Shown: one piece after another, positions 1 to 61,389 of the stretch
Position numbering within the stretch: position 1 is the first letter of the stretch
Layout of the letters: each line of letters begins with the position of its first letter
DNA from: Candidatus Desulfacyla euxinica
GTDB lineage: Bacteria; Desulfobacterota; DSM-4660; Desulfatiglandales; Desulfatiglandaceae
Length of the DNA stretch: 61,389 bases
Direction: 5' to 3'
Assembly (NCBI GenBank): GCA_014382715.1
Contig: JACNJD010000124.1
Coordinates: forward strand, 1-61,389
Position numbers and translations under genes: made by a program
The notes under the pieces: model-generated
The model's database searches: none
What the model saw: the letters and a program-made list of their open reading frames with translations, nothing else
Told to the model about the DNA's origin: nothing

Positions 1-2391
1 GACCGTTGTGTACGAAGATTGAGTTGTGAACGTAGAATCCCATCCGCCTTGAAGGATCAGTGACTTAGATTCGTTTAGCACAATGGATTCAGTATAATCT
101 CCTTGGGCTATCAATATAGCAGCTCCGGTGGTTGCTGCATCAATGGCGTCCTGAATTGAGTTGTAACACGGAGTTTTCTCCCCGCAATCCGCGCTGATGC
201 TTACGTATGAATATGAGACAGTATCAAGCTTTGTAACAAAGGCATCAGCGTTACCCGCGTAGGTTTCCTGATACGGGTTTTGCGTCGGAAAGTTGGTGGA
301 ATAGGTAAATCCTGTGACATAGGCGTTCCCTGATCCGTCTACGGCTATTGCATGTCCATAATCCGAATCACTTCCCCCCATATAAGTGGAGCAGGAAAGG
401 GAGCTTCCAGATGTAGAAAGTTTAGTTATGAAGGCATCTGTATCACCGGCGTAGGTTCCCTGATACGGGTTTTGCGTGGGAAAGTCGCTGGACCCGGTAT
501 GTCCTGTGACATAGGCGTTCCCGGAGCTGTCTACAGCTATTCCGTAACCATAATCCCAACCAGTTCCCCCCAAATAGGTGGAGTAAGAAAGACTGCTGCC
601 AGATGATGAAAGTTTAGTTATGAACACATCTGTGTTATCGCCCGAAGAACCGTCAAGGTTGCCCTGATACGCATTGTGTATGGGGAAGTCGTGGGAAGTG
701 GTAGTTCCTATGACATATGCATTTCCTGAGTCGTCTACGGCTATGCCGTTTCCCGAATCCACATGCCGTCCTCCTAAATAGGTAGAATAGGAAAGGGCGT
801 CGCCTGTTGGGGAAAGCTTGGTTATGAAGGCATCACTCCATCCATAGCCCCCATATGTTCTCTGATAGGGGTTTTGGGTAGGAAAATTGGTGGAATCGGT
901 AATTCCGGTGATATAGGCGTTCCCTGAGCCGTCTACTGCTATTCCAGTTCCAACATCTATATCGCTTCCCCCGAGATAGGTGGAGTAGGAAAGGGCACTT
1001 CCAGATGAGGAAAGCTTCGTTATGAAGGCATCTGTATCACCGGCGTTGGTTCCCTGATACGGGTCTTGCGTTGGAAAGTCTGTGGAATGGGTTCGCCCTG
1101 TGATATAGGCGTTTCCTGAGCCGTCTACTGCTATTCCATCTCCAAAATCGGAACCGCCTCCCCCTAGATAGGTGGAGTAGGAAAGAGCACTTCCAGATGA
1201 GGAAAGCTTCGTTATGAAGGCATCTGTATCACCGGCGGTGGTTTCCTGATACGGGTTCTGCGTGGGAAAGTTGGTGGAATTGGTTCGTCCTGTGACATAG
1301 GCGTTTCCTAAACTGTCTACGGATATTCCTAATCCCCGATCGGAACTGCTTCCCCCTAGATAGGTGGAGTAGGAAAGGGCGCTTCCAGATGAGGTAAGCT
1401 TGGTTACGAAGGCATCTGTATCACCGTCGAAAGTTCCCTGATATGGGTTTTGCGTGGGAAAGTTGGTGGAATTGGTATATCCTGTGAGATAGGCGTTTCC
1501 TGAACTGTCTACTGCTATTCCAGTTCCAGCATCACTACTGCTCCCACCCAGATAGGTGGAGTAAGAAAGGGTGGGATCAATGATAAGGGGATAGGAGGGG
1601 TTGTAGGAGGCGACCTGGAAGCCGTATGAGAATTTTCGGGTTTGGGATTGACTGGCAGGGCTCCGAATCTCAAAGCTTCCATCCACCGACCTTTCTCCTT
1701 CTATCTCCTGATAAATATAGGGCCTGGTCTCCTTGAGTTCCCCAAAGGCGGTCGCTATCAGGAGTTCCCCTTCCCCGTTTGTTGCGATCCCTTCTATTCC
1801 ATTGTAGGTCAATAAAATATCACCGGGATTCCCGCCCGGATTTACAATAAATTCATATTCGATGTCCTTGCCGTTTCCAAATATCTTCAGGTCTATCCCT
1901 TTGTAAACCCCTTTGTAAACGACGCCTTTATAGGTGGGAATGCCTCTCTTCCACTTGTTCCTGTCATTGCCTACAAAATAGTTGATCCTGGCGTCTTGAC
2001 GATCCAGGCCCTCTATCAAGATCCCTTCCCGGGCATTTTCAAACCCCAGGTTGAACACCAGTCGCTCTGTTTTCACCCCTTTGGTTTGACGGCTTTTTTT
2101 TGCGACCTCTGTGCCCTTCCCGGTCTCCTTTTCTCCGCGAAGAAGGTCGAATACGATCCCCTCATCAGTAAAATAGAGGGTCTGCCCGGATGTCTTGACA
2201 TAAAACCTGACTTTAGGATCAAGCTGCCCCTTGTTTTCAATAAAATAAAGCGGCAGTTTGCTATAGGCCTTCAGGGTGCTCTCCTTATCAGCCTTTTCCG
2301 GCGGGGTAGCCCCAGAAACAGCGAGGAATGATACTGAAAACAGAAGCAAAAAGATTGCCGTCAGGACACTTAATCCAAGCCTTGTCTTCAT
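1..2391 (-). CDS. Secreted SBBP beta-propeller repeat protein; the C-terminal part runs off the window start
   Basis: Absent from the ORF track because there is no stop codon in the window. Reverse-strand ATG at 2391..2389 is preceded by GGAG. Translation starts MKTRLGLSVLTAIFLLLFSVSFLAVSG (signal peptide). It continues with at least 7 tandem 64-67 aa units of the form YSTYLGGSxxDxGxGIAVDxSGNAYVTGxTxSxNFPTQNPYQ..DAFVTKL, which is SBBP-like. Positions 186..1 then encode CGEKTPCYNSIQDAIDAA..QGDY..GGWDSTFTTQSS. The frame stays open for all 797 codons. Confidence 0.85.
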   Translation of the reverse strand, partial: MKTRLGLSVLTAIFLLLFSVSFLAVSGATPPEKADKESTLKAYSKLPLYFIENKGQLDPKVRFYVKTSGQTLYFTDEGIVFDLLRGEKETGKGTEVAKKSRQTKGVKTERLVFNLGFENAREGILIEGLDRQDARINYFVGNDRNKWKRGIPTYKGVVYKGVYKGIDLKIFGNGKDIEYEFIVNPGGNPGDILLTYNGIEGIATNGEGELLIATAFGELKETRPYIYQEIEGERSVDGSFEIRSPASQSQTRKFSYGFQVASYNPSYPLIIDPTLSYSTYLGGSSSDAGTGIAVDSSGNAYLTGYTNSTNFPTQNPYQGTFDGDTDAFVTKLTSSGSALSYSTYLGGSSSDRGLGISVDSLGNAYVTGRTNSTNFPTQNPYQETTAGDTDAFITKLSSSGSALSYSTYLGGGGSDFGDGIAVDGSGNAYITGRTHSTDFPTQDPYQGTNAGDTDAFITKLSSSGSALSYSTYLGGSDIDVGTGIAVDGSGNAYITGITDSTNFPTQNPYQRTYGGYGWSDAFITKLSPTGDALSYSTYLGGRHVDSGNGIAVDDSGNAYVIGTTTSHDFPIHNAYQGNLDGSSGDNTDVFITKLSSSGSSLSYSTYLGGTGWDYGYGIAVDSSGNAYVTGHTGSSDFPTQNPYQGTYAGDTDAFITKLSTSGSSLSCSTYMGGSDSDYGHAIAVDGSGNAYVTGFTYSTNFPTQNPYQETYAGNADAFVTKLDTVSYSYVSISADCGEKTPCYNSIQDAIDAATTGAAILIAQGDYTESIVLNESKSLILQGGWDSTFTTQSSYTTV
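240..1570 (-). repeat. Tandem coding repeats with a 192-198 bp period (the SBBP units)
   Basis: The motif aaggcatctgtatcaccg recurs at 431, 1025, 1217 and 1409. Spacings are 192 bp for the last three and average 198 bp for the earlier ones. Units at about 980-1170 and 1172-1362 are near-identical at the DNA level by eye. Confidence 0.8.
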
Positions 2392-2969
2392 GATATCTCC
2401 TTCTTGTGCAAGAGTTTGTTAAAATGGCGGAATTGGTTCCAATACCAGCGAAGGCTACTGTGGAATCTCTGAGACGTCCATAAAATCATAAACTTCAGCA
2501 TCTATCTCAAAGAGTGGTATTGCCTTGGATACCGGCAGAAAAAATCCCGCCTCTCACTGAAGAGTAACAAAGTTCTGGGAGGGTATAGGCCATTTCTAAA
2601 CCTCTTTCGCCTCTCGGGGGCTGAAAGGAGAAGATCTCTTTAAAAATGGTGCCGGAACTTTGTATCCATTCAGAAATATTGCCTATTTTTTACACACACA
2701 TCTTTTAGAAGTCAACGAAAATCACAGTGGTCAGTGGTTAGTGAACGGCGAACCCCCGAGGGTCCGGTTTTTCTGCCCCTCTGTCTTTATCCCATCCACC
2801 AAGTCTCCTGATCAAACCACAGCCTACCGGCGCAGGACGCGCCTTCCTATCGAAATTCCTTTTTCAACATACCGCCGATATTCCAAGTTGTGCGTCAAGG
2901 GCAAAAGAACCATTCATTGTCTCTTTACAGATTGTCCAAAGTACCGTAAAAGAATATTTATAAGGTTAT

Positions 2970-2998
2970 TTGACATCTTTCATAAGGACGTAATAATA
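2970..2998 (+). promoter_or_regulatory. Candidate sigma70-like promoter for the 3085.. operon
   Basis: TTGACA at 2970..2975, a 17-nt spacer, then ATAATA at 2993..2998, about 90 nt upstream of the 3085 start. Pattern match only. Confidence 0.35.
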
Positions 2999-3011
2999 GT
3001 TTACAATTTTT

Positions 3012-3045
3012 TTGTCTGCCTTTGTCTGTGTGGGTCTGTGGCTAA
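3012..3045 (+). repeat. 34-nt gtctg-word element, copy 1 (partner at 27608..27641)
   Basis: ttgtctgcctttgtctgtgtgggtctgtggctaa compared with ttgtctgcgtatgtctgtgtgtgtctgcggctaa. Same orientation, about 85 percent identical by eye. Confidence 0.7.
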
Positions 3046-3084
3046 TTTTGTTGTTTTCAGGTCAAGCCAATTTGCCTGGAAGGT

Positions 3085-3549
3085 ATGGCACATAACCTCA
3101 GTATGCCGGGAGAAAACCCAATGGTAACCGTTGATATCGAGGAACTCCTGCCCCATCGAAATGGTATGAAGCTCATTGACAGCATAATTGAGGTTGATAA
3201 AGAGGGTGCTGTCTCAAAAGCTACGGTTACAGAAAAATGGCCTCTCATTGAAGGAGGATCCATAAATCCTATTGTCTTGATAGAACTCGTTGCTCAAACT
3301 GCGGGTATATGTATCGGATGGGAAGAACACAAGAAAAAGGGGGGAAATATCAAGGGGAAGGGATGGCTGGCAGGGGTAAAAGAGGCGCGCTTCTATTGCG
3401 AAAGCATACCTCTGGACAGCCAAATCATGACCGAGGTAAGAAGAGTCTTCGATTTTGAAAACTATCACGAGATTTTAGGTATGATAAGAGTAGACGGGGA
3501 ACTCGTTGGAAAGGTCAGTGTGCAAATCGTGAAATCGGTTCCGGGGTGA
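3085..3549 (+). CDS. Hotdog-fold (FabZ/FabA-like) 3-hydroxyacyl thioester dehydratase
   Basis: 154 aa. Contains LLPHRNGMKLIDSIIEV..INPIVLIELVAQTAG, as in FabZ-like and aryl-polyene-type dehydratases. Its stop overlaps the next gene. Confidence 0.7.
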   Translation: MAHNLSMPGENPMVTVDIEELLPHRNGMKLIDSIIEVDKEGAVSKATVTEKWPLIEGGSINPIVLIELVAQTAGICIGWEEHKKKGGNIKGKGWLAGVKEARFYCESIPLDSQIMTEVRRVFDFENYHEILGMIRVDGELVGKVSVQIVKSVPG

Positions 3550-3554
3550 GGAAT

Positions 3555-4292
3555 ATGAGCAATAAGAATGAAGCAAAAGTTGCTGTTATTACCGGCGGGA
3601 GCAGAGGGATAGGTCGCGCCATATGTGTTGAGCTTGCAAAGGATGGCTTCTATATTATCATCAATTTCAGATCGGACGATGAAGCGGCTGCAGATACCCT
3701 GAGAATGGTAAGGGATAACGGGGGAGATGGGGAAACAGCCGGGTTTGATGTTTCAAATTCTGAAGATGTTAAAAAAGCCATAGATGAGATAACCGGTCGC
3801 TTTGAAAATATCGAAGTGCTGGTGAATAATGCAGGAATAACGGCAGATGGATTATTCGTGTTCATGACCGAGGATGAGTGGGACTCGGTAATCAATACGA
3901 GCCTGAAAGGATTTTATAATATTACACGTCCGATTCTTGAAAAAATGGTGGGGAGAAAAAGGGGGAGTATCGTATCGATTTCGTCCCTGTCAGGTCTTAT
4001 TGGTCATAGGGGGCAGGCAAATTACTCGGCTGCAAAGGCAGGTTTGATAGGCACAAGCCGTGCGATCGCAACCGAGGTTGCCAGGATCGGTATTCGTGTC
4101 AATGTTGTTGCGCCGGGGCTTATTAAAACAGAGATGATCAAGGATGTTCCCAAGGATTTCATAAAAGGGGCGATACCAATGGCAAGGGTGGGGAGACCGG
4201 AGGAGGTGGCAAGGGTTGTCAGGTTTCTCTGCTCTGAAGATGCTTCCTATATTACCGGCCAGGTTATTTCGGTGAATGGAGGAATGTACTGA
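3555..4292 (+). CDS. fabG: 3-oxoacyl-ACP reductase (short-chain dehydrogenase/reductase family)
   Basis: Contains VAVITGGSRGIGRA (TGxxxGIG), NNAG, and SS..YSAAKAG (the Ser-Tyr-Lys triad region). ATG 3555 is preferred over GTG 3546. Confidence 0.85.
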   Translation: MSNKNEAKVAVITGGSRGIGRAICVELAKDGFYIIINFRSDDEAAADTLRMVRDNGGDGETAGFDVSNSEDVKKAIDEITGRFENIEVLVNNAGITADGLFVFMTEDEWDSVINTSLKGFYNITRPILEKMVGRKRGSIVSISSLSGLIGHRGQANYSAAKAGLIGTSRAIATEVARIGIRVNVVAPGLIKTEMIKDVPKDFIKGAIPMARVGRPEEVARVVRFLCSEDASYITGQVISVNGGMY

Positions 4293-4297
4293 AAGGG

Positions 4298-4332
4298 AAA
4301 ATGCCTAAAGTGAGCTAAAATGCCTAAAATTA
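4298..4332 (+). repeat. gtgMctaaa-word array
   Basis: Sequence is aaatgcctaaagtgagctaaaatgcctaaaatt. It overlaps the first possible ATG (4320) of the next ORF. Confidence 0.7.
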
Positions 4333-4946
4333 ATAATATGAAGATATTACGGATGCTCGCCATTGTTCTTGCTGGCTTCATATTTATAGGCTGGAGTAAA
4401 GACTGGGATCAGCTCAGAGAGGATGCAGGACAGATAAATACAATCAGCGCTGATTTTGTCCAGGAAAAGCACCTGCAGATTCTATCAAGGCCCCTCATAT
4501 CAAAGGGGATATTCTACTATGAGGTGCCGGGGTCACTCAGGTGGGAATATCAATCTCCCATAAGGAGCATCCTGCTCATGCATGAAGGGAAGGTAACCCG
4601 GTACATATGGGGGGAAAACGGCTTCAGGAGGGATTCAGGCCTAAGCCTTCAGGCAATGCAGATTGTTCTGGAAGAGATTACCATGTGGCTTAGGGGGCAT
4701 TTTGCTGAAAACCCTGACTTTACCGCCTCCCTCGAGCCAGACCATAAAATTGTGCTCACCCCAAAGAAAAAGGCGTTCTCCGCAATCATTAGAAATATTG
4801 AGTTGATTTTTTCAAACCGGCCCGGAGTAATCAAATCTGTTACCATATACGAAGGAGAGAAGTCCTTTACAAGGATTATATTTAAAAACGTAAGGGTTAA
4901 TGAGGTATTGAAGGGGGCCGTGTTCAGAGAAAGTGATCTAAAGTGA
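4320..4946 (+). CDS. LolA-like outer-membrane lipoprotein carrier family protein
   Basis: 208 aa with an N-terminal hydrophobic segment. Contains ISADFVQEKHLQILSRPLISKGIFYY..PGSLRWEY, the typical LolA-like pattern. The start may be ATG 4338, because 4320 lies inside a repeat array. Confidence 0.6.
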   Translation: MPKINNMKILRMLAIVLAGFIFIGWSKDWDQLREDAGQINTISADFVQEKHLQILSRPLISKGIFYYEVPGSLRWEYQSPIRSILLMHEGKVTRYIWGENGFRRDSGLSLQAMQIVLEEITMWLRGHFAENPDFTASLEPDHKIVLTPKKKAFSAIIRNIELIFSNRPGVIKSVTIYEGEKSFTRIIFKNVRVNEVLKGAVFRESDLK

Positions 4947-4957
4947 CTAAAGTTAAA
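4931..4957 (+). repeat. gtgMctaaa-word array overlapping the stop of the LolA-like gene
   Basis: Sequence is aagtgatctaaagtgactaaagttaaa. The last codons and the TGA of the CDS are part of the array. Confidence 0.7.
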
Positions 4958-4963
4958 AGTTTC

Positions 4964-5062
4964 GTCATTCCCGCGAACGCGGGAATCCAGGAAAATCAAT
5001 CCCGCCTATCATGGCGGGAGACTTCTGCATTCGCTGGAGTGACGGCCTTGGAGGCTTTTTAC
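4964..5062 (+). repeat. Composite REP/MITE-like element, copy A (partner at 61233..61329)
   Basis: Contains the hairpin gtcattcccgcgaacgcgggaatccag, the hairpin atcccgcctatcatggcggga, and then ggagtgacggccttggaggctttttac. The order and orientation match the copy at the right end of the window. Confidence 0.8.
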
Positions 5063-5086
5063 TCTTACAACGACACTTATCACTCT

Positions 5087-5113
5087 GTCATTCCGGCGAA
5101 AGCCGGAATCCAG
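5087..5113 (+). repeat. REP-like hairpin unit
   Basis: Sequence is gtcattccggcgaaagccggaatccag, with a perfect CCGG..CCGG stem. It is the same family as 4964..4990 and 61233..61259. Confidence 0.75.
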
Positions 5114-5167
5114 TCAGAGCGATCCTGAAGATGGCTATTTTGGTTCCATGGTGATAGGTGGACTACT

Positions 5168-5193
5168 GGATGCCGGATCAAGTCCGGCATGAC
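5168..5193 (-). repeat. REP-like hairpin unit, inverted orientation
   Basis: The forward sequence ggatgccggatcaagtccggcatgac is the reverse complement of a gtcatgccgg..ccggcatcc unit. Confidence 0.6.
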
Positions 5194-5266
5194 AGAATAT
5201 AAAATTTGGCGTCACCAGTAACTGTCGTTGTAGGGTTACGAGGCCATCAAACTTTAGGCACTTAAA

Positions 5267-5947
5267 ATGAAACATATCAACCTATTCCTCAGCATCCTGC
5301 TGTTTACGATTTCGTGCGGCGGTATCCCAAAACTTCAACCGCTGAATTCATCGCAAATCCCCGCTGTCCAAATGAGCTGCGGGCTCCCCTTTCCAAAAGG
5401 TAACTGGCAATTTATCCATTCCATCGAGGCAACAATGCCGGGGGGGACTGCCTCTGTAATCGGGATATCGGATATTTCATCTGAACTCGAGACTATCCAT
5501 TGTATAATCATGTCAATCGAGGGATTGGTGCTGTTTGACGGAGTTTATAAGGGGAAGGTGGTTATTAACAGGGGGATTCAGCCCTTTGATTCGAAAGAAT
5601 TCGCCAAAGGCCTTATGAATGACATAAGAATGGTATTTTTCCCGCCGGTGGGAGAACTGAGGGCTACCGGCATCTTGAGTAATGGGTCCCATGTCTGCCG
5701 CTACACGAATGATACCACGACCATCGTTGATGTAATAATAGATCCAAATCATAACTGGGAAATACGTCAATACGGGAAGGGCAGCCTAAACCGGTCTGTT
5801 AAGGCATATTTCAAAGAAAGGGCCGTTGACGGGATTCAAAAAGCCTTTCCCGGACGGATAGAACTCTCCGTGAACGAGGACCCTGGTTATGCGTTGACAT
5901 TGAGGCTGATAAGAGCAGAGCCTTTAGGTTCGGACACCGTCAAATAG
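5267..5947 (+). CDS. Probable lipoprotein of unknown function, possibly the DUF3261-like type found in aryl-polyene clusters
   Basis: Starts MKHINLFLSILLFTISCGG, a signal peptide with a Cys. There is no catalytic motif. The DUF3261 assignment comes from memory of the family pattern only. Confidence 0.45.
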   Translation: MKHINLFLSILLFTISCGGIPKLQPLNSSQIPAVQMSCGLPFPKGNWQFIHSIEATMPGGTASVIGISDISSELETIHCIIMSIEGLVLFDGVYKGKVVINRGIQPFDSKEFAKGLMNDIRMVFFPPVGELRATGILSNGSHVCRYTNDTTTIVDVIIDPNHNWEIRQYGKGSLNRSVKAYFKERAVDGIQKAFPGRIELSVNEDPGYALTLRLIRAEPLGSDTVK

Positions 5948-6044
5948 TTAAGTGGTTGAGTCGTTGAGTTGGAAAATAGGGTGTGAATTCGACTAATAAT
6001 TATCACTTAACTACTCAACAACTTAACTACTCAACCACTCAACG
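5946..6044. repeat. Inverted pair of gttgagt-word arrays (potential long imperfect hairpin)
   Basis: 5946..5972 reads agttaagtggttgagtcgttgagttgg. It faces 6004..6044, cacttaactactcaacaacttaactactcaaccactcaacg. The pair lies between two co-directional genes. Confidence 0.7.
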
Positions 6045-6058
6045 AGGTCTTCATTTGT

Positions 6059-7330
6059 ATGAAATTCAGACTTATTTATCCAAGATGGCCAAAACTTGAA
6101 AGGCAAACCGAGTTTCATCTGCCCCCCCACGGCCCGGTTGTCTTTGCCGCAGCCCTGCCTGATTATGTGGAAGTGGAATTCATCGACGAAAATCTGGAGG
6201 CTATCAATTTCGATGACCCGGTCGATTTTGTGGGGATATCCATGATGCTGACCATCCAGGCAGGAAGGGGGTGGGAGATTGCCGACACATATAGAAAAAG
6301 GGGTGTAAAGGTAATTTTTGGCGGGATCTCCACCATGCTTCATGCAGAAGAAACCATTAACCATGCCGATTCTGTCTTTATCGGTGAGGCAGAGGGAAGA
6401 ATGGAGAAGGTGTTCGCCGATTTCAGGGATGGAACATTGCAGAAGGTTTATGATTATTTAGATGACAGGCCACCCATCGAAACTGTCGGAACCGCACGGA
6501 GGGATATCCTCAACAGGGACCTGTATCATTACAGAGGTGTGCAGATGGTTGATCTTGTCCATGCATCCAGGGGCTGTCGCTTTCATTGTTATCCATGTGC
6601 AGTGGCATATCTTGGGGGAAGGAAGTTCCGACCCCGACCCATCGATAAGGCTATAGCGGAAATGGAGAGTATAGATAATAACAGGCTGTTCATAGTGGAT
6701 AATTCGTTAGCGCAAGACACCGAGTGGGAGATGGACCTGTTCAGAGAGATGATTCCGCTAAAGAAAAAATGGTGCAGCCATCCCATTGAGGATAGGCCGG
6801 AGGTCCTTGATCTGGCAGCCCAGGCAGGCGCGTGGTATGTTTATCAGGCAGTCTTTGATACCTCTGACTATATAAAGGAGAGGATCAAGCGATATCATGC
6901 AAACGGGATAGGCGTAGAGGGGACCATCCTTCTCGGTCTTGACAATCACACAGAAGATTACATAAAGAGACTGATCGATTTTCTCCTTGAGATCGAACTC
7001 GATATGGCTGAGTTTACGGTTCTTACCCCCTTCCCCCACACAAAGGTCTTTGATGATTTTGTCCAACAGAAGAGGATATTTTCATATAACTGGAATGACT
7101 ATTCCGCCGACAAGGTGGTATATTATCCAAAACATATGTCACCGGAGAGACTCGAGGAGTTGTTTCATTATGCTTGGGATACCTTCTACAAAGATGAGCC
7201 CCAGGAGTTCAAGATGTTCAAGCTACTTCAGCAGGTGTCAAGGAGGGAAAAGGAAGATAATACATATAGACCGAGAAGACGGGATCTCGCGTCACAGGCA
7301 TATGGGAGAGACACACGACTGCTCTCCTAA
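6059..7330 (+). CDS. B12-binding-domain radical SAM protein
   Basis: 423 aa. The N-terminal part is a Rossmann-like B12 domain (VGISMMLT..VIFGG). It has the CRFHCYPC CX3CX2C cluster motif. Confidence 0.8.
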   Translation: MKFRLIYPRWPKLERQTEFHLPPHGPVVFAAALPDYVEVEFIDENLEAINFDDPVDFVGISMMLTIQAGRGWEIADTYRKRGVKVIFGGISTMLHAEETINHADSVFIGEAEGRMEKVFADFRDGTLQKVYDYLDDRPPIETVGTARRDILNRDLYHYRGVQMVDLVHASRGCRFHCYPCAVAYLGGRKFRPRPIDKAIAEMESIDNNRLFIVDNSLAQDTEWEMDLFREMIPLKKKWCSHPIEDRPEVLDLAAQAGAWYVYQAVFDTSDYIKERIKRYHANGIGVEGTILLGLDNHTEDYIKRLIDFLLEIELDMAEFTVLTPFPHTKVFDDFVQQKRIFSYNWNDYSADKVVYYPKHMSPERLEELFHYAWDTFYKDEPQEFKMFKLLQQVSRREKEDNTYRPRRRDLASQAYGRDTRLLS

Positions 7331-7359
7331 TGAGAGATCTTTCCCTTTTCATGCACTAT

Positions 7360-8829
7360 TTACGATCGGATATATTCCGCATAAACGGCCAGGCTGGCCA
7401 TGACGATTGCGGCGTCTTCCGGGCTGGGATAGCAGACATAACCCCTCTGCCCCAGCATAAGGGCCATCCGGCTTTCCAGATTTTCCACTGAGAAGGGCAA
7501 CTCAGAGGCGATGATGACCGGCTTCTGATAATGATGGGCCAACCCCATAAATTTATCAAAAACTTCACCTATCGTCTCTAACAGGACCTGGCACCGTTCC
7601 TCTACGGCTTCAGGGCCGGCCGAGGGTGGGAGAGGGTCAAGGGGTAAGGCCGGCATGATTCCCAGGAGCAGGATTCCATCAATCGTTAGGCATCTAAGCA
7701 GGCACTCCAGGGATTTCTCAAGGTGATCGGGCTTAAGACCGGCCACCAGATCTACCGGGTTGTTACGGCTCCACCATGCCGGAAGGAATTCATCCAGTTC
7801 CTGGATGGTCTCTTTTGATAGGGCAGGCACCTCAAGTCCTGCTTCGGCACAGGCATCTGCAGCCAGAACACCCCATCCGCCACCCGCTGTGACTATGCCC
7901 ACGCGTCTTCCCGCGGGCAATGGTTGTCCCACAAATCCGGCAGCAATATTGGTCAGGTCGTCCATGTTTCCGGCGCGGATAACACCCGCCTGGCTGCATA
8001 CCCCTTCAAAGGCCAGATCAGAGCCCGCCATGGCGGCGGTATGCGACTTTGCTGCCTTGGCACCGATCCTGGTAGCCCCCGCCTTGAGCATGATGATCGG
8101 CTTTTTCCGAGTCACCTCTTTAGCAGCAGCAAAAAAGCGTCGGCCGTCCCGGAACCCCTCGATATAACTGAGAATAACCCGGGTATCCAGGTCTTCTGAA
8201 AGGTATGTATAATAGTCTTCGCAGTGCAGGTCGGCCTCATTACCGCTGCTTACAAAGCGGCTGATCCCGAAACCCCTTTTCATCGCCCGCCGGGCGATGG
8301 AGGTGGCCACGTTTCCGCTTTGAGCCACCACGGCCATTGGGCCGGGTGGAAAGTAGATCGGCGGCATTGCAACATGCAGTTTCTCTGGAGGGCTCATGAT
8401 GCCGTTGCAATTGGGCCCCACAAGCAGCATGCCTCCTGCATGGGCCTGCTTGGCCATCTTTCTCTGGAGTCTCTCACCCTCTGTGCCGACTTCAGCAAAT
8501 CCCGCCGTGATCACTACGCCCACCTGGATCCCTTTGGCTACACATTCACCGATTACGGCCGGAACGGCCTGGGGCGGCACAACGATTACAACCAGATCCG
8601 GGATATCCGGGACATCTGCGATCCTCTTATATGCCCCTAACCCCTGTATTTGAGCCTCAGATGGGTTTATGGGATATATGGCTCCGGTAAAACCGCCGTT
8701 TATGAGATTGGCCAGTATAATAGAGCCCCATTTCCCGCGTTTATTAGAAGCGCCAATAAAGGCTACCGATTCGGGATGAAACAGCCTTTTTAATCTTTTA
8801 TTTTTTTCGGGCAGCGATAACATTTTCAT
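7360..8829 (-). CDS. CoA-binding, ADP-forming acyl-CoA synthetase alpha-type protein
   Basis: 489 aa. Contains SVAFIGAS..GKWG, VVIVVPP, GPNCNG and SQSGN, the motifs of NDP-forming acetyl-CoA synthetase alpha and succinyl-CoA-ligase-like domains. No ATP-grasp beta part is adjacent. The start is 3 nt after the nagZ stop. Confidence 0.7.
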   Translation of the reverse strand: MKMLSLPEKNKRLKRLFHPESVAFIGASNKRGKWGSIILANLINGGFTGAIYPINPSEAQIQGLGAYKRIADVPDIPDLVVIVVPPQAVPAVIGECVAKGIQVGVVITAGFAEVGTEGERLQRKMAKQAHAGGMLLVGPNCNGIMSPPEKLHVAMPPIYFPPGPMAVVAQSGNVATSIARRAMKRGFGISRFVSSGNEADLHCEDYYTYLSEDLDTRVILSYIEGFRDGRRFFAAAKEVTRKKPIIMLKAGATRIGAKAAKSHTAAMAGSDLAFEGVCSQAGVIRAGNMDDLTNIAAGFVGQPLPAGRRVGIVTAGGGWGVLAADACAEAGLEVPALSKETIQELDEFLPAWWSRNNPVDLVAGLKPDHLEKSLECLLRCLTIDGILLLGIMPALPLDPLPPSAGPEAVEERCQVLLETIGEVFDKFMGLAHHYQKPVIIASELPFSVENLESRMALMLGQRGYVCYPSPEDAAIVMASLAVYAEYIRS

Positions 8830-8832
8830 CTT

Positions 8833-9906
8833 TTAGACGTCTTTATCGAAATATTCCTTTACCTCTGCAATGGGAATCTCAATCCTTTTTTCAAGAAACC
8901 GGGCCTTTGCCGCCATGATTCTCCTTGATGACCGATGAAGTCTCTCTAAAGGTACATCTCCCCGGAGCAGGCTGTCCCTCAGGATCTCCATACCTGCCCT
9001 CACCTCCTCCTGGTCCTCGCATATCAAAAGAAGGTCGCTCCCTGCCTCAAAGGCGGCAACAGCCCCCTTGGCCACCCCCCAACTCTTCTTTATTGCCCCC
9101 ATCTCCAGATCGTCCGTGATTATCAGCCCTTCAAAACCTAATTTTTTTCTCAGGAGTCCGGTGATGATCTTATTGGAAAGGGTGCCGGGATACTCGGGAT
9201 CCAGGGCAGGATATATGGCATGGGAGGTCATGACGGCGGAGACACCCTGCTCTATAGCAGCCCTGAATGGTGGGAGATTGATCTCTTCTATTTCTCCAAT
9301 ATTAGCGTCTATGGTTGGCAGGTGATGATGGGGATCAAGTGTAGCTCTGCCCAATCCGGGGAAATGTTTGGCCACGGCCATAACACCGTTTTCCTGTAGG
9401 CTTTTGACTACACTTTGTCCGAGCAAGGCAACTTTTTCAGGATCATCACTGAATATTCTCCCATCTAGATGTTTTTCAGGTTCTCCCCACCGGACATCTA
9501 CAACCGGCGCCATATTCATATTCAGCCCAACCAGGGTCATCTCCTTTGCCGTTGTAACCCCGAACTCCATGGCCCTGTCCACAGGCCTCGAATCGTTTCC
9601 AATGGCGCTGTTACCGGGAAACAGGGTGAATGGCTCTTTTAGCCGGGCCACCCGCCCCCCTTCCTGATCGACTGCCAGAAAAAGGGGTGTCCCGTGATGT
9701 TTCATGGCGGTTTCCTGCAAATCATGACAGAGGGAGGCCAGCTGGATCGGGTTTTCTATGTTTCTGGCGAACAGGATTACTCCGCCCAAACAATGGTTGC
9801 GGATAAGCGCTTCTGTATCCCCGTCCAGTTCAGGTCCGGGCATCCCGGCCATAAACAGACTGCCGATCCTGAGATCAAGTTCCGAAAGGTCAAGTGTGGA
9901 TTGCAT
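8833..9906 (-). CDS. nagZ: Beta-N-acetylhexosaminidase (GH3)
   Basis: Contains DQEGGRVARL and KHFPGLGRATLDPHHHLP. Length is 357 aa. Confidence 0.85.
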   Translation of the reverse strand: MQSTLDLSELDLRIGSLFMAGMPGPELDGDTEALIRNHCLGGVILFARNIENPIQLASLCHDLQETAMKHHGTPLFLAVDQEGGRVARLKEPFTLFPGNSAIGNDSRPVDRAMEFGVTTAKEMTLVGLNMNMAPVVDVRWGEPEKHLDGRIFSDDPEKVALLGQSVVKSLQENGVMAVAKHFPGLGRATLDPHHHLPTIDANIGEIEEINLPPFRAAIEQGVSAVMTSHAIYPALDPEYPGTLSNKIITGLLRKKLGFEGLIITDDLEMGAIKKSWGVAKGAVAAFEAGSDLLLICEDQEEVRAGMEILRDSLLRGDVPLERLHRSSRRIMAAKARFLEKRIEIPIAEVKEYFDKDV

Positions 9907-9938
9907 TTACCTCTCCCTCTGTTGCTTTAAAAGTTGTT

Positions 9939-9975
9939 AACCCTGAACCTCTGAACCCAGAACCTGTGAACCTCC
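9939..9975 (+). repeat. ctgaacc-word element, copy 1 (partner at 26597..26630)
   Basis: aaccctgaacctctgaacccagaacctgtgaacctcc compared with aaccttgaacctctgaacccggaacctgtgaacg. Both copies lie 30-50 nt upstream of the ATG of a minus-strand gene. Confidence 0.8.
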
Positions 9976-10048
9976 GCGAATATTGATTGACATCATGTTG
10001 CATGGTGTATAATCAGTTCGATATAAATGCAACGGAAAAAAAGCTATC

Positions 10049-10951
10049 ATGAAAGCAATGATCCTCGCAGCCGGCCTCGGGACGAGGCTGAGACCGCTGA
10101 CTCTTAGCAGGCCAAAAGCCCTCATGCCGGTAGGCAACCGGACTATGATTGACAGGGTAATAGAGTACCTCAAAAAATACAACATTGATGAGCTCATTGT
10201 GAACGCCCATCACAACCAAGAGCAGCTTGTGGCCCACTTAGATAACGGCCGACCTTTCGGGCTGAACATCCAAGTCAAGGTGGAACCAAAGATTTTAGGC
10301 ACGGGCGGAGGCATCAAGAACACCGAAGGATTCTGGGATGATAAACCATTTGTTGTTATCAACGGGGATATCCTGACCGATATCGATCTTACCCGGGCCT
10401 ATGAAACTCACCGAAAAAAAGGCAACCTGATCACTCTTATCCTTCATGACTGTGAGCCCTTTAACCAGATCCTGATAAATGAACGTCTTGACATTATGGA
10501 TATCGCGCCCAGAGCCTGCCCCGGCAGACTTGCCTTTACGGGAATTCATATCATTGAGCCGGAAATTTTGTCCCACATCCCTAAGGACCGGTTTTCTAAT
10601 ATCATAGACTGTTACCAGAAGTTAATCAGGGAGGGAAGTCCGATCAGGGCATATATTTCAAGGGGGCATTATTGGCGTGATGTGGGGACCATCAAAAGTT
10701 ATCTCCTCGCCAACAAAGAGGTGTTGCAGGAAGCTCACTTTTTGCTGGGCCCGGGTTGCCGGATCCACGAGTCTGTTAGACTCAAAGAGTGGGCCGTCAT
10801 CGGCAGGGATACAAGTCTCGAAGAGGGGGTGGAGATCCGCCGATCCGTTCTCTGGGAAGGGGTAAGAGTCAAAAAGGGCTTGAAGGTGATTGGCAGCGTT
10901 GTCACATCAGCTAAAGAGGTCCGGGAAGATCTTGTTGGAAAAACCCTATGA
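10049..10951 (+). CDS. murU: Sugar-1-phosphate nucleotidylyltransferase, MurU-like with a C-terminal left-handed beta-helix extension
   Basis: Starts MKAMILAAGLGTRLRPLTLSRPKALMPV. It overlaps the following kinase gene by ATGA. The C-terminus has hexapeptide-like repeats. Confidence 0.6.
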   Translation: MKAMILAAGLGTRLRPLTLSRPKALMPVGNRTMIDRVIEYLKKYNIDELIVNAHHNQEQLVAHLDNGRPFGLNIQVKVEPKILGTGGGIKNTEGFWDDKPFVVINGDILTDIDLTRAYETHRKKGNLITLILHDCEPFNQILINERLDIMDIAPRACPGRLAFTGIHIIEPEILSHIPKDRFSNIIDCYQKLIREGSPIRAYISRGHYWRDVGTIKSYLLANKEVLQEAHFLLGPGCRIHESVRLKEWAVIGRDTSLEEGVEIRRSVLWEGVRVKKGLKVIGSVVTSAKEVREDLVGKTL

Positions 10952-11994
10952 AACCTGATCTGAAAAAATCGATTGTGGAGTTTTTCAAACAGAGAGATCA
11001 GGTAACGGAAGACCTGAGCTTTCAGCAGCTTCCCGGTGATGGATCAAAACGCATATTCTGGCGGATCACCGCTCAGGAACCGGGGATCTCCCTCGTTGCC
11101 ATGGCAAACCCTCCTTCTGATGATGCTGCAAGACGCGAAAACTACGCCTATCTCATGATCGGAAGGCACCTCCGCAGCAAAGGGGCGCCCCTTCCGGAAA
11201 TCCATTGGCACGATCTCGAAAAGGGCTGGTTTATTATGGAGGATATGGGGCACATGAACCTTCAGGATCTTGTGTCCTCAGGGGAAGATCCTCTCCGGGC
11301 ATATGAAAAGGTCTTGCATCATCTCTTCCGGATGCAGACCGAAGGTGCAAATGATTTTGATCCGGCATGGTGCTGCCAGGCAGAGAGATATGATCGTGCC
11401 GTAATGCTGAAATACGAGGCACATTATTTCAGAGACGCTTTTCTGGGACGTTATCTCGGGCTCAAAGGGGATTTGCCAGAGCTTGAGGCTTCGTTTTCCC
11501 ATTTAGCGGAAAAAGCCTCAAAGGCTGATTGTGGCTTTTTTCTCCATCGTGATTTCCAGTCAAGAAATATTATGCTCTCTAAGGGCAATGTGGGGATAAT
11601 TGACTGGCAGGGAGGTCGTCTCGGGCCGCTCGGCTACGATCTGGCCTCTCTTATAATTGATCCCTATACCCGTCTCACCCGCGAGCAGAAGATTGAGGTA
11701 TACCAGAGATACCTGGCCCTGATCAGGGAACATAACCCTGAGAGGGTGGAGTCCTTTGAGAGGTATTATCCCTACCTGCCGATTCAAAGGAACCTCCAGA
11801 TCTTAGGCGCCTTTTCTCATCTGACAATGGTCATGAACAAGACCTATTTTGAGGCGTATATACCCGGGGCCCTGAGAACCCTTGATGGTTTGCTCCACCA
11901 CGTTCATGATGAAGAGATCTCCCGCCTCAGAGATCTAATAGCGGGGTTGGGATCCCACAAAAAAATCCTCGATATAGCGAAGTCAGACGGGTAA
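10948..11994 (+). CDS. amgK: Aminoglycoside-phosphotransferase-fold anomeric MurNAc/GlcNAc kinase-like protein
   Basis: Contains HRDFQSRNIML..IIDWQG, the APH-type catalytic loop. It is paired with the murU-like gene and lies opposite nagZ. Confidence 0.6.
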   Translation: MKPDLKKSIVEFFKQRDQVTEDLSFQQLPGDGSKRIFWRITAQEPGISLVAMANPPSDDAARRENYAYLMIGRHLRSKGAPLPEIHWHDLEKGWFIMEDMGHMNLQDLVSSGEDPLRAYEKVLHHLFRMQTEGANDFDPAWCCQAERYDRAVMLKYEAHYFRDAFLGRYLGLKGDLPELEASFSHLAEKASKADCGFFLHRDFQSRNIMLSKGNVGIIDWQGGRLGPLGYDLASLIIDPYTRLTREQKIEVYQRYLALIREHNPERVESFERYYPYLPIQRNLQILGAFSHLTMVMNKTYFEAYIPGALRTLDGLLHHVHDEEISRLRDLIAGLGSHKKILDIAKSDG

Positions 11995-12185
11995 GGTTTT
12001 CTAACCTACCCTTGACAAAGCCGCAAGGCGAAAAAGTCACAAAAATTGGAATGGAGTAATGTCAGGAAGTTATAAGCAAGACAAATTTGAATTTGTAAAA
12101 ACACTCTTGTCTCGCGCAAAGGCGCCAAGAAAAAGTAAATAATGTCAATATATTATCCCTGTATTCTGCGGGCTCTGTGAGAATC

Positions 12186-12504
12186 ATGCTTTATAGGCGA
12201 TCTGAAAAGGTCAAGGTCAAAAAAGTCGGCAACAACACGGCCCTGTATTCAAGTAAACAAAAGGGGATACATGTCCTGAATGAGACCTCACTATTTATCT
12301 GGGAGGTCCTTCAGGCGCCTGCCTCTTACGCTTACGCACCTTCCCAAAGGACTTCTCTCAAACAATAAACATTCCCTGACAAAGGAAAGGGCCGACGCAA
12401 AAAACAGAATCACACGGCAGTTTCCGAGGGTCGCACGGCCAAAGCAACTCCGGGAACAGCAACAAGTGGGCACGGTGAATTCTACAGGATCCGGGGGCGC
12501 CTAA
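12186..12504 (+). pseudogene. Possible frameshifted PqqD-family (RRE-like) gene remnant
   Basis: Frame 1 gives MLYRRSEKVKVKKVGNNTALYSSKQKGIHVLNETSLFIWEVLQ and then a stop. The +1 frame continues PLTLTHLPKGLLSNNKHSLTKERADAKNRITRQF. Joined, the two resemble a PqqD-like chaperone. This rests on weak similarity judged from memory. Confidence 0.25.
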
Positions 12505-12708
12505 TTGCTGTCTCCCTTCGACCTTTCCCTCCTTATCTTCTACCACAAATTGAAGGCGGTTTATGCCCTAATTGAAGCAATTTGACAAACCCCGCTTAAA
12601 TACAAGAAAATGTTTCCTGCATACGATTCCCGCGTTGCGTTATATGATGAGGATATCCGGGGACGATGGTTCGTGCTTATGCGTGCCGCATATGCATAAG
12701 GTTATGAT

Positions 12709-12885
12709 TTATACCAATCGTAAATGATTTAGTATTGTGCCCCCCGAGTTAGATATTGCAGGCTTCTTATAGGCAAAATAACCCGCAACACCAACCGCTG
12801 CCGCGATTGAAGTTCGCCTGATCGCCTTCCTGCAGAAATTTCGGCGATCCATGGAATCCGTTATTGGTTTCTGTGACTCTTTCAT
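12709..12885 (-). CDS. Small protein consisting essentially of a twin-arginine (Tat) signal peptide
   Basis: Sequence is MKESQKPITDSMDRRNFCRKAIRRTSIAAAVGVAGYFAYKK.. It has an RRxF..K motif plus an h-region. AGGA lies upstream of ATG 12885. No partner enzyme is adjacent. Confidence 0.35.
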   Translation of the reverse strand: MKESQKPITDSMDRRNFCRKAIRRTSIAAAVGVAGYFAYKKPAISNSGGTILNHLRLV

Positions 12886-13120
12886 TTTTTCCTTTTCTAT
12901 TGCTCCATCAAACAAAACGGTTGATAATTTACCCTGGACGTTTTCATTATTTGCCTGGAACCATTTAATCCGCCATAGGCGGGCAAGGGTTGTGTTTTCC
13001 GCACCTTGGGACGGGATAGTTCATTTTTCTGAAATCCCTCAAGTTTGTCCACTGATCTTAAATTAAAGTATCATATCAAGCACATTAGATCCACATTGGT
13101 TGCTTAATAGTGCAAATTTA

Positions 13121-13187
13121 ATCTATTATTTACACAAAAAAAGGTATTGACATATTTCCTGTTTAATGTTATGTATTTGATCTATTA
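13121..13187 (+). promoter_or_regulatory. Candidate hipBA promoter flanked by direct atctattat repeats
   Basis: TTGACA at 13146..13151, a 17-nt spacer, then TATGTA at 13169..13174. ATCTATTAT occurs at 13121..13129 and at 13179..13187. Confidence 0.35.
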
Positions 13188-13227
13188 TATTGGGAATAGG
13201 CTTTTAATAGGGTAATATTGAGGCATT

Positions 13228-13545
13228 ATGAAATTCGTATCCATGAATAACAACGCGGTCCTGAAAGAAATCGGTGTAAGGATACGCAGAGAACGCTTGA
13301 ATCAGAACACTACCCAAGAAACACTGGCCCGTCGAGCAGGTGTTTCGCGTCGTGTTGTCCTGGACCTGGAAGCGGGAAAGGGCTGCGGCCTTGGCGCTTT
13401 TATTGAAATTCTCCGTGCATTGCGAAAACTGGACCAGTTGGATGTATTCATGCCTGATCCAGGAATCAGTCCTCTTCAACTTGCAAAGCTCAAAGGGCAT
13501 GAGCGGCAAAGGGCAACCGGCCGGCAAGGAAAACCTAAGGGATAA
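13228..13545 (+). CDS. hipB: XRE-family HTH antitoxin
   Basis: Contains IRRERLNQNTTQETLARRAGVSRRVVLDLEAG (the HTH). It sits immediately upstream of hipA. Confidence 0.8.
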   Translation: MKFVSMNNNAVLKEIGVRIRRERLNQNTTQETLARRAGVSRRVVLDLEAGKGCGLGAFIEILRALRKLDQLDVFMPDPGISPLQLAKLKGHERQRATGRQGKPKG

Positions 13546-13550
13546 GATAT

Positions 13551-14840
13551 ATGCCGGTGTCTGTAGCAAAGGTTAAACTGTGGGATGACCCTGTGGGTGC
13601 GGTGGCCTGGGATGACGATCGAAATCTTGCCACATTTGAGTATGAACCAGCATTTCTTAGAAGAAATCTGGAAATCTCACCACTCACGATGCCGCTGAGC
13701 CCTGCCATCTATTCATTTCCAGAACTGAACAGAAGAACATTTTATGGTCTGCCCGGCCTATTGGCTGATTCCCTGCCCGATCGATACGGCACAAGGCTCA
13801 TCGAGATATGGCTTCAGAAGCAGGGCCGCTCGCTTCAAGACTTTAACCCGGTTGAAAGACTATGCTACATAGGGACTCGCGGAATGGGGGCCCTGGAATT
13901 TGAGCCTGCACTCGTTTCCCGACACAAGACAGTTCGTGTTGAAGTTGCCGAGTTGGTAAAGCTCGCAGGGAAGATCCTATCTCAAAGAGAGGACTTGCTT
14001 GTCAATCTATCCGAAAACGAATCAGCAGCACTGGATACGGTCATAAGGGTTGGAACCTCCGCGGGCGGGGCCAGAGCAAAGGCTGTCATTGCCTGGAATC
14101 CCAAGAATAATGATATCAGATCCGGGCAGGTGCGGGCGCCAGAGGGATTTGAATACTGGATCATCAAATTCGACGGGGTAAACGATAACACCTTGGGAGA
14201 TCCGGAGGGCTACGGCAAAATAGAGTATGCCTATCATCTCATGGCAAAGTCTGCCGGAATCGAGATGAGCAAATGCCGGTTGATGAAGGAACACGGACGA
14301 TCACATTTTATGACACTTAGATTTGATCGAAAAAATGATGCGGATAAGATTCATATGCAATCGCTTTGCGCATTGGGCCACTTTGATTTCAACATGCCAG
14401 GACAATATGCATATGAAATAGCCCTGTCCACCTGCCAGCAGCTTGGCCTGGGTCACCAAGCTGTACGTCAGCTCTATAAAAGAATGGTATTCAACGTGGT
14501 TGCCCGCAACCAGGATGATCACTCACGCAACATCGCCTTTCTCATGGATCGTGACGGCAACTGGCGTCTTGCCCCGGCCTTTGATGTGATCTGGAGCTAT
14601 AATGCACAGGGCGAATGGACGAATCGCCACCAAATGACGGTTAATGGTAAACGAAACAGTTTCGAGAAACAGGATTTTATCGATGTTGCAAAGCAGTTTA
14701 GGATTAGCAAGCCGTTGGAGATTCTTGCAGACGTTGGAGCGGCGATTCGCCGCTGGCCTGATTTTGCAGAAGAAGTGGGTGTAGAGGCTAAGAGGATAAC
14801 ACAAATCGCATCGACACACAGGCTGGAAATTGTTGTATGA
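13551..14840 (+). CDS. hipA: HipA-family serine/threonine kinase toxin
   Basis: 429 aa. The N-terminal coupling domain contains LPGLLADSLPDRYG. The C-terminal kinase contains VARNQDDHSRNIAF. Confidence 0.85.
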   Translation: MPVSVAKVKLWDDPVGAVAWDDDRNLATFEYEPAFLRRNLEISPLTMPLSPAIYSFPELNRRTFYGLPGLLADSLPDRYGTRLIEIWLQKQGRSLQDFNPVERLCYIGTRGMGALEFEPALVSRHKTVRVEVAELVKLAGKILSQREDLLVNLSENESAALDTVIRVGTSAGGARAKAVIAWNPKNNDIRSGQVRAPEGFEYWIIKFDGVNDNTLGDPEGYGKIEYAYHLMAKSAGIEMSKCRLMKEHGRSHFMTLRFDRKNDADKIHMQSLCALGHFDFNMPGQYAYEIALSTCQQLGLGHQAVRQLYKRMVFNVVARNQDDHSRNIAFLMDRDGNWRLAPAFDVIWSYNAQGEWTNRHQMTVNGKRNSFEKQDFIDVAKQFRISKPLEILADVGAAIRRWPDFAEEVGVEAKRITQIASTHRLEIVV

Positions 14841-14981
14841 TTATTAATTACACTCCAAATTCCACCTGGAGTGCATTCTAACATCTGATACTAAAAGTCA
14901 CGATGACCTATGATACCAGTCTTTAAGACCATGTGGCCATGTTATTTATGCAACTATAGGGTAAACTCCGGGAGATACGAT

Positions 14982-15353
14982 TCATGCATTGAGTTTCAAT
15001 CCAGACACAGGTTGAAAATGGGGATCAACGGTCAAAACCTCGTAGCCTTCTACAATGGCAAGGGATGCTATGAGCAGGTCCGAAAGCGGAATTGTGATCC
15101 CTCTTCTCCTGAGATCTCTTGATAATTCCCCCGCCTTTTCCCAGGCATCCCAAGTCACCTCCAGATATGGAAGTCTCTTCAAGCTTTCCTTTACACGGTT
15201 GGCTTCTTTTTTTGTCCTTATGCCCTGTAGTATTTCGGCCAGAACCATACCGACCATGACCACTTTTCGCTCTTTAATATGTCCTTTGAGATGCAGAGTG
15301 AGTTCGGACTCCGGGTTGCGGAAGAACTCAATCCGGACACTGGCAATAATCAT
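14982..15353 (-). CDS. PIN-domain (VapC-like) protein; the first acidic residue appears substituted
   Basis: Sequence is MIIASVRIEFFRN..AEILQG..SDLLIA..TVDPHF. ATG 15353 is preferred over TTG 15377. The usual N-terminal DT(S/N)V is AS-V here. Confidence 0.65.
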   Translation of the reverse strand: MIIASVRIEFFRNPESELTLHLKGHIKERKVVMVGMVLAEILQGIRTKKEANRVKESLKRLPYLEVTWDAWEKAGELSRDLRRRGITIPLSDLLIASLAIVEGYEVLTVDPHFQPVSGLKLNA

Positions 15354-15514
15354 GATATCTGCTGATATTTGTGGCAATTATTATGGAGGTAGGCCATGTA
15401 TGCCAAAATGCAATTGTATTTATCAAAGATTCTACGAGAAAAATCCTCGACATAGCGGGGGCAGGCAGGTAAGATTTTGCTCATATCAGGAATTGTAAAG
15501 CAACGAGGGAGTCT

Positions 15515-15817
15515 ATGGAAAGAAAAAGGCTGTTTGAGGCAGGCGATACAGTCGCCACTTTCACAGGCCAGGCGGGAATAGTGATTTCAGAAGAGGTGTT
15601 TGCAAAGATCAGCAAGAATCTGAAGGAGGGAAGAAGGCCGGGACATTATTTTGCGCCAGGGTGTTGTCATAATCCTGACTACGTTATTCAGATTCCAGTC
15701 CTGTTTGAGGATGGGACCTATGATGTGATGAGGGCCATGAATATCAAGAGGACTACCGGTCTTCCCGAGGAAAAAAAATCGTATCTTCTGAATCTGATTC
15801 ATGATCAAAAAGGGTAG
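15515..15817 (+). CDS. Hypothetical protein
   Basis: 100-aa ORF with GGGAG upstream of the ATG. No recognisable motif. Confidence 0.4.
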   Translation: MERKRLFEAGDTVATFTGQAGIVISEEVFAKISKNLKEGRRPGHYFAPGCCHNPDYVIQIPVLFEDGTYDVMRAMNIKRTTGLPEEKKSYLLNLIHDQKG

Positions 15818-15846
15818 CCCGGGGCCGCTAACAAGGAGGAAATTAA

Positions 15847-16266
15847 ATGGAAGATTGTATCTTTTGTAAAATCGTCAAAGGGGAGATCCCCAGCTTCAAG
15901 GTGTACGAGGATGAAAAGGTATTTGCCTTTGGGGATATAAACCCCATCTCCCCCGGTCACAGCCTCATCATCCCCAAGAGACACGCTCAAGACCTTTGGG
16001 AGATTTCAGGCGATGACCTGACTGCGGTGCACCTCGCCTCAAAAAAGATTATCAAGGCCATTCAAGACGCTTTGCAGCCCTCAGGTGTGGCCTGTGTTCA
16101 ATTAAACGGGCCGGGTGCGAATCAGGTGGTTTTACACTACCATCTCCACTTAGTTCCCAGGCTCGCTGGGGATCCTGAGCTTCCCGTAGCCACATGGGAG
16201 CTTAAAGAGGGGGATATGGATGAGGTTAGAGAGATTGCCGGTAAGATTGCGGCTGCAATAAAATAA
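15847..16266 (+). CDS. HIT-family (histidine triad) nucleotide hydrolase/transferase
   Basis: Contains CIFCKI and the HYHLHLVP triad. AGGAGG lies upstream. Confidence 0.85.
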   Translation: MEDCIFCKIVKGEIPSFKVYEDEKVFAFGDINPISPGHSLIIPKRHAQDLWEISGDDLTAVHLASKKIIKAIQDALQPSGVACVQLNGPGANQVVLHYHLHLVPRLAGDPELPVATWELKEGDMDEVREIAGKIAAAIK

Positions 16267-16282
16267 TTCAGAGATCTTTTTT

Positions 16283-16807
16283 CTATTCAATCAACTCCAC
16301 ATTCCAGTACAGGTAATCCTGCCACGATGTGGGGACATCGTTGAAACCGATTGTGATCCTGAGGGCGGGCAACCATTTCGGTTTGGAAGGTTTGCGGATA
16401 AGCCTCATATTGGCTTCTCTCGGTGTGCGGCCTCCCTTTTTCCTGTTACATTTCATGCAGCAGGTAATGATATTGGTCCACAGGGTCTTACCCCCCCGGG
16501 ACTTTGGAACTACATGGTCATAGCTTAGATCTTCCACAGGGAGTTTCTGACCGCAATACTGGCATTTGTATTTGTCCCTTGCATAGATGTTCTGCCTCGA
16601 GAATCTGACCTGGTTTTTTGGCCTCTTCACCAGCATGAGCAGCCGGACTACCGAGGGAAGCTTAATGGTAAAGCTGACCGAATGGATATCCCGCCCATAT
16701 TCTTCAAGCACCTCTACCTTGCCTAACATGAGGAGGGTTATCGCTTTTTTCCAGTTGATTACCTTCAGCGGTTCGTAGGTGATATTTAAGAGCAATACCT
16801 GTTCCAT
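16283..16807 (-). CDS. HNH endonuclease family protein
   Basis: Contains CQYCG..DHVVPKSRGG..N..CCMKCNRKKG. Confidence 0.8.
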   Translation of the reverse strand: MEQVLLLNITYEPLKVINWKKAITLLMLGKVEVLEEYGRDIHSVSFTIKLPSVVRLLMLVKRPKNQVRFSRQNIYARDKYKCQYCGQKLPVEDLSYDHVVPKSRGGKTLWTNIITCCMKCNRKKGGRTPREANMRLIRKPSKPKWLPALRITIGFNDVPTSWQDYLYWNVELIE

Positions 16808-16967
16808 ATCTGAATACCTGATCCGGATAGCCCTTTATTTAACATCGAACTCCGGGTGGAGGCTGTGGCCTCAAAAATCTGGCAAGGTCTCACTTTACTA
16901 AAGTAGTCTATTATAACCCAAATAAATAAAAAACGCAAGGATAAAATTGAACAAGGAAGATCCGGGC

Positions 16968-18749
16968 TCAATAATTCTGATTTGGCTTCACTGCCCTCAA
17001 CCTTTCTTTATGCCATTCCTTTGTTGGCTGGAGCAACTTTCTCTGTTCCTCCCTGTTCAGAAGGCGCATGGTCTCAACCGCGGGTGGGGACGGGATCGTT
17101 AGAACGTTGTCAATGGTGATTTCATCCTGGATACCCAATCCTGCGGCCACCCTGTTCTGGTGACAGGCATTACACCCCCTTCCAAAGGGCGCTGTGGTAT
17201 GAGGCACATAGGGCATAAAGGCCCACCCTTTCCCGGTGCCGTCCCCCCTCAAAGGAGCGACACTGTCCAATACGCAATTACCCTGCCGGTCTATGTAGGA
17301 GATGAGGTACTGATAAAGGGGGCGTAAAATGGAGTACCTGCCGGTGTGATCCACACCGAGAGGCATCTGCTCCCACCGTCTGAATCTCCAGCCGATAGAC
17401 CAGATTCCCGAAGTCTCCTTCCCCGATAATCGGTCAATGGAAACAGGATAGACGATGTCCGGGCTTTCCACATATTTTTTTAATCTTTTCTGCAGATAGG
17501 GATCTCCCTGGGCGGTAAGGTTCCACCACTTGTAGTCATTGATCATATCTTCACGCATTACGCTCATACCATAGTCCTGATACGACCATTGGGCATGGCA
17601 GGCGCTGCACCGAACCTTTGCGTGAGCCGGGGTTCTGTGACCGATCGAATTAGGCGAAAACAAGGGCAGCCTGTGTTTCTTTTCATGATTTTTGGATATG
17701 AACAGAAACTCGTCTGAAACCTTGCGAATCGCCCTGTTGGTCAGATCAGGTGCCGTACTATTAAAGCCTCCATGACAATCGGTGCATGAGCGCTTCGGGG
17801 CCTCCATCTCGTAGCTGTATGTGTGTCCGTCTCCCATAACGTCTTTTCGTGTGTGGCAGTCGATGCACCAGAGCCCCTTTTCAGCATGTATGTCTCTGGC
17901 GAGGTGGTGCTGATTTAACCCATAGGTAGTTTCCTTTAATTTGCCGTTCACCATTGGTGACCGATAGGAATCGCTGTAATCGTGCTCGAACAGCCCTTCA
18001 TAATCCGCGCCCACATGATTGTTGTTATGGCAGTGCATGCATTGCGCGTTCGGGATGCGTTTCGTAAAATTATGTTTGGCCGGATACCCCTTTTTGGAAC
18101 GATCAATTGCCCGGTCATTGCCATGATATTGGCCGTCATTATTATAGAGCACATGACAGGCAGCACACCCCGTTCCCCTGTAAAGGCCGGGGCTTTCTGG
18201 ACCTTTGGTATGGATATGGCATCTGAGGCATCGCCTCCTCAGAAAATCATCCACAAGCATGGCCGGGGTTTCGGGGTGGAGAGAGGGATCGGTTTTGGGC
18301 AACGGTTTTAGGCCCCCGCTCAGCCCATAAATGGCTGGGGATGCCCTTTCCTGGGCGCCCCAGAGATACCGTGTCTGGTTGATAATTCCGGCCATTGTTG
18401 AATGAAGGGAGTTCTTGACCTGTTTGATCTCCTTTTCGTGGCATTTTATGCAAAAGATCTCCATATTCCCGGGAGCCGAAGGGTTTCTGACGATCCCCTG
18501 GTGCTCTGTAAGCGCCTTTCCCTTTGTATCCTCAGGCCTCAGGTGGCAGTCAGCGCACTTGAATGGATGGGCAGGGCTGATGGGCTCTATCTCCTTGTGA
18601 CAGCCGAGACAGTCGGTGTAGTCGATTTTTTCCGCGGTCCTGCTATCACCGCCGGCCCAAAGAGCAAACGCCGGTAAAAGCAGGACGCTTATCAGACAAA
18701 ACGCCGTGACGGTAAGAAGGAAACGAGGGCTTCTTCTTATTTCAGGCAT
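16968..18749 (-). CDS. Decahaem c-type cytochrome with an N-terminal membrane anchor or signal
   Basis: Ten CXXCH motifs: CLGCH, CADCH, CIKCH, CLRCH, CAACH, CMHCH, CIDCH, CTDCH, CSACH, CNACH. It is a paralogue of the upstream gene. Its start overlaps the upstream stop by 13 nt. Confidence 0.85.
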   Translation of the reverse strand: MPEIRRSPRFLLTVTAFCLISVLLLPAFALWAGGDSRTAEKIDYTDCLGCHKEIEPISPAHPFKCADCHLRPEDTKGKALTEHQGIVRNPSAPGNMEIFCIKCHEKEIKQVKNSLHSTMAGIINQTRYLWGAQERASPAIYGLSGGLKPLPKTDPSLHPETPAMLVDDFLRRRCLRCHIHTKGPESPGLYRGTGCAACHVLYNNDGQYHGNDRAIDRSKKGYPAKHNFTKRIPNAQCMHCHNNNHVGADYEGLFEHDYSDSYRSPMVNGKLKETTYGLNQHHLARDIHAEKGLWCIDCHTRKDVMGDGHTYSYEMEAPKRSCTDCHGGFNSTAPDLTNRAIRKVSDEFLFISKNHEKKHRLPLFSPNSIGHRTPAHAKVRCSACHAQWSYQDYGMSVMREDMINDYKWWNLTAQGDPYLQKRLKKYVESPDIVYPVSIDRLSGKETSGIWSIGWRFRRWEQMPLGVDHTGRYSILRPLYQYLISYIDRQGNCVLDSVAPLRGDGTGKGWAFMPYVPHTTAPFGRGCNACHQNRVAAGLGIQDEITIDNVLTIPSPPAVETMRLLNREEQRKLLQPTKEWHKERLRAVKPNQNY

Positions 18750-20581
18750 GGCAACCCCCCCTCTATTTCAAACCGTTTATCAGATTCCTTGAAGTCCGCG
18801 TAGATCCTATCTTCATAACTGTCATGACAGCCGAGACAGGGACTGACCGAGAGTATCCGGTCGATCTCTTCCTTGTTGAAGGGCCGGACACCTTTACCCG
18901 GGCCTGATTGAAGCGGCTCACCTTTGAGGTTTACAAAACTATCTAAGGGAAAAGAAACGTCGATGCCGGTCGAAGATCCCGTCCTTGGCGGGGAAGAGGA
19001 TGAGTCATATGTCGGTCTGAACACCCGCTTACCTCCCTTCTGATGGAGGATGCCTTCTCCCAATCCGATGACCTTCGGATCTTGATGACATTCAAGGCAT
19101 CCCCTCGATTTCCTGGCAGTGGTATGGGGATCAAATGCCGATATGTTCATGATATTGAATGATTCGTCTTCGAGGTATTTCCCTGATTTGTCAAAGACCG
19201 AAACGAACTCCTGGCACGGGGAGATAGGGAAGATCTCAAGATCATCCCTGATACCGAGGGCGGGTCTTGAAAAGCGGAGATAAGAGCGGGCCTCCTTCCA
19301 CCTGCCAGGTGACATTTTGTTGTTTATCCAGTCTTTCTGCTTCTCAGATTTATTATATGTCAGATGGCACCCATAACACTGCGGTATCCAGGCAGAGTGG
19401 CAGGCCTGGCAGGAGAGACGCTCGTGTCCCTTCAAACGGTGGTGAGGTTTGTTGGACGATTGGATATCCATCTCAAAGGGCCGGCCATCCATCTTGCGGT
19501 AGAAGATTGTCTTGCCGTCCTCTTTTTGGAGATTGTATATTGGTGTCCCCTTTTTGCTGAGAGCGACAGATTGTCCCTTTTTCCACGGGATCCGCTTGTT
19601 GAGAAAGGCCAATCGGTCTGCCAATGCATCAGGGCCCTTAATCATGGAAAATTCCGGGGAATGGCATGTCTGACAGGTGATGTCGGTTTGTGAATGCATC
19701 CTGTCGTATCGCTTCCCGTCCCCCATCAGCCCGGTGGCGGTATGGCAGTCTATACATTCCATCCCGGCCCTGCTGAAGTGGACATCCGCCTGCAGGTCCA
19801 GGAAAAAACGGTTCCCCGATAACCTCCTGCTGCTGAGGCCGGCCCCCTCATAGGGTGTTCCGTAACCTGCTGACTCGAACCTCCCGAAATACGACAGACC
19901 AATCCTTGCAGATCTGTTATGGCATTTTATACAGTTTGCCGAAGGAATCCTCGTTGTCATCTCAGGGTGGTCAATGGCCTCCTTTTCCTGTTCTTGCCCC
20001 TTCTCATCATCCAGAACATGACAATCGCTGCAACCTCCGCCCCTCCTGCCTATCTCTCCCTTGCGGTCGCCCCTTTTCTTCCACAAATGGCATCCCCCGC
20101 ACATCTTTCTATAATGATCAATTGCAAGATTTTGAGGCGGCGTCTTGCCGTAAAGATCACTGACACCAACACCCATAGCAAGGGGTGAACTACCAGGGAG
20201 GGCTTTTCTCTTGAGCCACTGTTCCTGGAGGGTCCTTAGGATCCCTGTATTTGTGGCCATGAGACTGTTCTTGACACGGGCCGCAATATCCGAATGACAC
20301 CCGGTTTTCCCGCAGGTCCTGTCCACAACACGGAGGTCCCCTGGATTTCGAACCATGCTAAAATGGGCTCTTTCTCTGTCGAATGAGTATCTGTTTCCCA
20401 GATGACAGGTATAACATCCAAAGGCCGAGATGGGATGGGATGGGTCCGGATTTTCCACCTCTTTGTGGCAGGATACACACGCATCTTTGAGCGGTTCAGA
20501 GGGACGATTCAGTCGACCCTCTTTTATAAAGAGAATTCCGACGATGAGAGTTAATGAAACGATTGTAAGGATTTTTTTCAT
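18737..20581 (-). CDS. Multihaem c-type cytochrome (11 CXXCH plus 1 CX4CH) with an N-terminal anchor or signal
   Basis: Motifs are CVSCH, CYTCH, CGKTGCH, CGGCH, CSDCH, CIKCH, CIDCH, CQTCH, CQACH, CYGCH, CLECH and CLGCH. Confidence 0.85.
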   Translation of the reverse strand: MKKILTIVSLTLIVGILFIKEGRLNRPSEPLKDACVSCHKEVENPDPSHPISAFGCYTCHLGNRYSFDRERAHFSMVRNPGDLRVVDRTCGKTGCHSDIAARVKNSLMATNTGILRTLQEQWLKRKALPGSSPLAMGVGVSDLYGKTPPQNLAIDHYRKMCGGCHLWKKRGDRKGEIGRRGGGCSDCHVLDDEKGQEQEKEAIDHPEMTTRIPSANCIKCHNRSARIGLSYFGRFESAGYGTPYEGAGLSSRRLSGNRFFLDLQADVHFSRAGMECIDCHTATGLMGDGKRYDRMHSQTDITCQTCHSPEFSMIKGPDALADRLAFLNKRIPWKKGQSVALSKKGTPIYNLQKEDGKTIFYRKMDGRPFEMDIQSSNKPHHRLKGHERLSCQACHSAWIPQCYGCHLTYNKSEKQKDWINNKMSPGRWKEARSYLRFSRPALGIRDDLEIFPISPCQEFVSVFDKSGKYLEDESFNIMNISAFDPHTTARKSRGCLECHQDPKVIGLGEGILHQKGGKRVFRPTYDSSSSPPRTGSSTGIDVSFPLDSFVNLKGEPLQSGPGKGVRPFNKEEIDRILSVSPCLGCHDSYEDRIYADFKESDKRFEIEGGLPCLK

Positions 20582-20770
20582 GAATTTTCGTGGAATAAGA
20601 CTTTAGGATCCGGGCTATTATGCCCTTCAAACCCTCATAAGTCCACCTCTGATCGCTCCTTTTTCTTCTGCACAACTTGACAAAAAGATCCGGCGCCCTG
20701 TAATCTATCCGTGTCTCCGCTGAAGTCGGGGGTCGAAAGACGGGATCGTTGACAAGTGTAAAGACTTTTA

Positions 20771-20907
20771 GGCGTAAGGCACAAGGCGCGAGGTGTAAGG
20801 AACTGAATGGGAATCAAATATCCTGCATCCAGCATCGAGTATCCAGTATTCCCGCTTAAAAACGGGATTTCCGCTTCGCTACAACAAGCACCCAGTACCC
20901 AAAACCC
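20771..20907 (+). repeat. Composite upstream element X (ggcacaagg words, atccagyat words, cccgcttaaaaacggg hairpin, acccagt words)
   Basis: It shares cgtaaggcacaaggcgc, cttaaaaacgggat and cccagtaccca, in the same order, with 23299..23407. It shares atccagtattcccgcttaaaaacgggat with the reverse complement of 61088..61157. Confidence 0.75.
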
Positions 20908-20924
20908 ATGGAGAGGGCAAGAAA

Positions 20925-21953
20925 TTGAGAAAAATTGATCGAATAGCTGCTTTATTCATTGCCGCTGGCATTTTGTTTTTTATTTTGGACCTGTTTATTG
21001 GCGCCGGAGTGAAGTTAGACCTGAAGAATGCCATAGCCGCGACTGGAGGAGCAGATGATGTGGCCGATGGCCTCATGGGAATTGACGTTTCGGAGCTCAC
21101 CGATGTGGAGGCCCTCGGGTTTTTGTCTCCTGATGAGTTGAGTCCGTGGGGGTATCTGTTTGCAGACGAAACAGAGAGGATTTTCCTGGCAGAGGGCGAT
21201 ACGGTTTATGTGGCCTTTAATAAGGGCCATAACGTAAAGCCGGGGGACCTTTTCACTGTCTACAAAAGCTCTGACGAACTCGATCACCCTCTTACGGGGA
21301 GCGATCTGGGATATGTCATCTCTTTTTTGGGGCGGGTTGTCTTGAAGAGGGAGGTCAAAGCTGATCTATACAAGGCAAAAATTGTTGAAAGCTACAGCCC
21401 CATGCGTGTGGGGGATATTCTCTTCCCTTTTACCTGGGTATCTCCCTGCGTTCAGCTTTCCACCCCCGAATGGAAGAGGCTGAAAGAGAGCAAAGGGTTA
21501 AAAATACCGGTGGTAGCATCCAAGGATTTGAAAGAGATTATGGGCCAATTTTCTGTTGTCTACATGAATCATGGCCTCAAACATGGTATATGCAGGGGAA
21601 ATTTTTTCGAGATAATGACCAAACCGGAAACAGATAGGCCAAAAGAGCCGGCCCTCCCTGATCAGGCATTGGGTTATCTCCTCGTCCTGGAATCGAGACC
21701 GAATACTTCGACCGGAATAGTCATTACTGCAAGGAGAGACTTTTCCAGCGGCGCTATGCTCAAGGCGATCCACTTGAACAGGGAACTGAGAAATATACTG
21801 ATCCATTATTGTGCGGATGACCCGAAAATCTCGGATATTGAAGCTAATCCATTGCAGGTGCTGAAAAGATTGGAAAGGGCAACCGATCCTAAACCTGATC
21901 TGCCTGAGAGCCTTCGTCTCCTATCTACAATGCCAAAATGCCGGACACAATAG
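20925..21953 (+). CDS. Membrane-anchored hypothetical protein
   Basis: 342 aa. A TTG start is needed to include the TM segment IAALFIAAGILFFILDLFIGAGV. GGAGAGGG lies upstream. No catalytic motif is recognised. Confidence 0.5.
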   Translation: MRKIDRIAALFIAAGILFFILDLFIGAGVKLDLKNAIAATGGADDVADGLMGIDVSELTDVEALGFLSPDELSPWGYLFADETERIFLAEGDTVYVAFNKGHNVKPGDLFTVYKSSDELDHPLTGSDLGYVISFLGRVVLKREVKADLYKAKIVESYSPMRVGDILFPFTWVSPCVQLSTPEWKRLKESKGLKIPVVASKDLKEIMGQFSVVYMNHGLKHGICRGNFFEIMTKPETDRPKEPALPDQALGYLLVLESRPNTSTGIVITARRDFSSGAMLKAIHLNRELRNILIHYCADDPKISDIEANPLQVLKRLERATDPKPDLPESLRLLSTMPKCRTQ

Positions 21954-22114
21954 ACGCCTGCATCACCTGTTCACTGAGAAAAGACTTGACTAATCCTCGT
22001 GACCCTGTTTTATATTCCCGCCATCTTTTTCCACCAATATGTTTAAGGGCAGGGTTCTCCGCCAGCGGGATCTTTGAAAGGGTGTTCGGCTGAAGATGGC
22101 GGGATTCAGGGTTA

Positions 22115-23236
22115 GTGACGAGGACAAAATTGAACGCGCAAGATAAAAAAATAGCATGGCTCTCCCTCTACATGATTCCTGGCCTGGGCAATGCCGTCCT
22201 AAAAAGGCTTATAGAAAAACTCGGTGATCCTGAAGCGGTTTTCAAGGCAGATCTTGCAGAACTTATGAATGTGGAGGGAATGCGCAGGGATATAGCGAGG
22301 AAGATCATGAATCGGTCCCTCGATACAGAGGCTGAAAAGGAATTGAGGGATGCAGAAAGATGTCATGCTCGAATTATTGCCTACACCGATCCCGCTTACC
22401 CGGCGTTCTTGAGGGAGATCTACAATCCTCCCATGTTGTTGTATGCCAGGGGCAGGGAGATCCCCCTGGGGCAGACCTTTGTTGGCGTTGTTGGCTCGAG
22501 AAATCCCACCCATTACGGTCGCAAGGCAGCAGAGAAAATCGCCTTGGGGCTCGCGAGAAGAGGGGCGGGGGTTGTAAGCGGTCTTGCAAGGGGGATAGAT
22601 GCTGCTGCCCACAGGGGTTGCTTGAGGGGTAATGGGTTTACCATTGCGGTGTTGGGTACTGGCATAGATGTGGTTTACCCTGCGTCAAACAAAGCGCTTT
22701 TTGAGCAGATAGAAACCAAAGGCGCTATTGTCTCGGAATTCCTGACCGGAACCCCTCCTGAACCCTGGAATTTCCCCATACGCAACCGGATTATCAGCGG
22801 ATTGAGCAGGGGAATAGCCGTTGTGGAAGCAACAAAAAAGAGCGGATCTTTGATCACGGCCTCATTGGCGCTGGATCAGGGCCGCGATGTTTTCGCTGTT
22901 CCCGGTAGTATTGATTCCTTCAAAAGCACCGGGACCCATTTTTTGATCAAACAGGGGGCCAAGTTGATTGAACACGGGGATGATATATTGGACGAACTCG
23001 GGTTTGTCGGTAAAGAGGCAGTAGGAAAGGGAATTCCGGGAAAAACAGGCAGCGCGCACCAGGATATGAACGAATCCGAGAGAAAGGTTTATGAGATTGT
23101 CGGAGATTATCCCATGCATATGGACAATATAGTCAGACTGGGGAATATGGAAGTCGGCAAGGTGGCAGGGATACTTATGAAAATGGAATTGGAGGGGATT
23201 GTGAAACAGCTCCCGGGCAAAATGTTTGTTCGATGA
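22115..23236 (+). CDS. dprA: DNA processing protein A
   Basis: Contains GSRNPTHYGRKAAEKIALGLARRGAGVVSGLARGIDAAAH. GTG start. Conserved dprA-topA synteny. Confidence 0.85.
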   Translation: MTRTKLNAQDKKIAWLSLYMIPGLGNAVLKRLIEKLGDPEAVFKADLAELMNVEGMRRDIARKIMNRSLDTEAEKELRDAERCHARIIAYTDPAYPAFLREIYNPPMLLYARGREIPLGQTFVGVVGSRNPTHYGRKAAEKIALGLARRGAGVVSGLARGIDAAAHRGCLRGNGFTIAVLGTGIDVVYPASNKALFEQIETKGAIVSEFLTGTPPEPWNFPIRNRIISGLSRGIAVVEATKKSGSLITASLALDQGRDVFAVPGSIDSFKSTGTHFLIKQGAKLIEHGDDILDELGFVGKEAVGKGIPGKTGSAHQDMNESERKVYEIVGDYPMHMDNIVRLGNMEVGKVAGILMKMELEGIVKQLPGKMFVR

Positions 23237-23238
23237 AC

Positions 23239-23280
23239 AAGTGACTAAAGTGACTAAAGTGATCTAAAGTGCCTAAAGTT
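23239..23280 (+). repeat. gtgMctaaa-word array
   Basis: Sequence is aagtgactaaagtgactaaagtgatctaaagtgcctaaagtt. It begins directly after the dprA stop. Confidence 0.8.
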
Positions 23281-23298
23281 ATCAATACGCAGTATTGA

Positions 23299-23407
23299 AG
23301 GCACAAGACGTAAGGCACAAGGCGCAAGAAACTAAATCAGAATCCCCTCTTAAAAACGGGATCTTCGACCAGCGCCCAGTACCCAGTACCTAATACCCAA
23401 TACCCAT
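23299..23407 (+). repeat. Composite upstream element Y (same architecture as 20771..20907)
   Basis: Sequence is aaggcacaagacgtaaggcacaaggcgcaag .. cctcttaaaaacgggatcttcgaccagc .. cccagtacccagtacctaatacccaatacccat. It ends 17 nt before the topA ORF. Confidence 0.75.
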
Positions 23408-23423
23408 ATTAACCCGCAAAAGG

Positions 23424-25694
23424 ATGACAAGAATGTCAAAAAAGCTTCTTATTATTGAATCACCGGCCAAGGCCAGGACTATCAAGAAATATCTGGGACC
23501 TGACTTTAACATTATGGCCTCGGTGGGGCACGTGAAAGACCTCCCCGTAAGCAAATTGGGGGTCGATATTGAGGGTGGTTTTAAACCCGATTATGTCACG
23601 ATTAAAGGAAAGACAAAGATCCTGAAGGCTTTGAAGGTTGCGGGAAACAATGCAGAAGAGATCTATCTCGCGCCGGACCCTGACAGGGAAGGAGAGGCCA
23701 TTGCCTGGCATGTTGCCGGGGAACTGAAAAAGGGTCCAAAAAACAAAGACAAAAAAATATTCCGTGTCCTATTTAATGAACTGACTGCAAAGGCCATCCG
23801 GGCAGCGGTATCATCGCCGCAGACCCTCGACAGGGATAAGTTTGATTCTCAGCAGACCAGGCGTATTCTGGATCGGCTTGTCGGTTACCAGATATCTCCA
23901 CTCCTGTGGAAAAGGGTCAAACGAGGCTTAAGCGCAGGGCGGGTTCAGTCAGTGGCAGTCAAGATGATCTGTGACAGGGAGCGCGAGATCCAGGCCTTTG
24001 ATCCCCAGGAATACTGGTCTCTTACGGCCCATCTCAAATCGACCGAACCACCCCCTTTTGAGGCCAAATTATTCAAATATGAGGGCAAAAAGGCCAACCT
24101 CAGAAATGGAGAGCAAACACTCAAGATTGTCTCTGAGATAGAAGGCCTCCCATTCAGGGTCTCAAAGGTAACGAAAAAAAAGACAAAAAGAAATCCGCCC
24201 CCACCTTTCATTACCAGCCTTCTCCAGCAGGAATCATTCAGAAAACTCAGATTCCCGGCCAAAAAGACCATGTCCATTGCACAGAGCCTGTACGAAGGCG
24301 TGGATCTCGGAAAACGGGGTCTGGTCGGGCTTATTACATATATGAGGACAGATTCTTTCCGGCTTTCAGACGATGCCATAGCTGAAGCCCGGGGATTTAT
24401 TCAAGGGGCGTTTGGCAAGGATTATCTCCCTGATAAACCTAACAGGTTCAAGAGCCGCAAAGGCGCTCAAGAGGCCCATGAGGCTATCAGGGCCACATCT
24501 GCAGAGCTTAGCCCGAAAGTCGTTGCACCTTATCTCTCCAAAGACCAGATGGCTCTCTATACCCTTATCTGGAAACGGTTTATTGCCTGCCAGATGAGCC
24601 CTGCCATATTGGATAAGACCCAGGTGGAAATCAGCGCCGGAAAGGCCGATTTCAGGGCCAATGGTTCTGTGGTCTTATTTAAGGGCTTTACAACCCTTTA
24701 TGAAGCCGGCGCCAATAATGCCGAGTCTGAGAAAGACCAGGAGGCCCTGCTCCCCCCCTTGCTGAAAGATCAGACCCTCGATCTCATCAAATTGGACCCT
24801 GTCCAGCATTTTACACAGCCCCCGCCCAGGTTTACGGAGGCCTCCCTGATCAAGGCCTTGGAGGAAAACGGCATAGGCCGGCCTTCAACCTACGCGGCGA
24901 TCCTGGCCAACATCAGTGGGAGAGAGTATGTTTCCATAGAAAAGAGGCGCTTTATGCCCACGGAATTGGGCTTCTTAGTGACGGATCTGCTGGTGGAGAG
25001 CTTTCCCGATATAATAGATACGGCTTTCACCGCCCAGATGGAAAACAACCTGGATAAGATTGAGCGGGGGGAAGCGAAGTGGATCGATATCTTAAAGGAG
25101 TTCTATGAGGCATTTGAGAAGGATTTGGAAAGGGCGACCAATGAGATGAAGGGGGAGGTCCTGGCCGGCATATCCTGCCCAAAATGTGACAGGCAAATGG
25201 CCATCAAGTCGGGTCGAAACGGTATTTTCCTGGCCTGTACCGGCTATCCTGAATGTAGAAACACCTCTAATTTTACCAGGGATGAGAAGGGCCGCATTAT
25301 TGTTGAGACCGCCGCTGAGACAGGTAAGGAAGAGGGCACCTGTGAGAAATGCGGCCGCCCCATGGTGACCAAAAACGGGAAGTACGGGGCTTTTGTCGCC
25401 TGCTCCGGCTATCCGGAATGTAAAAACATCTGGTCGCCCGAACCGGTGAGTACCGGCGTGCCATGTCCTGAGAAAGATTGCCAGGGAATATTAGTGGAAA
25501 AGAGATCCAAAAAGGGGAAGCAGTTTTATGCCTGCAACCAGTATCCAGATTGCAAATTCGCCACGTGGGATGAACCATTTGATGATACCTGTCCCGAATG
25601 CGGGACTAAGGTCTTGAGCATTAAGCAGAGAAAGAAATCCGGGCCGGTTTTAGTCTGCCGGACAAGGGGTTGTGGGTATAAGAGGCCGGTTTGA
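23424..25694 (+). CDS. topA: DNA topoisomerase I with C-terminal zinc-ribbon repeats
   Basis: Starts LLIIESPAKA (TOPRIM region). Has the GYxSPLLW region and four C-terminal CxxC..CxxC modules. The start may be ATG 23433. Confidence 0.9.
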   Translation: MTRMSKKLLIIESPAKARTIKKYLGPDFNIMASVGHVKDLPVSKLGVDIEGGFKPDYVTIKGKTKILKALKVAGNNAEEIYLAPDPDREGEAIAWHVAGELKKGPKNKDKKIFRVLFNELTAKAIRAAVSSPQTLDRDKFDSQQTRRILDRLVGYQISPLLWKRVKRGLSAGRVQSVAVKMICDREREIQAFDPQEYWSLTAHLKSTEPPPFEAKLFKYEGKKANLRNGEQTLKIVSEIEGLPFRVSKVTKKKTKRNPPPPFITSLLQQESFRKLRFPAKKTMSIAQSLYEGVDLGKRGLVGLITYMRTDSFRLSDDAIAEARGFIQGAFGKDYLPDKPNRFKSRKGAQEAHEAIRATSAELSPKVVAPYLSKDQMALYTLIWKRFIACQMSPAILDKTQVEISAGKADFRANGSVVLFKGFTTLYEAGANNAESEKDQEALLPPLLKDQTLDLIKLDPVQHFTQPPPRFTEASLIKALEENGIGRPSTYAAILANISGREYVSIEKRRFMPTELGFLVTDLLVESFPDIIDTAFTAQMENNLDKIERGEAKWIDILKEFYEAFEKDLERATNEMKGEVLAGISCPKCDRQMAIKSGRNGIFLACTGYPECRNTSNFTRDEKGRIIVETAAETGKEEGTCEKCGRPMVTKNGKYGAFVACSGYPECKNIWSPEPVSTGVPCPEKDCQGILVEKRSKKGKQFYACNQYPDCKFATWDEPFDDTCPECGTKVLSIKQRKKSGPVLVCRTRGCGYKRPV

Positions 25695-25704
25695 TGGGTT
25701 GAGG

Positions 25705-25756
25705 GGTACGAGTACTGGGTACTGGGTATTAGGTACTGGGTATTGGGTACTGGGTA
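25705..25756 (+). repeat. actgggt heptamer array (inverse orientation of 23375..23407)
   Basis: Sequence is ggtacgagtactgggtactgggtattaggtactgggtattgggtactgggta. It starts 11 nt after the topA stop. Confidence 0.8.
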
Positions 25757-25833
25757 AGTAGCATGTTCCGTCAAAATTCATATTTTGCTTAAAAAACTTG
25801 GCGTCTTCTCGACTTTGCGTGAGGCATCTTCGG

Positions 25834-26547
25834 TTACGGTCTCCCTTTCTGGTTCCTTCTCATCTTTCTGGCATTTTCTTTCCATCCCTTTCTCTTTTTC
25901 CCCTTTGCCTTTCTGTAGCGATCCGGGTCTCTTGAAGGATCTAAGGTAAACGTCCCCGGCGTGGGGGTCGGCAGGCTTTTCGCAGTCGTCTCTGTTGGTT
26001 TGTCCTTTTCTTTTTTGCGCTCTAACATCTCCTTAGGCACTGGAGGTCCGGCAATAAACCGGGACTGAATCTCGGGGCTCAGGAATAGATCCCCGAACGA
26101 ATAAAAGAAGATCCGCTTTTCTCTTGCCGCGTCGGCCAGGATCTCCAGCGCTACTGGGTTCTGATCGCGTCTTCGCCCGATCCTCAAGGCCATCTCTCTG
26201 ACCGGTGACAGGACTAAGAGCTTTTCCCCGGTCCCCTTCAGACCCCTTTCCATAACCACGGGATGGGCTTTTCGTCTTACGGCAGTAAACAGGATTTTTG
26301 GGACCTGGGCAGGGGTGTGTGGGTCCAGTTCCCACCTCCGTTCCACTGACCTGATACCTTCGTCCTCAGATTCAAAGAGCAATCTATCCTTCCCCAAGAG
26401 GACCTCATTGATATGGGATCGCCTTACATAACGCCATCCCTCCTCCTCATGAATAGCCTGCAGCAGCTCCTTAAAGGGAATAAAACCCTCAGAGTCAGGC
26501 ACCAGGCCGAACTCATCCGGTCTGTGGCCAAGCATATAGACGAGCAT
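25834..26547 (-). CDS. Tpt1/KptA-like protein with a divergent catalytic tetrad and a Lys/Arg-rich tail
   Basis: MLVYMLGHRPDEFGLVPDSEGFIPFKELL aligns to the KptA N-terminus. See the findings for the substituted residues. The last 60 aa or so are strongly basic. Confidence 0.55.
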   Translation of the reverse strand: MLVYMLGHRPDEFGLVPDSEGFIPFKELLQAIHEEEGWRYVRRSHINEVLLGKDRLLFESEDEGIRSVERRWELDPHTPAQVPKILFTAVRRKAHPVVMERGLKGTGEKLLVLSPVREMALRIGRRRDQNPVALEILADAAREKRIFFYSFGDLFLSPEIQSRFIAGPPVPKEMLERKKEKDKPTETTAKSLPTPTPGTFTLDPSRDPDRYRKAKGKKRKGWKENARKMRRNQKGRP

Positions 26548-26596
26548 CCGACTCAGGCTGTTTATTTTTATTTGATGATTTCGTTTGCCCAGAATT

Positions 26597-26630
26597 AACC
26601 TTGAACCTCTGAACCCGGAACCTGTGAACG
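26597..26630 (+). repeat. ctgaacc-word element, copy 2
   Basis: Sequence is aaccttgaacctctgaacccggaacctgtgaacg, about 90 percent identical by eye to 9939..9972. Confidence 0.8.
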
Positions 26631-26641
26631 CTTATCTTGTT

Positions 26642-27361
26642 TCAAAGTGCTGAGGCGATCTCCTCTGCTACCCTTTTTGCCGCTTCCTTAGGATCTTTAG
26701 CGTCACGGATGGGGCGGCCGATCACCACGTAGTCGGAGCCGTTTCTGACGGCGCCTGCGGGTGTTACGATCCTTTTCTGGTCGTCCTTGTCGACCACGGT
26801 CCAGGCCGGACGTATCCCGGGGGTTACTGCAACCATTTCAGGGCCGATCTCCCTTTTTACCGCGGCCACTTCAAGACCCGAGCATACCACACCCTGACAC
26901 CCTGCCTCTTTTGCCATGCGTGCCTTTAAGAGAACCAGTTCAGAAACATCATCCACATATTCCTGCGCGTATCCCAATCTCTTCAACTTTTCCTGGTTCA
27001 GGCTTGTCAAAACAGTGATTGCCAATATCTTCGTGCTGCCGGGGTTCTCCTCTGCAACACCTCTGAGGATTTCATCGCCCTCATCACAATGCACAGTCAC
27101 AAACTCCGGCCGATGAAGGCTCGCTGCCATAAAGGCACGCTGTACAGTGGCAGGGATATCGTGCAGCTTCAGGTCGAGAAATATCCCGGCTTCAGTCCTG
27201 TCGCGTATGGCATTGAGTATATCAGGTCCCTGGGCTATGAATAACTCAAGACCTACTTTGAAAAGTCCCACATGATCGTCGAGAGTCTCAACATAGGAGA
27301 GGGCCTGATCGTATGCAGGGAGATCTAAGGGAAAAATGATGTAGTCTTTTGGTTTTTTCAT
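26642..27361 (-). CDS. pyrF: Orotidine 5'-phosphate decarboxylase
   Basis: Contains IIFPLDLP..FKVGLELF..LDLKLHDIPATV. ATG 27361 (MKKPKDY), with AAGGG 6 nt upstream, is preferred over TTG 27382. Confidence 0.85.
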   Translation of the reverse strand: MKKPKDYIIFPLDLPAYDQALSYVETLDDHVGLFKVGLELFIAQGPDILNAIRDRTEAGIFLDLKLHDIPATVQRAFMAASLHRPEFVTVHCDEGDEILRGVAEENPGSTKILAITVLTSLNQEKLKRLGYAQEYVDDVSELVLLKARMAKEAGCQGVVCSGLEVAAVKREIGPEMVAVTPGIRPAWTVVDKDDQKRIVTPAGAVRNGSDYVVIGRPIRDAKDPKEAAKRVAEEIASAL

Positions 27362-27400
27362 GATATACCCTTTCAGATTCAAGTGTCAGTTACCACCTCA

Positions 27401-27442
27401 ACTTTAGTCACTTTAGTCACTTTAGCTCACTTTAGTCACTTA
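27401..27442 (-). repeat. gtgMctaaa-word array (reverse orientation)
   Basis: Forward sequence is actttagtcactttagtcactttagctcactttagtcactta. Confidence 0.8.
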
Positions 27443-27456
27443 ACCCGATAAATTAA

Positions 27457-27485
27457 TGGACATCCGTCGAAAAAGCAACTATATT
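27457..27485 (+). promoter_or_regulatory. Candidate sigma70-like promoter of tRNA-Thr copy 1
   Basis: TGGACA at 27457..27462, a 17-nt spacer, then TATATT at 27480..27485. The tRNA starts at 27505. Confidence 0.45.
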
Positions 27486-27504
27486 GCCCGCGATTCATCT
27501 TTGA

Positions 27505-27580
27505 GCCACCGTAGCTCAGTTGGTAGAGCACCTCACTCGTAATGAGGATGTCTGCGGTTCGACTCCGCACGGTGGCTCCA
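27505..27580 (+). tRNA. tRNA-Thr (anticodon CGU), copy 1, CCA encoded
   Basis: Folded by hand. Acceptor stem GCCACCG/CGGTGGC, D arm GCTC-AGTTGGTA-GAGC, anticodon arm CCTCA-CTCGTAA-TGAGG, T arm TGCGG-TTCGACT-CCGCA, discriminator T, then CCA. Confidence 0.9.
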
Positions 27581-27607
27581 GCAATATCAACAGGTTGCAT
27601 GTCTTTA

Positions 27608-27641
27608 TTGTCTGCGTATGTCTGTGTGTGTCTGCGGCTAA
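27608..27641 (+). repeat. 34-nt gtctg-word element, copy 2
   Basis: Sequence is ttgtctgcgtatgtctgtgtgtgtctgcggctaa. See 3012..3045. Confidence 0.7.
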
Positions 27642-27981
27642 AATATATATTTTCAATGGCAGCCATCAGTGACCAACTATTGATTCATTTTAAATGCCCC
27701 CAGCTCTTTTGGAGAAGAGTCTGCTTGTTTTCATTAGTTAGCAGATACCGTCGCCATTATAAGGCATTTCACAGGTGTGGGCAAAATCGGAAAAACAGCA
27801 AAGTCAATCCTGAAAGATGCTGATAGGGGTGTTTTGTTGATCTGAGAGTGCGTCTTCAAACCACACGTAAGCGGTAGTATTTCCGAATCGGGGCCGATCA
27901 ACACATTGTTGGCCCTGCACCCCTCTTTAAAGTAATGCTCTAATCAAGTTTTGATACCAATTACTGTTTGTTTTTGCATTT

Positions 27982-28023
27982 ATTGCGAAAAATATTGCAA
28001 TGATTGCAACGCCGTGGTATATA
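27982..28023 (+). promoter_or_regulatory. Candidate promoter with three ATTGCRA direct repeats
   Basis: TTGCAA at 27995..28000, a 17-nt spacer, then TATATA at 28018..28023. ATTGCGA occurs at 27982, and ATTGCAA at 27994 and 28003. Confidence 0.45.
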
Positions 28024-28065
28024 TTCTGCTCACTCTCAACCTAATTATGATTTACAGGGATCGAA

Positions 28066-28671
28066 ATGGCACAATCATTAACAGGTACGGAAATCCTCGA
28101 GCACTTGAAAATGCTCGCGGATTGGATCCGGGTCAAAAGTCCGGGTGAGCATTTTGAGTTGGTTGTGGTGGGAGGCGCGGCCATGGCGATCGAGGGTTTC
28201 AAAGACCAGACAAGAGATGTTGACGTCATTAGACCGCAGGTTTTGCCCGAGCCAATTATAAATGGCGTGACCCATATCGGCCGAATCAGACAGCTTAGTC
28301 CCGTTTGGCTCAATTCCGATGTCGCCAACATGCTTTTGAAAACGAAAAGTTCGAAGGGGTTGCCTTCATATTTCAATGAGATCTCTCGCAGCATTGAGGT
28401 GGGCAAGAATCTCAAAATCAGCCTGATCGGCAGACAGGCCCTGATATCCCTCAAATTGTATGCAGCCACGCCTTCTTACAGCAAGCACACCTCCGACATC
28501 AAGCGACTGCACGCCAATGCTGCGGAAATCACGAAGGCGGTCTCTTTTGTATTGGGCATCGACAGCACCGAAGTGAGAAAGGACGACTTGAATATCGTTT
28601 TGAAAGACCTGGGGTATGATTTCAATGACATCTGTAGCAAAATTGAAAGAGGAGACGGGCAGGATCGCTAA
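28066..28671 (+). CDS. Minimal nucleotidyltransferase-fold protein (AbiEii/DUF6036-like)
   Basis: ELVVVGGAAMAIEGFKDQTRDVDVI fits the hG[GS]-x(9-13)-DhDh pattern. It also has LISLKLYAA..TSDIKRL downstream. Confidence 0.55.
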   Translation: MAQSLTGTEILEHLKMLADWIRVKSPGEHFELVVVGGAAMAIEGFKDQTRDVDVIRPQVLPEPIINGVTHIGRIRQLSPVWLNSDVANMLLKTKSSKGLPSYFNEISRSIEVGKNLKISLIGRQALISLKLYAATPSYSKHTSDIKRLHANAAEITKAVSFVLGIDSTEVRKDDLNIVLKDLGYDFNDICSKIERGDGQDR

Positions 28672-28693
28672 GGTTGCGTGGGTGACGCTTGGT

Positions 28694-29419
28694 ATGCCAT
28701 TGAATTTCCAAATGATAAAGGAAAGGGTCGATGGCATCATCGACGTGGAGGCATTGATCATCGCCACCTTGCTGGTGATGGAAAGAGACCGTATCGCCAC
28801 CGACCTGCCTGCATGGATCAATCGATTTTCAAGCCTTATCAATTTTCAAAAGCTCAAAACCGTTTTCAGGAGACTGCCTGAGAAACACAGCGAATTGGTT
28901 GCCGCCAACCTGAACCAGGCCTATTTCACGAGCACGTCTAGGGCGTTCAGAAATGTTTTTGGCCTTAAGGCAAATGCTCTTGGAACTGCTGATGAAACCA
29001 TTTCACTGAGGACACGCAAAATCAACACGATCGAAAATGTGGCCCAGGCTTGTCTTATGATCAAGAACAGGCTCATTTACGGGACCGGATTTCGTGCCGA
29101 TTTGATAACTTTGACGCATATCGCGAACATCGGTATGAAAGGAACCGTGCTGGCAAGATTGATGAGTGCGGACAATTCAACTGTATCGCGTGTCTTGAAT
29201 GACTTAAAAGCCTCCCGGTTCTTGAATCAAGAAGGGGAGAGGGCAGGAGCTTTTGATCCGTATCCAGGAATGTTCATATCCGTAGCAACTGTATCGAATT
29301 TGTGCGAAATGATGGATGCCATGCAGTTTTCATTATATGACCTAAAAAAAGGGACTTTGGCAAACCTGAATCTCAGGCATGATGCCTTTGGCAGAAAAAT
29401 CTTGGAGAAGCTATTCTGA
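28694..29419 (+). CDS. Hypothetical protein with a C-terminal winged-helix-like segment
   Basis: Contains GTVLARLMSADNSTVSRVLNDLKASRFLNQEG. The start is either ATG 28694 or ATG 28616; the latter overlaps the upstream gene by 56 nt. Confidence 0.5.
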   Translation: MPLNFQMIKERVDGIIDVEALIIATLLVMERDRIATDLPAWINRFSSLINFQKLKTVFRRLPEKHSELVAANLNQAYFTSTSRAFRNVFGLKANALGTADETISLRTRKINTIENVAQACLMIKNRLIYGTGFRADLITLTHIANIGMKGTVLARLMSADNSTVSRVLNDLKASRFLNQEGERAGAFDPYPGMFISVATVSNLCEMMDAMQFSLYDLKKGTLANLNLRHDAFGRKILEKLF

Positions 29420-29518
29420 GTTATTTCTGTCTTTAAAACCCACATCCCTTAACCCTGCCTAATGCAGTTTGATAGCTACGTCCCCCTTTCCGTCCACAAT
29501 ACCTGCGGGGCTCATCAC

Positions 29519-29580
29519 GTTTAGGATTTAGGATTTTGGTCATTCGTATTTGTTTCGGATTTCGTGCTTCGTGCTTCGAA
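29519..29580 (+). repeat. tttaggat / ttcgtgc word array
   Basis: Sequence is gtttaggatttaggattttggtcattcgtatttgtttcggatttcgtgcttcgtgcttcgaa. It is related to 43714..43775 through shared ggtcat..cgtattt..ggatttt words. Confidence 0.65.
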
Positions 29581-29669
29581 TTTATAGGAAATCACATATG
29601 GAAATAATGCTCGTTACATCAGCACGTTATCAGTTTGAATGACGTGGCCCTGCCGCGATTCATCTTTGA

Positions 29670-29745
29670 GCCACCGTAGCTCAGTTGGTAGAGCACCTCA
29701 CTCGTAATGAGGATGTCTGCGGTTCGACTCCGCACGGTGGCTCCA
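29670..29745 (+). tRNA. tRNA-Thr (anticodon CGU), copy 2, identical to copy 1
   Basis: The 76 nt are identical to 27505..27580. The 17 nt upstream and 4 nt downstream are also identical. Confidence 0.9.
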
Positions 29746-29928
29746 GCAAAAAGCTAAACATTGAAATTATTTCAACTCGCATGTCCCCTATTGGACCTGT
29801 GTACATCTCGCCCCAACCCTGCCCAAATGGAAAAGCCTTGATTTCAGCAAAGAAACCATGTACTTTTCCCCAGTCACTGCCTTTAATTTGTAACATCTAT
29901 AAAGAGGGCTACCATGGACTGTAAACCA

Positions 29929-29964
29929 AACCCCATTTCTTAAATCAAGAGGTGGGGTTTTTTA
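29929..29964 (+). terminator. Intrinsic-terminator-like hairpin
   Basis: AACCCCA at 29929..29935 pairs with TGGGGTT at 29953..29959 around a 17-nt loop, followed by TTTTTTA. Confidence 0.45.
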
Positions 29965-30077
29965 TCTCAAGTGAGAGGTGGTGAGCCCTCAGGAACTTCT
30001 GATGGCCCAGAAAAATTTGAATTCATCAGAACTCACAAATTCGTATGAGGAGCCAAACAACTGAAGACAAGGAGGTT

Positions 30078-30614
30078 ATGATGTCATTGTTAACAGATCG
30101 TATGATTCGAGCAGCCAAGCTGGATTCAAATCTCTACGAGGAGATCGAAGCTGACAAGTCAGCCATGGGGCAGGCCATATGGGTGGTTGTTCTTTCGAGT
30201 GTCGCTGCAGGTGTTGGGAGCATCGGAACCATAGGGGTTTCCGGGCTCTTAATAGGGACAATAGCTGCTTTGATAGGGTGGTTTATTTGGGCATTCATCA
30301 CATACTTTGTTGGAACAAAAATCCTGCCTGAACCTCAGACAAACGCTGATTATGGTGAACTTTTGCGGACCATAGGTTTTTCAAGCTCACCCGGCGTTAT
30401 CCGTATTTTGGGTTTAATTCCATTTTTAGGCTGGATCGTCAATATCATTGCGGGAATATGGATGCTTGTTGCCATGGTCATTGCTGTAAGGCAGGCGCTT
30501 GATTACAAGAGCACGGGGCGTGCTGTGGCTGTGTGTTTGATCGGATGGGTTATTCAGCTCATAATTATCTCTGCCGTATTTTTTCTGTTCGGTGAGGGTG
30601 GACAGCCTTCATGA
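30078..30614 (+). CDS. Yip1-domain integral membrane protein
   Basis: After an N-terminal LDSNLYEEIEADKSAMGQA there are 4-5 predicted TM helices. AAGGAGG is upstream of the ATG at 30078 or 30081. Confidence 0.6.
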   Translation: MMSLLTDRMIRAAKLDSNLYEEIEADKSAMGQAIWVVVLSSVAAGVGSIGTIGVSGLLIGTIAALIGWFIWAFITYFVGTKILPEPQTNADYGELLRTIGFSSSPGVIRILGLIPFLGWIVNIIAGIWMLVAMVIAVRQALDYKSTGRAVAVCLIGWVIQLIIISAVFFLFGEGGQPS

Positions 30615-30842
30615 CAGGAAATAATTGCACCTCTTATCCTGTAACGTTTGTATGGCTACCGACTTCATCTCTTAGGGACCTGGTTAAGACATTATCTGTT
30701 TGGGGTCATATCCGACCATGACCATGTAAAGCAAGTAAACTCTCTGTACTGTCCATGCAAACAGCCTAATGTAAAAAGCGATTATTGATCTTCTCAAAAG
30801 AATACAAAGAATACCAAAGAATAACCTTTTGTAGAGGTAACC

Positions 30843-31493
30843 ATGAAGAAGTTAATATCCATTTCTCTTTAGATATTTGGGCTTCTGACCGTCCTGACAA
30901 TTGTTCTGGGCGGACTGGGACTCTACTTCGCTGAGAAATGGCTATTGGTAAATAAAGAACCGGTTAAATCCGACTTCATTGTTGTGCAAAATGGAGTACC
31001 TTATCGAGCAATTTATGGCGCAGATCTCTATAATAAGGGCTACGCACCGGCGGTCTATGTTGGAAAAGCAGAGGTTGATCCTCTTTTAACACTTTTGCAG
31101 GAGGAATATGGTATTTGTACCACGCTACAAGAAGAAGTTTACAAGAAAATTCTGGTCCAGAAAAATGTGCCTGAAAGTGTGATCCGGTTTTTTGGAAACG
31201 GGCACATTAGCACGGTAGAAGAAGCGGAAGCTTTAAAAAGAACTATCGGCGATAAGCCTGTTAAACTTTTAATTGTATCCTCTCCTTTAACCAGTAGGAG
31301 GGCCGCTATCATTTTTAGCGATGTCTTACCCCACGCCAAAATTTGCGTTGTCTCAAATCCATATGAGCAATTTACAGGAAAATGGTGGACTAATCGCAAA
31401 GTTGCGACCACAGTTGTACTTGAAACCATCAAATCTATTTTTTACAAACTTGGAGGAGCCTTCCGTTCCACTGACGCCCCTTCCTCGCAATAG
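30843..31493 (+). pseudogene. DUF218 (YdcF/SanA-like) gene interrupted by an in-frame TAG at codon 10
   Basis: ATG 30843 (AGAGG upstream) gives MKKLISISL, then TAG (30870..30872), then IFGLLTVLTIVLGGLGLYFAEKWLLVNKEPVKSDFIVV, all in one frame. The TM helix lies after the stop. The ORF-track start at 30945 is a TTG inside this frame. Confidence 0.6.
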
Positions 31494-31833
31494 TTTTCGT
31501 AAAGGTCAGAATATAATTCACAGCAGGAAAATCTCTTTAAACATGTAAAACTCTTTTTTCATTGACATATCTTATTGACCTGATTTAGAATTTGATATCC
31601 TTTGCCAATATTTGGTTTCGGGATATTCGGACCATAGGAGAACAGGTTCAACGGTATGTCAATTGCCCCCGGACAGGTACTATGGTTAGCTGAAAACCAA
31701 CCACAAAATGATGTCGCCATTAATTCTGTGTTCCAGACCCCATTTCTCACAACTGAAGGGTCGGATTCTTTGTCTCATTTGAAGAGAAACCGTTGATGGA
31801 TAATTCATTGACCACAAGAAAGGAGAGGAAATT

Positions 31834-32082
31834 ATGAAAGCAATAAGAATTCTGATCACAGGTCTAATTGCTATAAGTTTTGTTGCGGCCCCTGCCTTAG
31901 CTCAAGAAAACAGCACTTCAGACAAGGTCCTGCTATATCTGCCATCGAGTGTTTACAAACAGATACCTATTGAGGAAGCAAAAAGGATGAAAAACTATAG
32001 TTCTGCCGATCAATACCAAATATCAGTTACGCCAGATTATTCATCCAATAACCCCGGCACAGAAAAGCAAGAAAAAGATTAA
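31834..32082 (+). CDS. Small secreted protein
   Basis: AAAGGAGAGG lies upstream. Signal peptide is MKAIRILITGLIAISFVAAPALA-QE. Length is 82 aa. Confidence 0.6.
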   Translation: MKAIRILITGLIAISFVAAPALAQENSTSDKVLLYLPSSVYKQIPIEEAKRMKNYSSADQYQISVTPDYSSNNPGTEKQEKD

Positions 32083-32153
32083 CAGCCCGCAAATTGAACA
32101 TAAGACAGGTTAATGAGAATCACGATACACCCATGATTGTGGAGGATATCAAA

Positions 32154-33341
32154 ATGTCTAGGAAAATGGTCATTAATTCCCTCTTTGCCCTTGCATTAAT
32201 GCTTTTCTTTGTTTGCTCCCATGCAACTGCAGCATCCACCGTGGTTTTCTATACGGAAGCGAGTTGTTCGTCATTGACTCTCGTTTTTGGTGGCGTAACT
32301 CATTCCAGCAAGATAAGGTGTGCTTATGGTGCAGGTTTTAGTGGGGTTGCCGCCGGTACATACAGTTGGAAGGTCACCGGTTGTGGTATGTCCTGGTCAG
32401 GCACAAAAACCGTAAACGGTACATCAAGGTATAATTATGTTCTTTGTCCTCCCTCTGGAGGGAGCTGTTGCTCTACGGGATATGGCACAGGGGGTACATT
32501 CCTATGTTCCCAGTGCAGCAGCGCTACGACCACCACAACCACCGCTGCCACAACTACCACAACAACCACTGCCGCTACCACAACAACCACTTCCGCTACT
32601 ACGACAACCACCATCCCTTCGTCCACTTCGGCATTATTTGTGAGAAACTCATCCGGTACTGAGGTGTTTGGTGTAAGTGCCGCTGGTGCTATCACCACTG
32701 CTTCCAGACTTTTTACCAATGGTGCATCAGCAGTGGGCGCTGCGCCGTTTGTTCTTGGTCAGGATATTGGTAACAGAGGAATTGTCATCACAGACAAAGC
32801 AGCGACAAATCCCAAAAGAATCTATTTCGGATGGAATACCGGAGCCTCTATGGAATATGTGGAAATCTTTGCCCTCCAGGAAGGTGTGGCATACAAAAAC
32901 TTTGTTCTTGCACCGTTTGGCGGCAACGTCGGCATCAACACCAGTAGCCCTGCATATCCTTTACACATTGGAAACAGTGCACATGTCACTACAGGAGGGG
33001 TTTGGACAAACGCATCCAGTGGAGAATACAAAACAGACGTTAAACAGCTTTCAGCAGAGAAGGCCATGGATGCTTTAACACAGCTCAAACCGGTTGAGTT
33101 TGCCTATAAAGCTGATTCGCAGGAAAAACATGTAGGATTCATTGCGGAAGACGCCCCTGACATCGTGGCAACAAAGGACAGGAAGGGTATGAGTCCTATG
33201 GACGTTGTTGCTGTCCTGACCAAGGTTGTGCAGGAACAACAAAAATTCATCCGAGAACAGAAAGAAATCGTACAGAAACAACATAAAACCATAAGCGAGT
33301 TGTCAGAGAGAGTAGCAGAACTAAAAAATAAATTAAAGTAA
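32154..33341 (+). CDS. Secreted protein A: Cys-rich head, Thr/Ala tract, fibre stalk, C-terminal S74-type intramolecular chaperone domain
   Basis: GGAGGA is 7 nt upstream of ATG 32154. Signal peptide ends ..CSHATAAS. The Thr tract lies at 32523..32613. The C-terminus reads SSGEYKTDVKQL..LKPVEFAYK..HVGFIAEDAPDIV..MDVVAVLTKVVQEQQ, as in tail-fibre/endosialidase chaperone domains. Confidence 0.8.
   Translation: MSRKMVINSLFALALMLFFVCSHATAASTVVFYTEASCSSLTLVFGGVTHSSKIRCAYGAGFSGVAAGTYSWKVTGCGMSWSGTKTVNGTSRYNYVLCPPSGGSCCSTGYGTGGTFLCSQCSSATTTTTTAATTTTTTTAATTTTTSATTTTTIPSSTSALFVRNSSGTEVFGVSAAGAITTASRLFTNGASAVGAAPFVLGQDIGNRGIVITDKAATNPKRIYFGWNTGASMEYVEIFALQEGVAYKNFVLAPFGGNVGINTSSPAYPLHIGNSAHVTTGGVWTNASSGEYKTDVKQLSAEKAMDALTQLKPVEFAYKADSQEKHVGFIAEDAPDIVATKDRKGMSPMDVVAVLTKVVQEQQKFIREQKEIVQKQHKTISELSERVAELKNKLK
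32590..33229 (+). repeat. Long direct repeat, copy A (partner at 48838..49477, offset 16248)
   Basis: 32739..33193 looks 100 percent identical to 48987..49441 (455 bp). There is one mismatch at 33194. The 150 bp before the block are about 88 percent identical by eye. Confidence 0.85.
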
Positions 33342-33834
33342 AAACAAGAAAACTGGAGTCAAATTATCAATTCGTAATTATGTTTTTCTATACACTTATA
33401 GCTCTTCGCAGGCAACTTGATACTTAAGATTACCCTTATGATATGATGTTTTATTCATAAAACTCAATAGAGATCAAATAGCATCACCAGCTATGCCCGT
33501 AGGTTTATATTACTCCGAGCTTGCCTCATTAGTCGCCATCAATGCACCTATAACAGTATTTTGAGATAAATAGGGGGTTTGCGCTCTATTTATAACCCTT
33601 TGAAATTGTAAGTGATTCCGGGAAGGTCCGAACAATTTCACCTTACTTTGTCCTTTAGGTTTTTAATCTTGAAGAGAGTCATATTGATGCAAAGCGTGTT
33701 ATTGTTGGTTATAATGTGATTTGTATGGCTTGACTGGCAAATGGTACAGTGCAAATGCCTCTAAATAAATGGTATTTGCAACCTCTCATTACATGTGATA
33801 GTGATTTTCCCGTCTCTCATTGGTTCCTCCTGAT

Positions 33835-33852
33835 GCCCCTTTTGGGGCTTTT
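33835..33852 (+). terminator. Short GC hairpin plus T-run
   Basis: GCCCC-TTTT-GGGGC followed by TTTT. The stem is weak (5 bp). Confidence 0.3.
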
Positions 33853-33974
33853 CCGGAAGTGGAATCTAATCTATTTCTCGTCGGCACGGTAGAACCTCGT
33901 AGGGTCGCAGGGACATAGTCCGTGGTTTAATAAGGGCAATTATATTGAGAAATCTGCTGGTAAGATCTGCGAAC

Positions 33975-34949
33975 ATGGAGACAACGAATTATGAACGTCG
34001 CGACATTGTCCGTCGCTCAGCTGTTATTGTTCTGCACTATGGGAATCCTGAAATTACAAGCAGATGTATTTCTTCTATTCGTGCCTCTGACTTAGTACCA
34101 GATATCATATTGGTAGACAATGATCCCATTCATCGATATCTCCGACCAAGTGAGTTAGGCCTAACCTACCTGCCACAAGAAGTAAATTTGGGATTTGCTG
34201 GCGGGGTCAATCTCGGTATACGAAAAGCTATCAAATTGGGGAAGGAGATGGTCCTTCTACTCAATAACGATGTGGAAGTCGCCCCAAAAACAGTTATACG
34301 CCTTTTGGTGACATCCTATCTCCTTTCTTGCCTTGTCGGCGGAATAGAATTGGCGCTGGATAAGAATGGCGGGCACATGTCCAAAGTGATTTTCGCCGGT
34401 GGAGACTTGGTTTGGAAGGAGCTACCAGTTCGCCTAAGGCTCAGCCCAACATCCCATAAACAACCTTATTCTACAGGTTTTGTTCGTGGATCCTGCATGG
34501 CTTTGTCTTTAAAGATAGTTCAATCCATCGGTCTTATGGATGTCGGATTTTTTGCTTATGGAGAAGACGTCGATTATTGTATCAGAGCGTCCCAGGCAGG
34601 ATGGCCGCTAATGATTGACCCGCGGGCACAGCTTTGGCACAGGGGCTCGGCCAGTTGTGATGTCCGCAGAAGAAATTATTTAATGGCCCGAAACGGAGTG
34701 CGTTTGTTGCGGAGGTACACAATGGGGAAGATGTATATGCGCGGAATGATTTTAGGGTCCCTGGCTGCCTTATCCAGTGTTTTCAGGAAGGAAAGACAGG
34801 GAAAATTCAAGGGATTTATTGAAGGATTATTGTACAATCCAGGATACTATCTTCTGGGGCCTCAGAATTCCTTTCACGCTCCCAAGCCTGCCATAATATC
34901 GCCCCGGGGTCAACATGGCCCAACAGTCAATCGGAAAATCCATAGTTGA
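33975..34949 (+). CDS. GT2 glycosyltransferase (rhamnosyltransferase-like)
   Basis: Contains VIVLHYGNPEIT..ILVDND..GFAGGVNLGI..LLLNNDVEV. ATG 33975 is preferred over TTG 33945. Confidence 0.75.
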   Translation: METTNYERRDIVRRSAVIVLHYGNPEITSRCISSIRASDLVPDIILVDNDPIHRYLRPSELGLTYLPQEVNLGFAGGVNLGIRKAIKLGKEMVLLLNNDVEVAPKTVIRLLVTSYLLSCLVGGIELALDKNGGHMSKVIFAGGDLVWKELPVRLRLSPTSHKQPYSTGFVRGSCMALSLKIVQSIGLMDVGFFAYGEDVDYCIRASQAGWPLMIDPRAQLWHRGSASCDVRRRNYLMARNGVRLLRRYTMGKMYMRGMILGSLAALSSVFRKERQGKFKGFIEGLLYNPGYYLLGPQNSFHAPKPAIISPRGQHGPTVNRKIHS

Positions 34950-35930
34950 CCCCTTCCCGAAACGACCTACAGAAGGGATAAAATTTGGATTCGGGCTAAA
35001 TTCAAATAACCATCCGTCTTGCAGCTGAGTTGGTATTTCCAGCATAAAAGGGGAAGTAAAGACGGACTCGTGAAGGTTTTCACCCTTCGTATTTATGGGG
35101 GCCTTACGATGACCCATCAACTTTTTGCCCCTAAATTTCAAACCCTTAATGTATTTTTCTAAGAATATCCTGTGGGATATTTTGAAAATTGACCTTTTAT
35201 CTTTTTCATTTACTTTGTCACACTGGTTGTAGTGATGAGTTGCCTTAGCGTTTGGTTCCATGAAAAGAGTATAGCCTGCCTTTTTCAGACGCATAAAAAG
35301 ATCAGTGTCTTCAAAATAGAGAAAAAAGCGGGGATCAAAAAGCCCTTGGGCCATTAAGATAGACTCCCTTTTTAGGAGGACCACACTACCTGAAAGGTTT
35401 CTCATTTTTACAGGTCTGTCAGAGCACCAAAATTTTATGGAATAGTCCCTCCAAATAACACTAAAAAGCCTATTGATTATTGACTGAGGGCCAAATTTGC
35501 CCAAAATGGATTCAAAAAGAAATAATGCGGGAGGATAGGACGGCGGCAAAAGGTATGAGAGCCCGTCATCCCAAAAAACCCTTGGAGCAACGGCCCCCAC
35601 ATTTTCTCGAGCAGACAACAGCTTTTGTAAGCATACCAAACAACCTGATAATAATTTGGCATCTGGATTTATGAGAAGGATGAATTCGCCTGAAAACTGT
35701 TCAAAGGCTTGATTGCAGGCACGCCCAAAGCCGATATTTTGGGCATTCACTCTCAAAGTGACGACCGGAGGAAGACCCAATCGCAATTTTTGTACTTCCT
35801 CCTCATCCTCGCTGTTGTCTATTACAATTACATGAACAGGACCTATTGATGACGAGTTGAGGACTGATTGAGCTGCCTGCAGCGTTAGGCCTGCACTCTT
35901 GTAATTGATTATGATAGCAAGTGTTTCCAA
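34827..35930 (-). CDS. GT2 glycosyltransferase
   Basis: Contains AIIINYKSAGLT..VIVIDNSEDEE..GFGRACN..LLINPDAKL. Confidence 0.75.
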   Translation of the reverse strand: METLAIIINYKSAGLTLQAAQSVLNSSSIGPVHVIVIDNSEDEEEVQKLRLGLPPVVTLRVNAQNIGFGRACNQAFEQFSGEFILLINPDAKLLSGCLVCLQKLLSARENVGAVAPRVFWDDGLSYLLPPSYPPALFLFESILGKFGPQSIINRLFSVIWRDYSIKFWCSDRPVKMRNLSGSVVLLKRESILMAQGLFDPRFFLYFEDTDLFMRLKKAGYTLFMEPNAKATHHYNQCDKVNEKDKRSIFKISHRIFLEKYIKGLKFRGKKLMGHRKAPINTKGENLHESVFTSPFMLEIPTQLQDGWLFEFSPNPNFIPSVGRFGKGSTMDFPIDCWAMLTPGRYYGRLGSVKGILRPQKIVSWIVQ

Positions 35931-36056
35931 GGATAGTGTTTTCTCTGTAGCGGAAAAGCCTTCCTAAAAAGCGGTCAGTCATGTTAGTGCAAAAACCAAT
36001 TACAAAATTCATCCAGCAAATGTAACCGGTTTTAAAAGTAGTCAATGGGAAAACCA

Positions 36057-36728
36057 CTATTTCCACCATCCAACCCTTTTGGTTAGATTGCTAAATTGGA
36101 CCACATCACTATCAAGGCTCTCTGCAATATAGGTCATAGTACCATCAAAATCCTCCAGCATGTTATTATACATAATGCTAACGACATTAGAGTTTTTCCC
36201 CCTACTGTTAGCCCACAACGTGGTATAATGCTCCCAATATTCTTGGGGTTTCATGTCTACCTCATGGAAAAAACGATTTTCGCCTGCAAATTTTACATTC
36301 CCTGTTAAGGTCCTCACATTTGTGGCCGGCTTGTTGAGCTTCTTTATTCTCCGCTCAACCTCCTGGAAAAAATGAACTGCGGCAGGAAATTTTGTGTTCC
36401 TTGCCAAGTTCCTTACGTTTGTCATCAGCTTTTTATATTTTTCTATTTTCCGCATATCTTTATACCGGGTTTTCAGGAATTCCTCATAACTACCAACGTC
36501 CAAACCAAACCTCTCCTTTAGCACATATATGGACTTAGCTACCTCCTTAAACGCTCTCCATATATGAATATACACAACATTTGGATCACATGTTATTTGA
36601 GGGAGCCCATGATTTCCGTATATTTTTAGATAATCCGGATCATTCAGGAAATTCGTACTTATTAGCGCTGTTATATAGTGGGTTCCTGATCTTGGATGGC
36701 CTATACACACTATGTTTTTGTATTTCAT
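36057..36728 (-). CDS. Sulfotransferase-like protein with an internal ~30-aa tandem duplication
   Basis: CIGHPRSGTHYI resembles the PAPS 5'-phosphosulfate-binding loop. Residues 96-125 and 126-157 are repeats (..TNVRNLARNTKFPAAVHFFQEVE / ..TNVRTLTGNVKFAGENRFFHEVD). Confidence 0.45.
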   Translation of the reverse strand: MKYKNIVCIGHPRSGTHYITALISTNFLNDPDYLKIYGNHGLPQITCDPNVVYIHIWRAFKEVAKSIYVLKERFGLDVGSYEEFLKTRYKDMRKIEKYKKLMTNVRNLARNTKFPAAVHFFQEVERRIKKLNKPATNVRTLTGNVKFAGENRFFHEVDMKPQEYWEHYTTLWANSRGKNSNVVSIMYNNMLEDFDGTMTYIAESLDSDVVQFSNLTKRVGWWK

Positions 36729-36801
36729 GGTAGGATCTCTCTGTTAACTTTCCAGGATGTAAAGTCGCGATTAAGTAATGAATAGCTCAACTAACGAAAG
36801 C

Positions 36802-38346
36802 TTAACACAATAGTCCCTTAGCTATTTTGAAAAGTAGTTTTCTAAGAATCAGTCTAAATCGTCCCACCGGGCCGGAATGGGCTAATCGGTTTCGGATTTC
36901 ATTTTCGTATTTATGAACTACTCTCCAACGGGCATTGAGGTCATGATCAGACCCAAAAGGGGTTTGAGTCAGGGTGCTATAACCATGTTTTCTGTATATG
37001 GCGGTCCATGCCTTTACCGGAATGAAACCGTAATTCGCCAAAGCAAGACGTAACCATAGATCCCAATCTTCGAACATCTCAAGGTTCTCATCAAAACCGC
37101 CAACGGCTTCAAGGGCCTCCCTTCGGATAAGAACGCTGTGGATAGGTAAAAAATTTTCTTTTAGGAGATGTGATAGATCCATCGGGTGCAAAGAAATAAA
37201 ATTCTGCAGTCCATTTTCGTTTTCTTCAATTACCCCGCTGTAGGCAATGCTGCACCATGGATTTCTGGATAAAGCCAACAAAAGCGTTTCTATATGGTGG
37301 CGGGTGTAAAGGTCATCATCATCAAGAAAGGCAACCATTGATCCTTGGGATTGTTTCCATCCAAGGTTAGCAGCGTGGCTGCGGTTTGCCCGATCTTCAG
37401 TTCGTAATATACGTATCGGGATTTCAGAAAATGGAATAGTTGTTTCGGATGTGCCATCATTCACCACTATTATTTCAATACCTCGCCATGTTTGTGCAAG
37501 AACGCTTTCCACTGCTTGCCTTAGGGCCTCAGGGCGATTACGCGTTCGGATCACCACACTGACTTTCTTATCTTGCGCGGGGCTGGAATAGGGTGAAATC
37601 ATCCTTTCATCTTGAAGGATCATCGCGGGTAGACGAGGAACATCGTTGGATGAGAAGAATCGAAAGGCCTCGACTGCAAGGATTTCAGGAGGAAGACTCC
37701 ATGTGCGGAATTTATTTAACCCCAAGAGCATCCCCTTATAATCCCTTTGGGATAGTTGTGACTTATACGCTGATAAGGCTGCAGTTTTTTGTTCAATGAA
37801 ATTCGAGATATCAACAAGAAGGTTGACTTTCGGCAAAGGTAGTATCTCGTAAAAAGCAACCTCAATCTTCCATGAAAGCCACGGGAGAAGGTGAATAAAC
37901 AGGTTCGAAGTAGCCAGATGATCAGGATGATGCTCGTATGGTGAAGGAATAAGACATAGATCAGGACGTATTCTTAGGAGCAGGTGTTGCAGTCGGTCCA
38001 AGAGGCGTTGATTGACCTCAAGGCTACGATCAGGTTCCCCCCAGATCACAACCGACTCCCATGGTACCCCTAAAATTTCCATGGCATTTCTTAATTCTTG
38101 AAGTCGTGTGGTTGCAAGATCTTGCTTTTCTGATGATACATTTGCAAGCCCTGCACCATCTGTAAGTACCAAGACGCATATTTTACTCCCTTCCTTTACA
38201 TATCTGCACAACGCACCTCCACAGGCCAAAGTCTCGTCATCAGGATGAGGAGCAGCTACCAGAATCCGACGGGCAGATACCCAGCCGTCTTTATATGGTA
38301 AACGGTCAATCTCCGGCCATCTGCCGCTTCGACCCATATCTACCAT
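36802..38346 (-). CDS. Fusion of a PIG-L/LmbE-family deacetylase and a GT2 glycosyltransferase
   Basis: The N-terminus has VAAPHPDDETLACGG. The C-terminus has VSVVIRTRNRPEAL..IIVVNDG..FLDDDD. Confidence 0.75.
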   Translation of the reverse strand: MVDMGRSGRWPEIDRLPYKDGWVSARRILVAAPHPDDETLACGGALCRYVKEGSKICVLVLTDGAGLANVSSEKQDLATTRLQELRNAMEILGVPWESVVIWGEPDRSLEVNQRLLDRLQHLLLRIRPDLCLIPSPYEHHPDHLATSNLFIHLLPWLSWKIEVAFYEILPLPKVNLLVDISNFIEQKTAALSAYKSQLSQRDYKGMLLGLNKFRTWSLPPEILAVEAFRFFSSNDVPRLPAMILQDERMISPYSSPAQDKKVSVVIRTRNRPEALRQAVESVLAQTWRGIEIIVVNDGTSETTIPFSEIPIRILRTEDRANRSHAANLGWKQSQGSMVAFLDDDDLYTRHHIETLLLALSRNPWCSIAYSGVIEENENGLQNFISLHPMDLSHLLKENFLPIHSVLIRREALEAVGGFDENLEMFEDWDLWLRLALANYGFIPVKAWTAIYRKHGYSTLTQTPFGSDHDLNARWRVVHKYENEIRNRLAHSGPVGRFRLILRKLLFKIAKGLLC

Positions 38347-39380
38347 TGGTCAACGTCCCCCATACTGAAATACCACTTGCTATTTGTCATTAAATGGGTG
38401 AAGTCCTCTCCCTTCATATTGCAAGCCCGAGTCGCCCACAGGATCGGTTCATTCACAACCCTGAACCCAAGTGTGAAAAGGTTTCCAAGAGTGGGATCTT
38501 CCAAAAGGCGTATCTTTATGAAATGGGTTCCGGGTTTGTACGCCCGGGTTAGAATTTTTCTAAGCACTGCAACCAGGATCGGTCGGGTTAGTTCTGCTCG
38601 AACAGCGAGGATATCTTTGATGGCAATAATCCGGTCCTGCTGATCCCACACTACAAAACCTAAAATTTTTTCTGGTGATCGGATTCCCCACACATGATAT
38701 GAACAATCCCCATATCGGTACTGAAGGTATGTCGCATCGCGCTGGTAGACTGCGTTCTCTTGCCTGAGGGAGCAGGCCGCCCATATATTATCCAGGTCCC
38801 TTTTGTCTGGGGGTTGTGTTTCGACAGTCAAACCTTGATAATTCCCGTTATAAAGACCCCACCAGGCAGACCAGAAAATCCGTTGTAAAACAATGGGTAT
38901 CTTGGGTAATGAACGCCATACAAGGACATGTCGCATCTTCTGGATCTGACCGCCTGCAAAACGCGCATGTAAGCGCATACTGAGCCTATTTCCGAATCCA
39001 ATGCATATGGAGGCTCCTTGCAATTTCATTTGCTTGAAAAGTTGGTCCCACATACGAGCGTAAATCCGGCCAGCCACTGCTGTATACTGAAGTTCTGAAG
39101 CTATCAAGAGATCGCCAGGGCAGGCAGCGACTATTGTTCCGGCCGGTGTTGAAAGATGCCAGAAAACCGCCCCAAAGTGGCCAACAAGCCGGTTTTCACG
39201 CCACGCGACAACCCCAACCGGAGCATTGACCCGTAAAGAGAGTGGCTGTTTCAAATGTTTTGTTAGCCACCTGGTCCCTACTCCTCTACCAAATCCATTT
39301 TCAAGAAAGGCCCGAATCTTGTTAATATGTTGTTTTGAGACAGGAGATATCTCAATTTCCTTAGATTTCATTTCGATCAT
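38340..39380 (-). CDS. Double-GNAT-like acyltransferase (paralogue of 56606..57697)
   Basis: ATG 39380 (MIEMKSKE) is preferred. The 452-aa track ORF would run through the upstream GT4 gene. The architecture matches the 363-aa GNAT-like protein at 56606. Confidence 0.55.
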   Translation of the reverse strand: MIEMKSKEIEISPVSKQHINKIRAFLENGFGRGVGTRWLTKHLKQPLSLRVNAPVGVVAWRENRLVGHFGAVFWHLSTPAGTIVAACPGDLLIASELQYTAVAGRIYARMWDQLFKQMKLQGASICIGFGNRLSMRLHARFAGGQIQKMRHVLVWRSLPKIPIVLQRIFWSAWWGLYNGNYQGLTVETQPPDKRDLDNIWAACSLRQENAVYQRDATYLQYRYGDCSYHVWGIRSPEKILGFVVWDQQDRIIAIKDILAVRAELTRPILVAVLRKILTRAYKPGTHFIKIRLLEDPTLGNLFTLGFRVVNEPILWATRACNMKGEDFTHLMTNSKWYFSMGDVDQW

Positions 39381-40500
39381 TTCGTCTTTTTTGGTTGCCG
39401 GTTCGCTGAAAATCCTGGAGTGACGCGCACAGCATATCTGCCAGACGACGCCATGACCAAAATTCTCGCACAGATTGAATCCCAGAAGCCCAATACAAGG
39501 GTTTATAAGAATAAATAGCGGATATTGCCTCCAACAATGCATCTGTGGATGCCATCTCGGCCACAACACCAACCTTGAGGCCAATCTGTTCCGGCAAACC
39601 CCCGACCGGGGTGGCAACCACTGGGCGTCCTCTTCCAAGGGCGAAAGCTGCCATGCCGCTTTGGGAAACTTCCTTGTAAGGGCATAACAAGAGATCATGT
39701 TGGTCCACCAATCTTACCAGTTCTGCATCTGTACAATACCTCAGGTACAATTTCAGCCGTTCCCCATATTTGATCTGCATTGCTTGAATTTTGGTCAGAA
39801 GATTTTTATCATAAAAATCTCCTGCAACCGTAAGCCTCAGATCTCTGTCATGTTCAAGAATCTCCAAAGCCATATCCAATCCTTTGTAAGACCGGCCATA
39901 TCCTGCCCAAAGAATCCGTCCGGTCCAACTCCCAAGGGGGTGAAGAGGCCATTCAGGCCATTCATAGAAAGGATGAAAGAGGGAAATGCTTGGAGGACCT
40001 GATTCAGGCCAACATTTCTGAGCAAAACGGGAGAGGAACAAGAGACCATCGGAATTTCGGAGTAAGTTTCGTGTCAGCCAATGTCTACCTGGCCCACTTT
40101 CATGAGGCCAGCAGTTATGACATAAAATGAAAACTGGAAATCCTGCTTTTCGAAGAGCCCAAACAATATAGCGATAACACGGCCAGAACCAGACATGCCA
40201 CCAGGTTATGATAACGGCGTCAGGTGAACAATCTCGGATTCTCCTTACAGACCTTATCCATGTTATGGGAAAGCAACTGTCAAGGGTACGGTTCCCCACG
40301 GAAGATTTTGTTTCGGGGGTTTCCTGAGATTGGCCCGGAAATAATGACGCAGGGTACAACCGGGAAAAATTGATGACTTTTGTGTGGATGCCTTTTTTTG
40401 AGAATGCTTGAGCCAAACGGACAGTAAACAGGCTGATGCCCCCCCGCAAAGGCCACGCGGGACCAATCAAGACTAATTGATTAGGATAGGAGTGATTCAT
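39361..40500 (-). CDS. GT4 (GT-B fold) glycosyltransferase
   Basis: The C-terminus has LLLCPYKEVSQSGMAAFALGRGRPVVATPVGGLPEQI. The ATG directly follows the stop of the upstream gene. Confidence 0.7.
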   Translation of the reverse strand: MNHSYPNQLVLIGPAWPLRGGISLFTVRLAQAFSKKGIHTKVINFSRLYPASLFPGQSQETPETKSSVGNRTLDSCFPITWIRSVRRIRDCSPDAVIITWWHVWFWPCYRYIVWALRKAGFPVFILCHNCWPHESGPGRHWLTRNLLRNSDGLLFLSRFAQKCWPESGPPSISLFHPFYEWPEWPLHPLGSWTGRILWAGYGRSYKGLDMALEILEHDRDLRLTVAGDFYDKNLLTKIQAMQIKYGERLKLYLRYCTDAELVRLVDQHDLLLCPYKEVSQSGMAAFALGRGRPVVATPVGGLPEQIGLKVGVVAEMASTDALLEAISAIYSYKPLYWASGIQSVREFWSWRRLADMLCASLQDFQRTGNQKRRNDRNEI

Positions 40501-41481
40501 TTATTTGATATGTTCAATCTCCGTACCATCAGACGAATTCTGAAGAACAGACCGGATAAAAGGAGAATTATGCAAACGAGGTTGGCTATATGTTAACATT
40601 TCGCCCAAGAGGCCGGTACAGACGAGCTGGATTCCAGCCAGAATAAGCAAAATACCCAACAGGAGAAGCGGATAGCGATTCATGATATAGCCATGTTCCA
40701 AGCGAAGCCATGTGACATAGACACAAATTGCGAATCCTGGAACCCCTAATAGAAAACCAATCCCACCAAAGAAATGAAGGGGACTCAAATAGCTACGTGT
40801 CAGGAAAAGAACCGTAAGTGTATCCCACATTCCACCTATGACCTTCCCTATGCCATACTTGGAAACGCCATCAATACGGCACCGGTGCTCAACATCTCGC
40901 TCGATTACTTTAAAGCCATTGGCATGGAAAAGAAAAGGTAGAAAACGGTAGTGGCCCGCATATATAGGGATATTTTTCAAGATTTCGCGACGTACAATTT
41001 TCAGGCTTGCATTAGAGTCTTTAATGTTGAGACCACTGATAAGGCGTATAAAAGCATTAAAAAATGCAGACATAGCCCTGTAATACCAAGGCGAACGGCG
41101 TTTTCGACGCCGCCCAACGACCATATGGGCATCCTCACCCTCCATGGCTTCTAAAAGACCGTGAATGTCGTTTGGATCATCCTGGCCATCGCCATCCATG
41201 AAAACGATAAATGCCCCTTTTGCATACATGATGCCTGCCTGTTGGGCTAAGGCCTTTCCATTTTTGCCATACAGAAATATCACACTGACTTTATCTGGGT
41301 ATTTGGACTGAATATTTTTCAACATTTCGCCGCTACCATCCACGCTCCCATCATCTACATACACGATTTCAAAAGATGTTTCAGTCAACACGTCAAGCAG
41401 TTCTTCGTTAACTGTGCCAATACATTTCGACTCATTGAAAACTGGAATAACAATAGATAAAAAAGGAGGATTTTCGCTCAT
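40501..41481 (-). CDS. Polyprenyl-phosphate glycosyltransferase (GtrB/ArnC/Ppm1-like GT2 with C-terminal TM helices)
   Basis: Contains LSIVIPVFNES..IVYVDDGSVDGS..FMDGDGQDDP plus two C-terminal hydrophobic helices. Confidence 0.75.
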   Translation of the reverse strand: MSENPPFLSIVIPVFNESKCIGTVNEELLDVLTETSFEIVYVDDGSVDGSGEMLKNIQSKYPDKVSVIFLYGKNGKALAQQAGIMYAKGAFIVFMDGDGQDDPNDIHGLLEAMEGEDAHMVVGRRRKRRSPWYYRAMSAFFNAFIRLISGLNIKDSNASLKIVRREILKNIPIYAGHYRFLPFLFHANGFKVIERDVEHRCRIDGVSKYGIGKVIGGMWDTLTVLFLTRSYLSPLHFFGGIGFLLGVPGFAICVYVTWLRLEHGYIMNRYPLLLLGILLILAGIQLVCTGLLGEMLTYSQPRLHNSPFIRSVLQNSSDGTEIEHIK

Positions 41482-41861
41482 AAAGCTAACGATGCTTTTA
41501 AATGTAACTGCTTGGAAGTCCTAAAATAAGTAACCAAACAAAGGCTTTCTGGTTTTAGATGTATCTGAATAATTGAGAACTGAAAGAGTAATGAATCATA
41601 CCAATAGTTTTGTTTCAATTCAGTTTCAATCCATAATTTACGGAATTGAAGATCTCCATATGAACTTCAAATATCTAAATATATTTGAGCGGAAATTATA
41701 ATTATGAACGCTTTTTAAAAGGGATAATAAGAGAAACACAACTGTATGTCAATTATAGATCATAGCCATCAGAAAAAAGGCCGCATCCCTACCTTAGCTA
41801 AGCTTCGGATCCTGTTAGATTTGGTTAGAAGTTACATAACACTATGAAGCAGACTGTTTTC

Positions 41862-43616
41862 TCATTTCTTACTCAACTTCAATAGGGTCTTGTATTCTTC
41901 CGCAGCCTTATCCTTCATTTTCATTTTGCGATAAAGCATCTCTAAAATCATGTGTGAATCTATACAGTCAGGATTAATCTTTACAACTTCCTTGTAAAGC
42001 GTTAGCGCTTTATTTATCTGTCCCTTCTGTAAATATATGCTGCCTAAATTCTTAAGTGAATAAATGAACTTAGGATTTATTCTCAAAGTCTTTTCATATT
42101 CACTTTCAGCCTTTTCAATTAAGCCTTCCCGCTGGTAAATGCATCCTAAATTAAAATGTGCTAATTCGTAATTTGGGTGTTCCCTAAAACACTTCTCGAA
42201 CTCCTGCTCCACCTTTTTCGACCAGCCATCTTTTAAATAATAGCAGAATGCTATATTATGTTGAGCAAGATAATAATTGGGGGATATTTCCAGTGCCCTT
42301 TTGAATTCGCCTAATGCTTCATTTATGCGCCCTTTTTCTTGTAGACAACCTCCGAAATTATTGTGTGCACGAGCGCAGTTCGGTTGAGTTTTTGCTGTCT
42401 TTTCCCACAATGTAAACTGATCTTTCCAATCTTTATTACGCACTATAGTTCTGACAGACAATAAAATAAGGAAAATTAAAATTATCGGGTATGCGAGACT
42501 TCTAAGTCTTGGCGAACTTACGAGCTGTTCGAACAACCACGCAATCAATATGCAAAATCCAGCAGATGGCAAGTATAGATAATGCTCAGTTACCATTTCG
42601 TGATGCGGAATAACGCCAGATACTGGAAGGATGGTGATAAAAAACCAGAGCGCAGAGAATGCAACAATCTTTTTGTGACGAAATCTAAAGATAAGATAAC
42701 CCACCCCAGATAAAAAAATTAAACAAAATAAAGTTTGTATTTCAAAAACCGACGTTGATCTGGGAAACGCATTAAAAGAGTAATCAGCATTTAAAGTCAT
42801 TGGGAAAAATAGCAGTTTTATGTAAAAACACCAAATTCTTAGAACGGTTAATAAATTCAGGCATACATTTTCCAAGAAATAGCCTAAAATATCTGCTTTC
42901 ATTGCTTTTATGATCGCTGGGGAATAAACGACTATTGAGTAATAAGCAAACATCCCAACAATGACGAAGAATATTAGGTGCTGGTATTTATATTTTTTTA
43001 GCACCTTGATTCCTTTATCTATATCAAAGCAAAAATCATAGGCCAGGAATATCAAAGGCAAGGTTACTGCCATTTCCTTTGTAAATGCGCCAAGAACATA
43101 GGCCACACAAGCAAACGCCATATATCTCTTATAGTTGGTATTTCTGTAACGCAAAAAAAGCCAAAAACCCATCAGATAAAATAGGCTCGATAAAACATCT
43201 CTTCTGCCGGAGATGTAGGTTACTGCATCGGTGTGGATAGGGTGGATTGCAAACAAAATACCAGCAAATATTGCCATTCTATGATTTTTTGCGATTTGGA
43301 CCACAATTAAATATAAAAATATGGTTCCCAAAATATGATAAGCTACATTTGAAATGTGGTAAGATATTGGATTTAAACCAGAAATAAAATAGTCGATGAA
43401 ATAGGATAAGGTCCTAATTGGGCGGTAGTTTGGCCAGCCATCATCAAACCCTAGGATGGCGGGTATATTTTTCAAACTTCGGATCTCATAATTCTCAACC
43501 ACCAGTTGAATATCGTCAAATACGAAATCGTTCTTGAGGCAGTTGAAATAAACAACCCATGAAACACCGCTGATTAAAAGAACCGCGATTAGATGTTTTT
43601 TAATCTTTTGTTTCAT
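41862..43616 (-). CDS. Polytopic GT-C-like membrane protein with C-terminal TPR repeats (TMTC/PMT-like)
   Basis: The first loop reads FDDIQLVVENYEIRSLKNIPAILG..YRPIRTLSY. About 10 TM segments follow, then 4-5 TPR units (..ALGEFKRALEISPNYYLAQHNIAFCY..). Confidence 0.6.
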   Translation of the reverse strand: MKQKIKKHLIAVLLISGVSWVVYFNCLKNDFVFDDIQLVVENYEIRSLKNIPAILGFDDGWPNYRPIRTLSYFIDYFISGLNPISYHISNVAYHILGTIFLYLIVVQIAKNHRMAIFAGILFAIHPIHTDAVTYISGRRDVLSSLFYLMGFWLFLRYRNTNYKRYMAFACVAYVLGAFTKEMAVTLPLIFLAYDFCFDIDKGIKVLKKYKYQHLIFFVIVGMFAYYSIVVYSPAIIKAMKADILGYFLENVCLNLLTVLRIWCFYIKLLFFPMTLNADYSFNAFPRSTSVFEIQTLFCLIFLSGVGYLIFRFRHKKIVAFSALWFFITILPVSGVIPHHEMVTEHYLYLPSAGFCILIAWLFEQLVSSPRLRSLAYPIILIFLILLSVRTIVRNKDWKDQFTLWEKTAKTQPNCARAHNNFGGCLQEKGRINEALGEFKRALEISPNYYLAQHNIAFCYYLKDGWSKKVEQEFEKCFREHPNYELAHFNLGCIYQREGLIEKAESEYEKTLRINPKFIYSLKNLGSIYLQKGQINKALTLYKEVVKINPDCIDSHMILEMLYRKMKMKDKAAEEYKTLLKLSKK

Positions 43617-44076
43617 TAAATTTTCTCACACCGCTGTAAAATCGATCTCCGATCGATCTGTACGAATTCGTGGCACATAATAGGAGGGGCATGGAAATTA
43701 CATTCTTTTTGTTATTGGGATATTGGCATTCTGGTCATAGTTTCGTATTTCATGCTTTGGATTTTGTATTTCTTGATCGAAAGGCAGGATTTCTGGTCAG
43801 GCTATAATTATTTACACCAATAGTGTGATCTATGTGCGCTCATTCCATAATACAATATACACATGATATTATTAAACTTGATTAAACTTGATATCAAATT
43901 CAATATTTTTTATATTCATTTCCAACAAAATGTTTTTTCCTTGTGCAGGCTCCCCAATAACACTACTGATCAGAAAAAATTTCATGCTGAATCAGTAGAA
44001 AATAGTTTTTTGATATTATTGTGAAAAACACCCATTCGTCTATTTTTTAAGTCTTTCTGAAGTTCGGATCATACTG

Positions 44077-45450
44077 ATGACAACTTCTCTTAGTATTCTT
44101 TGGCCAAAAAGTACAGCCCCAGATATTGAAGAGGTAACATTTTCTTATGATTTCTGTAGACGAGTCAGTCAGGAGTTATGCCAAAACATAGCTCAGAAAT
44201 ATTCATGGATAGACTATCCCGCTGACTGGAACCTTGCCCATGCCCTTTCGGAGGCCCAAAGTGAAATGCTTTTTGTGGTCAATAAACCCGAACTTGTGCT
44301 ATCTTCAATAGTCTTAAATCGTCTGACAAAGGGGCTTGAAAGTGGCTGTATAGCATGCGGTCCGGTTTACAATGAGACTTCGTTTTCCAGTCAGAAAGCC
44401 AAGCTACCTTTTCCATATGTCAATATCCCAACTTTTTTGGAGGCTTCTCAGGCTTTAGAGAGCAAAAAAAGGCGTGTTATTACCGTCCACGCCCTGGATC
44501 CAGCGTGTATATTATATCAGAGAGATTTTTTAAAGCGTGTTGACGCAAAACACCTTCTTACAGAGGCTTACAAGTCCATTCCTGGAACCATTAAGAAGAG
44601 CGTGGCAGTTGATTCAGGCGCCCTGGTTCATATATTCAGAAACTACTATGAAGACGAACCAGATGATCGGGTTGGTTTTGTTCCTCAAATGGTAAGATGT
44701 GCTATTGATATGGGATGGCATTTTTTACAGAAACTTGGCGCAAAACACCTTTTGTCAGAAAGCTACGTATCCAACTTTGAAAGAGCATTAAGAAAAAAAA
44801 CGTTAGCGGTACTTCACTTTTTAGGGAGTCAGAATAACTGGCAAAGAGATTGCATGATTCACCTTATTCCTGAAACAGTAAAGAACGTCTTAGATATTGG
44901 ATGCGCCAGTGGAGGATATGGGAAGAGGCTAAAACAAATTCGCCCGGAGATTTTTCTGAAGGGCATTGAGAGAAACCTGATAATGGCGGAATATGCCCGA
45001 AATTACTACGATGATGTCGTCGTCTCTTCAGTGGAATCTGCTAATCTTCCGGCCGGATTTGATCTTGTGAATTGTGGAGATGTTCTGGAACATCTCCACA
45101 ATCCCTGGGAAATGCTAAAACGCGTTCACCGCCTGCTCAGACAGGGAGGACATCTTGTGATTAGCATTCCTAATGTGGGACATTGGTCCATAGCCAGAGA
45201 TCTCCTTGATGGCAGATACCAATATGTTCCTATAGGATTGTTATGCGTATCACATATACGGTGGTTCACTGAATCTTCCATCCGACAAGCCCTGATGGAC
45301 GCTGATTTTGAAATCGAAATCTTATATAGGCAAAAAATTCCTCCCAGCCCTCAAGGCAAAGTATTCATTCATCATATGTGTGAAAAAGGCTATGGTGACA
45401 AGGAATCATTATTGACGAACGAATTTATTATTAGAGCCATCAAGCAATGA
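44077..45450 (+). CDS. Class I SAM-dependent methyltransferase with a ~250-aa N-terminal domain of unknown function
   Basis: VLDIGCASGGYG (motif I) and DLVNCGDVLEHL are in the C-terminal half. Confidence 0.65.
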   Translation: MTTSLSILWPKSTAPDIEEVTFSYDFCRRVSQELCQNIAQKYSWIDYPADWNLAHALSEAQSEMLFVVNKPELVLSSIVLNRLTKGLESGCIACGPVYNETSFSSQKAKLPFPYVNIPTFLEASQALESKKRRVITVHALDPACILYQRDFLKRVDAKHLLTEAYKSIPGTIKKSVAVDSGALVHIFRNYYEDEPDDRVGFVPQMVRCAIDMGWHFLQKLGAKHLLSESYVSNFERALRKKTLAVLHFLGSQNNWQRDCMIHLIPETVKNVLDIGCASGGYGKRLKQIRPEIFLKGIERNLIMAEYARNYYDDVVVSSVESANLPAGFDLVNCGDVLEHLHNPWEMLKRVHRLLRQGGHLVISIPNVGHWSIARDLLDGRYQYVPIGLLCVSHIRWFTESSIRQALMDADFEIEILYRQKIPPSPQGKVFIHHMCEKGYGDKESLLTNEFIIRAIKQ

Positions 45451-45546
45451 GTATGATCGGAGGAGGAGCCAAGCCATACAATCCTTATTTCCGATAAGGA
45501 ACATACGAGGCACAAACGAGATGAGTTACTTCAACTCACCAATAAA

Positions 45547-46638
45547 ATGAAAATTGCATATGTATTAGAATCCAGTGCGCTTTTTGGTGGCGTAAAAGTT
45601 GTTTTGCGCCAGGCAGAGGCTCTGCTTAAAAGAGGCCACCATTCTGTCGTAATTTCCCTTGAAAAATATCCGTCCTGGTTCGATGGCCATATCTTATTTA
45701 AAGAAGAAGATCCCTTATATCGAAAGGTGGTGAAGAAGCTTGATCAGACGATTGGAACTTTTCCAAGACTGACTCTGCCGTTGTATCTTAAATTGCTGAA
45801 GTCATTTGAACAGATTTTCGTAACCTCCCCAAGATTGCTCCTGATCCTGTATGATTGCCCTGATGTTCGCAATAAATTGTGGCACCTTACCCAAGGTTAT
45901 GAAGGCGATTGCCTGGAAGCTATTCCTCATATGCTTTTGCTTGAGAAGGCCTATTCCTTACCGGTACCTAAAATTACAATTTCAGAAAATTTGGCAGATC
46001 GATTGACCCTGATGTTTCCCGGGAATTATTTTTTTTCGGTGGGTCAGGGTTTAGAACATGACTACTTTTTTCCAAGAGGAACGAATTCTGATGAGAATTT
46101 CCAGAAAGTTGATCGAGTTTTCCTTGTGGGCCCTCTGAACACCTCCATCAAACAGATCCGTAAAGGCCTTCATGCATTTGACCTAGCCAGAAAACAGAAT
46201 CCAGCATTGAAACTTGTGAGAATATCAACCGTCGATACACAGTATGAAGAGGAAGCATTGATTGGCCCTATAAAAGAATACCATGTACACATAAGCCCGG
46301 CAAAAGTCGGTGAAGTGTTAAGATCCGGAAATGGGATACTTATCTCTCCTTCAGGCCCTGGTGAAGGATTCGGGTTATCTGCACTTGAAGCAATGGCATG
46401 CGGCGTCCCGACGGTACTTACAGATATTCCTAGTTACAAGTCATTTTCCGAGCCATGTGATTACGCGAAGTTTGTACCTGATGATGTCAATTTCTTGGCG
46501 ACAGCCCTTCGCTGCTTAATGGAAGATAGCCATGAGCGGCAGCGTTTGATAGTGAGAGGGCTTGAAGTCGCGGGTGAATTTTCTTATGACAGCGTGGCAA
46601 GGAACGTAGAAAAAATTCTTTTTAACAGTATGGAATGA
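45547..46638 (+). CDS. GT4 glycosyltransferase
   Basis: Contains PSGPGEGFGLSALEAMACGVPTVLTDIPSY. Confidence 0.7.
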   Translation: MKIAYVLESSALFGGVKVVLRQAEALLKRGHHSVVISLEKYPSWFDGHILFKEEDPLYRKVVKKLDQTIGTFPRLTLPLYLKLLKSFEQIFVTSPRLLLILYDCPDVRNKLWHLTQGYEGDCLEAIPHMLLLEKAYSLPVPKITISENLADRLTLMFPGNYFFSVGQGLEHDYFFPRGTNSDENFQKVDRVFLVGPLNTSIKQIRKGLHAFDLARKQNPALKLVRISTVDTQYEEEALIGPIKEYHVHISPAKVGEVLRSGNGILISPSGPGEGFGLSALEAMACGVPTVLTDIPSYKSFSEPCDYAKFVPDDVNFLATALRCLMEDSHERQRLIVRGLEVAGEFSYDSVARNVEKILFNSME

Positions 46639-46674
46639 CCAGTATATCGTGATTGGATTTTCTTCGAAATCATA

Positions 46675-47577
46675 ATGAAAACTTTGGATGTCAGCCTCAT
46701 TATACCCGTTCATTCAGGAATCAGCCGGTTGAATCGGCTTTTTTCTTCCCTGGATAGATTAGAAGTTAAAGATAAACGGGCTGAATGCATTTTGGTCGCG
46801 GATCGTTGTGATGAGGACATAGTTCGAAGGCTTGAATCCTGGTGCAGGTCAAAAACGTGCCGTCGCTGGGTGAGATGCATTGTCCTCCCCGTTGATTTTG
46901 GAAACCCAGACAAAGCTAGAAATTTAGGGCAAAAAAGGTCTGCTGGCAAGGTCCTTGCTTTTATGGATGATGACTGCCGACCCTCGCGTCAATGGTTGCT
47001 GTCGGGGTTGCGCCATATCAGAACCTGGAATGCTGTAACAGGTCCTGTATTGCATCCAAATACATGGCTTGGCATACTTGTGGCCGTCATGGACTTTGGG
47101 GAATTTCAAGCAACGGTTTCATCTGCTATCAAGAATGCGCCTGGATGCAATTTCTTTGTACGTTTTGAAGCAATTTCCGAGTACCCAATTCTTCCCGAAT
47201 ATGACTATGGTGGGGACCGCCTGCTTGCGGCCTCTTTGGCCCAAGTGGGCCCCATCTGGTATCACCCGGATGTGTCTGTTTTTCACGACCTCGCATTGGA
47301 TTGGAAGGCCATTTGGCCCAGAGAAATTCGTTACGGGGCGGTCGCCTGGGCTGCACGACGTAAAAACCCTTCCCTGCCTTGGAGTTCTCTCCTTAATTTT
47401 GGCCCTATAGCGCCCTTTATTGTTGTTTCTGGCCGCTTAATTATGGATCTTAAAAGACTTTGGTTTGGCAGATGGCCTTTGCCTTTGCTGCACAAGCTGT
47501 TCGTTACATTTAGTCTTTTTCCCGCCCGACTTGGCTACTTAATCGGTCTGATGCTCGCAAAGCATCGCAAGCTTTAG
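46675..47577 (+). CDS. GT2 glycosyltransferase
   Basis: Contains VSLIIPVHSG and FMDDDCRP (DxD). The C-terminus is hydrophobic. Confidence 0.65.
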   Translation: MKTLDVSLIIPVHSGISRLNRLFSSLDRLEVKDKRAECILVADRCDEDIVRRLESWCRSKTCRRWVRCIVLPVDFGNPDKARNLGQKRSAGKVLAFMDDDCRPSRQWLLSGLRHIRTWNAVTGPVLHPNTWLGILVAVMDFGEFQATVSSAIKNAPGCNFFVRFEAISEYPILPEYDYGGDRLLAASLAQVGPIWYHPDVSVFHDLALDWKAIWPREIRYGAVAWAARRKNPSLPWSSLLNFGPIAPFIVVSGRLIMDLKRLWFGRWPLPLLHKLFVTFSLFPARLGYLIGLMLAKHRKL

Positions 47578-47649
47578 CATCAATTTCCACATGCAGAACG
47601 TCTTGAGAATTTGGAGAGAACACGCCTATTCTTAAAAGGCTTGACTTGT

Positions 47650-47965
47650 TTAATAGAAATTACCGGTGAAATTTTTCCTGCGACCAAGATATGTCCTCGC
47701 AATGTGCATTGTACTTTTACCTGTGATATGTCCAACCACATTGGAAACTTCATATTTGGGGAATAGCAATCAACATATGGCTGTAATCCAAGTGGAGATG
47801 ACGTTCCAGAATCTCACAATCTGTCCTGCGGGCTATTTTCCGGAAAACTGCACTCAAATGAGTATTTACATCACCATAAATCTCTTTTTTCTGATATTTT
47901 GGTGCCCAAGTGAGATAATGCTTGCATTCTAATTTTGCATGGTTTAAACTCTTTATATCATTCAT
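47650..47965 (-). pseudogene. tnpA: IS200/IS605-family tnpA (Y1 transposase) relic, frameshifted and C-terminally truncated
   Basis: Reads ..KHYLTWAPKYQKKEIYGDV..CEILERHLHLDYSHMLIAIPQI and then a stop. The -1 frame continues PKYEVSNVVGHITGKSTMHIARTYLGRRKNFTGNFY and then a stop, so the ..FWARGY.. end is missing. Confidence 0.75.
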
Positions 47966-48164
47966 GTTACGTCTTTTCTTTTGTGACTTTTGAGCGGTTC
48001 ACATTAGGAGAGGTTGTCATAGACTCACGGAAATGTTAAAATCTAATAGTCAAGCAGCATAGCCGGGGGTTTACCATTTATTTAATCAATATAGACTCCG
48101 TCACGTGTGACTGGTTGATTTTTCGTTGAGCTGAAAAACCTAATGTGGAGGAGAAGAACACAGC

Positions 48165-49613
48165 ATGTTTAAGGTTATAAATAAAAAAGCGGGAGTCGCT
48201 GACATTGTGGCGGGGATATCGGTCACCATACTATGTATCCTCTTCCTTACCTGCTTCCCGGCTTTTGCAGAAACCCCACAAGGCGTTATATTGGAAATGG
48301 ATGCCTTTTTGGGGTCCCCTGTCCCTAACATTGAGGCGCTCCCAGATGAGATTGAGTTCGCAATTTACGACTCTGAGACAGCCACCACCGCCATTGCTAA
48401 ACAAATTTTCCCAAAAGGCAAATATACGACTGAGTTGAAGATCAGTAAATCCGGTAGGCCCACCCCGAGCCCCTTGGTCAGTTTCAGAGTAAACTTCTCT
48501 AATAAATTGACCTTTAATGACAAATCAAATGCCTCAGATCAAGTCAAAGGACTATGGCTCGATATTACCCTTGATGGAATCCAAGCGGGAACTAGAAAAC
48601 AAATATCAAACTCCACCTTAATTCGACTTCTCCTGGCAAGTAAGGTGCCTGTCTCAATTTATCGTAACTTTGCGTTCGGGGAAGATGAAAACCCAACTGC
48701 ATTTTCTTCCATTACTCCTACGAAACCACAAGACCGGAACATTGACGGAAACCATACCTATTATGCGTACTTTTCAGGAATGGCAGGTACTGGAGGCACT
48801 GGAACCACAACTTCCACCTCCACAACAACCACCACCACTTCCGCTACTACGACAACCACTATTCCTTCGTCCACTTCGGCATTATTTGTGAGAAACGCAT
48901 CCGGTACAGAGGTGTTTTCTGTAAGCCCTGGTGGTGCCATCACAACTGCTTCCAGACTTTTTACCAATGGTGCATCGGCAGTCGGTGCTGCGCCGTTTGT
49001 TCTTGGTCAGGATATTGGTAACAGAGGAATTGTCATCACAGACAAAGCAGCGACAAATCCCAAAAGAATCTATTTCGGATGGAATACCGGAGCCTCTATG
49101 GAATATGTGGAAATCTTTGCCCTCCAGGAAGGTGTGGCATACAAAAACTTTGTTCTTGCACCGTTTGGCGGCAACGTCGGCATCAACACCAGTAGCCCTG
49201 CATATCCTTTACACATTGGAAACAGTGCACATGTCACTACAGGAGGGGTTTGGACAAACGCATCCAGTGGAGAATACAAAACAGACGTTAAACAGCTTTC
49301 AGCAGAGAAGGCCATGGATGCTTTAACACAGCTCAAACCGGTTGAGTTTGCCTATAAAGCTGATTCGCAGGAAAAACATGTAGGATTCATTGCGGAAGAC
49401 GCCCCTGACATCGTGGCAACAAAGGACAGGAAGGGTATGAGCCCTATGGACGTTGTTGCTGTCCTGACCAAGGTTGTTCAAGAGCAGCAAGAGCTCCTCC
49501 GGGAGCAGCGTAAAATTGCACAGGAACAGGAGAAAACCATAGGCCACTTGTCTGAGAAAGTGGCGAAACTCGAAAGAAGGTTGAAGTCCAAAGAAAACTC
49601 TTTGTCTGAGTAA
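48165..49613 (+). CDS. Secreted protein B: different head, Thr/Ser tract, the same fibre stalk and S74-type chaperone domain as protein A
   Basis: GGAGGAG lies upstream. Signal peptide ends ..FPAFA-ET. The Thr tract lies at 48786..48861. About 215 aa at the C-terminus are near-identical to 32154..33341. Confidence 0.8.
   Translation: MFKVINKKAGVADIVAGISVTILCILFLTCFPAFAETPQGVILEMDAFLGSPVPNIEALPDEIEFAIYDSETATTAIAKQIFPKGKYTTELKISKSGRPTPSPLVSFRVNFSNKLTFNDKSNASDQVKGLWLDITLDGIQAGTRKQISNSTLIRLLLASKVPVSIYRNFAFGEDENPTAFSSITPTKPQDRNIDGNHTYYAYFSGMAGTGGTGTTTSTSTTTTTTSATTTTTIPSSTSALFVRNASGTEVFSVSPGGAITTASRLFTNGASAVGAAPFVLGQDIGNRGIVITDKAATNPKRIYFGWNTGASMEYVEIFALQEGVAYKNFVLAPFGGNVGINTSSPAYPLHIGNSAHVTTGGVWTNASSGEYKTDVKQLSAEKAMDALTQLKPVEFAYKADSQEKHVGFIAEDAPDIVATKDRKGMSPMDVVAVLTKVVQEQQELLREQRKIAQEQEKTIGHLSEKVAKLERRLKSKENSLSE
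48838..49477 (+). repeat. Long direct repeat, copy B
   Basis: See 32590..33229. Confidence 0.85.
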
Positions 49614-50068
49614 GACCGGATGAAGCCATCCAATGGTTAAGATTGAGCGGGAAAGTGTACCCCTTGGTTGCATAAATAAAATGGCAAAATGGGTTTAAAG
49701 ACTACAAATACAAGATATCCTTTCATTTTTTGTGTTTTACAGGAATCCTCTACAGGTGGGATCCTAAAAACAGGAAAAACAGCCATTTTATTTACCCTAC
49801 GGGAAAACCGAGGATACCCCATCTCCTGCGTTGTCGAGGGTTCGCGGTAAAGTACTACAGCTTCACCCTCGACGCCTAAGATCTGTGGCATCCTCGATTC
49901 TTGCAACGTTAGGGTGTAGTGTTTCACCACAGGATAAGGGGATCTCATTCTGTTGATCGACAAAGGGATTCTCAAGCAGTTATCGACTGCTGTTGTCAGA
50001 CCTGGTGACTGGGGAGGAGTTGAAACATTTGCAAGACCCGTCAAGAATTGTTAGTGGGGTTCAGGTCC

Positions 50069-50578
50069 ATGCATCCCTTAAATAATCTGACTTCCGTTTA
50101 TGTGATGTTGATTCTTCTCCTATTCGGTGTTCTTGCACCCTCTTGTAAAGCAAGTGACAAAAGATCTGACAGAGTCGAAAATTCTGCTTCGGCTGGTGTT
50201 GGTAACAAAGGGCTGACAATGAGGGTTCTGTGGACCGTTTCTGCCTATCATATAGGGAAAAATGCTGTCTGGGGAAAGGCCGAAGCACACAATATGCTTT
50301 TTAAGCCACTGGATATTAATACATCGAGCATCACCTTTGACGGTCAGACCTGCCACAATGTGACATTTGAAACCGAAATTGTCGATGCAGCGAAATATCT
50401 GGCAGAAAGGTACCAAACAACACCACAAACCATTGGTTTTGAGGAGAAGACCCTTAAAGTCATCAAAACTGACTGTTTTCTTCCGGGATTTTCAGAATAC
50501 ATGCGTTTGAGGGATAGAAGACTGATCGTTCCCATAAACGGCGTTTTGTTTTTCTTTGAGCCGGCGGTAAATCATTAA
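50069..50578 (+). CDS. Possible lipoprotein, unknown function
   Basis: Starts MHPLNNLTSVYVMLILLLFGVLAPSC. ATG 50069 is preferred over TTG 50048. Confidence 0.45.
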   Translation: MHPLNNLTSVYVMLILLLFGVLAPSCKASDKRSDRVENSASAGVGNKGLTMRVLWTVSAYHIGKNAVWGKAEAHNMLFKPLDINTSSITFDGQTCHNVTFETEIVDAAKYLAERYQTTPQTIGFEEKTLKVIKTDCFLPGFSEYMRLRDRRLIVPINGVLFFFEPAVNH

Positions 50579-50622
50579 ATCTGAATGCCCGAATGGTTTC
50601 GGAAAAAATAATGAGGTAAAAA

Positions 50623-51999
50623 ATGCGAAAAACCGTACTTGTTTTTCTCTCCATTTTGTTAGTTGTTTCGTTGAGTATCTTTCAAAAAACTGCGGCATCG
50701 GATGATTATGCGGATAATGAACCTGTTGACTTAATGTTACCGATACCATTGACCCCCGAGATGTCTGAGGATGGAAAAGCTTTATACAATGCTGTCCCCC
50801 TGATAGCTGTCGTGGATGATCTCAACCCCTCGGTCCTGAGAAAAATCCCTGCCCCTGCCCGTTTTTTAGACCAGCCTGAGGCTGCGACCTCCAGCTTTTC
50901 GATAACATATATCGCAAACGGTGGTGCCGACGCCTGGGGTGAACGGTGCTATACATTTCCAGAAGACGCGAGGACCGCCTTTGATTATGCAGCCAGCATC
51001 TGGGTCAATACCCTCAACTCCGACGTCCCCATAACAATTAATGCATGCTGGGCCGAGCTGGCGTCAGCATCGACATTGGGATATTCAGGCGGCCAGCCTC
51101 TACGCAGGGATTTTTCGGGTGCTACACGATCCAACACCTGGTATCAAGGTTCTGTCGCCAACGCCCTGAATGGCTCCGACCTGGATCCATCAGATTTTGA
51201 CATGCACATAACCTATAACAGCCTCTTTGACTGGTATTACGGAACAGACGGCAATACTCCCTCGACTCAACATGATTTAGTAACGGTTGTACTGCACGAG
51301 ATGTGCCATGGTTTGAACTTCTCCGGATCGATGAGTTACTCGGGAGGCAGTGCCAGCTGGGGCTACAGCACCGGGTATCCGAACATTTATGATGTGTTTA
51401 TGAAGGATGGTTCCGGCACGCAGCTCATCGATACAAGTTCTTACACAAACGGGTCCACAGCCCTCGGCAGTGCTGTGACGTCGAATGATATATGGTTTCA
51501 TGGGACCAAGGCAATGGCGGCCAATGGCGTTCAACGGGTGAAAATGTACGCCCCGTCTACCTGGCGCTCAGGATCAAGTTATTCTCACCTTGACTATGAT
51601 ACATTCAACAATACCTCAAACCAGCTGATGGTATATGCCATAAGTGCTGGTGAATCCGTTCACGATCCCGGGGCAGTTAACGAAGGTCTGCTGCAAGACC
51701 TGGGTTGGACTGTCGATTCAACATCAAATAGTTATGTGGATCCTGCGGGTTCATGCGGCGGCAACACTCCCTGCTATACCACAATCCAGACAGCAGTCAA
51801 CGCGGCCAGCACCGGGACTACCATAAAGATTGTTCAGGGGGACTACAACGAAAATGTCCTCCTAAGCACATCCAAACAGGTAACCCTTTCCGGCGGATGG
51901 AATACTTCATACACGACCCAGTCATCAAACTCATCCGCCAATTCAATCGGCGTAAGTGCGGGCACCCTTATCGCCGACAAGGTGGGCGCACAGGGTTAG
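50623..51999 (+). CDS. Secreted HExxH zinc-metalloprotease-like protein with the C-terminal CGxxTPCY..QGDY..GGW module
   Basis: Has a signal peptide. VVLHEMCHGLNFSG is an HExxHxLxF motif reminiscent of the leishmanolysin type (from memory). The last 85 aa or so match the C-terminal region of the SBBP protein. Confidence 0.6.
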   Translation: MRKTVLVFLSILLVVSLSIFQKTAASDDYADNEPVDLMLPIPLTPEMSEDGKALYNAVPLIAVVDDLNPSVLRKIPAPARFLDQPEAATSSFSITYIANGGADAWGERCYTFPEDARTAFDYAASIWVNTLNSDVPITINACWAELASASTLGYSGGQPLRRDFSGATRSNTWYQGSVANALNGSDLDPSDFDMHITYNSLFDWYYGTDGNTPSTQHDLVTVVLHEMCHGLNFSGSMSYSGGSASWGYSTGYPNIYDVFMKDGSGTQLIDTSSYTNGSTALGSAVTSNDIWFHGTKAMAANGVQRVKMYAPSTWRSGSSYSHLDYDTFNNTSNQLMVYAISAGESVHDPGAVNEGLLQDLGWTVDSTSNSYVDPAGSCGGNTPCYTTIQTAVNAASTGTTIKIVQGDYNENVLLSTSKQVTLSGGWNTSYTTQSSNSSANSIGVSAGTLIADKVGAQG

Positions 52000-52066
52000 G
52001 GCCTCGCCATAAAATTGAACGTCATTTTTCAGTCAGGCTTCATACCACTTTTGACTGGAGGCTCTG

Positions 52067-52107
52067 TGAGGATGTCTGCGGTTCGACTCCGCACGGTGGT
52101 TCCAGCA
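52067..52107 (+). other. 41-nt copy of the tRNA-Thr 3' end (att-like remnant)
   Basis: tgaggatgtctgcggttcgactccgcacggtggTtccagca compared with tRNA positions 27543..27583. There is one mismatch (52100). A hairpin (CCGACC 52111..52116 / GGTCGG 52124..52129) and a T-run follow. Confidence 0.8.
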
Positions 52108-52200
52108 CATCCGACCCGCATTCGGTCGGTAGTCCTTATTTTTTCCTCACAATATCATGGCTTTTATGATATCCTTAACATTTCCGGCAGCATTGGAAAA

Positions 52201-61232: not shown

Positions 61233-61329
61233 GTCATTCCCGCGGAAGCGGGAATCCAGTTAAATCATCCCGCGGCGGCGGGACTGGACTCCCGCGTTCG
61301 CGGGAGTGACGGCTTTGGGGACTTTTTAC
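61233..61329 (+). repeat. Composite REP/MITE-like element, copy B
   Basis: Contains gtcattcccgcggaagcgggaatccag, atcccgcggcggcggga, and cccgcgttcgcgggagtgacggctttggggactttttac. It is collinear with 4964..5062. Confidence 0.8.
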
Positions 61330-61339
61330 GAATTCCCGG

Positions 61340-61386
61340 ATGGCCACCCAAAATCCCCCACTCATGGCCACTTCAAAATCCCCCAC
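61340..61386 (+). repeat. Two tandem ~23-nt units at the window edge
   Basis: Units are atggccacccaaaatcccccac and atggccacttcaaaatcccccac. The array may continue beyond the window. Confidence 0.5.
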
Positions 61387-61389
61387 CTA

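Follow-up and report, generated by a model that had tools for sequence, protein, structure and literature searches.

The 24.5 kb of acquired DNA that lies at the 3' end of a tRNA-Thr(CGU) gene in the 61,389-nt stretch analyzed here (the window) is probably a fossil, recombinase-less stack with a three-step history. It comprises E1, a 2,068-nt cassette of two genes (27585..29652, plus strand, GC 0.454), E2 (29750..31520, plus strand) and E3, a 20.5-kb strain-variable surface island (31521..52066). The island is real but ordinary and decaying and belongs to the known class of tRNA-linked genomic islands, and no part of the array is self-mobile today.

The initial annotation of this DNA described two identical 97-nt direct repeats, each composed of a 17-nt leader, tRNA-Thr(CGU) and GCAA, and these were confirmed. 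The blocks at 27488..27584 and 29653..29749 (both on the plus strand) showed 100% identity (97/97 nt), and tRNA-Thr(CGU) was placed at 27505-27580 and 29670-29745 by both ARAGORN and Rfam. Copy 1 forms the left junction of E1, and copy 2 serves both as its right junction and as the left one of the older island. In group-B strains copy 2 departs from copy 1 at two positions, 17 of the leader and 5 of the tRNA. The third copy, a displaced 3' fragment of 41 nt at 52067..52107 (plus strand), lies 22.4 kb 3' of the 97-nt blocks in the same orientation as the tRNA and forms the right junction of the island; it matches at 40/41 nt, the one mismatch already reported being C-to-T in the acceptor strand. 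A 20-nt tRNA core occurs exactly three times in the window against none in 100 shuffles, and no further tRNA fragments were found there; a fourth fragment hidden at the E2/E3 boundary was sought with up to 3 mismatches and rejected.

The promoter-like sequence noted upstream of copy 1 proved to be real. It lies at 27457..27485 on the plus strand (TGGACA-17-TATATT, 10/12 consensus matches), is assigned to the native tRNA-Thr gene and is also kept 5' of the single tRNA of a relative (L006). The E1 cassette doubles the tRNA-Thr(CGU) gene number, with the native promoter at one copy only. A hairpin followed by a T-run had been thought to distinguish the fragment from the complete copies, but copy 2 also precedes a terminator-like hairpin (29928-29960, within E2; -19.7 kcal/mol, z -4.2), which is stronger than the modest one found after the fragment (52111-52129; -10.4 kcal/mol, z -3.1), whose T-run begins 9 nt further on.

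Uninterrupted sites were found in three relatives (L006, L052 and L053), which carry pyrF, the same promoter and a single intact tRNA. The ~135 nt located 3' of the tRNA in these genomes are those found 3' of the fragment in the window, identifying the fragment as the ancestral 3' end of the gene, as had been proposed, and 52108..52201 (plus strand), with the hairpin and T-run, as the ancestral downstream sequence of the tRNA. Identical content in all relatives would have argued against insertion, and these empty sites contradict it. On the left, the chromosomal gene is pyrF (26642..27382, minus strand), whose linkage to tRNA-Thr is kept in relatives, and the first chromosomal gene past the island is nadE, encoding NAD synthase (52231..53010, plus strand); a longer nadE version produced by the gene caller begins within the tRNA fragment. 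The host is a Desulfobacterota bacterium, and its closest MAGs are labelled Desulfobacteraceae and Desulfatiglandaceae.

In relatives L021, L054, L055 and L056 the fragment is 49 nt long and starts with ACTCGTAA in the anticodon loop, 8 nt before the start of the version in the window. These genomes indicate that the displaced fragment originally had 49 nt and not the 41 nt assumed from the window; the 41-nt start was scored as erosion of the 49-nt original, and on this scoring the crossover belongs to the anticodon-loop sublocation. Since fragment length and adjoining sequence can erode, a single genome misleads on both the original att site and the order of events.

The inserted DNA has an overall GC of 0.435 against 0.48 outside (flanks 0.488 and 0.476; inserted DNA other than E1, 0.43), and GC falls lowest at 42-44 kb, to 0.355. 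Tetranucleotide distance was 0.32 inside and 0.22 outside (Mann-Whitney p ~1e-9), and it steps at ~27.5 kb and ~52 kb. The inserted DNA is modestly AT-richer, with a significant shift in both GC and tetranucleotide composition, although the contrast is smaller than the 30-45 versus 50-60 percent GC first estimated from sampled lines.

The order of the insertions was established from L054 (a 97-kb contig) and L055, at 94-96% identity, in which pyrF is followed by one tRNA, directly by E2, and then by the 49-nt fragment and nadE. E2 carries a Yip1-domain membrane protein (30045-30614, plus strand) and a DUF218 protein (30945-31493, plus strand). Since both relatives have the tRNA, the Yip1/DUF218 segment and the fragment but no cassette, E1 is the later event and not the first one, as the initial annotation had it; its absence could alternatively mean that E1 was lost again when the two 97-nt repeats recombined. 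Taken with the empty sites, the E1-less relatives support insertion into the tRNA-Thr 3' half in at least two separate events. The large island predates the split at 94-96% identity and no integrase was found in any variant seen, so that the term fossilised is appropriate for it.

The history that we favor has three steps. In an ancestor shared with the 93-96% relatives, a circular element would have recombined with the tRNA at the anticodon loop; its own 3' half would have restored the gene, and the original 49-nt half would have moved to the far end, beside the old terminator. The insertion itself is seen in the comparison with the relatives, and it probably followed the standard tyrosine-integrase pathway with anticodon-loop sublocation, the integrase having since been lost; as integrase remnants of any kind were not found, we infer the site-specific step solely from the footprint. 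The island, E2 and E3, then decayed and diversified among co-occurring strains, and in the lineage of the window the sequence beside the fragment appears to have been replaced, 41 nt remaining. E1 entered later, presumably as circular DNA with a complete leader-plus-tRNA copy, and one crossover within the 97-nt homology, made either by a trans-acting recombinase or by the homologous recombination of the host, would have given two tRNA-Thr genes, identical and intact.

An attP with a complete copy of the tRNA, suggested previously for the cassette, is possible. A 17-nt leader identity is not what is expected of an independently evolving attP. The identity of the leader points to an E1 donor from the same population, and it is explained equally well by Campbell-type homologous recombination, that is, by a RecA-dependent single crossover of circular DNA from a sister strain, the circle having been formed by repeat recombination and bearing the module and a leader-and-tRNA copy, with no site-specific recombinase. 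Such an origin of E1 is a real possibility. The identity extends over the non-functional 17-nt leader and stops sharply; in 95% relatives the leader has 1/17 nt changed, and in an 85% relative several nt, consistent with a source in the same population; and no recombinase is present. Against this origin, the 97 nt are short for RecA, though enough, and the TGTCT motifs next to copy 1, four in number and phased, resemble protein-binding sites. These TGTCT(G/T) motifs, spaced by ~10 nt at the left end of E1 (27600..27636, plus strand), are possible candidate binding sites judging from their pattern; two of the four read TGTCTGCG, a sequence that also occurs in the variable loop and T stem of the tRNA.

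The occurrence of the E1 genes elsewhere bears on the same question. They form a conserved module (27972..29419, plus strand) found with sharp ends and 68-81% identical DNA in unrelated genomes. Its first gene encodes a DUF6036-like nucleotidyltransferase of 201 aa (28066-28671, plus strand), with a weak Pfam match of 21.4 bits against a cut-off of 23.6, and the second, overlapping it, a winged-helix protein of 267 aa (28616-29419, plus strand) with a weak Crp/MarR-type HTH, which was found in 33 of 36 family members. The pair is kept together in most contexts and adjoins toxin-antitoxin (TA) or defence genes in several genomes, and from its sequence and neighborhood it looks like a widespread two-gene pair of predicted TA or defence type. 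PADLOC, NCBIfam and PHROGs returned nothing for either protein, and no meaningful match came from the PDB, by sequence or by profile. AlphaFold, given 36 homologues, modelled the 267-aa protein poorly (pLDDT 56), and the family was absent from IMG/VR and from PLSDB plasmids. In unrelated genomes long direct repeats, specific to each context, lie on both sides of the module (81 nt in L046, 67-135 nt in most of L060-L069), which agrees with Campbell-type integration; no repeats flank it in L048-L051, L057 and L058, which does not. The bracketing repeats are pieces of neighboring genes or terminators that differ from locus to locus, with no common att site, and this argues against a common attC for the module. 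No IntI-type match was found in the window.

The 22.3-kb island had been described as one unit. Its insertion at the tRNA stands, but it is a mosaic of E2 and E3. E2 is present in every relative of at least 93% identity whose contig reaches the region, whereas E3 is absent in L021 (99.2% identical), L054 and L056 and internally deleted in L055 and L041. E3 is a cell-surface glycan and fibre gene cluster: it encodes two secreted tail-fibre-like Peptidase_S74 proteins (32094-33341 and 48165-49613), a TMTC/TPR membrane protein (41862-43616), ~9 glycosyltransferases, a sulfotransferase, a PIG-L deacetylase and a SAM methyltransferase, and further secreted proteins of 82, 176 and 458 aa. The differences between strains consist of E3 loss or truncation and of recombination between its two S74 paralogues, as in L041, where a recombinant S74 gene removes 32556-48804. 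Simple excision between the repeats was considered for these variants and rejected, since their junctions do not fit.

These variants raise the alternative that E2 and E3 were acquired separately, the original island being E2 with the 49-nt fragment, and E3 a later arrival at the E2/fragment boundary that is now being lost. We regard this as tenable but less probable than a common acquisition. E2 stands alone in three lineages (L054, L056 and L021), more distant ones included, and E3 appears as a presence/absence bubble in assemblies, assembling in other samples as a contig of its own (20,783 nt). An exact microhomology deletion in the E3-bearing form would not yield the junction of E3-less strains, …CACA[A/G]TAGCGAAAACAG followed by the 49-nt fragment, so E3 may be a separate later insertion, and the GAAAA-like sequence at both E3 ends is compatible with a short target duplication. 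On the other hand, the E3 ends lack a tRNA fragment, inverted repeats and a transposase, the composition of the two parts is the same (GC 0.428 for E2 and 0.434 for E3), and L055 still carries 31 nt from the start of E3 and ~110 nt from the end of the 458-aa gene, remnants that place E3 already in a lineage ~6% diverged. Left of the fragment, the window and L055 have unrelated sequence over ~80 nt, which could mean two related but independent islands instead of erosion. A MITE-like terminal repeat of L021 had no copy in the window.

The recombinase search agreed with the earlier reading, which had found none in the frames read. Domains of integrases, resolvases, excisionases and relaxases were missing from the island ORFs scanned with Pfam, from six-frame translations of every island intergenic gap and from the other ORFs scanned across the 61-kb window; PF00589, the tyrosine integrase family, had no match in the island ORFs scanned or the six-frame gaps. 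The sole match in these recombinase-type scans was the IS200 tnpA relic reported before, a truncated Y1_Tnp transposase of 71 aa (47750..47965, minus strand; profile positions 4-61/121). A prophage reading was also discarded, there being no phage genes past tail-fibre-like C-termini: PHROGs searches with eight island proteins matched two of them, in the C-terminal tail-fibre/S74 chaperone regions, and nothing else, capsid, terminase, portal or replication genes were not found, and the tRNA 3' core (att core) had no exact match in IMG/VR viral contigs.

It is unlikely that E1 and/or the island are still cis-mobilizable through an integrase from elsewhere in the genome or from an incoming element. 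The repeats are intact (97/97 and 40/41 nt), E1 is precisely missing from relatives, and mobilization of this kind is documented for CIMEs in other systems (PMC5704250). However, no structural variant seen had a tRNA-repeat recombination junction, none of the contigs examined carried tRNA-E1-tRNA with the terminator directly after it, or a circular junction, the right site of the window has lost 8 nt over the anticodon loop, the crossover point of this integrase class, and the core sequence is absent from IMG/VR.

Even less probable is that the E1 module is a minimal self-inserting cassette, one protein of which would promote insertion at gene 3' ends, leaving 70-135-nt target duplications. 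If true, a module inserting at tRNA or protein-coding 3' ends would explain the leader-plus-tRNA duplication without a classical recombinase, and also the direct repeats at L046 and L060-L069. The repeated bracketing of this DUF6036/winged-helix module by long locus-specific direct repeats is the sole possible new point of the analysis. Finally, a tRNA repeat duplicated or collapsed in assembly can practically be dismissed: several contigs from different samples break close to the repeats, at ~27437, 31405 and 52187, but the breaks match real strain variants, the whole arrangement is contiguous in NODE_514 (78 kb), the unique sequence flanking each repeat is consistent, and the junctions recur at 99-100% identity in many independent assemblies from different studies, in several of them at 99.7-100%.

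For an uncultured lineage of Desulfobacterota, the stack at tRNA-Thr is a clear case of surface glycan and fibre variation arranged around a tRNA hot spot, with alleles recovered from public metagenomes that comprise the empty site, E2 only, E2 with a remnant of E3, and E1+E2+E3 in forms that have or lack the glycosyltransferase block. It also illustrates that island finders requiring an integrase miss old islands.

Among known systems, SLP1, a self-transmissible element of 17 kb, has both int and xis. Its att identity in tRNA-Tyr, the subject of work by Vogtli and Cohen in 1992, is reportedly 112 bp and covers the whole tRNA gene. As in E1, a block of identity longer than the tRNA gene gives two full copies on integration, but E1 has 2 kb, two genes and no recombinase. 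AbiE-type (type IV) TA systems consist of a winged-helix antitoxin and a nucleotidyltransferase toxin. The E1 module resembles them in its overlapping two-gene operon with nucleotidyltransferase-fold and winged-helix proteins, found among TA and defence genes; it differs in gene order and sizes, its nucleotidyltransferase assignment is below the Pfam cut-off, and no AbiEi or AbiEii domain was found in the pair with Pfam, PADLOC or NCBIfam.

A tDNA combined with a displaced fragment, a site class centred on the anticodon and arrays in tandem all belong to the standard picture of integrated islands (PMC4383910; bioRxiv 10.1101/2020.11.02.365908). Like the Islander tRNA islands (PMC4383910), the array has an intact tDNA followed by a 3' fragment in the same orientation, an empty site in relatives (L006, L052 and L053), foreign composition and a cargo of accessory surface genes. 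Unlike them, it has no integrase gene or remnant, for which the Islander integrase filter would reject it, its fragment is eroded to 41 nt and its content varies as a mosaic from strain to strain. Elements that have decayed between flanking att sites, and the accretion of such elements, have been described (PMC5704250), as has tandem integration into one tRNA, for example by tandem AICEs (PMC2440964). With the CIMEs of the ICESt1 model (PMC5704250) and tandem AICEs (PMC2440964) the array shares the loss of integration genes with retention of att-like flanking repeats and a direct-orientation stack at one tRNA gene with a shared internal site. The likeness to a CIME, with attL and attR kept and integration and transfer genes absent, holds at the sequence level only: no conjugation gene and no relaxase, T4SS, replication or integrase remnant pointing to ICE or IME descent was found in any variant examined, and the internal site is a complete tRNA with leader, not a fragment. 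The tRNA-adjacent variable islands of Prochlorococcus contain degenerate elements and scattered partial tRNAs (bioRxiv 10.1101/2020.12.28.424599). Although those islands belong to another host phylum and are fed by integrase-carrying tycheposons, of which none was found here, they resemble the array in being a conserved tRNA-linked hot spot in which older insertions are pushed inward and content differs among co-occurring strains.

Two complete copies of tRNA-Thr(CGU), copy 1 at 27505-27580 and copy 2 at 29670-29745, were identified by ARAGORN and Rfam. A repeat finder confirmed that the 97-nt blocks enclosing them (27488-27584 and 29653-29749; a 17-nt leader, the tRNA and GCAA) are identical (100% identity), as the initial annotation had claimed, and that a third, 3'-only copy of 41 nt (the fragment, 52067-52107) differs at one position, where the acceptor strand has T instead of C. 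The window holds three occurrences of a 20-nt tRNA core, while 100 shuffles held none, and relaxed searches of the window revealed no fourth tRNA fragment. The promoter-like sequence noted at 27457-27485 scored 10/12 and is conserved in a relative. The claim that a hairpin follows only the fragment was not upheld: a strong terminator-like hairpin (29928-29960) also follows copy 2, and that of the fragment is modest. Directly after copy 1 lie four TGTCT(G/T) motifs (27600-27636, spacing about 10 nt), two of which read TGTCTGCG and match the variable-loop/T-stem sequence of the tRNA exactly. This 8-mer occurs five times in the window, where about 1.1 would be expected by count, and the four phased motifs could be candidate binding sites.

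An assembly artefact was rejected, since exact-protein look-ups found the whole arrangement on one 78-kb contig (ERZ24794672 NODE_514) and the same arrangement in many independent assemblies, with junctions 99.7-100% identical in other contigs. A scan of genome collections with pyrF showed that this gene adjoins a single tRNA-Thr(CGU) in MAGs labelled Desulfobacteraceae and Desulfatiglandaceae. In one of them, L006 (pyrF 85% identical in amino acids), the promoter region can be aligned to the sequence preceding copy 1, as can about 135 nt 3' of the tRNA to the window sequence 3' of the fragment; two JGI contigs (L052 and L053) have the same arrangement. The empty site sought since the initial annotation thus exists, uninterrupted, in all three, so that an insertion of about 24.5 kb separates the tRNA body from the 3' half and terminator that originally followed it. 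The homology with L006 (454-600) stops about 30 nt before nadE (52201-52231), where L006 carries a PFL-like glycyl-radical enzyme gene; this break indicates a second, unrelated rearrangement just right of the island. Public gene calls start nadE 53 codons further upstream (312 aa), at an ATG inside the tRNA fragment (52072-52107); the Pfam NAD_synthase match begins only 6 residues past the ATG at 52231.

The compositional break at the array edges is real. The distance to the flank tetranucleotide profile was 0.32 inside versus 0.22 outside (Mann-Whitney, p about 1e-9), with steps near 27.5 and 52 kb. The GC contrast described earlier held, but its size (30-45 vs 50-60 percent) was overestimated: the flanks have 0.488 and 0.476, the cassette 0.454 and the rest 0.43, falling as low as 0.355 at 42-44 kb. 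The left flank carries housekeeping genes (dprA, topA, a Tpt1/KptA-like gene and pyrF), as does the right (nadE, a PTPS-related/TPR membrane protein, a GT2 and others). Another small, accessory-looking stretch at 13200-16810 (GC 0.45-0.47) encodes HipA (13551-14840), a PIN-domain ORF (14982-15377, minus strand), a HIT protein and an HNH endonuclease (16283-16807, minus strand).

The array comprises three segments. E1, the cassette between the tRNA copies (27585-29652), encodes two proteins from overlapping genes, one of 201 aa that matches the DUF6036 nucleotidyltransferase profile below threshold and one of 267 aa with a weak winged-helix match. E2 (29750-31520) encodes a Yip1-domain membrane protein and a DUF218 protein. 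E3 (31521-52066) encodes an 82-aa and two further secreted proteins, two Peptidase_S74/tail-fibre-like proteins with signal anchors, about nine glycosyltransferases, a sulfotransferase, a SAM methyltransferase, a PIG-L deacetylase fused to a GT2 and a TMTC/TPR membrane protein, and contains an IS200 relic; this gene set is a cell-surface glycan and fibre island, and a prophage reading was rejected. Domain scans of the island ORFs, of the other scanned window ORFs and of six-frame translations of all nine intergenic gaps gave no recombinase, excisionase or relaxase match, in agreement with the initial annotation.

The order of insertion was deduced from relatives at 93-96% nucleotide identity, obtained by a metagenome scan for the fragment and its downstream junction. 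The 97-kb contig L054 carries pyrF, one tRNA, E2, a 49-nt fragment and nadE, without E1 or E3, and L056 has the same right junction. In L055 one tRNA and E2 are followed by 31 nt from the start of E3, fused to the terminal ~110 nt of the 458-aa gene, and then by the 49-nt fragment; this junction is a deletion remnant and shows that E3 was once present in that lineage. The 49-nt fragment starts at ACTCGTAA, the anticodon loop, and anticodon-centred tRNA integration sites are a common class (PMC4383910; bioRxiv 10.1101/2020.11.02.365908). The ~80 nt left of the fragment are unrelated between the window and L055, and the window keeps only 41 nt of the fragment. The structures of L054 and L055 overturn the cassette-first order proposed earlier: the island, with its 49-nt displaced fragment, is the older event, and E1 was added later, in the line of descent of the species-level group to which the window belongs. 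A further, weak hint of this order is that the 97-nt identity ends in GCAA, its last base agreeing with the island junction, where the ancestral sequence has GCAC. In the group B strains (L026 and L027) the leader of copy 1 has the G-allele of the E1-free relatives and copy 2 has A, which fits a possible arrival of the 5' part of copy 2 with E1.

The array also varies among near-identical strains. L021 (46-kb contig, 99.2% identity) has tRNA, E1, tRNA and E2 followed by the 49-nt fragment, without E3, and E3 forms a separate contig of 20,783 nt (31405-52187) in at least five samples, four of which share one contig, as expected of a presence/absence bubble. Several contigs stop at the equivalent of window 52187. 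L021 also has a ~180-nt MITE-like insertion (13005-13195), which separates the hairpin from the T-run 3' of the fragment and is bounded by 13-bp terminal inverted repeats (CTCGGCAAAAATA); no copy of it was found in the window. The two S74 paralogues share a repeat of 300-800 nt (32556-32855 and 48804-49103, extending to ~800 nt), and in L041 a recombinant S74 gene joins 32556 to 48804, with the entire 16-kb glycosyltransferase block deleted. The identity of this repeat is 92% in the window strain versus 86% in others, which suggests gene conversion. L024 and L045 carry another gene in place of DUF218, and a sequence of ~65 nt just past the nadE stop (53009-53076) recurs at 84-87% identity in their variant E2 (L024, 4262-4326; L045, 315-371), possibly as a dispersed intergenic repeat. 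In L023-L027 the left flank differs, encoding 23S_rRNA_IVP, NUDIX and tRNA-Pro(CGG) instead of pyrF; it starts within a 9-nt tandem repeat, (CTTTAGTCA)n, situated 70 nt 5' of the promoter (window 27400-27440; L023 7533-7700), where Logan contigs likewise end. In none of the strain variants (L021, L041, L024, L045, L023-L027 and the samples with the E3 contig) is the junction one that recombination of the tRNA repeats with each other would produce.

The two-gene module of E1 also occurs in unrelated genomes. The 267-aa family has at least 222 metagenomic proteins, all unnamed except for one automatic CRP-like label, and 33 of 36 members have a detectable Crp/MarR-type winged helix. The 201-aa gene accompanies it in most contexts examined, the exceptions, L047 and L057, having it interrupted or no full ORF called. 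In L047 (6567-7059 and 9827-10803) a ~2.8-kb insertion with a DruA-domain gene and a 519-aa gene interrupts the nucleotidyltransferase gene, and HipA and an IS66-like gene lie nearby. The conserved DNA unit (window 27972-29419) shows 68-81% identity and sharp ends in unrelated contexts without tRNAs, frequently beside toxin-antitoxin or defence genes (YafQ/RelB, TumE/MarR, Gp49, HipA, DruA, bAvd and RadC). The module had no match in PADLOC, NCBIfam, PHROGs or PDB, and the AlphaFold model of the 267-aa protein was of poor quality. We read the module as a putative toxin-antitoxin or defence-type pair, AbiE-like in working, but outside AbiE by the membership test for that system. In unrelated genomes, too, it is bracketed by long, locus-specific direct repeats, consisting of the neighbouring gene's 3' end or of terminator-containing spacers: 81 nt at 81% identity in L046 (8996-9076/10861-10941, the first copy being the 3' end of the upstream gene) and 67-135 nt at 86-90% identity in most of L060-L069, such as L063 (43-177/1916-2050 and 171-264/2802-2894) and L060 (3208-3274/5838-5904). 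These repeats hint that repeats could mediate the movement of such cassettes, and the repeat-bracketed DUF6036/winged-helix module is the one lead of real promise.

The island is an insertion, and its footprint points to a tyrosine integrase, which would have acted at the anticodon loop in the classical manner before integrase loss and decay. E1 would have entered on a circular DNA that held a full copy of leader and tRNA and crossed over once with the chromosomal gene; the perfect identity of the 17-nt leader indicates a donor from the same population. SLP1 is a precedent for such whole-tRNA identity blocks. A trans-acting integrase and RecA-mediated Campbell insertion are about equally likely routes for this crossover, each at somewhat less than an even chance. 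Among known categories the array comes closest to tRNA-linked genomic islands (PMC4383910), although it falls outside the Islander integrase criterion; to CIMEs, decayed att-flanked elements in tandem accretion (PMC5704250), although it lacks ICE/IME remnants; to tandem AICEs (PMC2440964); and to tRNA-adjacent variable islands with degenerate elements (bioRxiv 10.1101/2020.12.28.424599). In view of these differences from Islander islands and CIMEs, the array is best called an integrase-less fossil island array.

Follow-up and report, generated by a model that had tools for sequence, protein, structure and literature searches.

Nucleotidyltransferase toxins of the MenT/AbiEii type are a current focus of research. 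They act on the acceptor ends of tRNAs, and several antitoxins that are unrelated to one another seem to work by inducing auto-phosphorylation of the toxin; a toxin-first gene order is a minority arrangement among such systems. In the two-gene operon MenAT1 of Mycobacterium tuberculosis (Rv0078B-Rv0078A), MenA1 is a small antitoxin encoded upstream of MenT1. The MenT1 structures (8AN4, 8AN5 and 8RR5) represent the closest solved relative of the enzyme considered here, closer than AbiEii proper. Residue roles in MenT1 have been described for T39, the phospho-acceptor, as well as for D41xD43, K137 and D152 (PMC11375011). The AbiE abortive-infection toxin–antitoxin system (AbiEi-AbiEii) has recently been re-read as type VII (bioRxiv 10.64898/2026.01.19.700257).

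The module described below is likewise a two-gene operon and shares features with each of these systems. Like AbiE, it combines a nucleotidyltransferase as putative toxin with a winged-helix protein as putative antitoxin, its promoter repeats fit negative autoregulation, and it appears mobile and associated with defence genes. Like MntA-HepT, which is common in the same islands, it has the nucleotidyltransferase gene first and an overlapping second gene. The enzyme is closest to DUF6036 (PF19502, "nucleotidyltransferase of unknown function"), a family with no described function or partner: a literature search on DUF6036 and PDC-M02 found no paper. DUF6036-type proteins make up 556 representative clusters at E ≤ 1e-3.

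Layout of the locus

The window, i.e. the whole 61,389-nt stretch of DNA that was analysed, carries the two-gene module between two identical tRNA-Thr genes, each lying within one of two exact copies of a 97-nt repeat. The features of the locus are as follows.

27488..27584, + strand: left copy of the 97-nt direct repeat, comprising tRNA-Thr(CGT) at 27505-27580, a 17-nt leader and a 4-nt trailer
27963..29466, + strand: conserved, apparently mobile module (operator/promoter, gene A, gene B, short tail), delimited by blastn against related loci
27974..28009, unstranded: putative operator of conserved upstream boxes TTGCAT, TTGCGA, TTGCAA and TTGCAA, spaced 9, 12 and 9 nt
27995..28023, + strand: inferred sigma-70-type promoter, read by hand, with -35 TTGCAA (third box), a 17-nt spacer holding the fourth box, and -10 TATATA
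28066..28671, + strand: gene A, 201 aa, MenT1/AbiEii-like (DUF6036-branch) nucleotidyltransferase and putative toxin, from its open reading frame and homology
28171-28176, 28210-28212 and 28216-28218, + strand: gene A key codons G36-G37, T49 and D51
28222-28224, 28453-28455 and 28495-28497, + strand: gene A key codons D53, K130 and D144
28616..29419, + strand: gene B, 267 aa (264 aa from 28625), putative antitoxin/autorepressor, from its open reading frame and homologues
29090..29245, + strand: predicted winged helix-turn-helix of B (about residues 159-210), from weak HTH matches and the model
29653..29749, + strand: right copy of the 97-nt direct repeat, containing tRNA-Thr(CGT) at 29670-29745

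The duplicated tRNAs that the first-pass annotation had placed around the cassette are thereby confirmed, and an Rfam search found nothing beyond these two. A promoter-like site returned by the promoter scan (TGGACA-17-TATATT, 27457-27485) ends 2 nt 5' of the left repeat. The GC content dips mildly at both ends of the cassette (0.41-0.45), with no sharp compositional boundary.

Comparison with related loci by blastn showed that, of the 2.1-kb spacer, no more than 27963-29466 recurs in other genomic contexts. Two loci (L028/L029) match exactly this interval at 93.5% identity in other surroundings, and the alignments of L001, L011, L013 and L014 start at 27971-27973 and end at 29317-29416. Modules at 93-99% identity were found in unrelated contexts, and judging from these alignments the 1.5-kb module moves between genomes. 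What had been described as a 2.1-kb unit at an integration hot spot is consequently narrowed to the shared module; neither the whole spacer as a unit nor the hot spot was borne out. A search across several ENA samples for an empty site showed that all contigs of the same organism carry the cassette, so that insertion is not directly demonstrable; short contigs of the same organism end at the 97-nt repeat. Flanking tRNAs as a trait of the family were ruled out, as L001-L029 contain no tRNA and L044-L123 only four unrelated ones. The tRNA-Thr duplication is peculiar to the source organism and does not belong to the module family.

Gene A

The open reading frame assigned to gene A exists as proposed, and so does the minimal nucleotidyltransferase motif, ELVVVGGAAMAIEGFKDQTRDVDVI: across 34 homologues G36, G37 and D51 are invariant and D53 is at least 90% conserved. 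In the later helix, compared previously with AbiEii/DUF6036-type enzymes, K130, A133 and H141 are invariant and D144 is at least 90% conserved. T49, D51, D53, K130 and D144 are each invariant or at least 90% conserved. No clear third carboxylate was found in A.

DUF6036 is the only Pfam family matched by gene A itself, at 21.4 bits and thus under the gathering cut-off of 23.6, with the match confined to residues 15-56 and to the N-terminal third of the Pfam model. The same family is weakly matched by 33 of the 34 close homologues (E < 0.1), and several homologues carry a precomputed PF19502 match. Searches of A for AbiEii with Pfam or PADLOC gave nothing at E ≤ 1, nor did the 34 close homologues at E ≤ 0.1; NCBIfam and PADLOC as a whole returned no matches for A. 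Among 43 wider relatives, DUF6036 is found in 41 (best 2e-11) and AbiEii PF08843 in 20 (best 1e-7), with two weak PADLOC AbiEii matches in addition. By sequence, membership of A in AbiEii is thus transitive only, via the wider relatives. The PADLOC AbiEii profiles have lengths of about 310, against about 200 aa for A.

A profile including distant relatives of A reached MenT1 (8an4/8an5/8rr5) in the PDB with E 1.3e-5, aligning profile positions 13-162 with chain residues 7-167, i.e. nearly the full length of this short (about 195 aa) DUF1814-type nucleotidyltransferase. The link requires the widened profile, as the profile of close homologues matched no PDB sequence, and A and MenT1 share too little identity to be matched pairwise. 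In the profile alignment, T39, D41/D43, K137 and D152 of MenT1 correspond to T49, D51/D53, K130 and D144 of A. The catalytic core (GG, [ST]-x-D-x-D and a later K...D helix) is therefore present in A, including the position of the Thr that is auto-phosphorylated in MenT1. The AlphaFold model of A is mediocre (pLDDT 70.8, below 50 in the catalytic loop 36-58); in Foldseek, MenT1 was its sole nucleotidyltransferase-toxin match, and a non-significant one (8an5_A, E 1.7, probability 0.30, 86 columns). Taken together, the sequence comparisons make A a probable member of the DUF1814/AbiEii/MenT superfamily, as a divergent predicted nucleotidyltransferase of the DUF6036 branch.

Gene B

Genes A and B had been said to abut or overlap, and they overlap by 47-56 nt. 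The two values reflect two candidate starts of B, 28616 and 28625, the latter corresponding to the M-T/K-S start of most homologues. A third start at 28694, offered earlier alongside 28616, was rejected since the invariant residues W22 and G26 are encoded upstream of it, beyond the overlap with A.

B has between 222 and 271 homologues that share 50-99% identity with it, and 48 columns are invariant; a profile search returned 271 clusters only, none of them named. No Pfam or NCBIfam family model matched B, PADLOC gave no matches, and AbiEi was found with neither Pfam nor PADLOC. The profile of close homologues had no match among PDB sequences. The AlphaFold model, again mediocre (pLDDT 62.5), is all-alpha and gave no significant fold match in Foldseek against the PDB.

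The winged-helix-like segment noticed in the first reading of B is supported by both profile and model. Residues 162-206 give weak HTH_Crp_2/MarR/IclR matches, the HTH_Crp_2 match recurring in 31 of 32 homologues, and the model places helices at 159-167, 176-183 and 187-199, followed by strands that form a hairpin (residues 159-209 overall). The predicted recognition helix reads S-T-V-S-R-V-L-N-D-L, and S188, T189, S191, R192, D196 and L197 in this region are invariant. A further strongly conserved motif is NRLxYGTxFRAD. No histidine is invariant among the homologues; a HEPN-like B was accordingly rejected, there being no Rx4-6H motif. B is best described as a family without a Pfam or NCBIfam model that has a predicted internal winged helix and is not an AbiEi: it lacks the AbiEi domain, and its winged helix lies at 159-210 of 267 residues whereas that of AbiEi is N-terminal. 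The reversed layout relative to AbiE that was suggested for this pair is upheld on both counts, as B also comes after A in every locus examined. The difference to MenAT1 is similar. The partner here is a winged-helix protein of 264-267 aa, encoded downstream of and overlapping A, and is unrelated to MenA1.

Putative operator and promoter

The sequence upstream of A had been read as three ATTGCRA direct repeats. The repeats stand, their number does not: four TTGCRA/T boxes are present, at 27974-27979, 27983-27988, 27995-28000 and 28004-28009, and TTGCAA is its own reverse complement. In the 61-kb window the paired-box pattern occurs here only, except for one site with a single mismatch at 50020. 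The four-box layout upstream of A is kept in most related loci, and the proposed role of the repeats as the module's putative operator gains support from this conservation. Two full TTGCRA boxes only are found in L004, L015, L022 and L023, and the TGCA core of the boxes is kept even in L018, L020, L021, L024 and L027. Other subfamilies carry different inverted repeats at the equivalent upstream position.

The promoter cannot be called near-consensus as it was before, since TTGCAA-17-TATATA agrees with the consensus at 8 of 12 positions and lies under the scan threshold. The same geometry was read by hand in L001 (TTGCAA-17-TATATT), and the remaining loci have an A/T-rich, -10-like hexamer after the boxes. 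The putative operator boxes overlap the predicted promoter at its -35 element and spacer. No small-ORF partner was found upstream of A, where the 100 nt are taken up by the putative operator and promoter.

Conservation of the pair and genomic context

In the close clade, wherever a locus has enough sequence, A is followed and overlapped by B (about 25 loci, down to 30% identity), so that synteny of the A and B homologues, an earlier suggestion for checking the pair, proved strict. A wider enzyme family is related to that of A (hhalign 99.9%). Its 80 metagenome loci encode an overlapping partner of about 340 aa wherever the locus extends far enough, and this partner is homologous to B (hhalign 93.8%, E 1.7e-7). 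The translational overlap of the pair is kept over about 100 loci.

Neighbours in related loci include RelB/YafQ, PIN, MNT/HepT, AbiEii, integrase and methylase genes; toxin–antitoxin, defence or mobile genes thus lie beside the pair in other loci. Some loci of the wider family have the pair between hsdM and hsdS. A tight overlapping pair, nearly identical modules in unrelated contexts and a conserved putative operator are general traits of toxin–antitoxin modules, and all are found here.

Assignment of roles

The core proposal of the first-pass annotation, a minimal AbiEii-like nucleotidyltransferase with a winged-helix protein in a toxin–antitoxin-like module of reversed order, is sustained by the DUF6036/AbiEii link to MenT1, by the strict synteny, by the conserved putative operator, which suits an autoregulated pair, and by the toxin–antitoxin, defence or mobile genes seen as neighbours elsewhere. 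We interpret the pair with moderate confidence as a toxin-first module of toxin–antitoxin type, in which A would be the toxin and B antitoxin and repressor. Which protein is harmful is indicated by gene decay. Frameshifts, deletions or interruptions affect the enzyme gene in seven loci (L022, L025, L026, L027, L087/L088 and L089) and the partner in none. This one-sided damage suggests that A is the toxin; the affected genes stem from metagenome bins, which may contain assembly errors. The same pattern weighs against swapped roles as in MntA-HepT (type VII), with A an antitoxin that chemically modifies and silences a toxic B, because loss of A beside an intact B would be harmful if B were toxic, and the converse was never seen. 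Enzyme-first order with an overlapping second gene is indeed that of MNT-HEPN pairs, one of which sits in L008, and B is all-alpha in its model with a strongly conserved NRLxYGTxFRAD. However, the matches of A lie with DUF6036, AbiEii and MenT1, not with the MntA families PF01909/PF18765, and B has a predicted DNA-binding winged helix and no HEPN motif. We regard such a swap as very unlikely.

A less improbable, albeit still unlikely, alternative is that the pair serves neither addiction nor defence, A being an accessory enzyme (a small-molecule/antibiotic or RNA-tailing nucleotidyltransferase) and B a ligand-responsive transcription factor. Resistance enzymes do occur among nucleotidyltransferase folds, B is large and its conserved regions outside the DNA-binding part might accommodate a ligand, every contig of the source organism carries the module, and PADLOC gives no match. 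Conversely, the closest characterised relatives are toxins, the module sits among toxin–antitoxin genes and inside type I R-M operons, and a regulator gene would not usually follow and overlap the enzyme gene that it controls; the strictly kept overlap and the confinement of decay to the enzyme gene also speak against it. The absence of a Pfam domain and the poor model might even suggest that the pairing and the repeats are artefacts of chance or annotation, the long reading frame of B being spurious and the TTGCAA boxes a random product of AT-rich sequence. Such an artefact is refuted by the homologues of B with their invariant columns, and by boxes that almost all related loci share in front of A and that are unique in 61 kb save for the one weaker site; its probability is negligible.

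Proposed mechanism and implications

Within the toxin-first reading, A would block translation by attaching nucleotides to tRNAs at their 3' acceptor ends, by analogy with MenT1, MenT3 and AbiEii. B would be translated from the mRNA of A, its start lying inside the end of A, and would bind and neutralise the enzyme. This may involve induced auto-phosphorylation of the conserved Thr49 preceding the DxD motif, as for MenA1 and AbiEi. However, B has no relationship to MenA1 and is four times as large, hence its mode of action is not transferable from known antitoxins. B, or an A-B complex, would further bind the four TTGCAA boxes over the -35/spacer region via its winged helix and repress the operon. 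B probably neutralises A and represses the promoter of the pair. A recombination event would have placed the module between the two tRNA-Thr copies.

It is moderately probable that the module represents a variant of MenAT/AbiE-type toxin–antitoxin systems with a new antitoxin family, for which we infer toxicity, neutralisation and DNA binding. It would add a new and sizeable putative antitoxin family to the MenT/AbiEii superfamily, in inverted gene order, and a function hypothesis is gained for DUF6036-type proteins, as is a possible explanation of the two-gene inserts in type I R-M operons. As the phospho-acceptor Thr is conserved in A, the idea of universal auto-phosphorylation becomes directly testable with an unrelated partner. 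Similarly, the clean putative operator, with four palindromic boxes and an invariant recognition helix on the side of B, makes this an easy system for a study of conditional cooperativity.

A more far-reaching reading, possible but rather doubtful, is that the enzyme with its large partner, in the close and ~340-aa clades alike, constitutes a widespread, undescribed anti-phage abortive-infection system. The partner would then act as more than a simple antidote, namely as a sensor-regulator that holds a MenT-like, tRNA-modifying toxin inactive (perhaps through auto-phosphorylation of Thr49), represses the operon, and releases the toxin on a phage cue. This would account for the recurrent placement between hsdM and hsdS and in toxin–antitoxin islands.

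Gene A and its superfamily

The two genes of the module were taken from the ORF list:
28066..28671, + strand, gene A, 201 aa
28616..29419, + strand, gene B, 267 aa

Gene A matched Pfam DUF6036 below threshold (21.4 bits, cut-off 23.6) and over residues 15–56 only, and PADLOC and NCBIfam searches with it gave no match. The sequence motifs quoted in the first-pass annotation were found in the window. None of the 231 homologues carries a protein name; for the few labelled by organism, the source is in most cases a Deltaproteobacteria or Desulfobacteraceae metagenome bin. Alignment of 34 homologues revealed G36, G37, D51, K130, A133 and H141 as invariant and D53 and D144 as conserved in at least 90%, with weak DUF6036 matches in 33 of the 34. 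An exhaustive search with the gene A profile returned 556 representative clusters at E ≤ 1e-3, and the full-length matches listed are mostly of ~170–230 aa, aligned across most of their length.

For a mixed alignment of A and its wider relatives, DUF6036 was matched by 41 of 43 members (best 2e-11) and AbiEii PF08843 by 20 (best 1e-7). The resulting profile matched the M. tuberculosis toxin MenT1 (8an4, 8an5, 8rr5) with an E-value of 1.3e-5, profile positions 13–162 covering chain residues 7–167. The conserved core of MenT1 comprises T39 (phospho-acceptor), D41xD43 (Mg2+), K137 (nucleotide phosphate) and D152 (PMC11375011); T39, D41, D43, K137 and D152 align with T49, D51, D53, K130 and D144 of gene A. 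The AlphaFold model is of moderate quality (pLDDT 70.8) with a disordered catalytic loop, and Foldseek found no significant match to it, the sole nucleotidyltransferase toxin being MenT1 at a weak E of 1.7. On sequence grounds, gene A falls, via the DUF6036 branch, within the DUF1814/AbiEii/MenT superfamily and has the size of MenT1.

Gene B and its pairing with gene A

The homologues of gene B, 222–271 in number, are unnamed except for one automatic "CRP-like" label, and no Pfam domain was found among them; their alignment contains 48 invariant columns. The usual start is M-T/K-S, equivalent to 28625, and the invariant W22 and G26 lie past the overlap with A, yet upstream of 28694. This supports the long start as the real one and contradicts the start at 28694 considered in the first-pass annotation. 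The overlap with A amounts to 47–56 nt. The winged-helix-like segment noted earlier near the C-terminus is retained: 31 of 32 family members show weak HTH_Crp_2 matches at about residues 170–205, and the poor, all-alpha model (pLDDT 62.5) places three helices and a hairpin at 159–209. Foldseek with this model was uninformative. A HEPN-like B was ruled out because no histidine is invariant in the family alignment.

Synteny of A and B homologues, proposed as a check in the first-pass annotation, was borne out by tblastn and HMM censuses, in which B directly follows and overlaps A wherever the locus has room, down to 30% identity. The wider family was sampled via P0369, a relative of A (hhalign probability 99.9% against the A family), yielding 80 metagenome loci. 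An overlapping gene of ~340 aa follows the enzyme gene in all of these that extend far enough. The ~340-aa partners matched no Pfam or NCBIfam model, and their homology to B extends over 209 columns (hhalign 93.8%, E 1.7e-7). From these comparisons the window pair is assigned, as one compact clade, to a more extensive conserved module with the enzyme first and the winged-helix partner second.

The PADLOC candidate-system protein PDC-M05A was weakly matched by 14 of 24 ~340-aa partners (best 6.4e-5; partners of L044–L123, alignment A5) and PDC-M02B by one; the window's B gave no match of either type. PDC-M05A is the sole PADLOC lead for the module, and the match may be confined to the winged helix.

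Operator and promoter

Four TTGCAA-type boxes, spaced 9, 12 and 9 nt, lie upstream of A:
27974–27979, box 1
27983–27988, box 2
27995–28000, box 3, candidate -35
28004–28009, box 4, inside the promoter spacer

The TTGCAA hexamer is self-palindromic. The ATTGCRA direct repeats described earlier are present, albeit as four boxes rather than three. A possible promoter combines box 3 as -35 with TATATA 17 nt downstream, but only 8 of 12 positions match and the promoter scan did not flag it, so that "near-consensus" was too strong a term. The layout recurs in most related loci, usually with four boxes; L004, L015, L022 and L023 have two full boxes, and the most distant loci (L018, L020, L021, L024, L027) keep the layout with a TGCA core. 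The recognition helix of B, S-T-V/I-S-R-I-L-x-D-L, is invariant across the same loci. Within the window the paired-box pattern occurs here only, bar one site with one mismatch at 50020. Taken together, these features would fit a putative autorepression by B.

Other subfamilies have different inverted repeats at the equivalent position. In the wider family, the putative operator is an inverted repeat, AATGCTATTTAT...ATAAATAGCATT, ending at the enzyme start codon (upstream region of L046 2989–3594; also L093 and L102).

Gene decay and proposed mechanism

The enzyme gene is frameshifted in L022 and L025, carries internal deletions in L026 and L027, and contains in-frame stops in L087/L088 and L089, while the partner gene is intact in all loci where the contig permits. 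All six or seven independent disruptions fall in the enzyme gene although the partner is the longer target, which makes chance an unlikely explanation (rough estimate 0.4^6, ~0.004). With the caveat that the sequences come from metagenome assemblies, such one-sided decay would be anticipated for a toxic enzyme whose partner is the antidote. A reversal of these roles, as in MntA-HepT, is accordingly rated very unlikely.

We consider it moderately probable that A is a MenT-like toxin, which we infer to nucleotidylate tRNA 3' ends, and that B, translationally coupled to A, neutralises it and acts on the four boxes to repress the promoter. As T49 is conserved and both MenA1 and AbiEi induce auto-phosphorylation of their toxins (PMC11375011; bioRxiv 10.64898/2026.01.19.700257), neutralisation may proceed by induced phosphorylation of A. 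A non-toxin–antitoxin enzyme with a dedicated regulator we regard as unlikely, though less so than reversed roles. The probability that the pair is an artefact appears practically negligible.

The proposed module may work analogously to MenAT and AbiE. Still, it differs from AbiE in lacking AbiEi, in its reversed gene order and in having no direct AbiEii match, and from MenAT1 in lacking MenA1; PADLOC did not recognise it. The toxin superfamily is known, whereas the putative antitoxin family, gene order and operator are new. Diverse antitoxins were already expected for this toxin family, but the present one occurs widely, has no earlier description and can be tested directly.

The tRNA repeats and flanks

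The module is flanked by the following features:
27505–27580, tRNA-Thr(CGT) copy 1 (ARAGORN, Rfam)
29670–29745, tRNA-Thr(CGT) copy 2 (ARAGORN, Rfam)
27488–27584 and 29653–29749, exact 97-nt direct repeat, one tRNA-Thr in each

Each repeat copy consists of the tRNA with a 17 nt leader and a 4 nt trailer, ending 4 nt past the encoded CCA. A promoter-like site, TGGACA-17-TATATT (10 of 12 matches), lies at 27457–27485, and the repeat begins 2 nt after its -10; copy 2 is without this promoter. Given these boundaries, the duplicated block would correspond roughly to the whole tRNA-Thr primary transcript. No recombinase gene is present in the 2.1 kb between the tRNA copies, and no tRNA flanks the other close-clade members. 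An empty site was not found among contigs of the window's organism, as all carry the cassette.

Between pyrF and the first tRNA, a 15-nt unit (TCACTTTAGTCACTT) occurs three times in overlapping copies (27399–27441), and a 43-nt match (93% identity) lies ~4 kb off in the same genome (L030 12103–12144). The right part of the spacer (29467–29652), which is not common to other loci, includes small tandem repeats at ~29520–29580 (aggattt twice, cgtgctt twice), and a terminator-like hairpin at 29643–29657 reaches into repeat copy 2. Next to pyrF, just upstream of tRNA-Thr, lies a gene resembling RNA 2'-phosphotransferases (Pfam PTS_2-RNA, KptA/Tpt1 type; 25834–26547 and 26642–27382, both - strand). 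Downstream, some 2.5 kb past the cassette, a gene at 32094–33341 (+ strand) encodes a Peptidase_S74 domain (intramolecular chaperone, phage tail-spike or endosialidase type), followed by glycosyltransferase genes.

Genomic neighbours elsewhere

DNA likeness to other contexts is confined to 27963–29466. L028/L029 match the window module (93.5% identity), and GerE regulators and PIN/MazE pairs are present in that locus. Elsewhere, Lcl_C genes adjoin a B protein that shares 99% identity with that of the window. Among the neighbours in other loci are YafQ/RelB pairs, PIN, MNT/HepT, an AbiEii-like gene, a DNA methylase, an integrase and a transposase. Wider-family pairs lie between hsdM and hsdS of type I restriction-modification operons in L062, L081, L082 and L097 (e.g. 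L081 1457–5857). In L046 the pair adjoins a tyrosine integrase, and the 344-aa upstream ORF of this locus is also found in L047 and L049–L051. In L004 (11922–12670), a separate 156-aa AbiEii/DUF6036-like gene lies ~3 kb downstream of the A-B pair, preceded by a 73-aa ORF in the conventional antitoxin-first layout; both layouts thus coexist in one island.

Follow-up and report, generated by a model that had tools for sequence, protein, structure and literature searches.

Organization of the proposed island

The window, that is, the whole 61,389-nt stretch of DNA analyzed here, comes from a sulfate-reducer-type genome with a Desulfobacterales-type chromosome and harbors what is probably a tRNA-Thr-associated island of ~22 kb (about 29.7-52.1 kb). 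Two identical tRNA-Thr copies, the first at 27505-27580, share a 97-bp identical repeat, and blastn with the tRNA region as query revealed a further repeat of the tRNA 3' end within the window. GC content dips to 0.36 within the window, and no integrase is found inside the proposed island. Misassembly is excluded because the entire arrangement recurs in independent assemblies of the same population. Apart from a central glycan block, the features are as follows.

29670..29745, +: tRNA-Thr(CGT), second identical copy (ARAGORN), proposed left boundary
31834..32082, +: small secreted 82-aa protein (small82)
32154..33341, +: S74 #1; a signal peptide followed by an 8-Cys beta-sandwich domain, a poly-Thr linker and a short stalk, then the Peptidase_S74 chaperone, which has a C-terminal helix
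32807..33118, +: tip/cleavage-site tract of S74 #1 (parallel tract in S74 #2 at 49055-49366)
47750..48000 (approximate), -: remnant of an IS200-type Y1 transposase, decayed, where the glycan block meets S74 #2
48165..49613, +: S74 #2; signal peptide, ~170-aa N-terminal domain, poly-Thr linker, same stalk and S74 chaperone as S74 #1
50048..50578, +: p176, predicted lipoprotein of the S74 cassette (lipobox-like LAPSC)
50623..51999, +: p458, secreted metalloprotease-like protein with C-terminal beta-helix-cap-like module
52067..52107, +: att-like right boundary; direct repeat (41 nt, 40/41 matches) of the 3' end of tRNA-Thr
53212..56507, +: second GT-C-like (PTPS_related) protein with TPRs, and a GT2 of 245 aa; adjacent to the proposed island but not part of it (Pfam; L019 synteny)

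The minus-strand translation of the IS200 remnant contains in-frame stops, and in L030 this sequence receives a Y1_Tnp call.

The S74 proteins and their variable tip

Both S74 proteins score above the Pfam Peptidase_S74 gathering score of 22 (40.3 bits for S74 #1 and 39.8 bits for S74 #2), begin with a hydrophobic signal segment, as judged by hydropathy, and contain the SSGEYK, GFIAEDAPDIV and VVAVLTKVVQEQQ motifs; S132, S133 and K137 are invariant across the family alignment. Their N-terminal domains are unrelated and poly-Thr tracts are present in both, while a 787-nt module (32556-33342 and 48804-49590, respectively) is common to the two genes with 92% DNA identity and encodes protein that is essentially identical over its core. 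Pfam, motifs and alignment thus confirm the preliminary description of two signal-peptide proteins with unrelated heads, Thr tracts, a shared stalk and an S74 chaperone. The AF2 model of S74 #1 reaches a pLDDT of about 90 for the N-terminal domain and leaves the Thr tract disordered. The N-terminal domain of S74 #2, on the other hand, belongs to a recurrent family with 47 representative homologues, in nearly all of which it lies at or near the N-terminus, several of them longer MAT-like S74 fibres. Poly-Thr also joins other modules of the same protein family (P0245).

Members of the S74 family carry the database name 'tail fiber domain-containing protein', and the stalk and S74 part finds matches among the tail-fibre families of PHROGs. 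Together with the att-like tRNA repeat, and with the fact that GtrB and GT-C modules are classically carried by phage in enterobacteria, this could suggest a prophage or phage-tail remnant, with decayed tail-fibre genes surviving as the S74 genes and a serotype-conversion (Gtr-like) cassette of phage origin as the block. Such an origin is highly improbable: no relative of the S74 family was found among 2.9 million viral contigs, no other island gene matches a phage family, no phage structural gene is called in the S74 neighbourhoods with precomputed Pfam annotation, the S74 proteins bear Sec signal peptides, and the family comprises more than 2,000 members, mostly about 255 aa long, from Desulfobacterota MAGs.

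The fibre-like reading of these proteins is backed by profile matches to the chaperone of phage T5 pb1 (2e-5) and to the Bdellovibrio MAT fibre tip Bd3182, S74 #1 matching the PDB profiles 8hqz and 8ojn; the 8ojn chain stops at the homologous WT[VN]AS cleavage site (PMC10769870). Comparison of the window with the sister strain L031 over 20.3 kb confines all 92 differences to the two parallel tip tracts, which are identical to each other within each strain and differ at 46 sites between strains. The tip tract, the sole polymorphic part of the island in this comparison, therefore evolves in concert between S74 #1 and S74 #2. Since the variable tract is the C-terminal tip directly before the cleavage site, and the N-terminal domains are probably the proximal end, as in MAT and phage fibres, the 'exchangeable heads' initially proposed for these proteins are probably mis-oriented.

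A secreted-hydrolase cassette

The S74 genes have conserved neighbors of their own. Small82 is conserved upstream of long-form S74 genes of the Cys-head type, as tblastn finds homologues (43-89% identity) immediately preceding the long-form S74 genes of L001, L005-L013 and L019, and a p176 homologue (87.5% identity) immediately follows the S74 gene in L019. The protein p458 matches NCBIfam NF038122 below the family cutoff (E 1.3e-7). It is the family-typical S74 partner, and its C-terminal ~90 aa form a beta-helix-cap-like module common to S8, C25, C10, C1 and other enzymes encoded beside S74 genes. This module occurs in ORFs beside the S74 gene at 20 of 23 foreign S74 loci and at none of 85 foreign GT-C loci, its carriers being S8, C25, C10, C1 and M10 peptidases as well as NHL, PQQ, BNR and FGE proteins. 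Hence, the consistent partner of S74 is a secreted hydrolase with this shared module.

The cassette is found both as mobile cargo and without the glycan block. At L010, an S74-C10 cassette is carried by an integrase/primase element at tRNA-Phe. In the close relative L019, small82 (89%), a Cys-head S74 gene, p176 and p458 (84%) are contiguous without the block; compared with L019, the window has an extra 15.5 kb (33323-48803) between the two copies of the stalk module. The PTPS_related GT-C/TPR and GT2 pair also adjoins the L019 cassette. The window has two GT-C and GT2 pairs in all.

The glycan block

The 14 kb of low-GC DNA between the S74 genes encode the following proteins, assigned by Pfam unless stated otherwise (left arm, 33945..40500; right arm, 44077..47577).

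33945-34949, +: GT2 (left arm)
34827-35930, -: GT2 (left arm)
36057-36728, -: sulfotransferase-like (left arm; Sulfotransfer_1, 27.2 bits, cutoff 22)
36802-38346, -: PIG-L and GT2 fusion (left arm)
38340-39371, -: 343-aa protein without family match (left arm)
39361-40500, -: GT4 (left arm)
40501..41481, -: GtrB/ArnC/DPM1-type polyprenyl-phosphate sugar synthase; GT2 domain and two C-terminal TM segments
41862..43616, -: polytopic TMTC/PMT-like GT-C(A) glycosyltransferase with C-terminal TPR domain
44077-45450, +: SAM methyltransferase (right arm)
45547-46638, +: GT4 (right arm)
46675-47577, +: GT2 (right arm)

The GtrB-like protein matches Pfam GT2 with 105 bits, shows its TM segments by hydropathy and aligns over its full length with NCBIfam ArnC, PgfS and AglJ, all below cutoff. 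The GT-C protein reaches 27.3 bits for TMTC_DUF1736 (cutoff 27) in addition to its TPRs. Its invariant residues (DD, YRP, RRD, KE, DYS, HH and EH), compared with TMTC motifs M1-M7, retain M1, M3 and M4, and its AF2 model (pLDDT 85.5) has a GT-C(A) fold with Foldseek matches to STT3/AglB, ArnT, Pmt4 and DPY19. Profile searches (Pfam, NCBIfam and PDB) accordingly bear out the original domain calls for the GT-C, the GtrB-like protein and the S74 C-termini. The same holds for the remainder of the glycan gene list (three stand-alone GT2, two GT4, PIG-L/GT2, sulfotransferase and methyltransferase), with the exception of the 343-aa protein, formerly described as GNAT-like, for which no match was obtained in Pfam, NCBIfam or PDB. 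The reported absence of polysaccharide-export genes (wzx, wzy, wza) also holds for the block and its gaps, in which no GtrA-type gene is found either. Lacking a flippase and an initiating transferase, the block is therefore not a complete polysaccharide pathway.

Genomic neighborhoods of S74 and GT-C genes

The bracketing of such a block by two S74 genes had been interpreted as a self-contained protein O-glycosylation and surface-fibre system. According to this model, the GtrB-like enzyme would charge polyprenyl phosphate, the TPR domain of the GT-C would capture the S74 proteins during export, the GT-C would glycosylate their poly-Thr tracts and the other transferases would elaborate the glycan. 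Several features are congruent with it: a physical bracketing that is stable across several population samples, a GT-C with TMTC/PMT-type motifs and a predicted periplasm-facing TPR domain, two Sec substrates with long poly-Thr tracts, and a protease gene co-encoded in the window. The streptococcal GtrB/PgtC2 and Pgf systems, which O-glycosylate Ser/Thr-rich tracts and thereby protect them from proteolysis, and of which the pgf cluster also contains the genes for its adhesin substrates, provide a precedent (PMC12041528).

HMM scans of 115 fetched loci point in a different direction. No S74 gene was found at the 85 foreign loci with a TMTC-like GT-C, whose flanks total 362 kb and many of which are short, with just 23 having at least 5 kb of flank, and no TMTC-like GT-C at the 23 foreign S74 loci (246 kb of flank), partners encoded elsewhere in a genome being invisible to such a survey. 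Among the loci scanned, the two genes come together in the window's own population only. The preliminary description had set the co-occurrence of TMTC-like/GtrB-like pairs with Thr-tract S74 proteins beforehand as a test of whether the Thr tracts are acceptors of the block, and this result, like the finding that S74 genes near glycan loci elsewhere are short forms without Thr tracts beside different glycan genes, speaks against that role. Furthermore, a Thr/Ser-tract ORF occurs at only one of the 85 foreign GT-C loci, no glycosyltransferase lies within reach of the long-form Thr-tract S74 genes of L001, L005-9 and L010-13, and the L019 cassette lacks the block. The GT-C instead has recurrent partners in GtrB-like synthases and GT2s: no more than 400 bp separate it from a GtrB-like gene at 16 of the 85 foreign loci, in about ten distinct contexts, so that the two look like a real functional pair. 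The two closest homologues (68% and 52%) sit in GT2-GT2-GtrB-GT-C-Wzx modules, the second with a sulfotransferase and a methyltransferase, and their adjacent Wzx flippases indicate lipid-linked glycans. Finally, cytoplasmic GT2 and GT4 enzymes would need a flippase, here absent, to extend a periplasmic protein-linked sugar. In the light of these results, a dedicated fibre-glycosylation system seems quite unlikely.

A looser link can also be envisaged, in which a general periplasmic GT-C of the host (TMTC-like or PTPS-related here, YfhO-type in L027) O-glycosylates the poly-Thr linkers and possibly further regions of the S74 or hydrolase proteins, and S74-hydrolase cassettes are preferentially kept near glycan loci because glycosylation shields the linkers from co-secreted proteases or anchors the proteins to surface glycan. 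The YfhO family O-glycosylates Ser/Thr tracts in streptococci. Three foreign S74 contexts adjoin varied glycan genes, namely L002 (heptose-nucleotide genes), L019 and the orthologous set L022, L025, L026 and L027; at L027, an S74-S8 pair lies inside a same-strand glycan operon including a YfhO-type GT-C, a GT2 and an LPG_synthase_TM protein. Besides these cases, the two GT-C and GT2 pairs of the window and the documented protection of Ser/Thr tracts (PMC12041528) would favor such a link. Nevertheless, three of about 11 independent foreign contexts is, by a rough, uncomputed estimate, not clearly above chance for a 20-kb neighbourhood in a glycosyltransferase-rich genome, the S74 genes of L022-L027 are short forms without a Thr tract, and variable surface-glycan loci are general insertion hotspots. 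We consider this explanation doubtful, although the L027 arrangement makes it possible that S74 cassettes and glycosylation are functionally connected at the category level.

A probable union of two modules on a mobile island

Taken together, these results lead us to favor, with some reserve, two separate modules united on a mobile island over a dedicated fibre-glycosylation machine. The first module would be a mobile cassette of S74 mini-fibre and secreted hydrolase, in the order small secreted protein, S74 protein, lipoprotein and metalloprotease-like enzyme with its beta-helix-cap-like module. After Sec export, the S74 proteins would trimerize with the aid of the C-terminal chaperone, which would then cut itself off at the Ser-x4-Lys site (SSGEYK) and leave exposed a short, strain-variable beta-helical tip, the poly-Thr tract presumably acting as a flexible linker between N-terminal domain and stalk. 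In the second module, the 14-kb block, the cytoplasmic GT2 and GT4 enzymes, PIG-L deacetylase, sulfotransferase and methyltransferase may make or decorate a glycan, while the GtrB-like enzyme would make a polyprenyl-phosphate sugar for the GT-C to pass to an acceptor on the periplasmic face. A cell-envelope glycan, or periplasmic and secreted proteins in general, is a more likely acceptor than the two fibres specifically. The S74 bracketing, in turn, is probably not a conserved operon design and may have arisen via insertion or recombination inside the S74 stalk module, beside the IS200 remnant.

The earlier statement that no described bacterial system combines these parts is too strong, given the streptococcal GtrB/PgtC2 and Pgf systems (PMC12041528) and the non-phage S74 fibres already described as Bdellovibrio MATs (PMC10769870). 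The S74 proteins reported here can be regarded as relatives, in miniature, of the MAT fibres of Bdellovibrio and of phage tail fibres.

Organization of the island

We consider it reasonably probable that two unrelated components, a mobile cassette encoding S74 mini-fibres and hydrolases and a glycan block with a GtrB-like and a TMTC-like protein, have been juxtaposed here on a tRNA-Thr island. The main features are the following:

29670-29745: second tRNA-Thr(CGT) gene
31834-32082: 82-aa secreted protein (small82)
32154-33341, plus strand: first S74 protein (S74 #1)
38340-39371: 343-aa protein of the glycan block
40501-41481, minus strand: GtrB-like polyprenyl-phosphate sugar synthase
41862-43616, minus strand: TMTC-like GT-C/TPR protein (GT-C protein)
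48165-49613, plus strand: second S74 protein (S74 #2)
50048-50578: lipoprotein (p176)
50623-51999: metalloprotease-like protein (p458)
52067-52107: 41-nt copy of the tRNA-Thr 3' end

Two identical tRNA-Thr(CGT) genes, at 27505 and 29670, lie in an exact 97-bp repeat (27488-27584 and 29653-29749), and the 41-nt copy of the tRNA-Thr 3' end (40 of 41 matches) is located 22 kb downstream, inside the 5' end annotated for a NAD synthase ORF. The tRNA-Thr gene and the 41-nt repeat enclose about 22 kb with a GC content of 0.36-0.45, against approximately 0.48-0.52 outside, and the left part of the window is ordinary chromosome. The tRNA-Thr copies and the 41-nt repeat are island-like att repeats; no integrase was found among the ORFs of 27.6-52.1 kb. 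At the right junction of the block, between the glycosyltransferase gene GT2_c and S74 #2, lies a decayed IS200-type Y1 transposase gene with in-frame stops (about 47750-48000, minus strand). In the related locus L010 (1-11387), a cassette of an S74 gene and a C10 protease gene is carried by an element at a tRNA-Phe gene that also encodes a tyrosine integrase and a DUF3987 primase. In L011 (1-11320) the junction is permuted, so that the integrase gene adjoins the cassette, an order that would be compatible with a circular element or with one inserted in a different manner.

The 2 kb between the tRNA-Thr copies contain a weak DUF6036 nucleotidyltransferase-like ORF and an HTH ORF. A short sequence at 29528-29583, just upstream of the second tRNA-Thr gene, is about 78% identical to 43706-43811, upstream of the GT-C gene, and to 13313-13418 of the related locus L014, and may be a small dispersed repeat. 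A possible synteny of the block with L014 through NAD synthase led to no conclusion, the two being located on opposite sides of this gene. Just outside the island, 53212-59915 encodes a PTPS_related GT-C-like membrane protein with TPRs, a 245-aa GT2, a GNAT, a radical SAM protein and a YdjC-like deacetylase, and the GT-C/GT2 pair of this cluster also adjoins, in inverted orientation, the S74 cassette of the close relative L019. Farther to the left, 13551-20581 includes a HipA-family toxin kinase (13551-14840), an HNH endonuclease (16283-16807) and two adjacent large multihaem cytochromes on the minus strand (16968-18749 and 18737-20581).

The S74 proteins belong to a large family of putative miniature fibres

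The ORF map and the Pfam scans bear out the preliminary description of the two S74 proteins. Both (395 aa for S74 #1 and 482 aa for S74 #2) start with a hydrophobic signal segment according to hydropathy and match Pfam Peptidase_S74 (PF13884) at 40.3 and 39.8 bits, respectively, with a gathering cutoff of 22. Their N-terminal domains are unrelated, comprising about 100 aa with eight Cys residues in one protein and about 170 aa in the other, and both carry long poly-Thr tracts. A 787-nt module with 92% DNA identity is common to both genes; its codons 61-211 present zero differences, and the flanks harbor synonymous and non-synonymous ones. Catalytic Ser and Lys residues are placed five residues apart in Peptidase_S74 (SDxxxK). 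Here the motif reads S-S-G-E-Y-K, with the Asp replaced by Ser and with S132, S133 and K137 invariant in 17 family members.

The family defined by the stalk and S74 module exceeds 2,200 proteins, the majority of them encoded in Desulfobacterales and 'Deltaproteobacteria' MAGs. Most members are short forms, in which signal peptide, stalk and S74 domain together make up about 255 aa, and a minority are long forms of about 390-410 aa in which a Cys-rich domain and a poly-Thr linker precede the stalk and S74 domain. The N-terminal domain of S74 #2 defines a family of its own, with 47 representative clusters, that nearly always occupies the N-terminus or a position close to it (behind the signal peptide, if there is one) and also occurs on longer S74 fibres resembling the MAT fibres of Bdellovibrio. 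In one case (P0245) this domain is joined by a poly-Thr linker to a hydrolase-associated module, and poly-Thr therefore behaves as a generic inter-module linker in the family.

In a PDB profile search, the family profile matches the intramolecular chaperone of phage T5 pb1 and, weakly, the MAT fibres Bd3182 (8ojn, E 6e-4) and Bd2133 (8ond, E 0.016). The end of the 8ojn chain ('...WTVAS') is homologous to the '...WTNAS' of the window family, just before the conserved Ser-x4-Lys site. An AF2 monomer model of S74 #1 presents the Cys-rich domain as a confident small beta-sandwich, to which the only Foldseek matches were confined and were generic, together with a disordered Thr tract and a low-confidence stalk, as expected for an obligate trimer. 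Taken with the features shared with MAT fibres, the profile matches and the 8ojn end therefore identify S74 #1 and S74 #2, at the sequence level, as putative miniature MAT-like fibres, for which autoproteolytic release after trimerization is predicted. A scan of 2.9 million viral contigs detected no member of the family, and in PHROGs the S74 genes alone gave matches, with no other island gene corresponding to a phage family. A prophage origin was rejected on these grounds, and hence the window S74 proteins are not phage genes.

Concerted evolution of the presumed fibre tips

Comparison of the window with its sister strains (L030, L031 and L033) yields 92 differing sites in 20.3 kb, all of which fall in two parallel 312-bp tracts, 32807-33118 in S74 #1 and 49055-49366 in S74 #2. 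Within each strain, the two tracts are identical. The encoded segment covers the residues that immediately precede the cleavage site together with the beginning of the chaperone. The pattern is one of concerted evolution, in a region that would form the distal tip of a MAT or phage fibre. Under this reading of the variable tract, the N-terminal domains, initially described as exchangeable heads, are more likely to be the proximal ends.

S74 genes travel with secreted hydrolases

Every long-form locus examined carries a small82 homolog upstream and a secreted protease downstream, the latter belonging to the S8, C25-like or C10 families, with C1 enzymes further on. Directly downstream in the window is p458, which is weakly metalloprotease-like and gave no match to PDB sequences. 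The C-terminal part of p458, of about 90 aa (YVDPAGSCGGNTPCYTTIQTAVNAASTGTTIKI...GGWN...), recurs on S8, C25, C10 and C1 enzymes near S74 genes, and on NHL, PQQ, BNR/sortilin, M10 and FGE-type proteins beside them. This module has two conserved Cys residues in the pattern YV[DE]PxGxCGGNxPCYxxIQxAxxAAxxGxTIKI...GGWN, is internal instead of C-terminal in loci L021, L024 and L028, and maps, among other places, to:

window, 51712-51996
L001, 12774-13058
L005, 7556-7840
L010, 4062-4346

Among loci from outside the window's own population (hereafter, foreign loci), the module is present in 20 of 23 S74 loci and in none of 85 GT-C loci; these counts rest on locus scans instead of a word-indexed search with the module, which returned four short matches. 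Its profile gave weak pectinesterase and DUF1565-type matches (E 0.003-0.05), and because of this weakness its apparent resemblance to the cap and first coils of right-handed beta-helices is only tentatively proposed.

Cassette and glycan block are not linked across genomes

The preliminary description had proposed that the block glycosylates the Thr tracts of both S74 proteins, forming a self-contained system, and had itself named a lack of co-occurrence in other genomes as reason to abandon the idea. HMM scans detected an S74 gene in none of the 85 foreign GT-C loci (362 kb of flanking sequence) and a TMTC-like GT-C in none of the 23 foreign S74 loci (246 kb). A Thr/Ser-tract ORF occurs in a single GT-C locus of the 85. 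Moreover, small82, S74, p176 and p458 are contiguous in L019, relative to which the window contains 15.5 kb of extra sequence (33323-48803) between its two copies of the stalk module. The absence of co-occurrence and the uninterrupted L019 cassette are thus the very outcome that was to speak against the proposal, and the linkage of enzyme and Ser/Thr-tract substrate across genomes that would characterize a Pgf-like locus is not observed. Hence, the parts were correctly identified, but their union in a self-contained fibre-glycosylation system is unsupported and we regard it as very unlikely. If true, it would provide the first case in Gram-negative bacteria of a protein O-glycosylation system based on a TMTC-type enzyme with co-encoded substrates, and the comparative evidence is against it.

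The survey of S74 loci, carried out initially with the TMTC-like HMM alone, was redone by functional category after a YfhO-type GT-C was found in L027. At this level, glycan genes lie beside S74 cassettes in three of about 11 independent foreign contexts, as listed below.

Glycan genes beside foreign S74 cassettes
L002: heptose-nucleotide genes
L019: PTPS-related GT-C/TPR and GT2 pair, also found in the window at 53.2-56.5 kb
L022, L025, L026 and L027 (orthologous set): short-form S74, usually followed by an S8 protease (missing in L026), ahead of epimerase, GT2 and GT4 genes on the same strand

In L027 (1-17634), to which L022, L025 and L026 present related arrangements, the short-form S74 and S8 pair is located inside a same-strand glycan operon. 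Upstream are YfhO-type GT-C, GT2, LPG_synthase_TM, GFO/hexapeptide transferase, epimerase, DegT and AsnB genes, and from the S74 and S8 genes the operon continues with epimerase, GT2, GT2 and a GT2-GT4 fusion. A looser link between S74 cassettes and glycan genes could be argued from these neighborhoods, all the more as YfhO enzymes O-glycosylate Ser/Thr tracts in streptococci (PMC12041528), but the S74 proteins of the orthologous set are short forms that have no Thr tracts. With three of about 11 contexts and such a set among them, we keep this looser link apart from the self-contained model, as a rival that is rather unlikely.

There is, in addition, a slim chance that S74 mini-fibres and module-bearing hydrolases together constitute a new mobile, modular extracellular 'enzyme display' system of Desulfobacterota with O-glycosylated linkers. 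In such a system, a self-cleaving trimeric scaffold with a fast-evolving tip would have interchangeable proteases and other enzymes docked on it or co-targeted with it, and local GT-C systems (TMTC-like here, YfhO-like in L027) would O-glycosylate the poly-Thr linkers, shielding them from the co-secreted proteases.

The glycan block and its GT-C enzyme

Returning to the juxtaposition of cassette and block, the gene list initially given for the latter is reproduced by the ORF map and Pfam (three stand-alone GT2, two GT4, a PIG-L and GT2 fusion, a sulfotransferase-like gene and a SAM methyltransferase), with the exception of the gene at 38340-39371. Formerly termed GNAT-like, this gene has no detectable family in Pfam, NCBIfam or PDB, and its 343-aa product matched no PDB sequence. 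The reported absence of flippase and export genes is upheld, since neither the block nor its gaps contain a flippase, a polymerase, chain-length or export genes, or an initiating phosphoglycosyltransferase, the components by which a Wzx/Wzy-type locus would be recognized. The arrangement recurs in independent assemblies of the window's population. Within the block, the convergent genes GT2_a (plus strand) and GT2_b (minus strand) overlap by 123 nt at their 3' ends (34827-34949), with the same gene calls on sister contigs, and the gene for the 457-aa methyltransferase includes a 40-nt direct repeat (44525-44564 and 44720-44759, 78% identical) in its N-terminal, non-methyltransferase half, encoding the repeated peptide '...AKHLL[TS]E[AS]Y...'.

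The GtrB-like protein matches GT2 at 105 bits over residues 9-170, carries two TM segments in C-terminal hydrophobic stretches (235-261 and 264-297) and aligns over its full length with ArnC, PgfS and AglJ, the NCBIfam matches to ArnC and PgfS being below the equivalog cutoffs. Lipid A modification of the Arn type was rejected in view of the lack of ArnA, B, D, E and F, the TPRs on the GT-C protein and an ArnC match far below cutoff.

The GT-C protein itself matches PF08409 (TMTC_DUF1736) marginally (27.3 bits, cutoff 27) and multiple TPR families. Its TM domain has more than 1,600 homologs, many of them with precomputed PMT, PMT_2 or DUF1736 matches. The TMTC motifs M1-M7, as defined in PMC7801869, were located through an alignment of 20 homologs.

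TMTC motifs in the GT-C protein
M1 (DD): D34-D35, motif of the first extracytoplasmic loop; F33-D34-D35 invariant in the 20 homologs
M2 (SHKSYRP): Y64-R65-P66 alone kept; SHK residues missing
M3 (RxD): R138-R139-D140
M4 (KE(T/Q)xxT): K180-E181...T185
M5 (DW): D278-Y279
M6 (PxxP): no counterpart
M7 (ERxxY): E344-H345-x-x-Y348

The AF2 model (pLDDT 85.5, pTM 0.89) displays a GT-C(A) fold, for which Foldseek returned STT3/AglB, ArnT, Pmt4 and DPY19 as nearest structures (E 1e-4 to 1e-2), and not WaaL or Wzy; the TM domain was modelled separately, the full-length protein matching PDB entries through its TPR part alone. The helices of the model would place the conserved motifs and the TPR domain all in the periplasm. 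The gene at 41862-43616 is predicted to encode a TMTC/PMT-like GT-C(A) glycosyltransferase. In 16 of the 85 foreign loci, representing about ten distinct contexts, a GtrB-like gene is found no more than 400 bp from the GT-C gene, and on account of this recurrence the pairing looks real. The two closest GT-C homologs (68% and 52% identity) reside in GT2-GT2-GtrB-GT-C modules followed by a Wzx-type flippase, which in the 52% locus is fused to a sulfotransferase and has a methyltransferase nearby; these Wzx neighbors point to lipid-linked glycans. Bacterial TMTC-like GT-C/TPR enzymes are abundant and recurrently associated with a GtrB-type synthase.

Comparison with known systems

Three-component periplasmic glycosylation systems, such as GtrA/GtrB/GtrC and ArnC/ArnT/ArnEF, resemble the block in that a GtrB/ArnC-like synthase adjoins a GT-C transferase in a low-GC, island-borne location. 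The block, however, has no GtrA- or ArnE/F-type flippase, its GT-C protein is of a different family and bears a TPR domain, and eight further glycan-related genes are present, along with one gene that has no family match.

The same pairing of a GT-A polyprenyl-phosphate sugar synthase with a GT-C enzyme is seen in the streptococcal GtrB/PgtC2 and Pgf systems, whose YfhO-family enzymes O-glycosylate Ser/Thr tracts and thereby protect them from proteolysis (PMC12041528). The window GtrB-like protein has PgfS as one of its best NCBIfam matches, and the streptococcal substrates, Ser/Thr-rich disordered tracts of exported proteins, are reminiscent of the S74 tracts. On the other hand, the streptococcal GT-C enzymes are not TMTC-like, their hosts are Gram-positive and, whereas the S. 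mutans pgf cluster itself encodes the substrates Cnm, CnaB and CbpA (PMC12041528), in the window family such a linkage between enzyme and substrate genes is not maintained.

The GT-C protein shares with the eukaryotic protein O-mannosyltransferases TMTC1-4 a polytopic GT-C(A) domain followed by TPRs and the DUF1736 loop (PMC7801869), and keeps M1 (DD), M3 (RxD), M4 (KExxxT), the Tyr-Arg-Pro of M2 and the Asp of M5. It differs in having about 13 helices (counted by eye from the AF2 secondary structure) instead of 11 TMs, in a donor that would be a bacterial polyprenyl-phosphate sugar and in the Wzx flippases adjoining its two closest homologs. A literature search found no study of the function of a bacterial TMTC-like protein, and a tractable member could reveal the activity of the enzymes ancestral to the animal cadherin O-mannosyltransferases.

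As for the fibres, phage T5 pb1 and K1F endoNF have in common with the window family a Pfam S74 match above the gathering score, the spacing of the catalytic Ser and Lys, a helical C-terminal part and a location of the chaperone immediately behind a beta-helical tip. Unlike these phage chaperones, the window family carries a Sec signal peptide, has no phage context and is missing from the scanned viral contigs. The MAT fibres of Bdellovibrio bacteriovorus are chromosomal, signal-peptide-bearing trimeric beta-helix fibres, 13 of 21 of which possess an autoproteolytic S74 domain (PMC10769870). Their S74 subfamily (e.g. Bd3182) agrees with the window proteins in being chromosomal and not phage-borne and in having a signal peptide (PMC10769870), GxVGIGT-type motifs in a stalk that would be beta-helical in the window family too, a C-terminal S74 chaperone with a Ser...Lys motif, predicted to be autoproteolytic here as well, and mosaic exchange of parts. 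The window family differs in its size (255-480 aa against about 1,000 aa), in its motif (SSxxxK against SDxxxK), in the many members devoid of any N-terminal domain, in short forms that leave no room for the conserved beta-rich MAT domain of about 130 aa directly after the signal peptide, in its non-predatory Desulfobacterales host lineage and in its gene setting, in cassettes with secreted hydrolases that bear a common beta-helix-cap-like module. Self-cleaving fibres of the MAT type, so far characterized in a predatory bacterium only, would be matched in sulfate-reducer-type bacteria by a large family of miniature relatives that mobile elements carry together with secreted proteases and that diversify at the tip.
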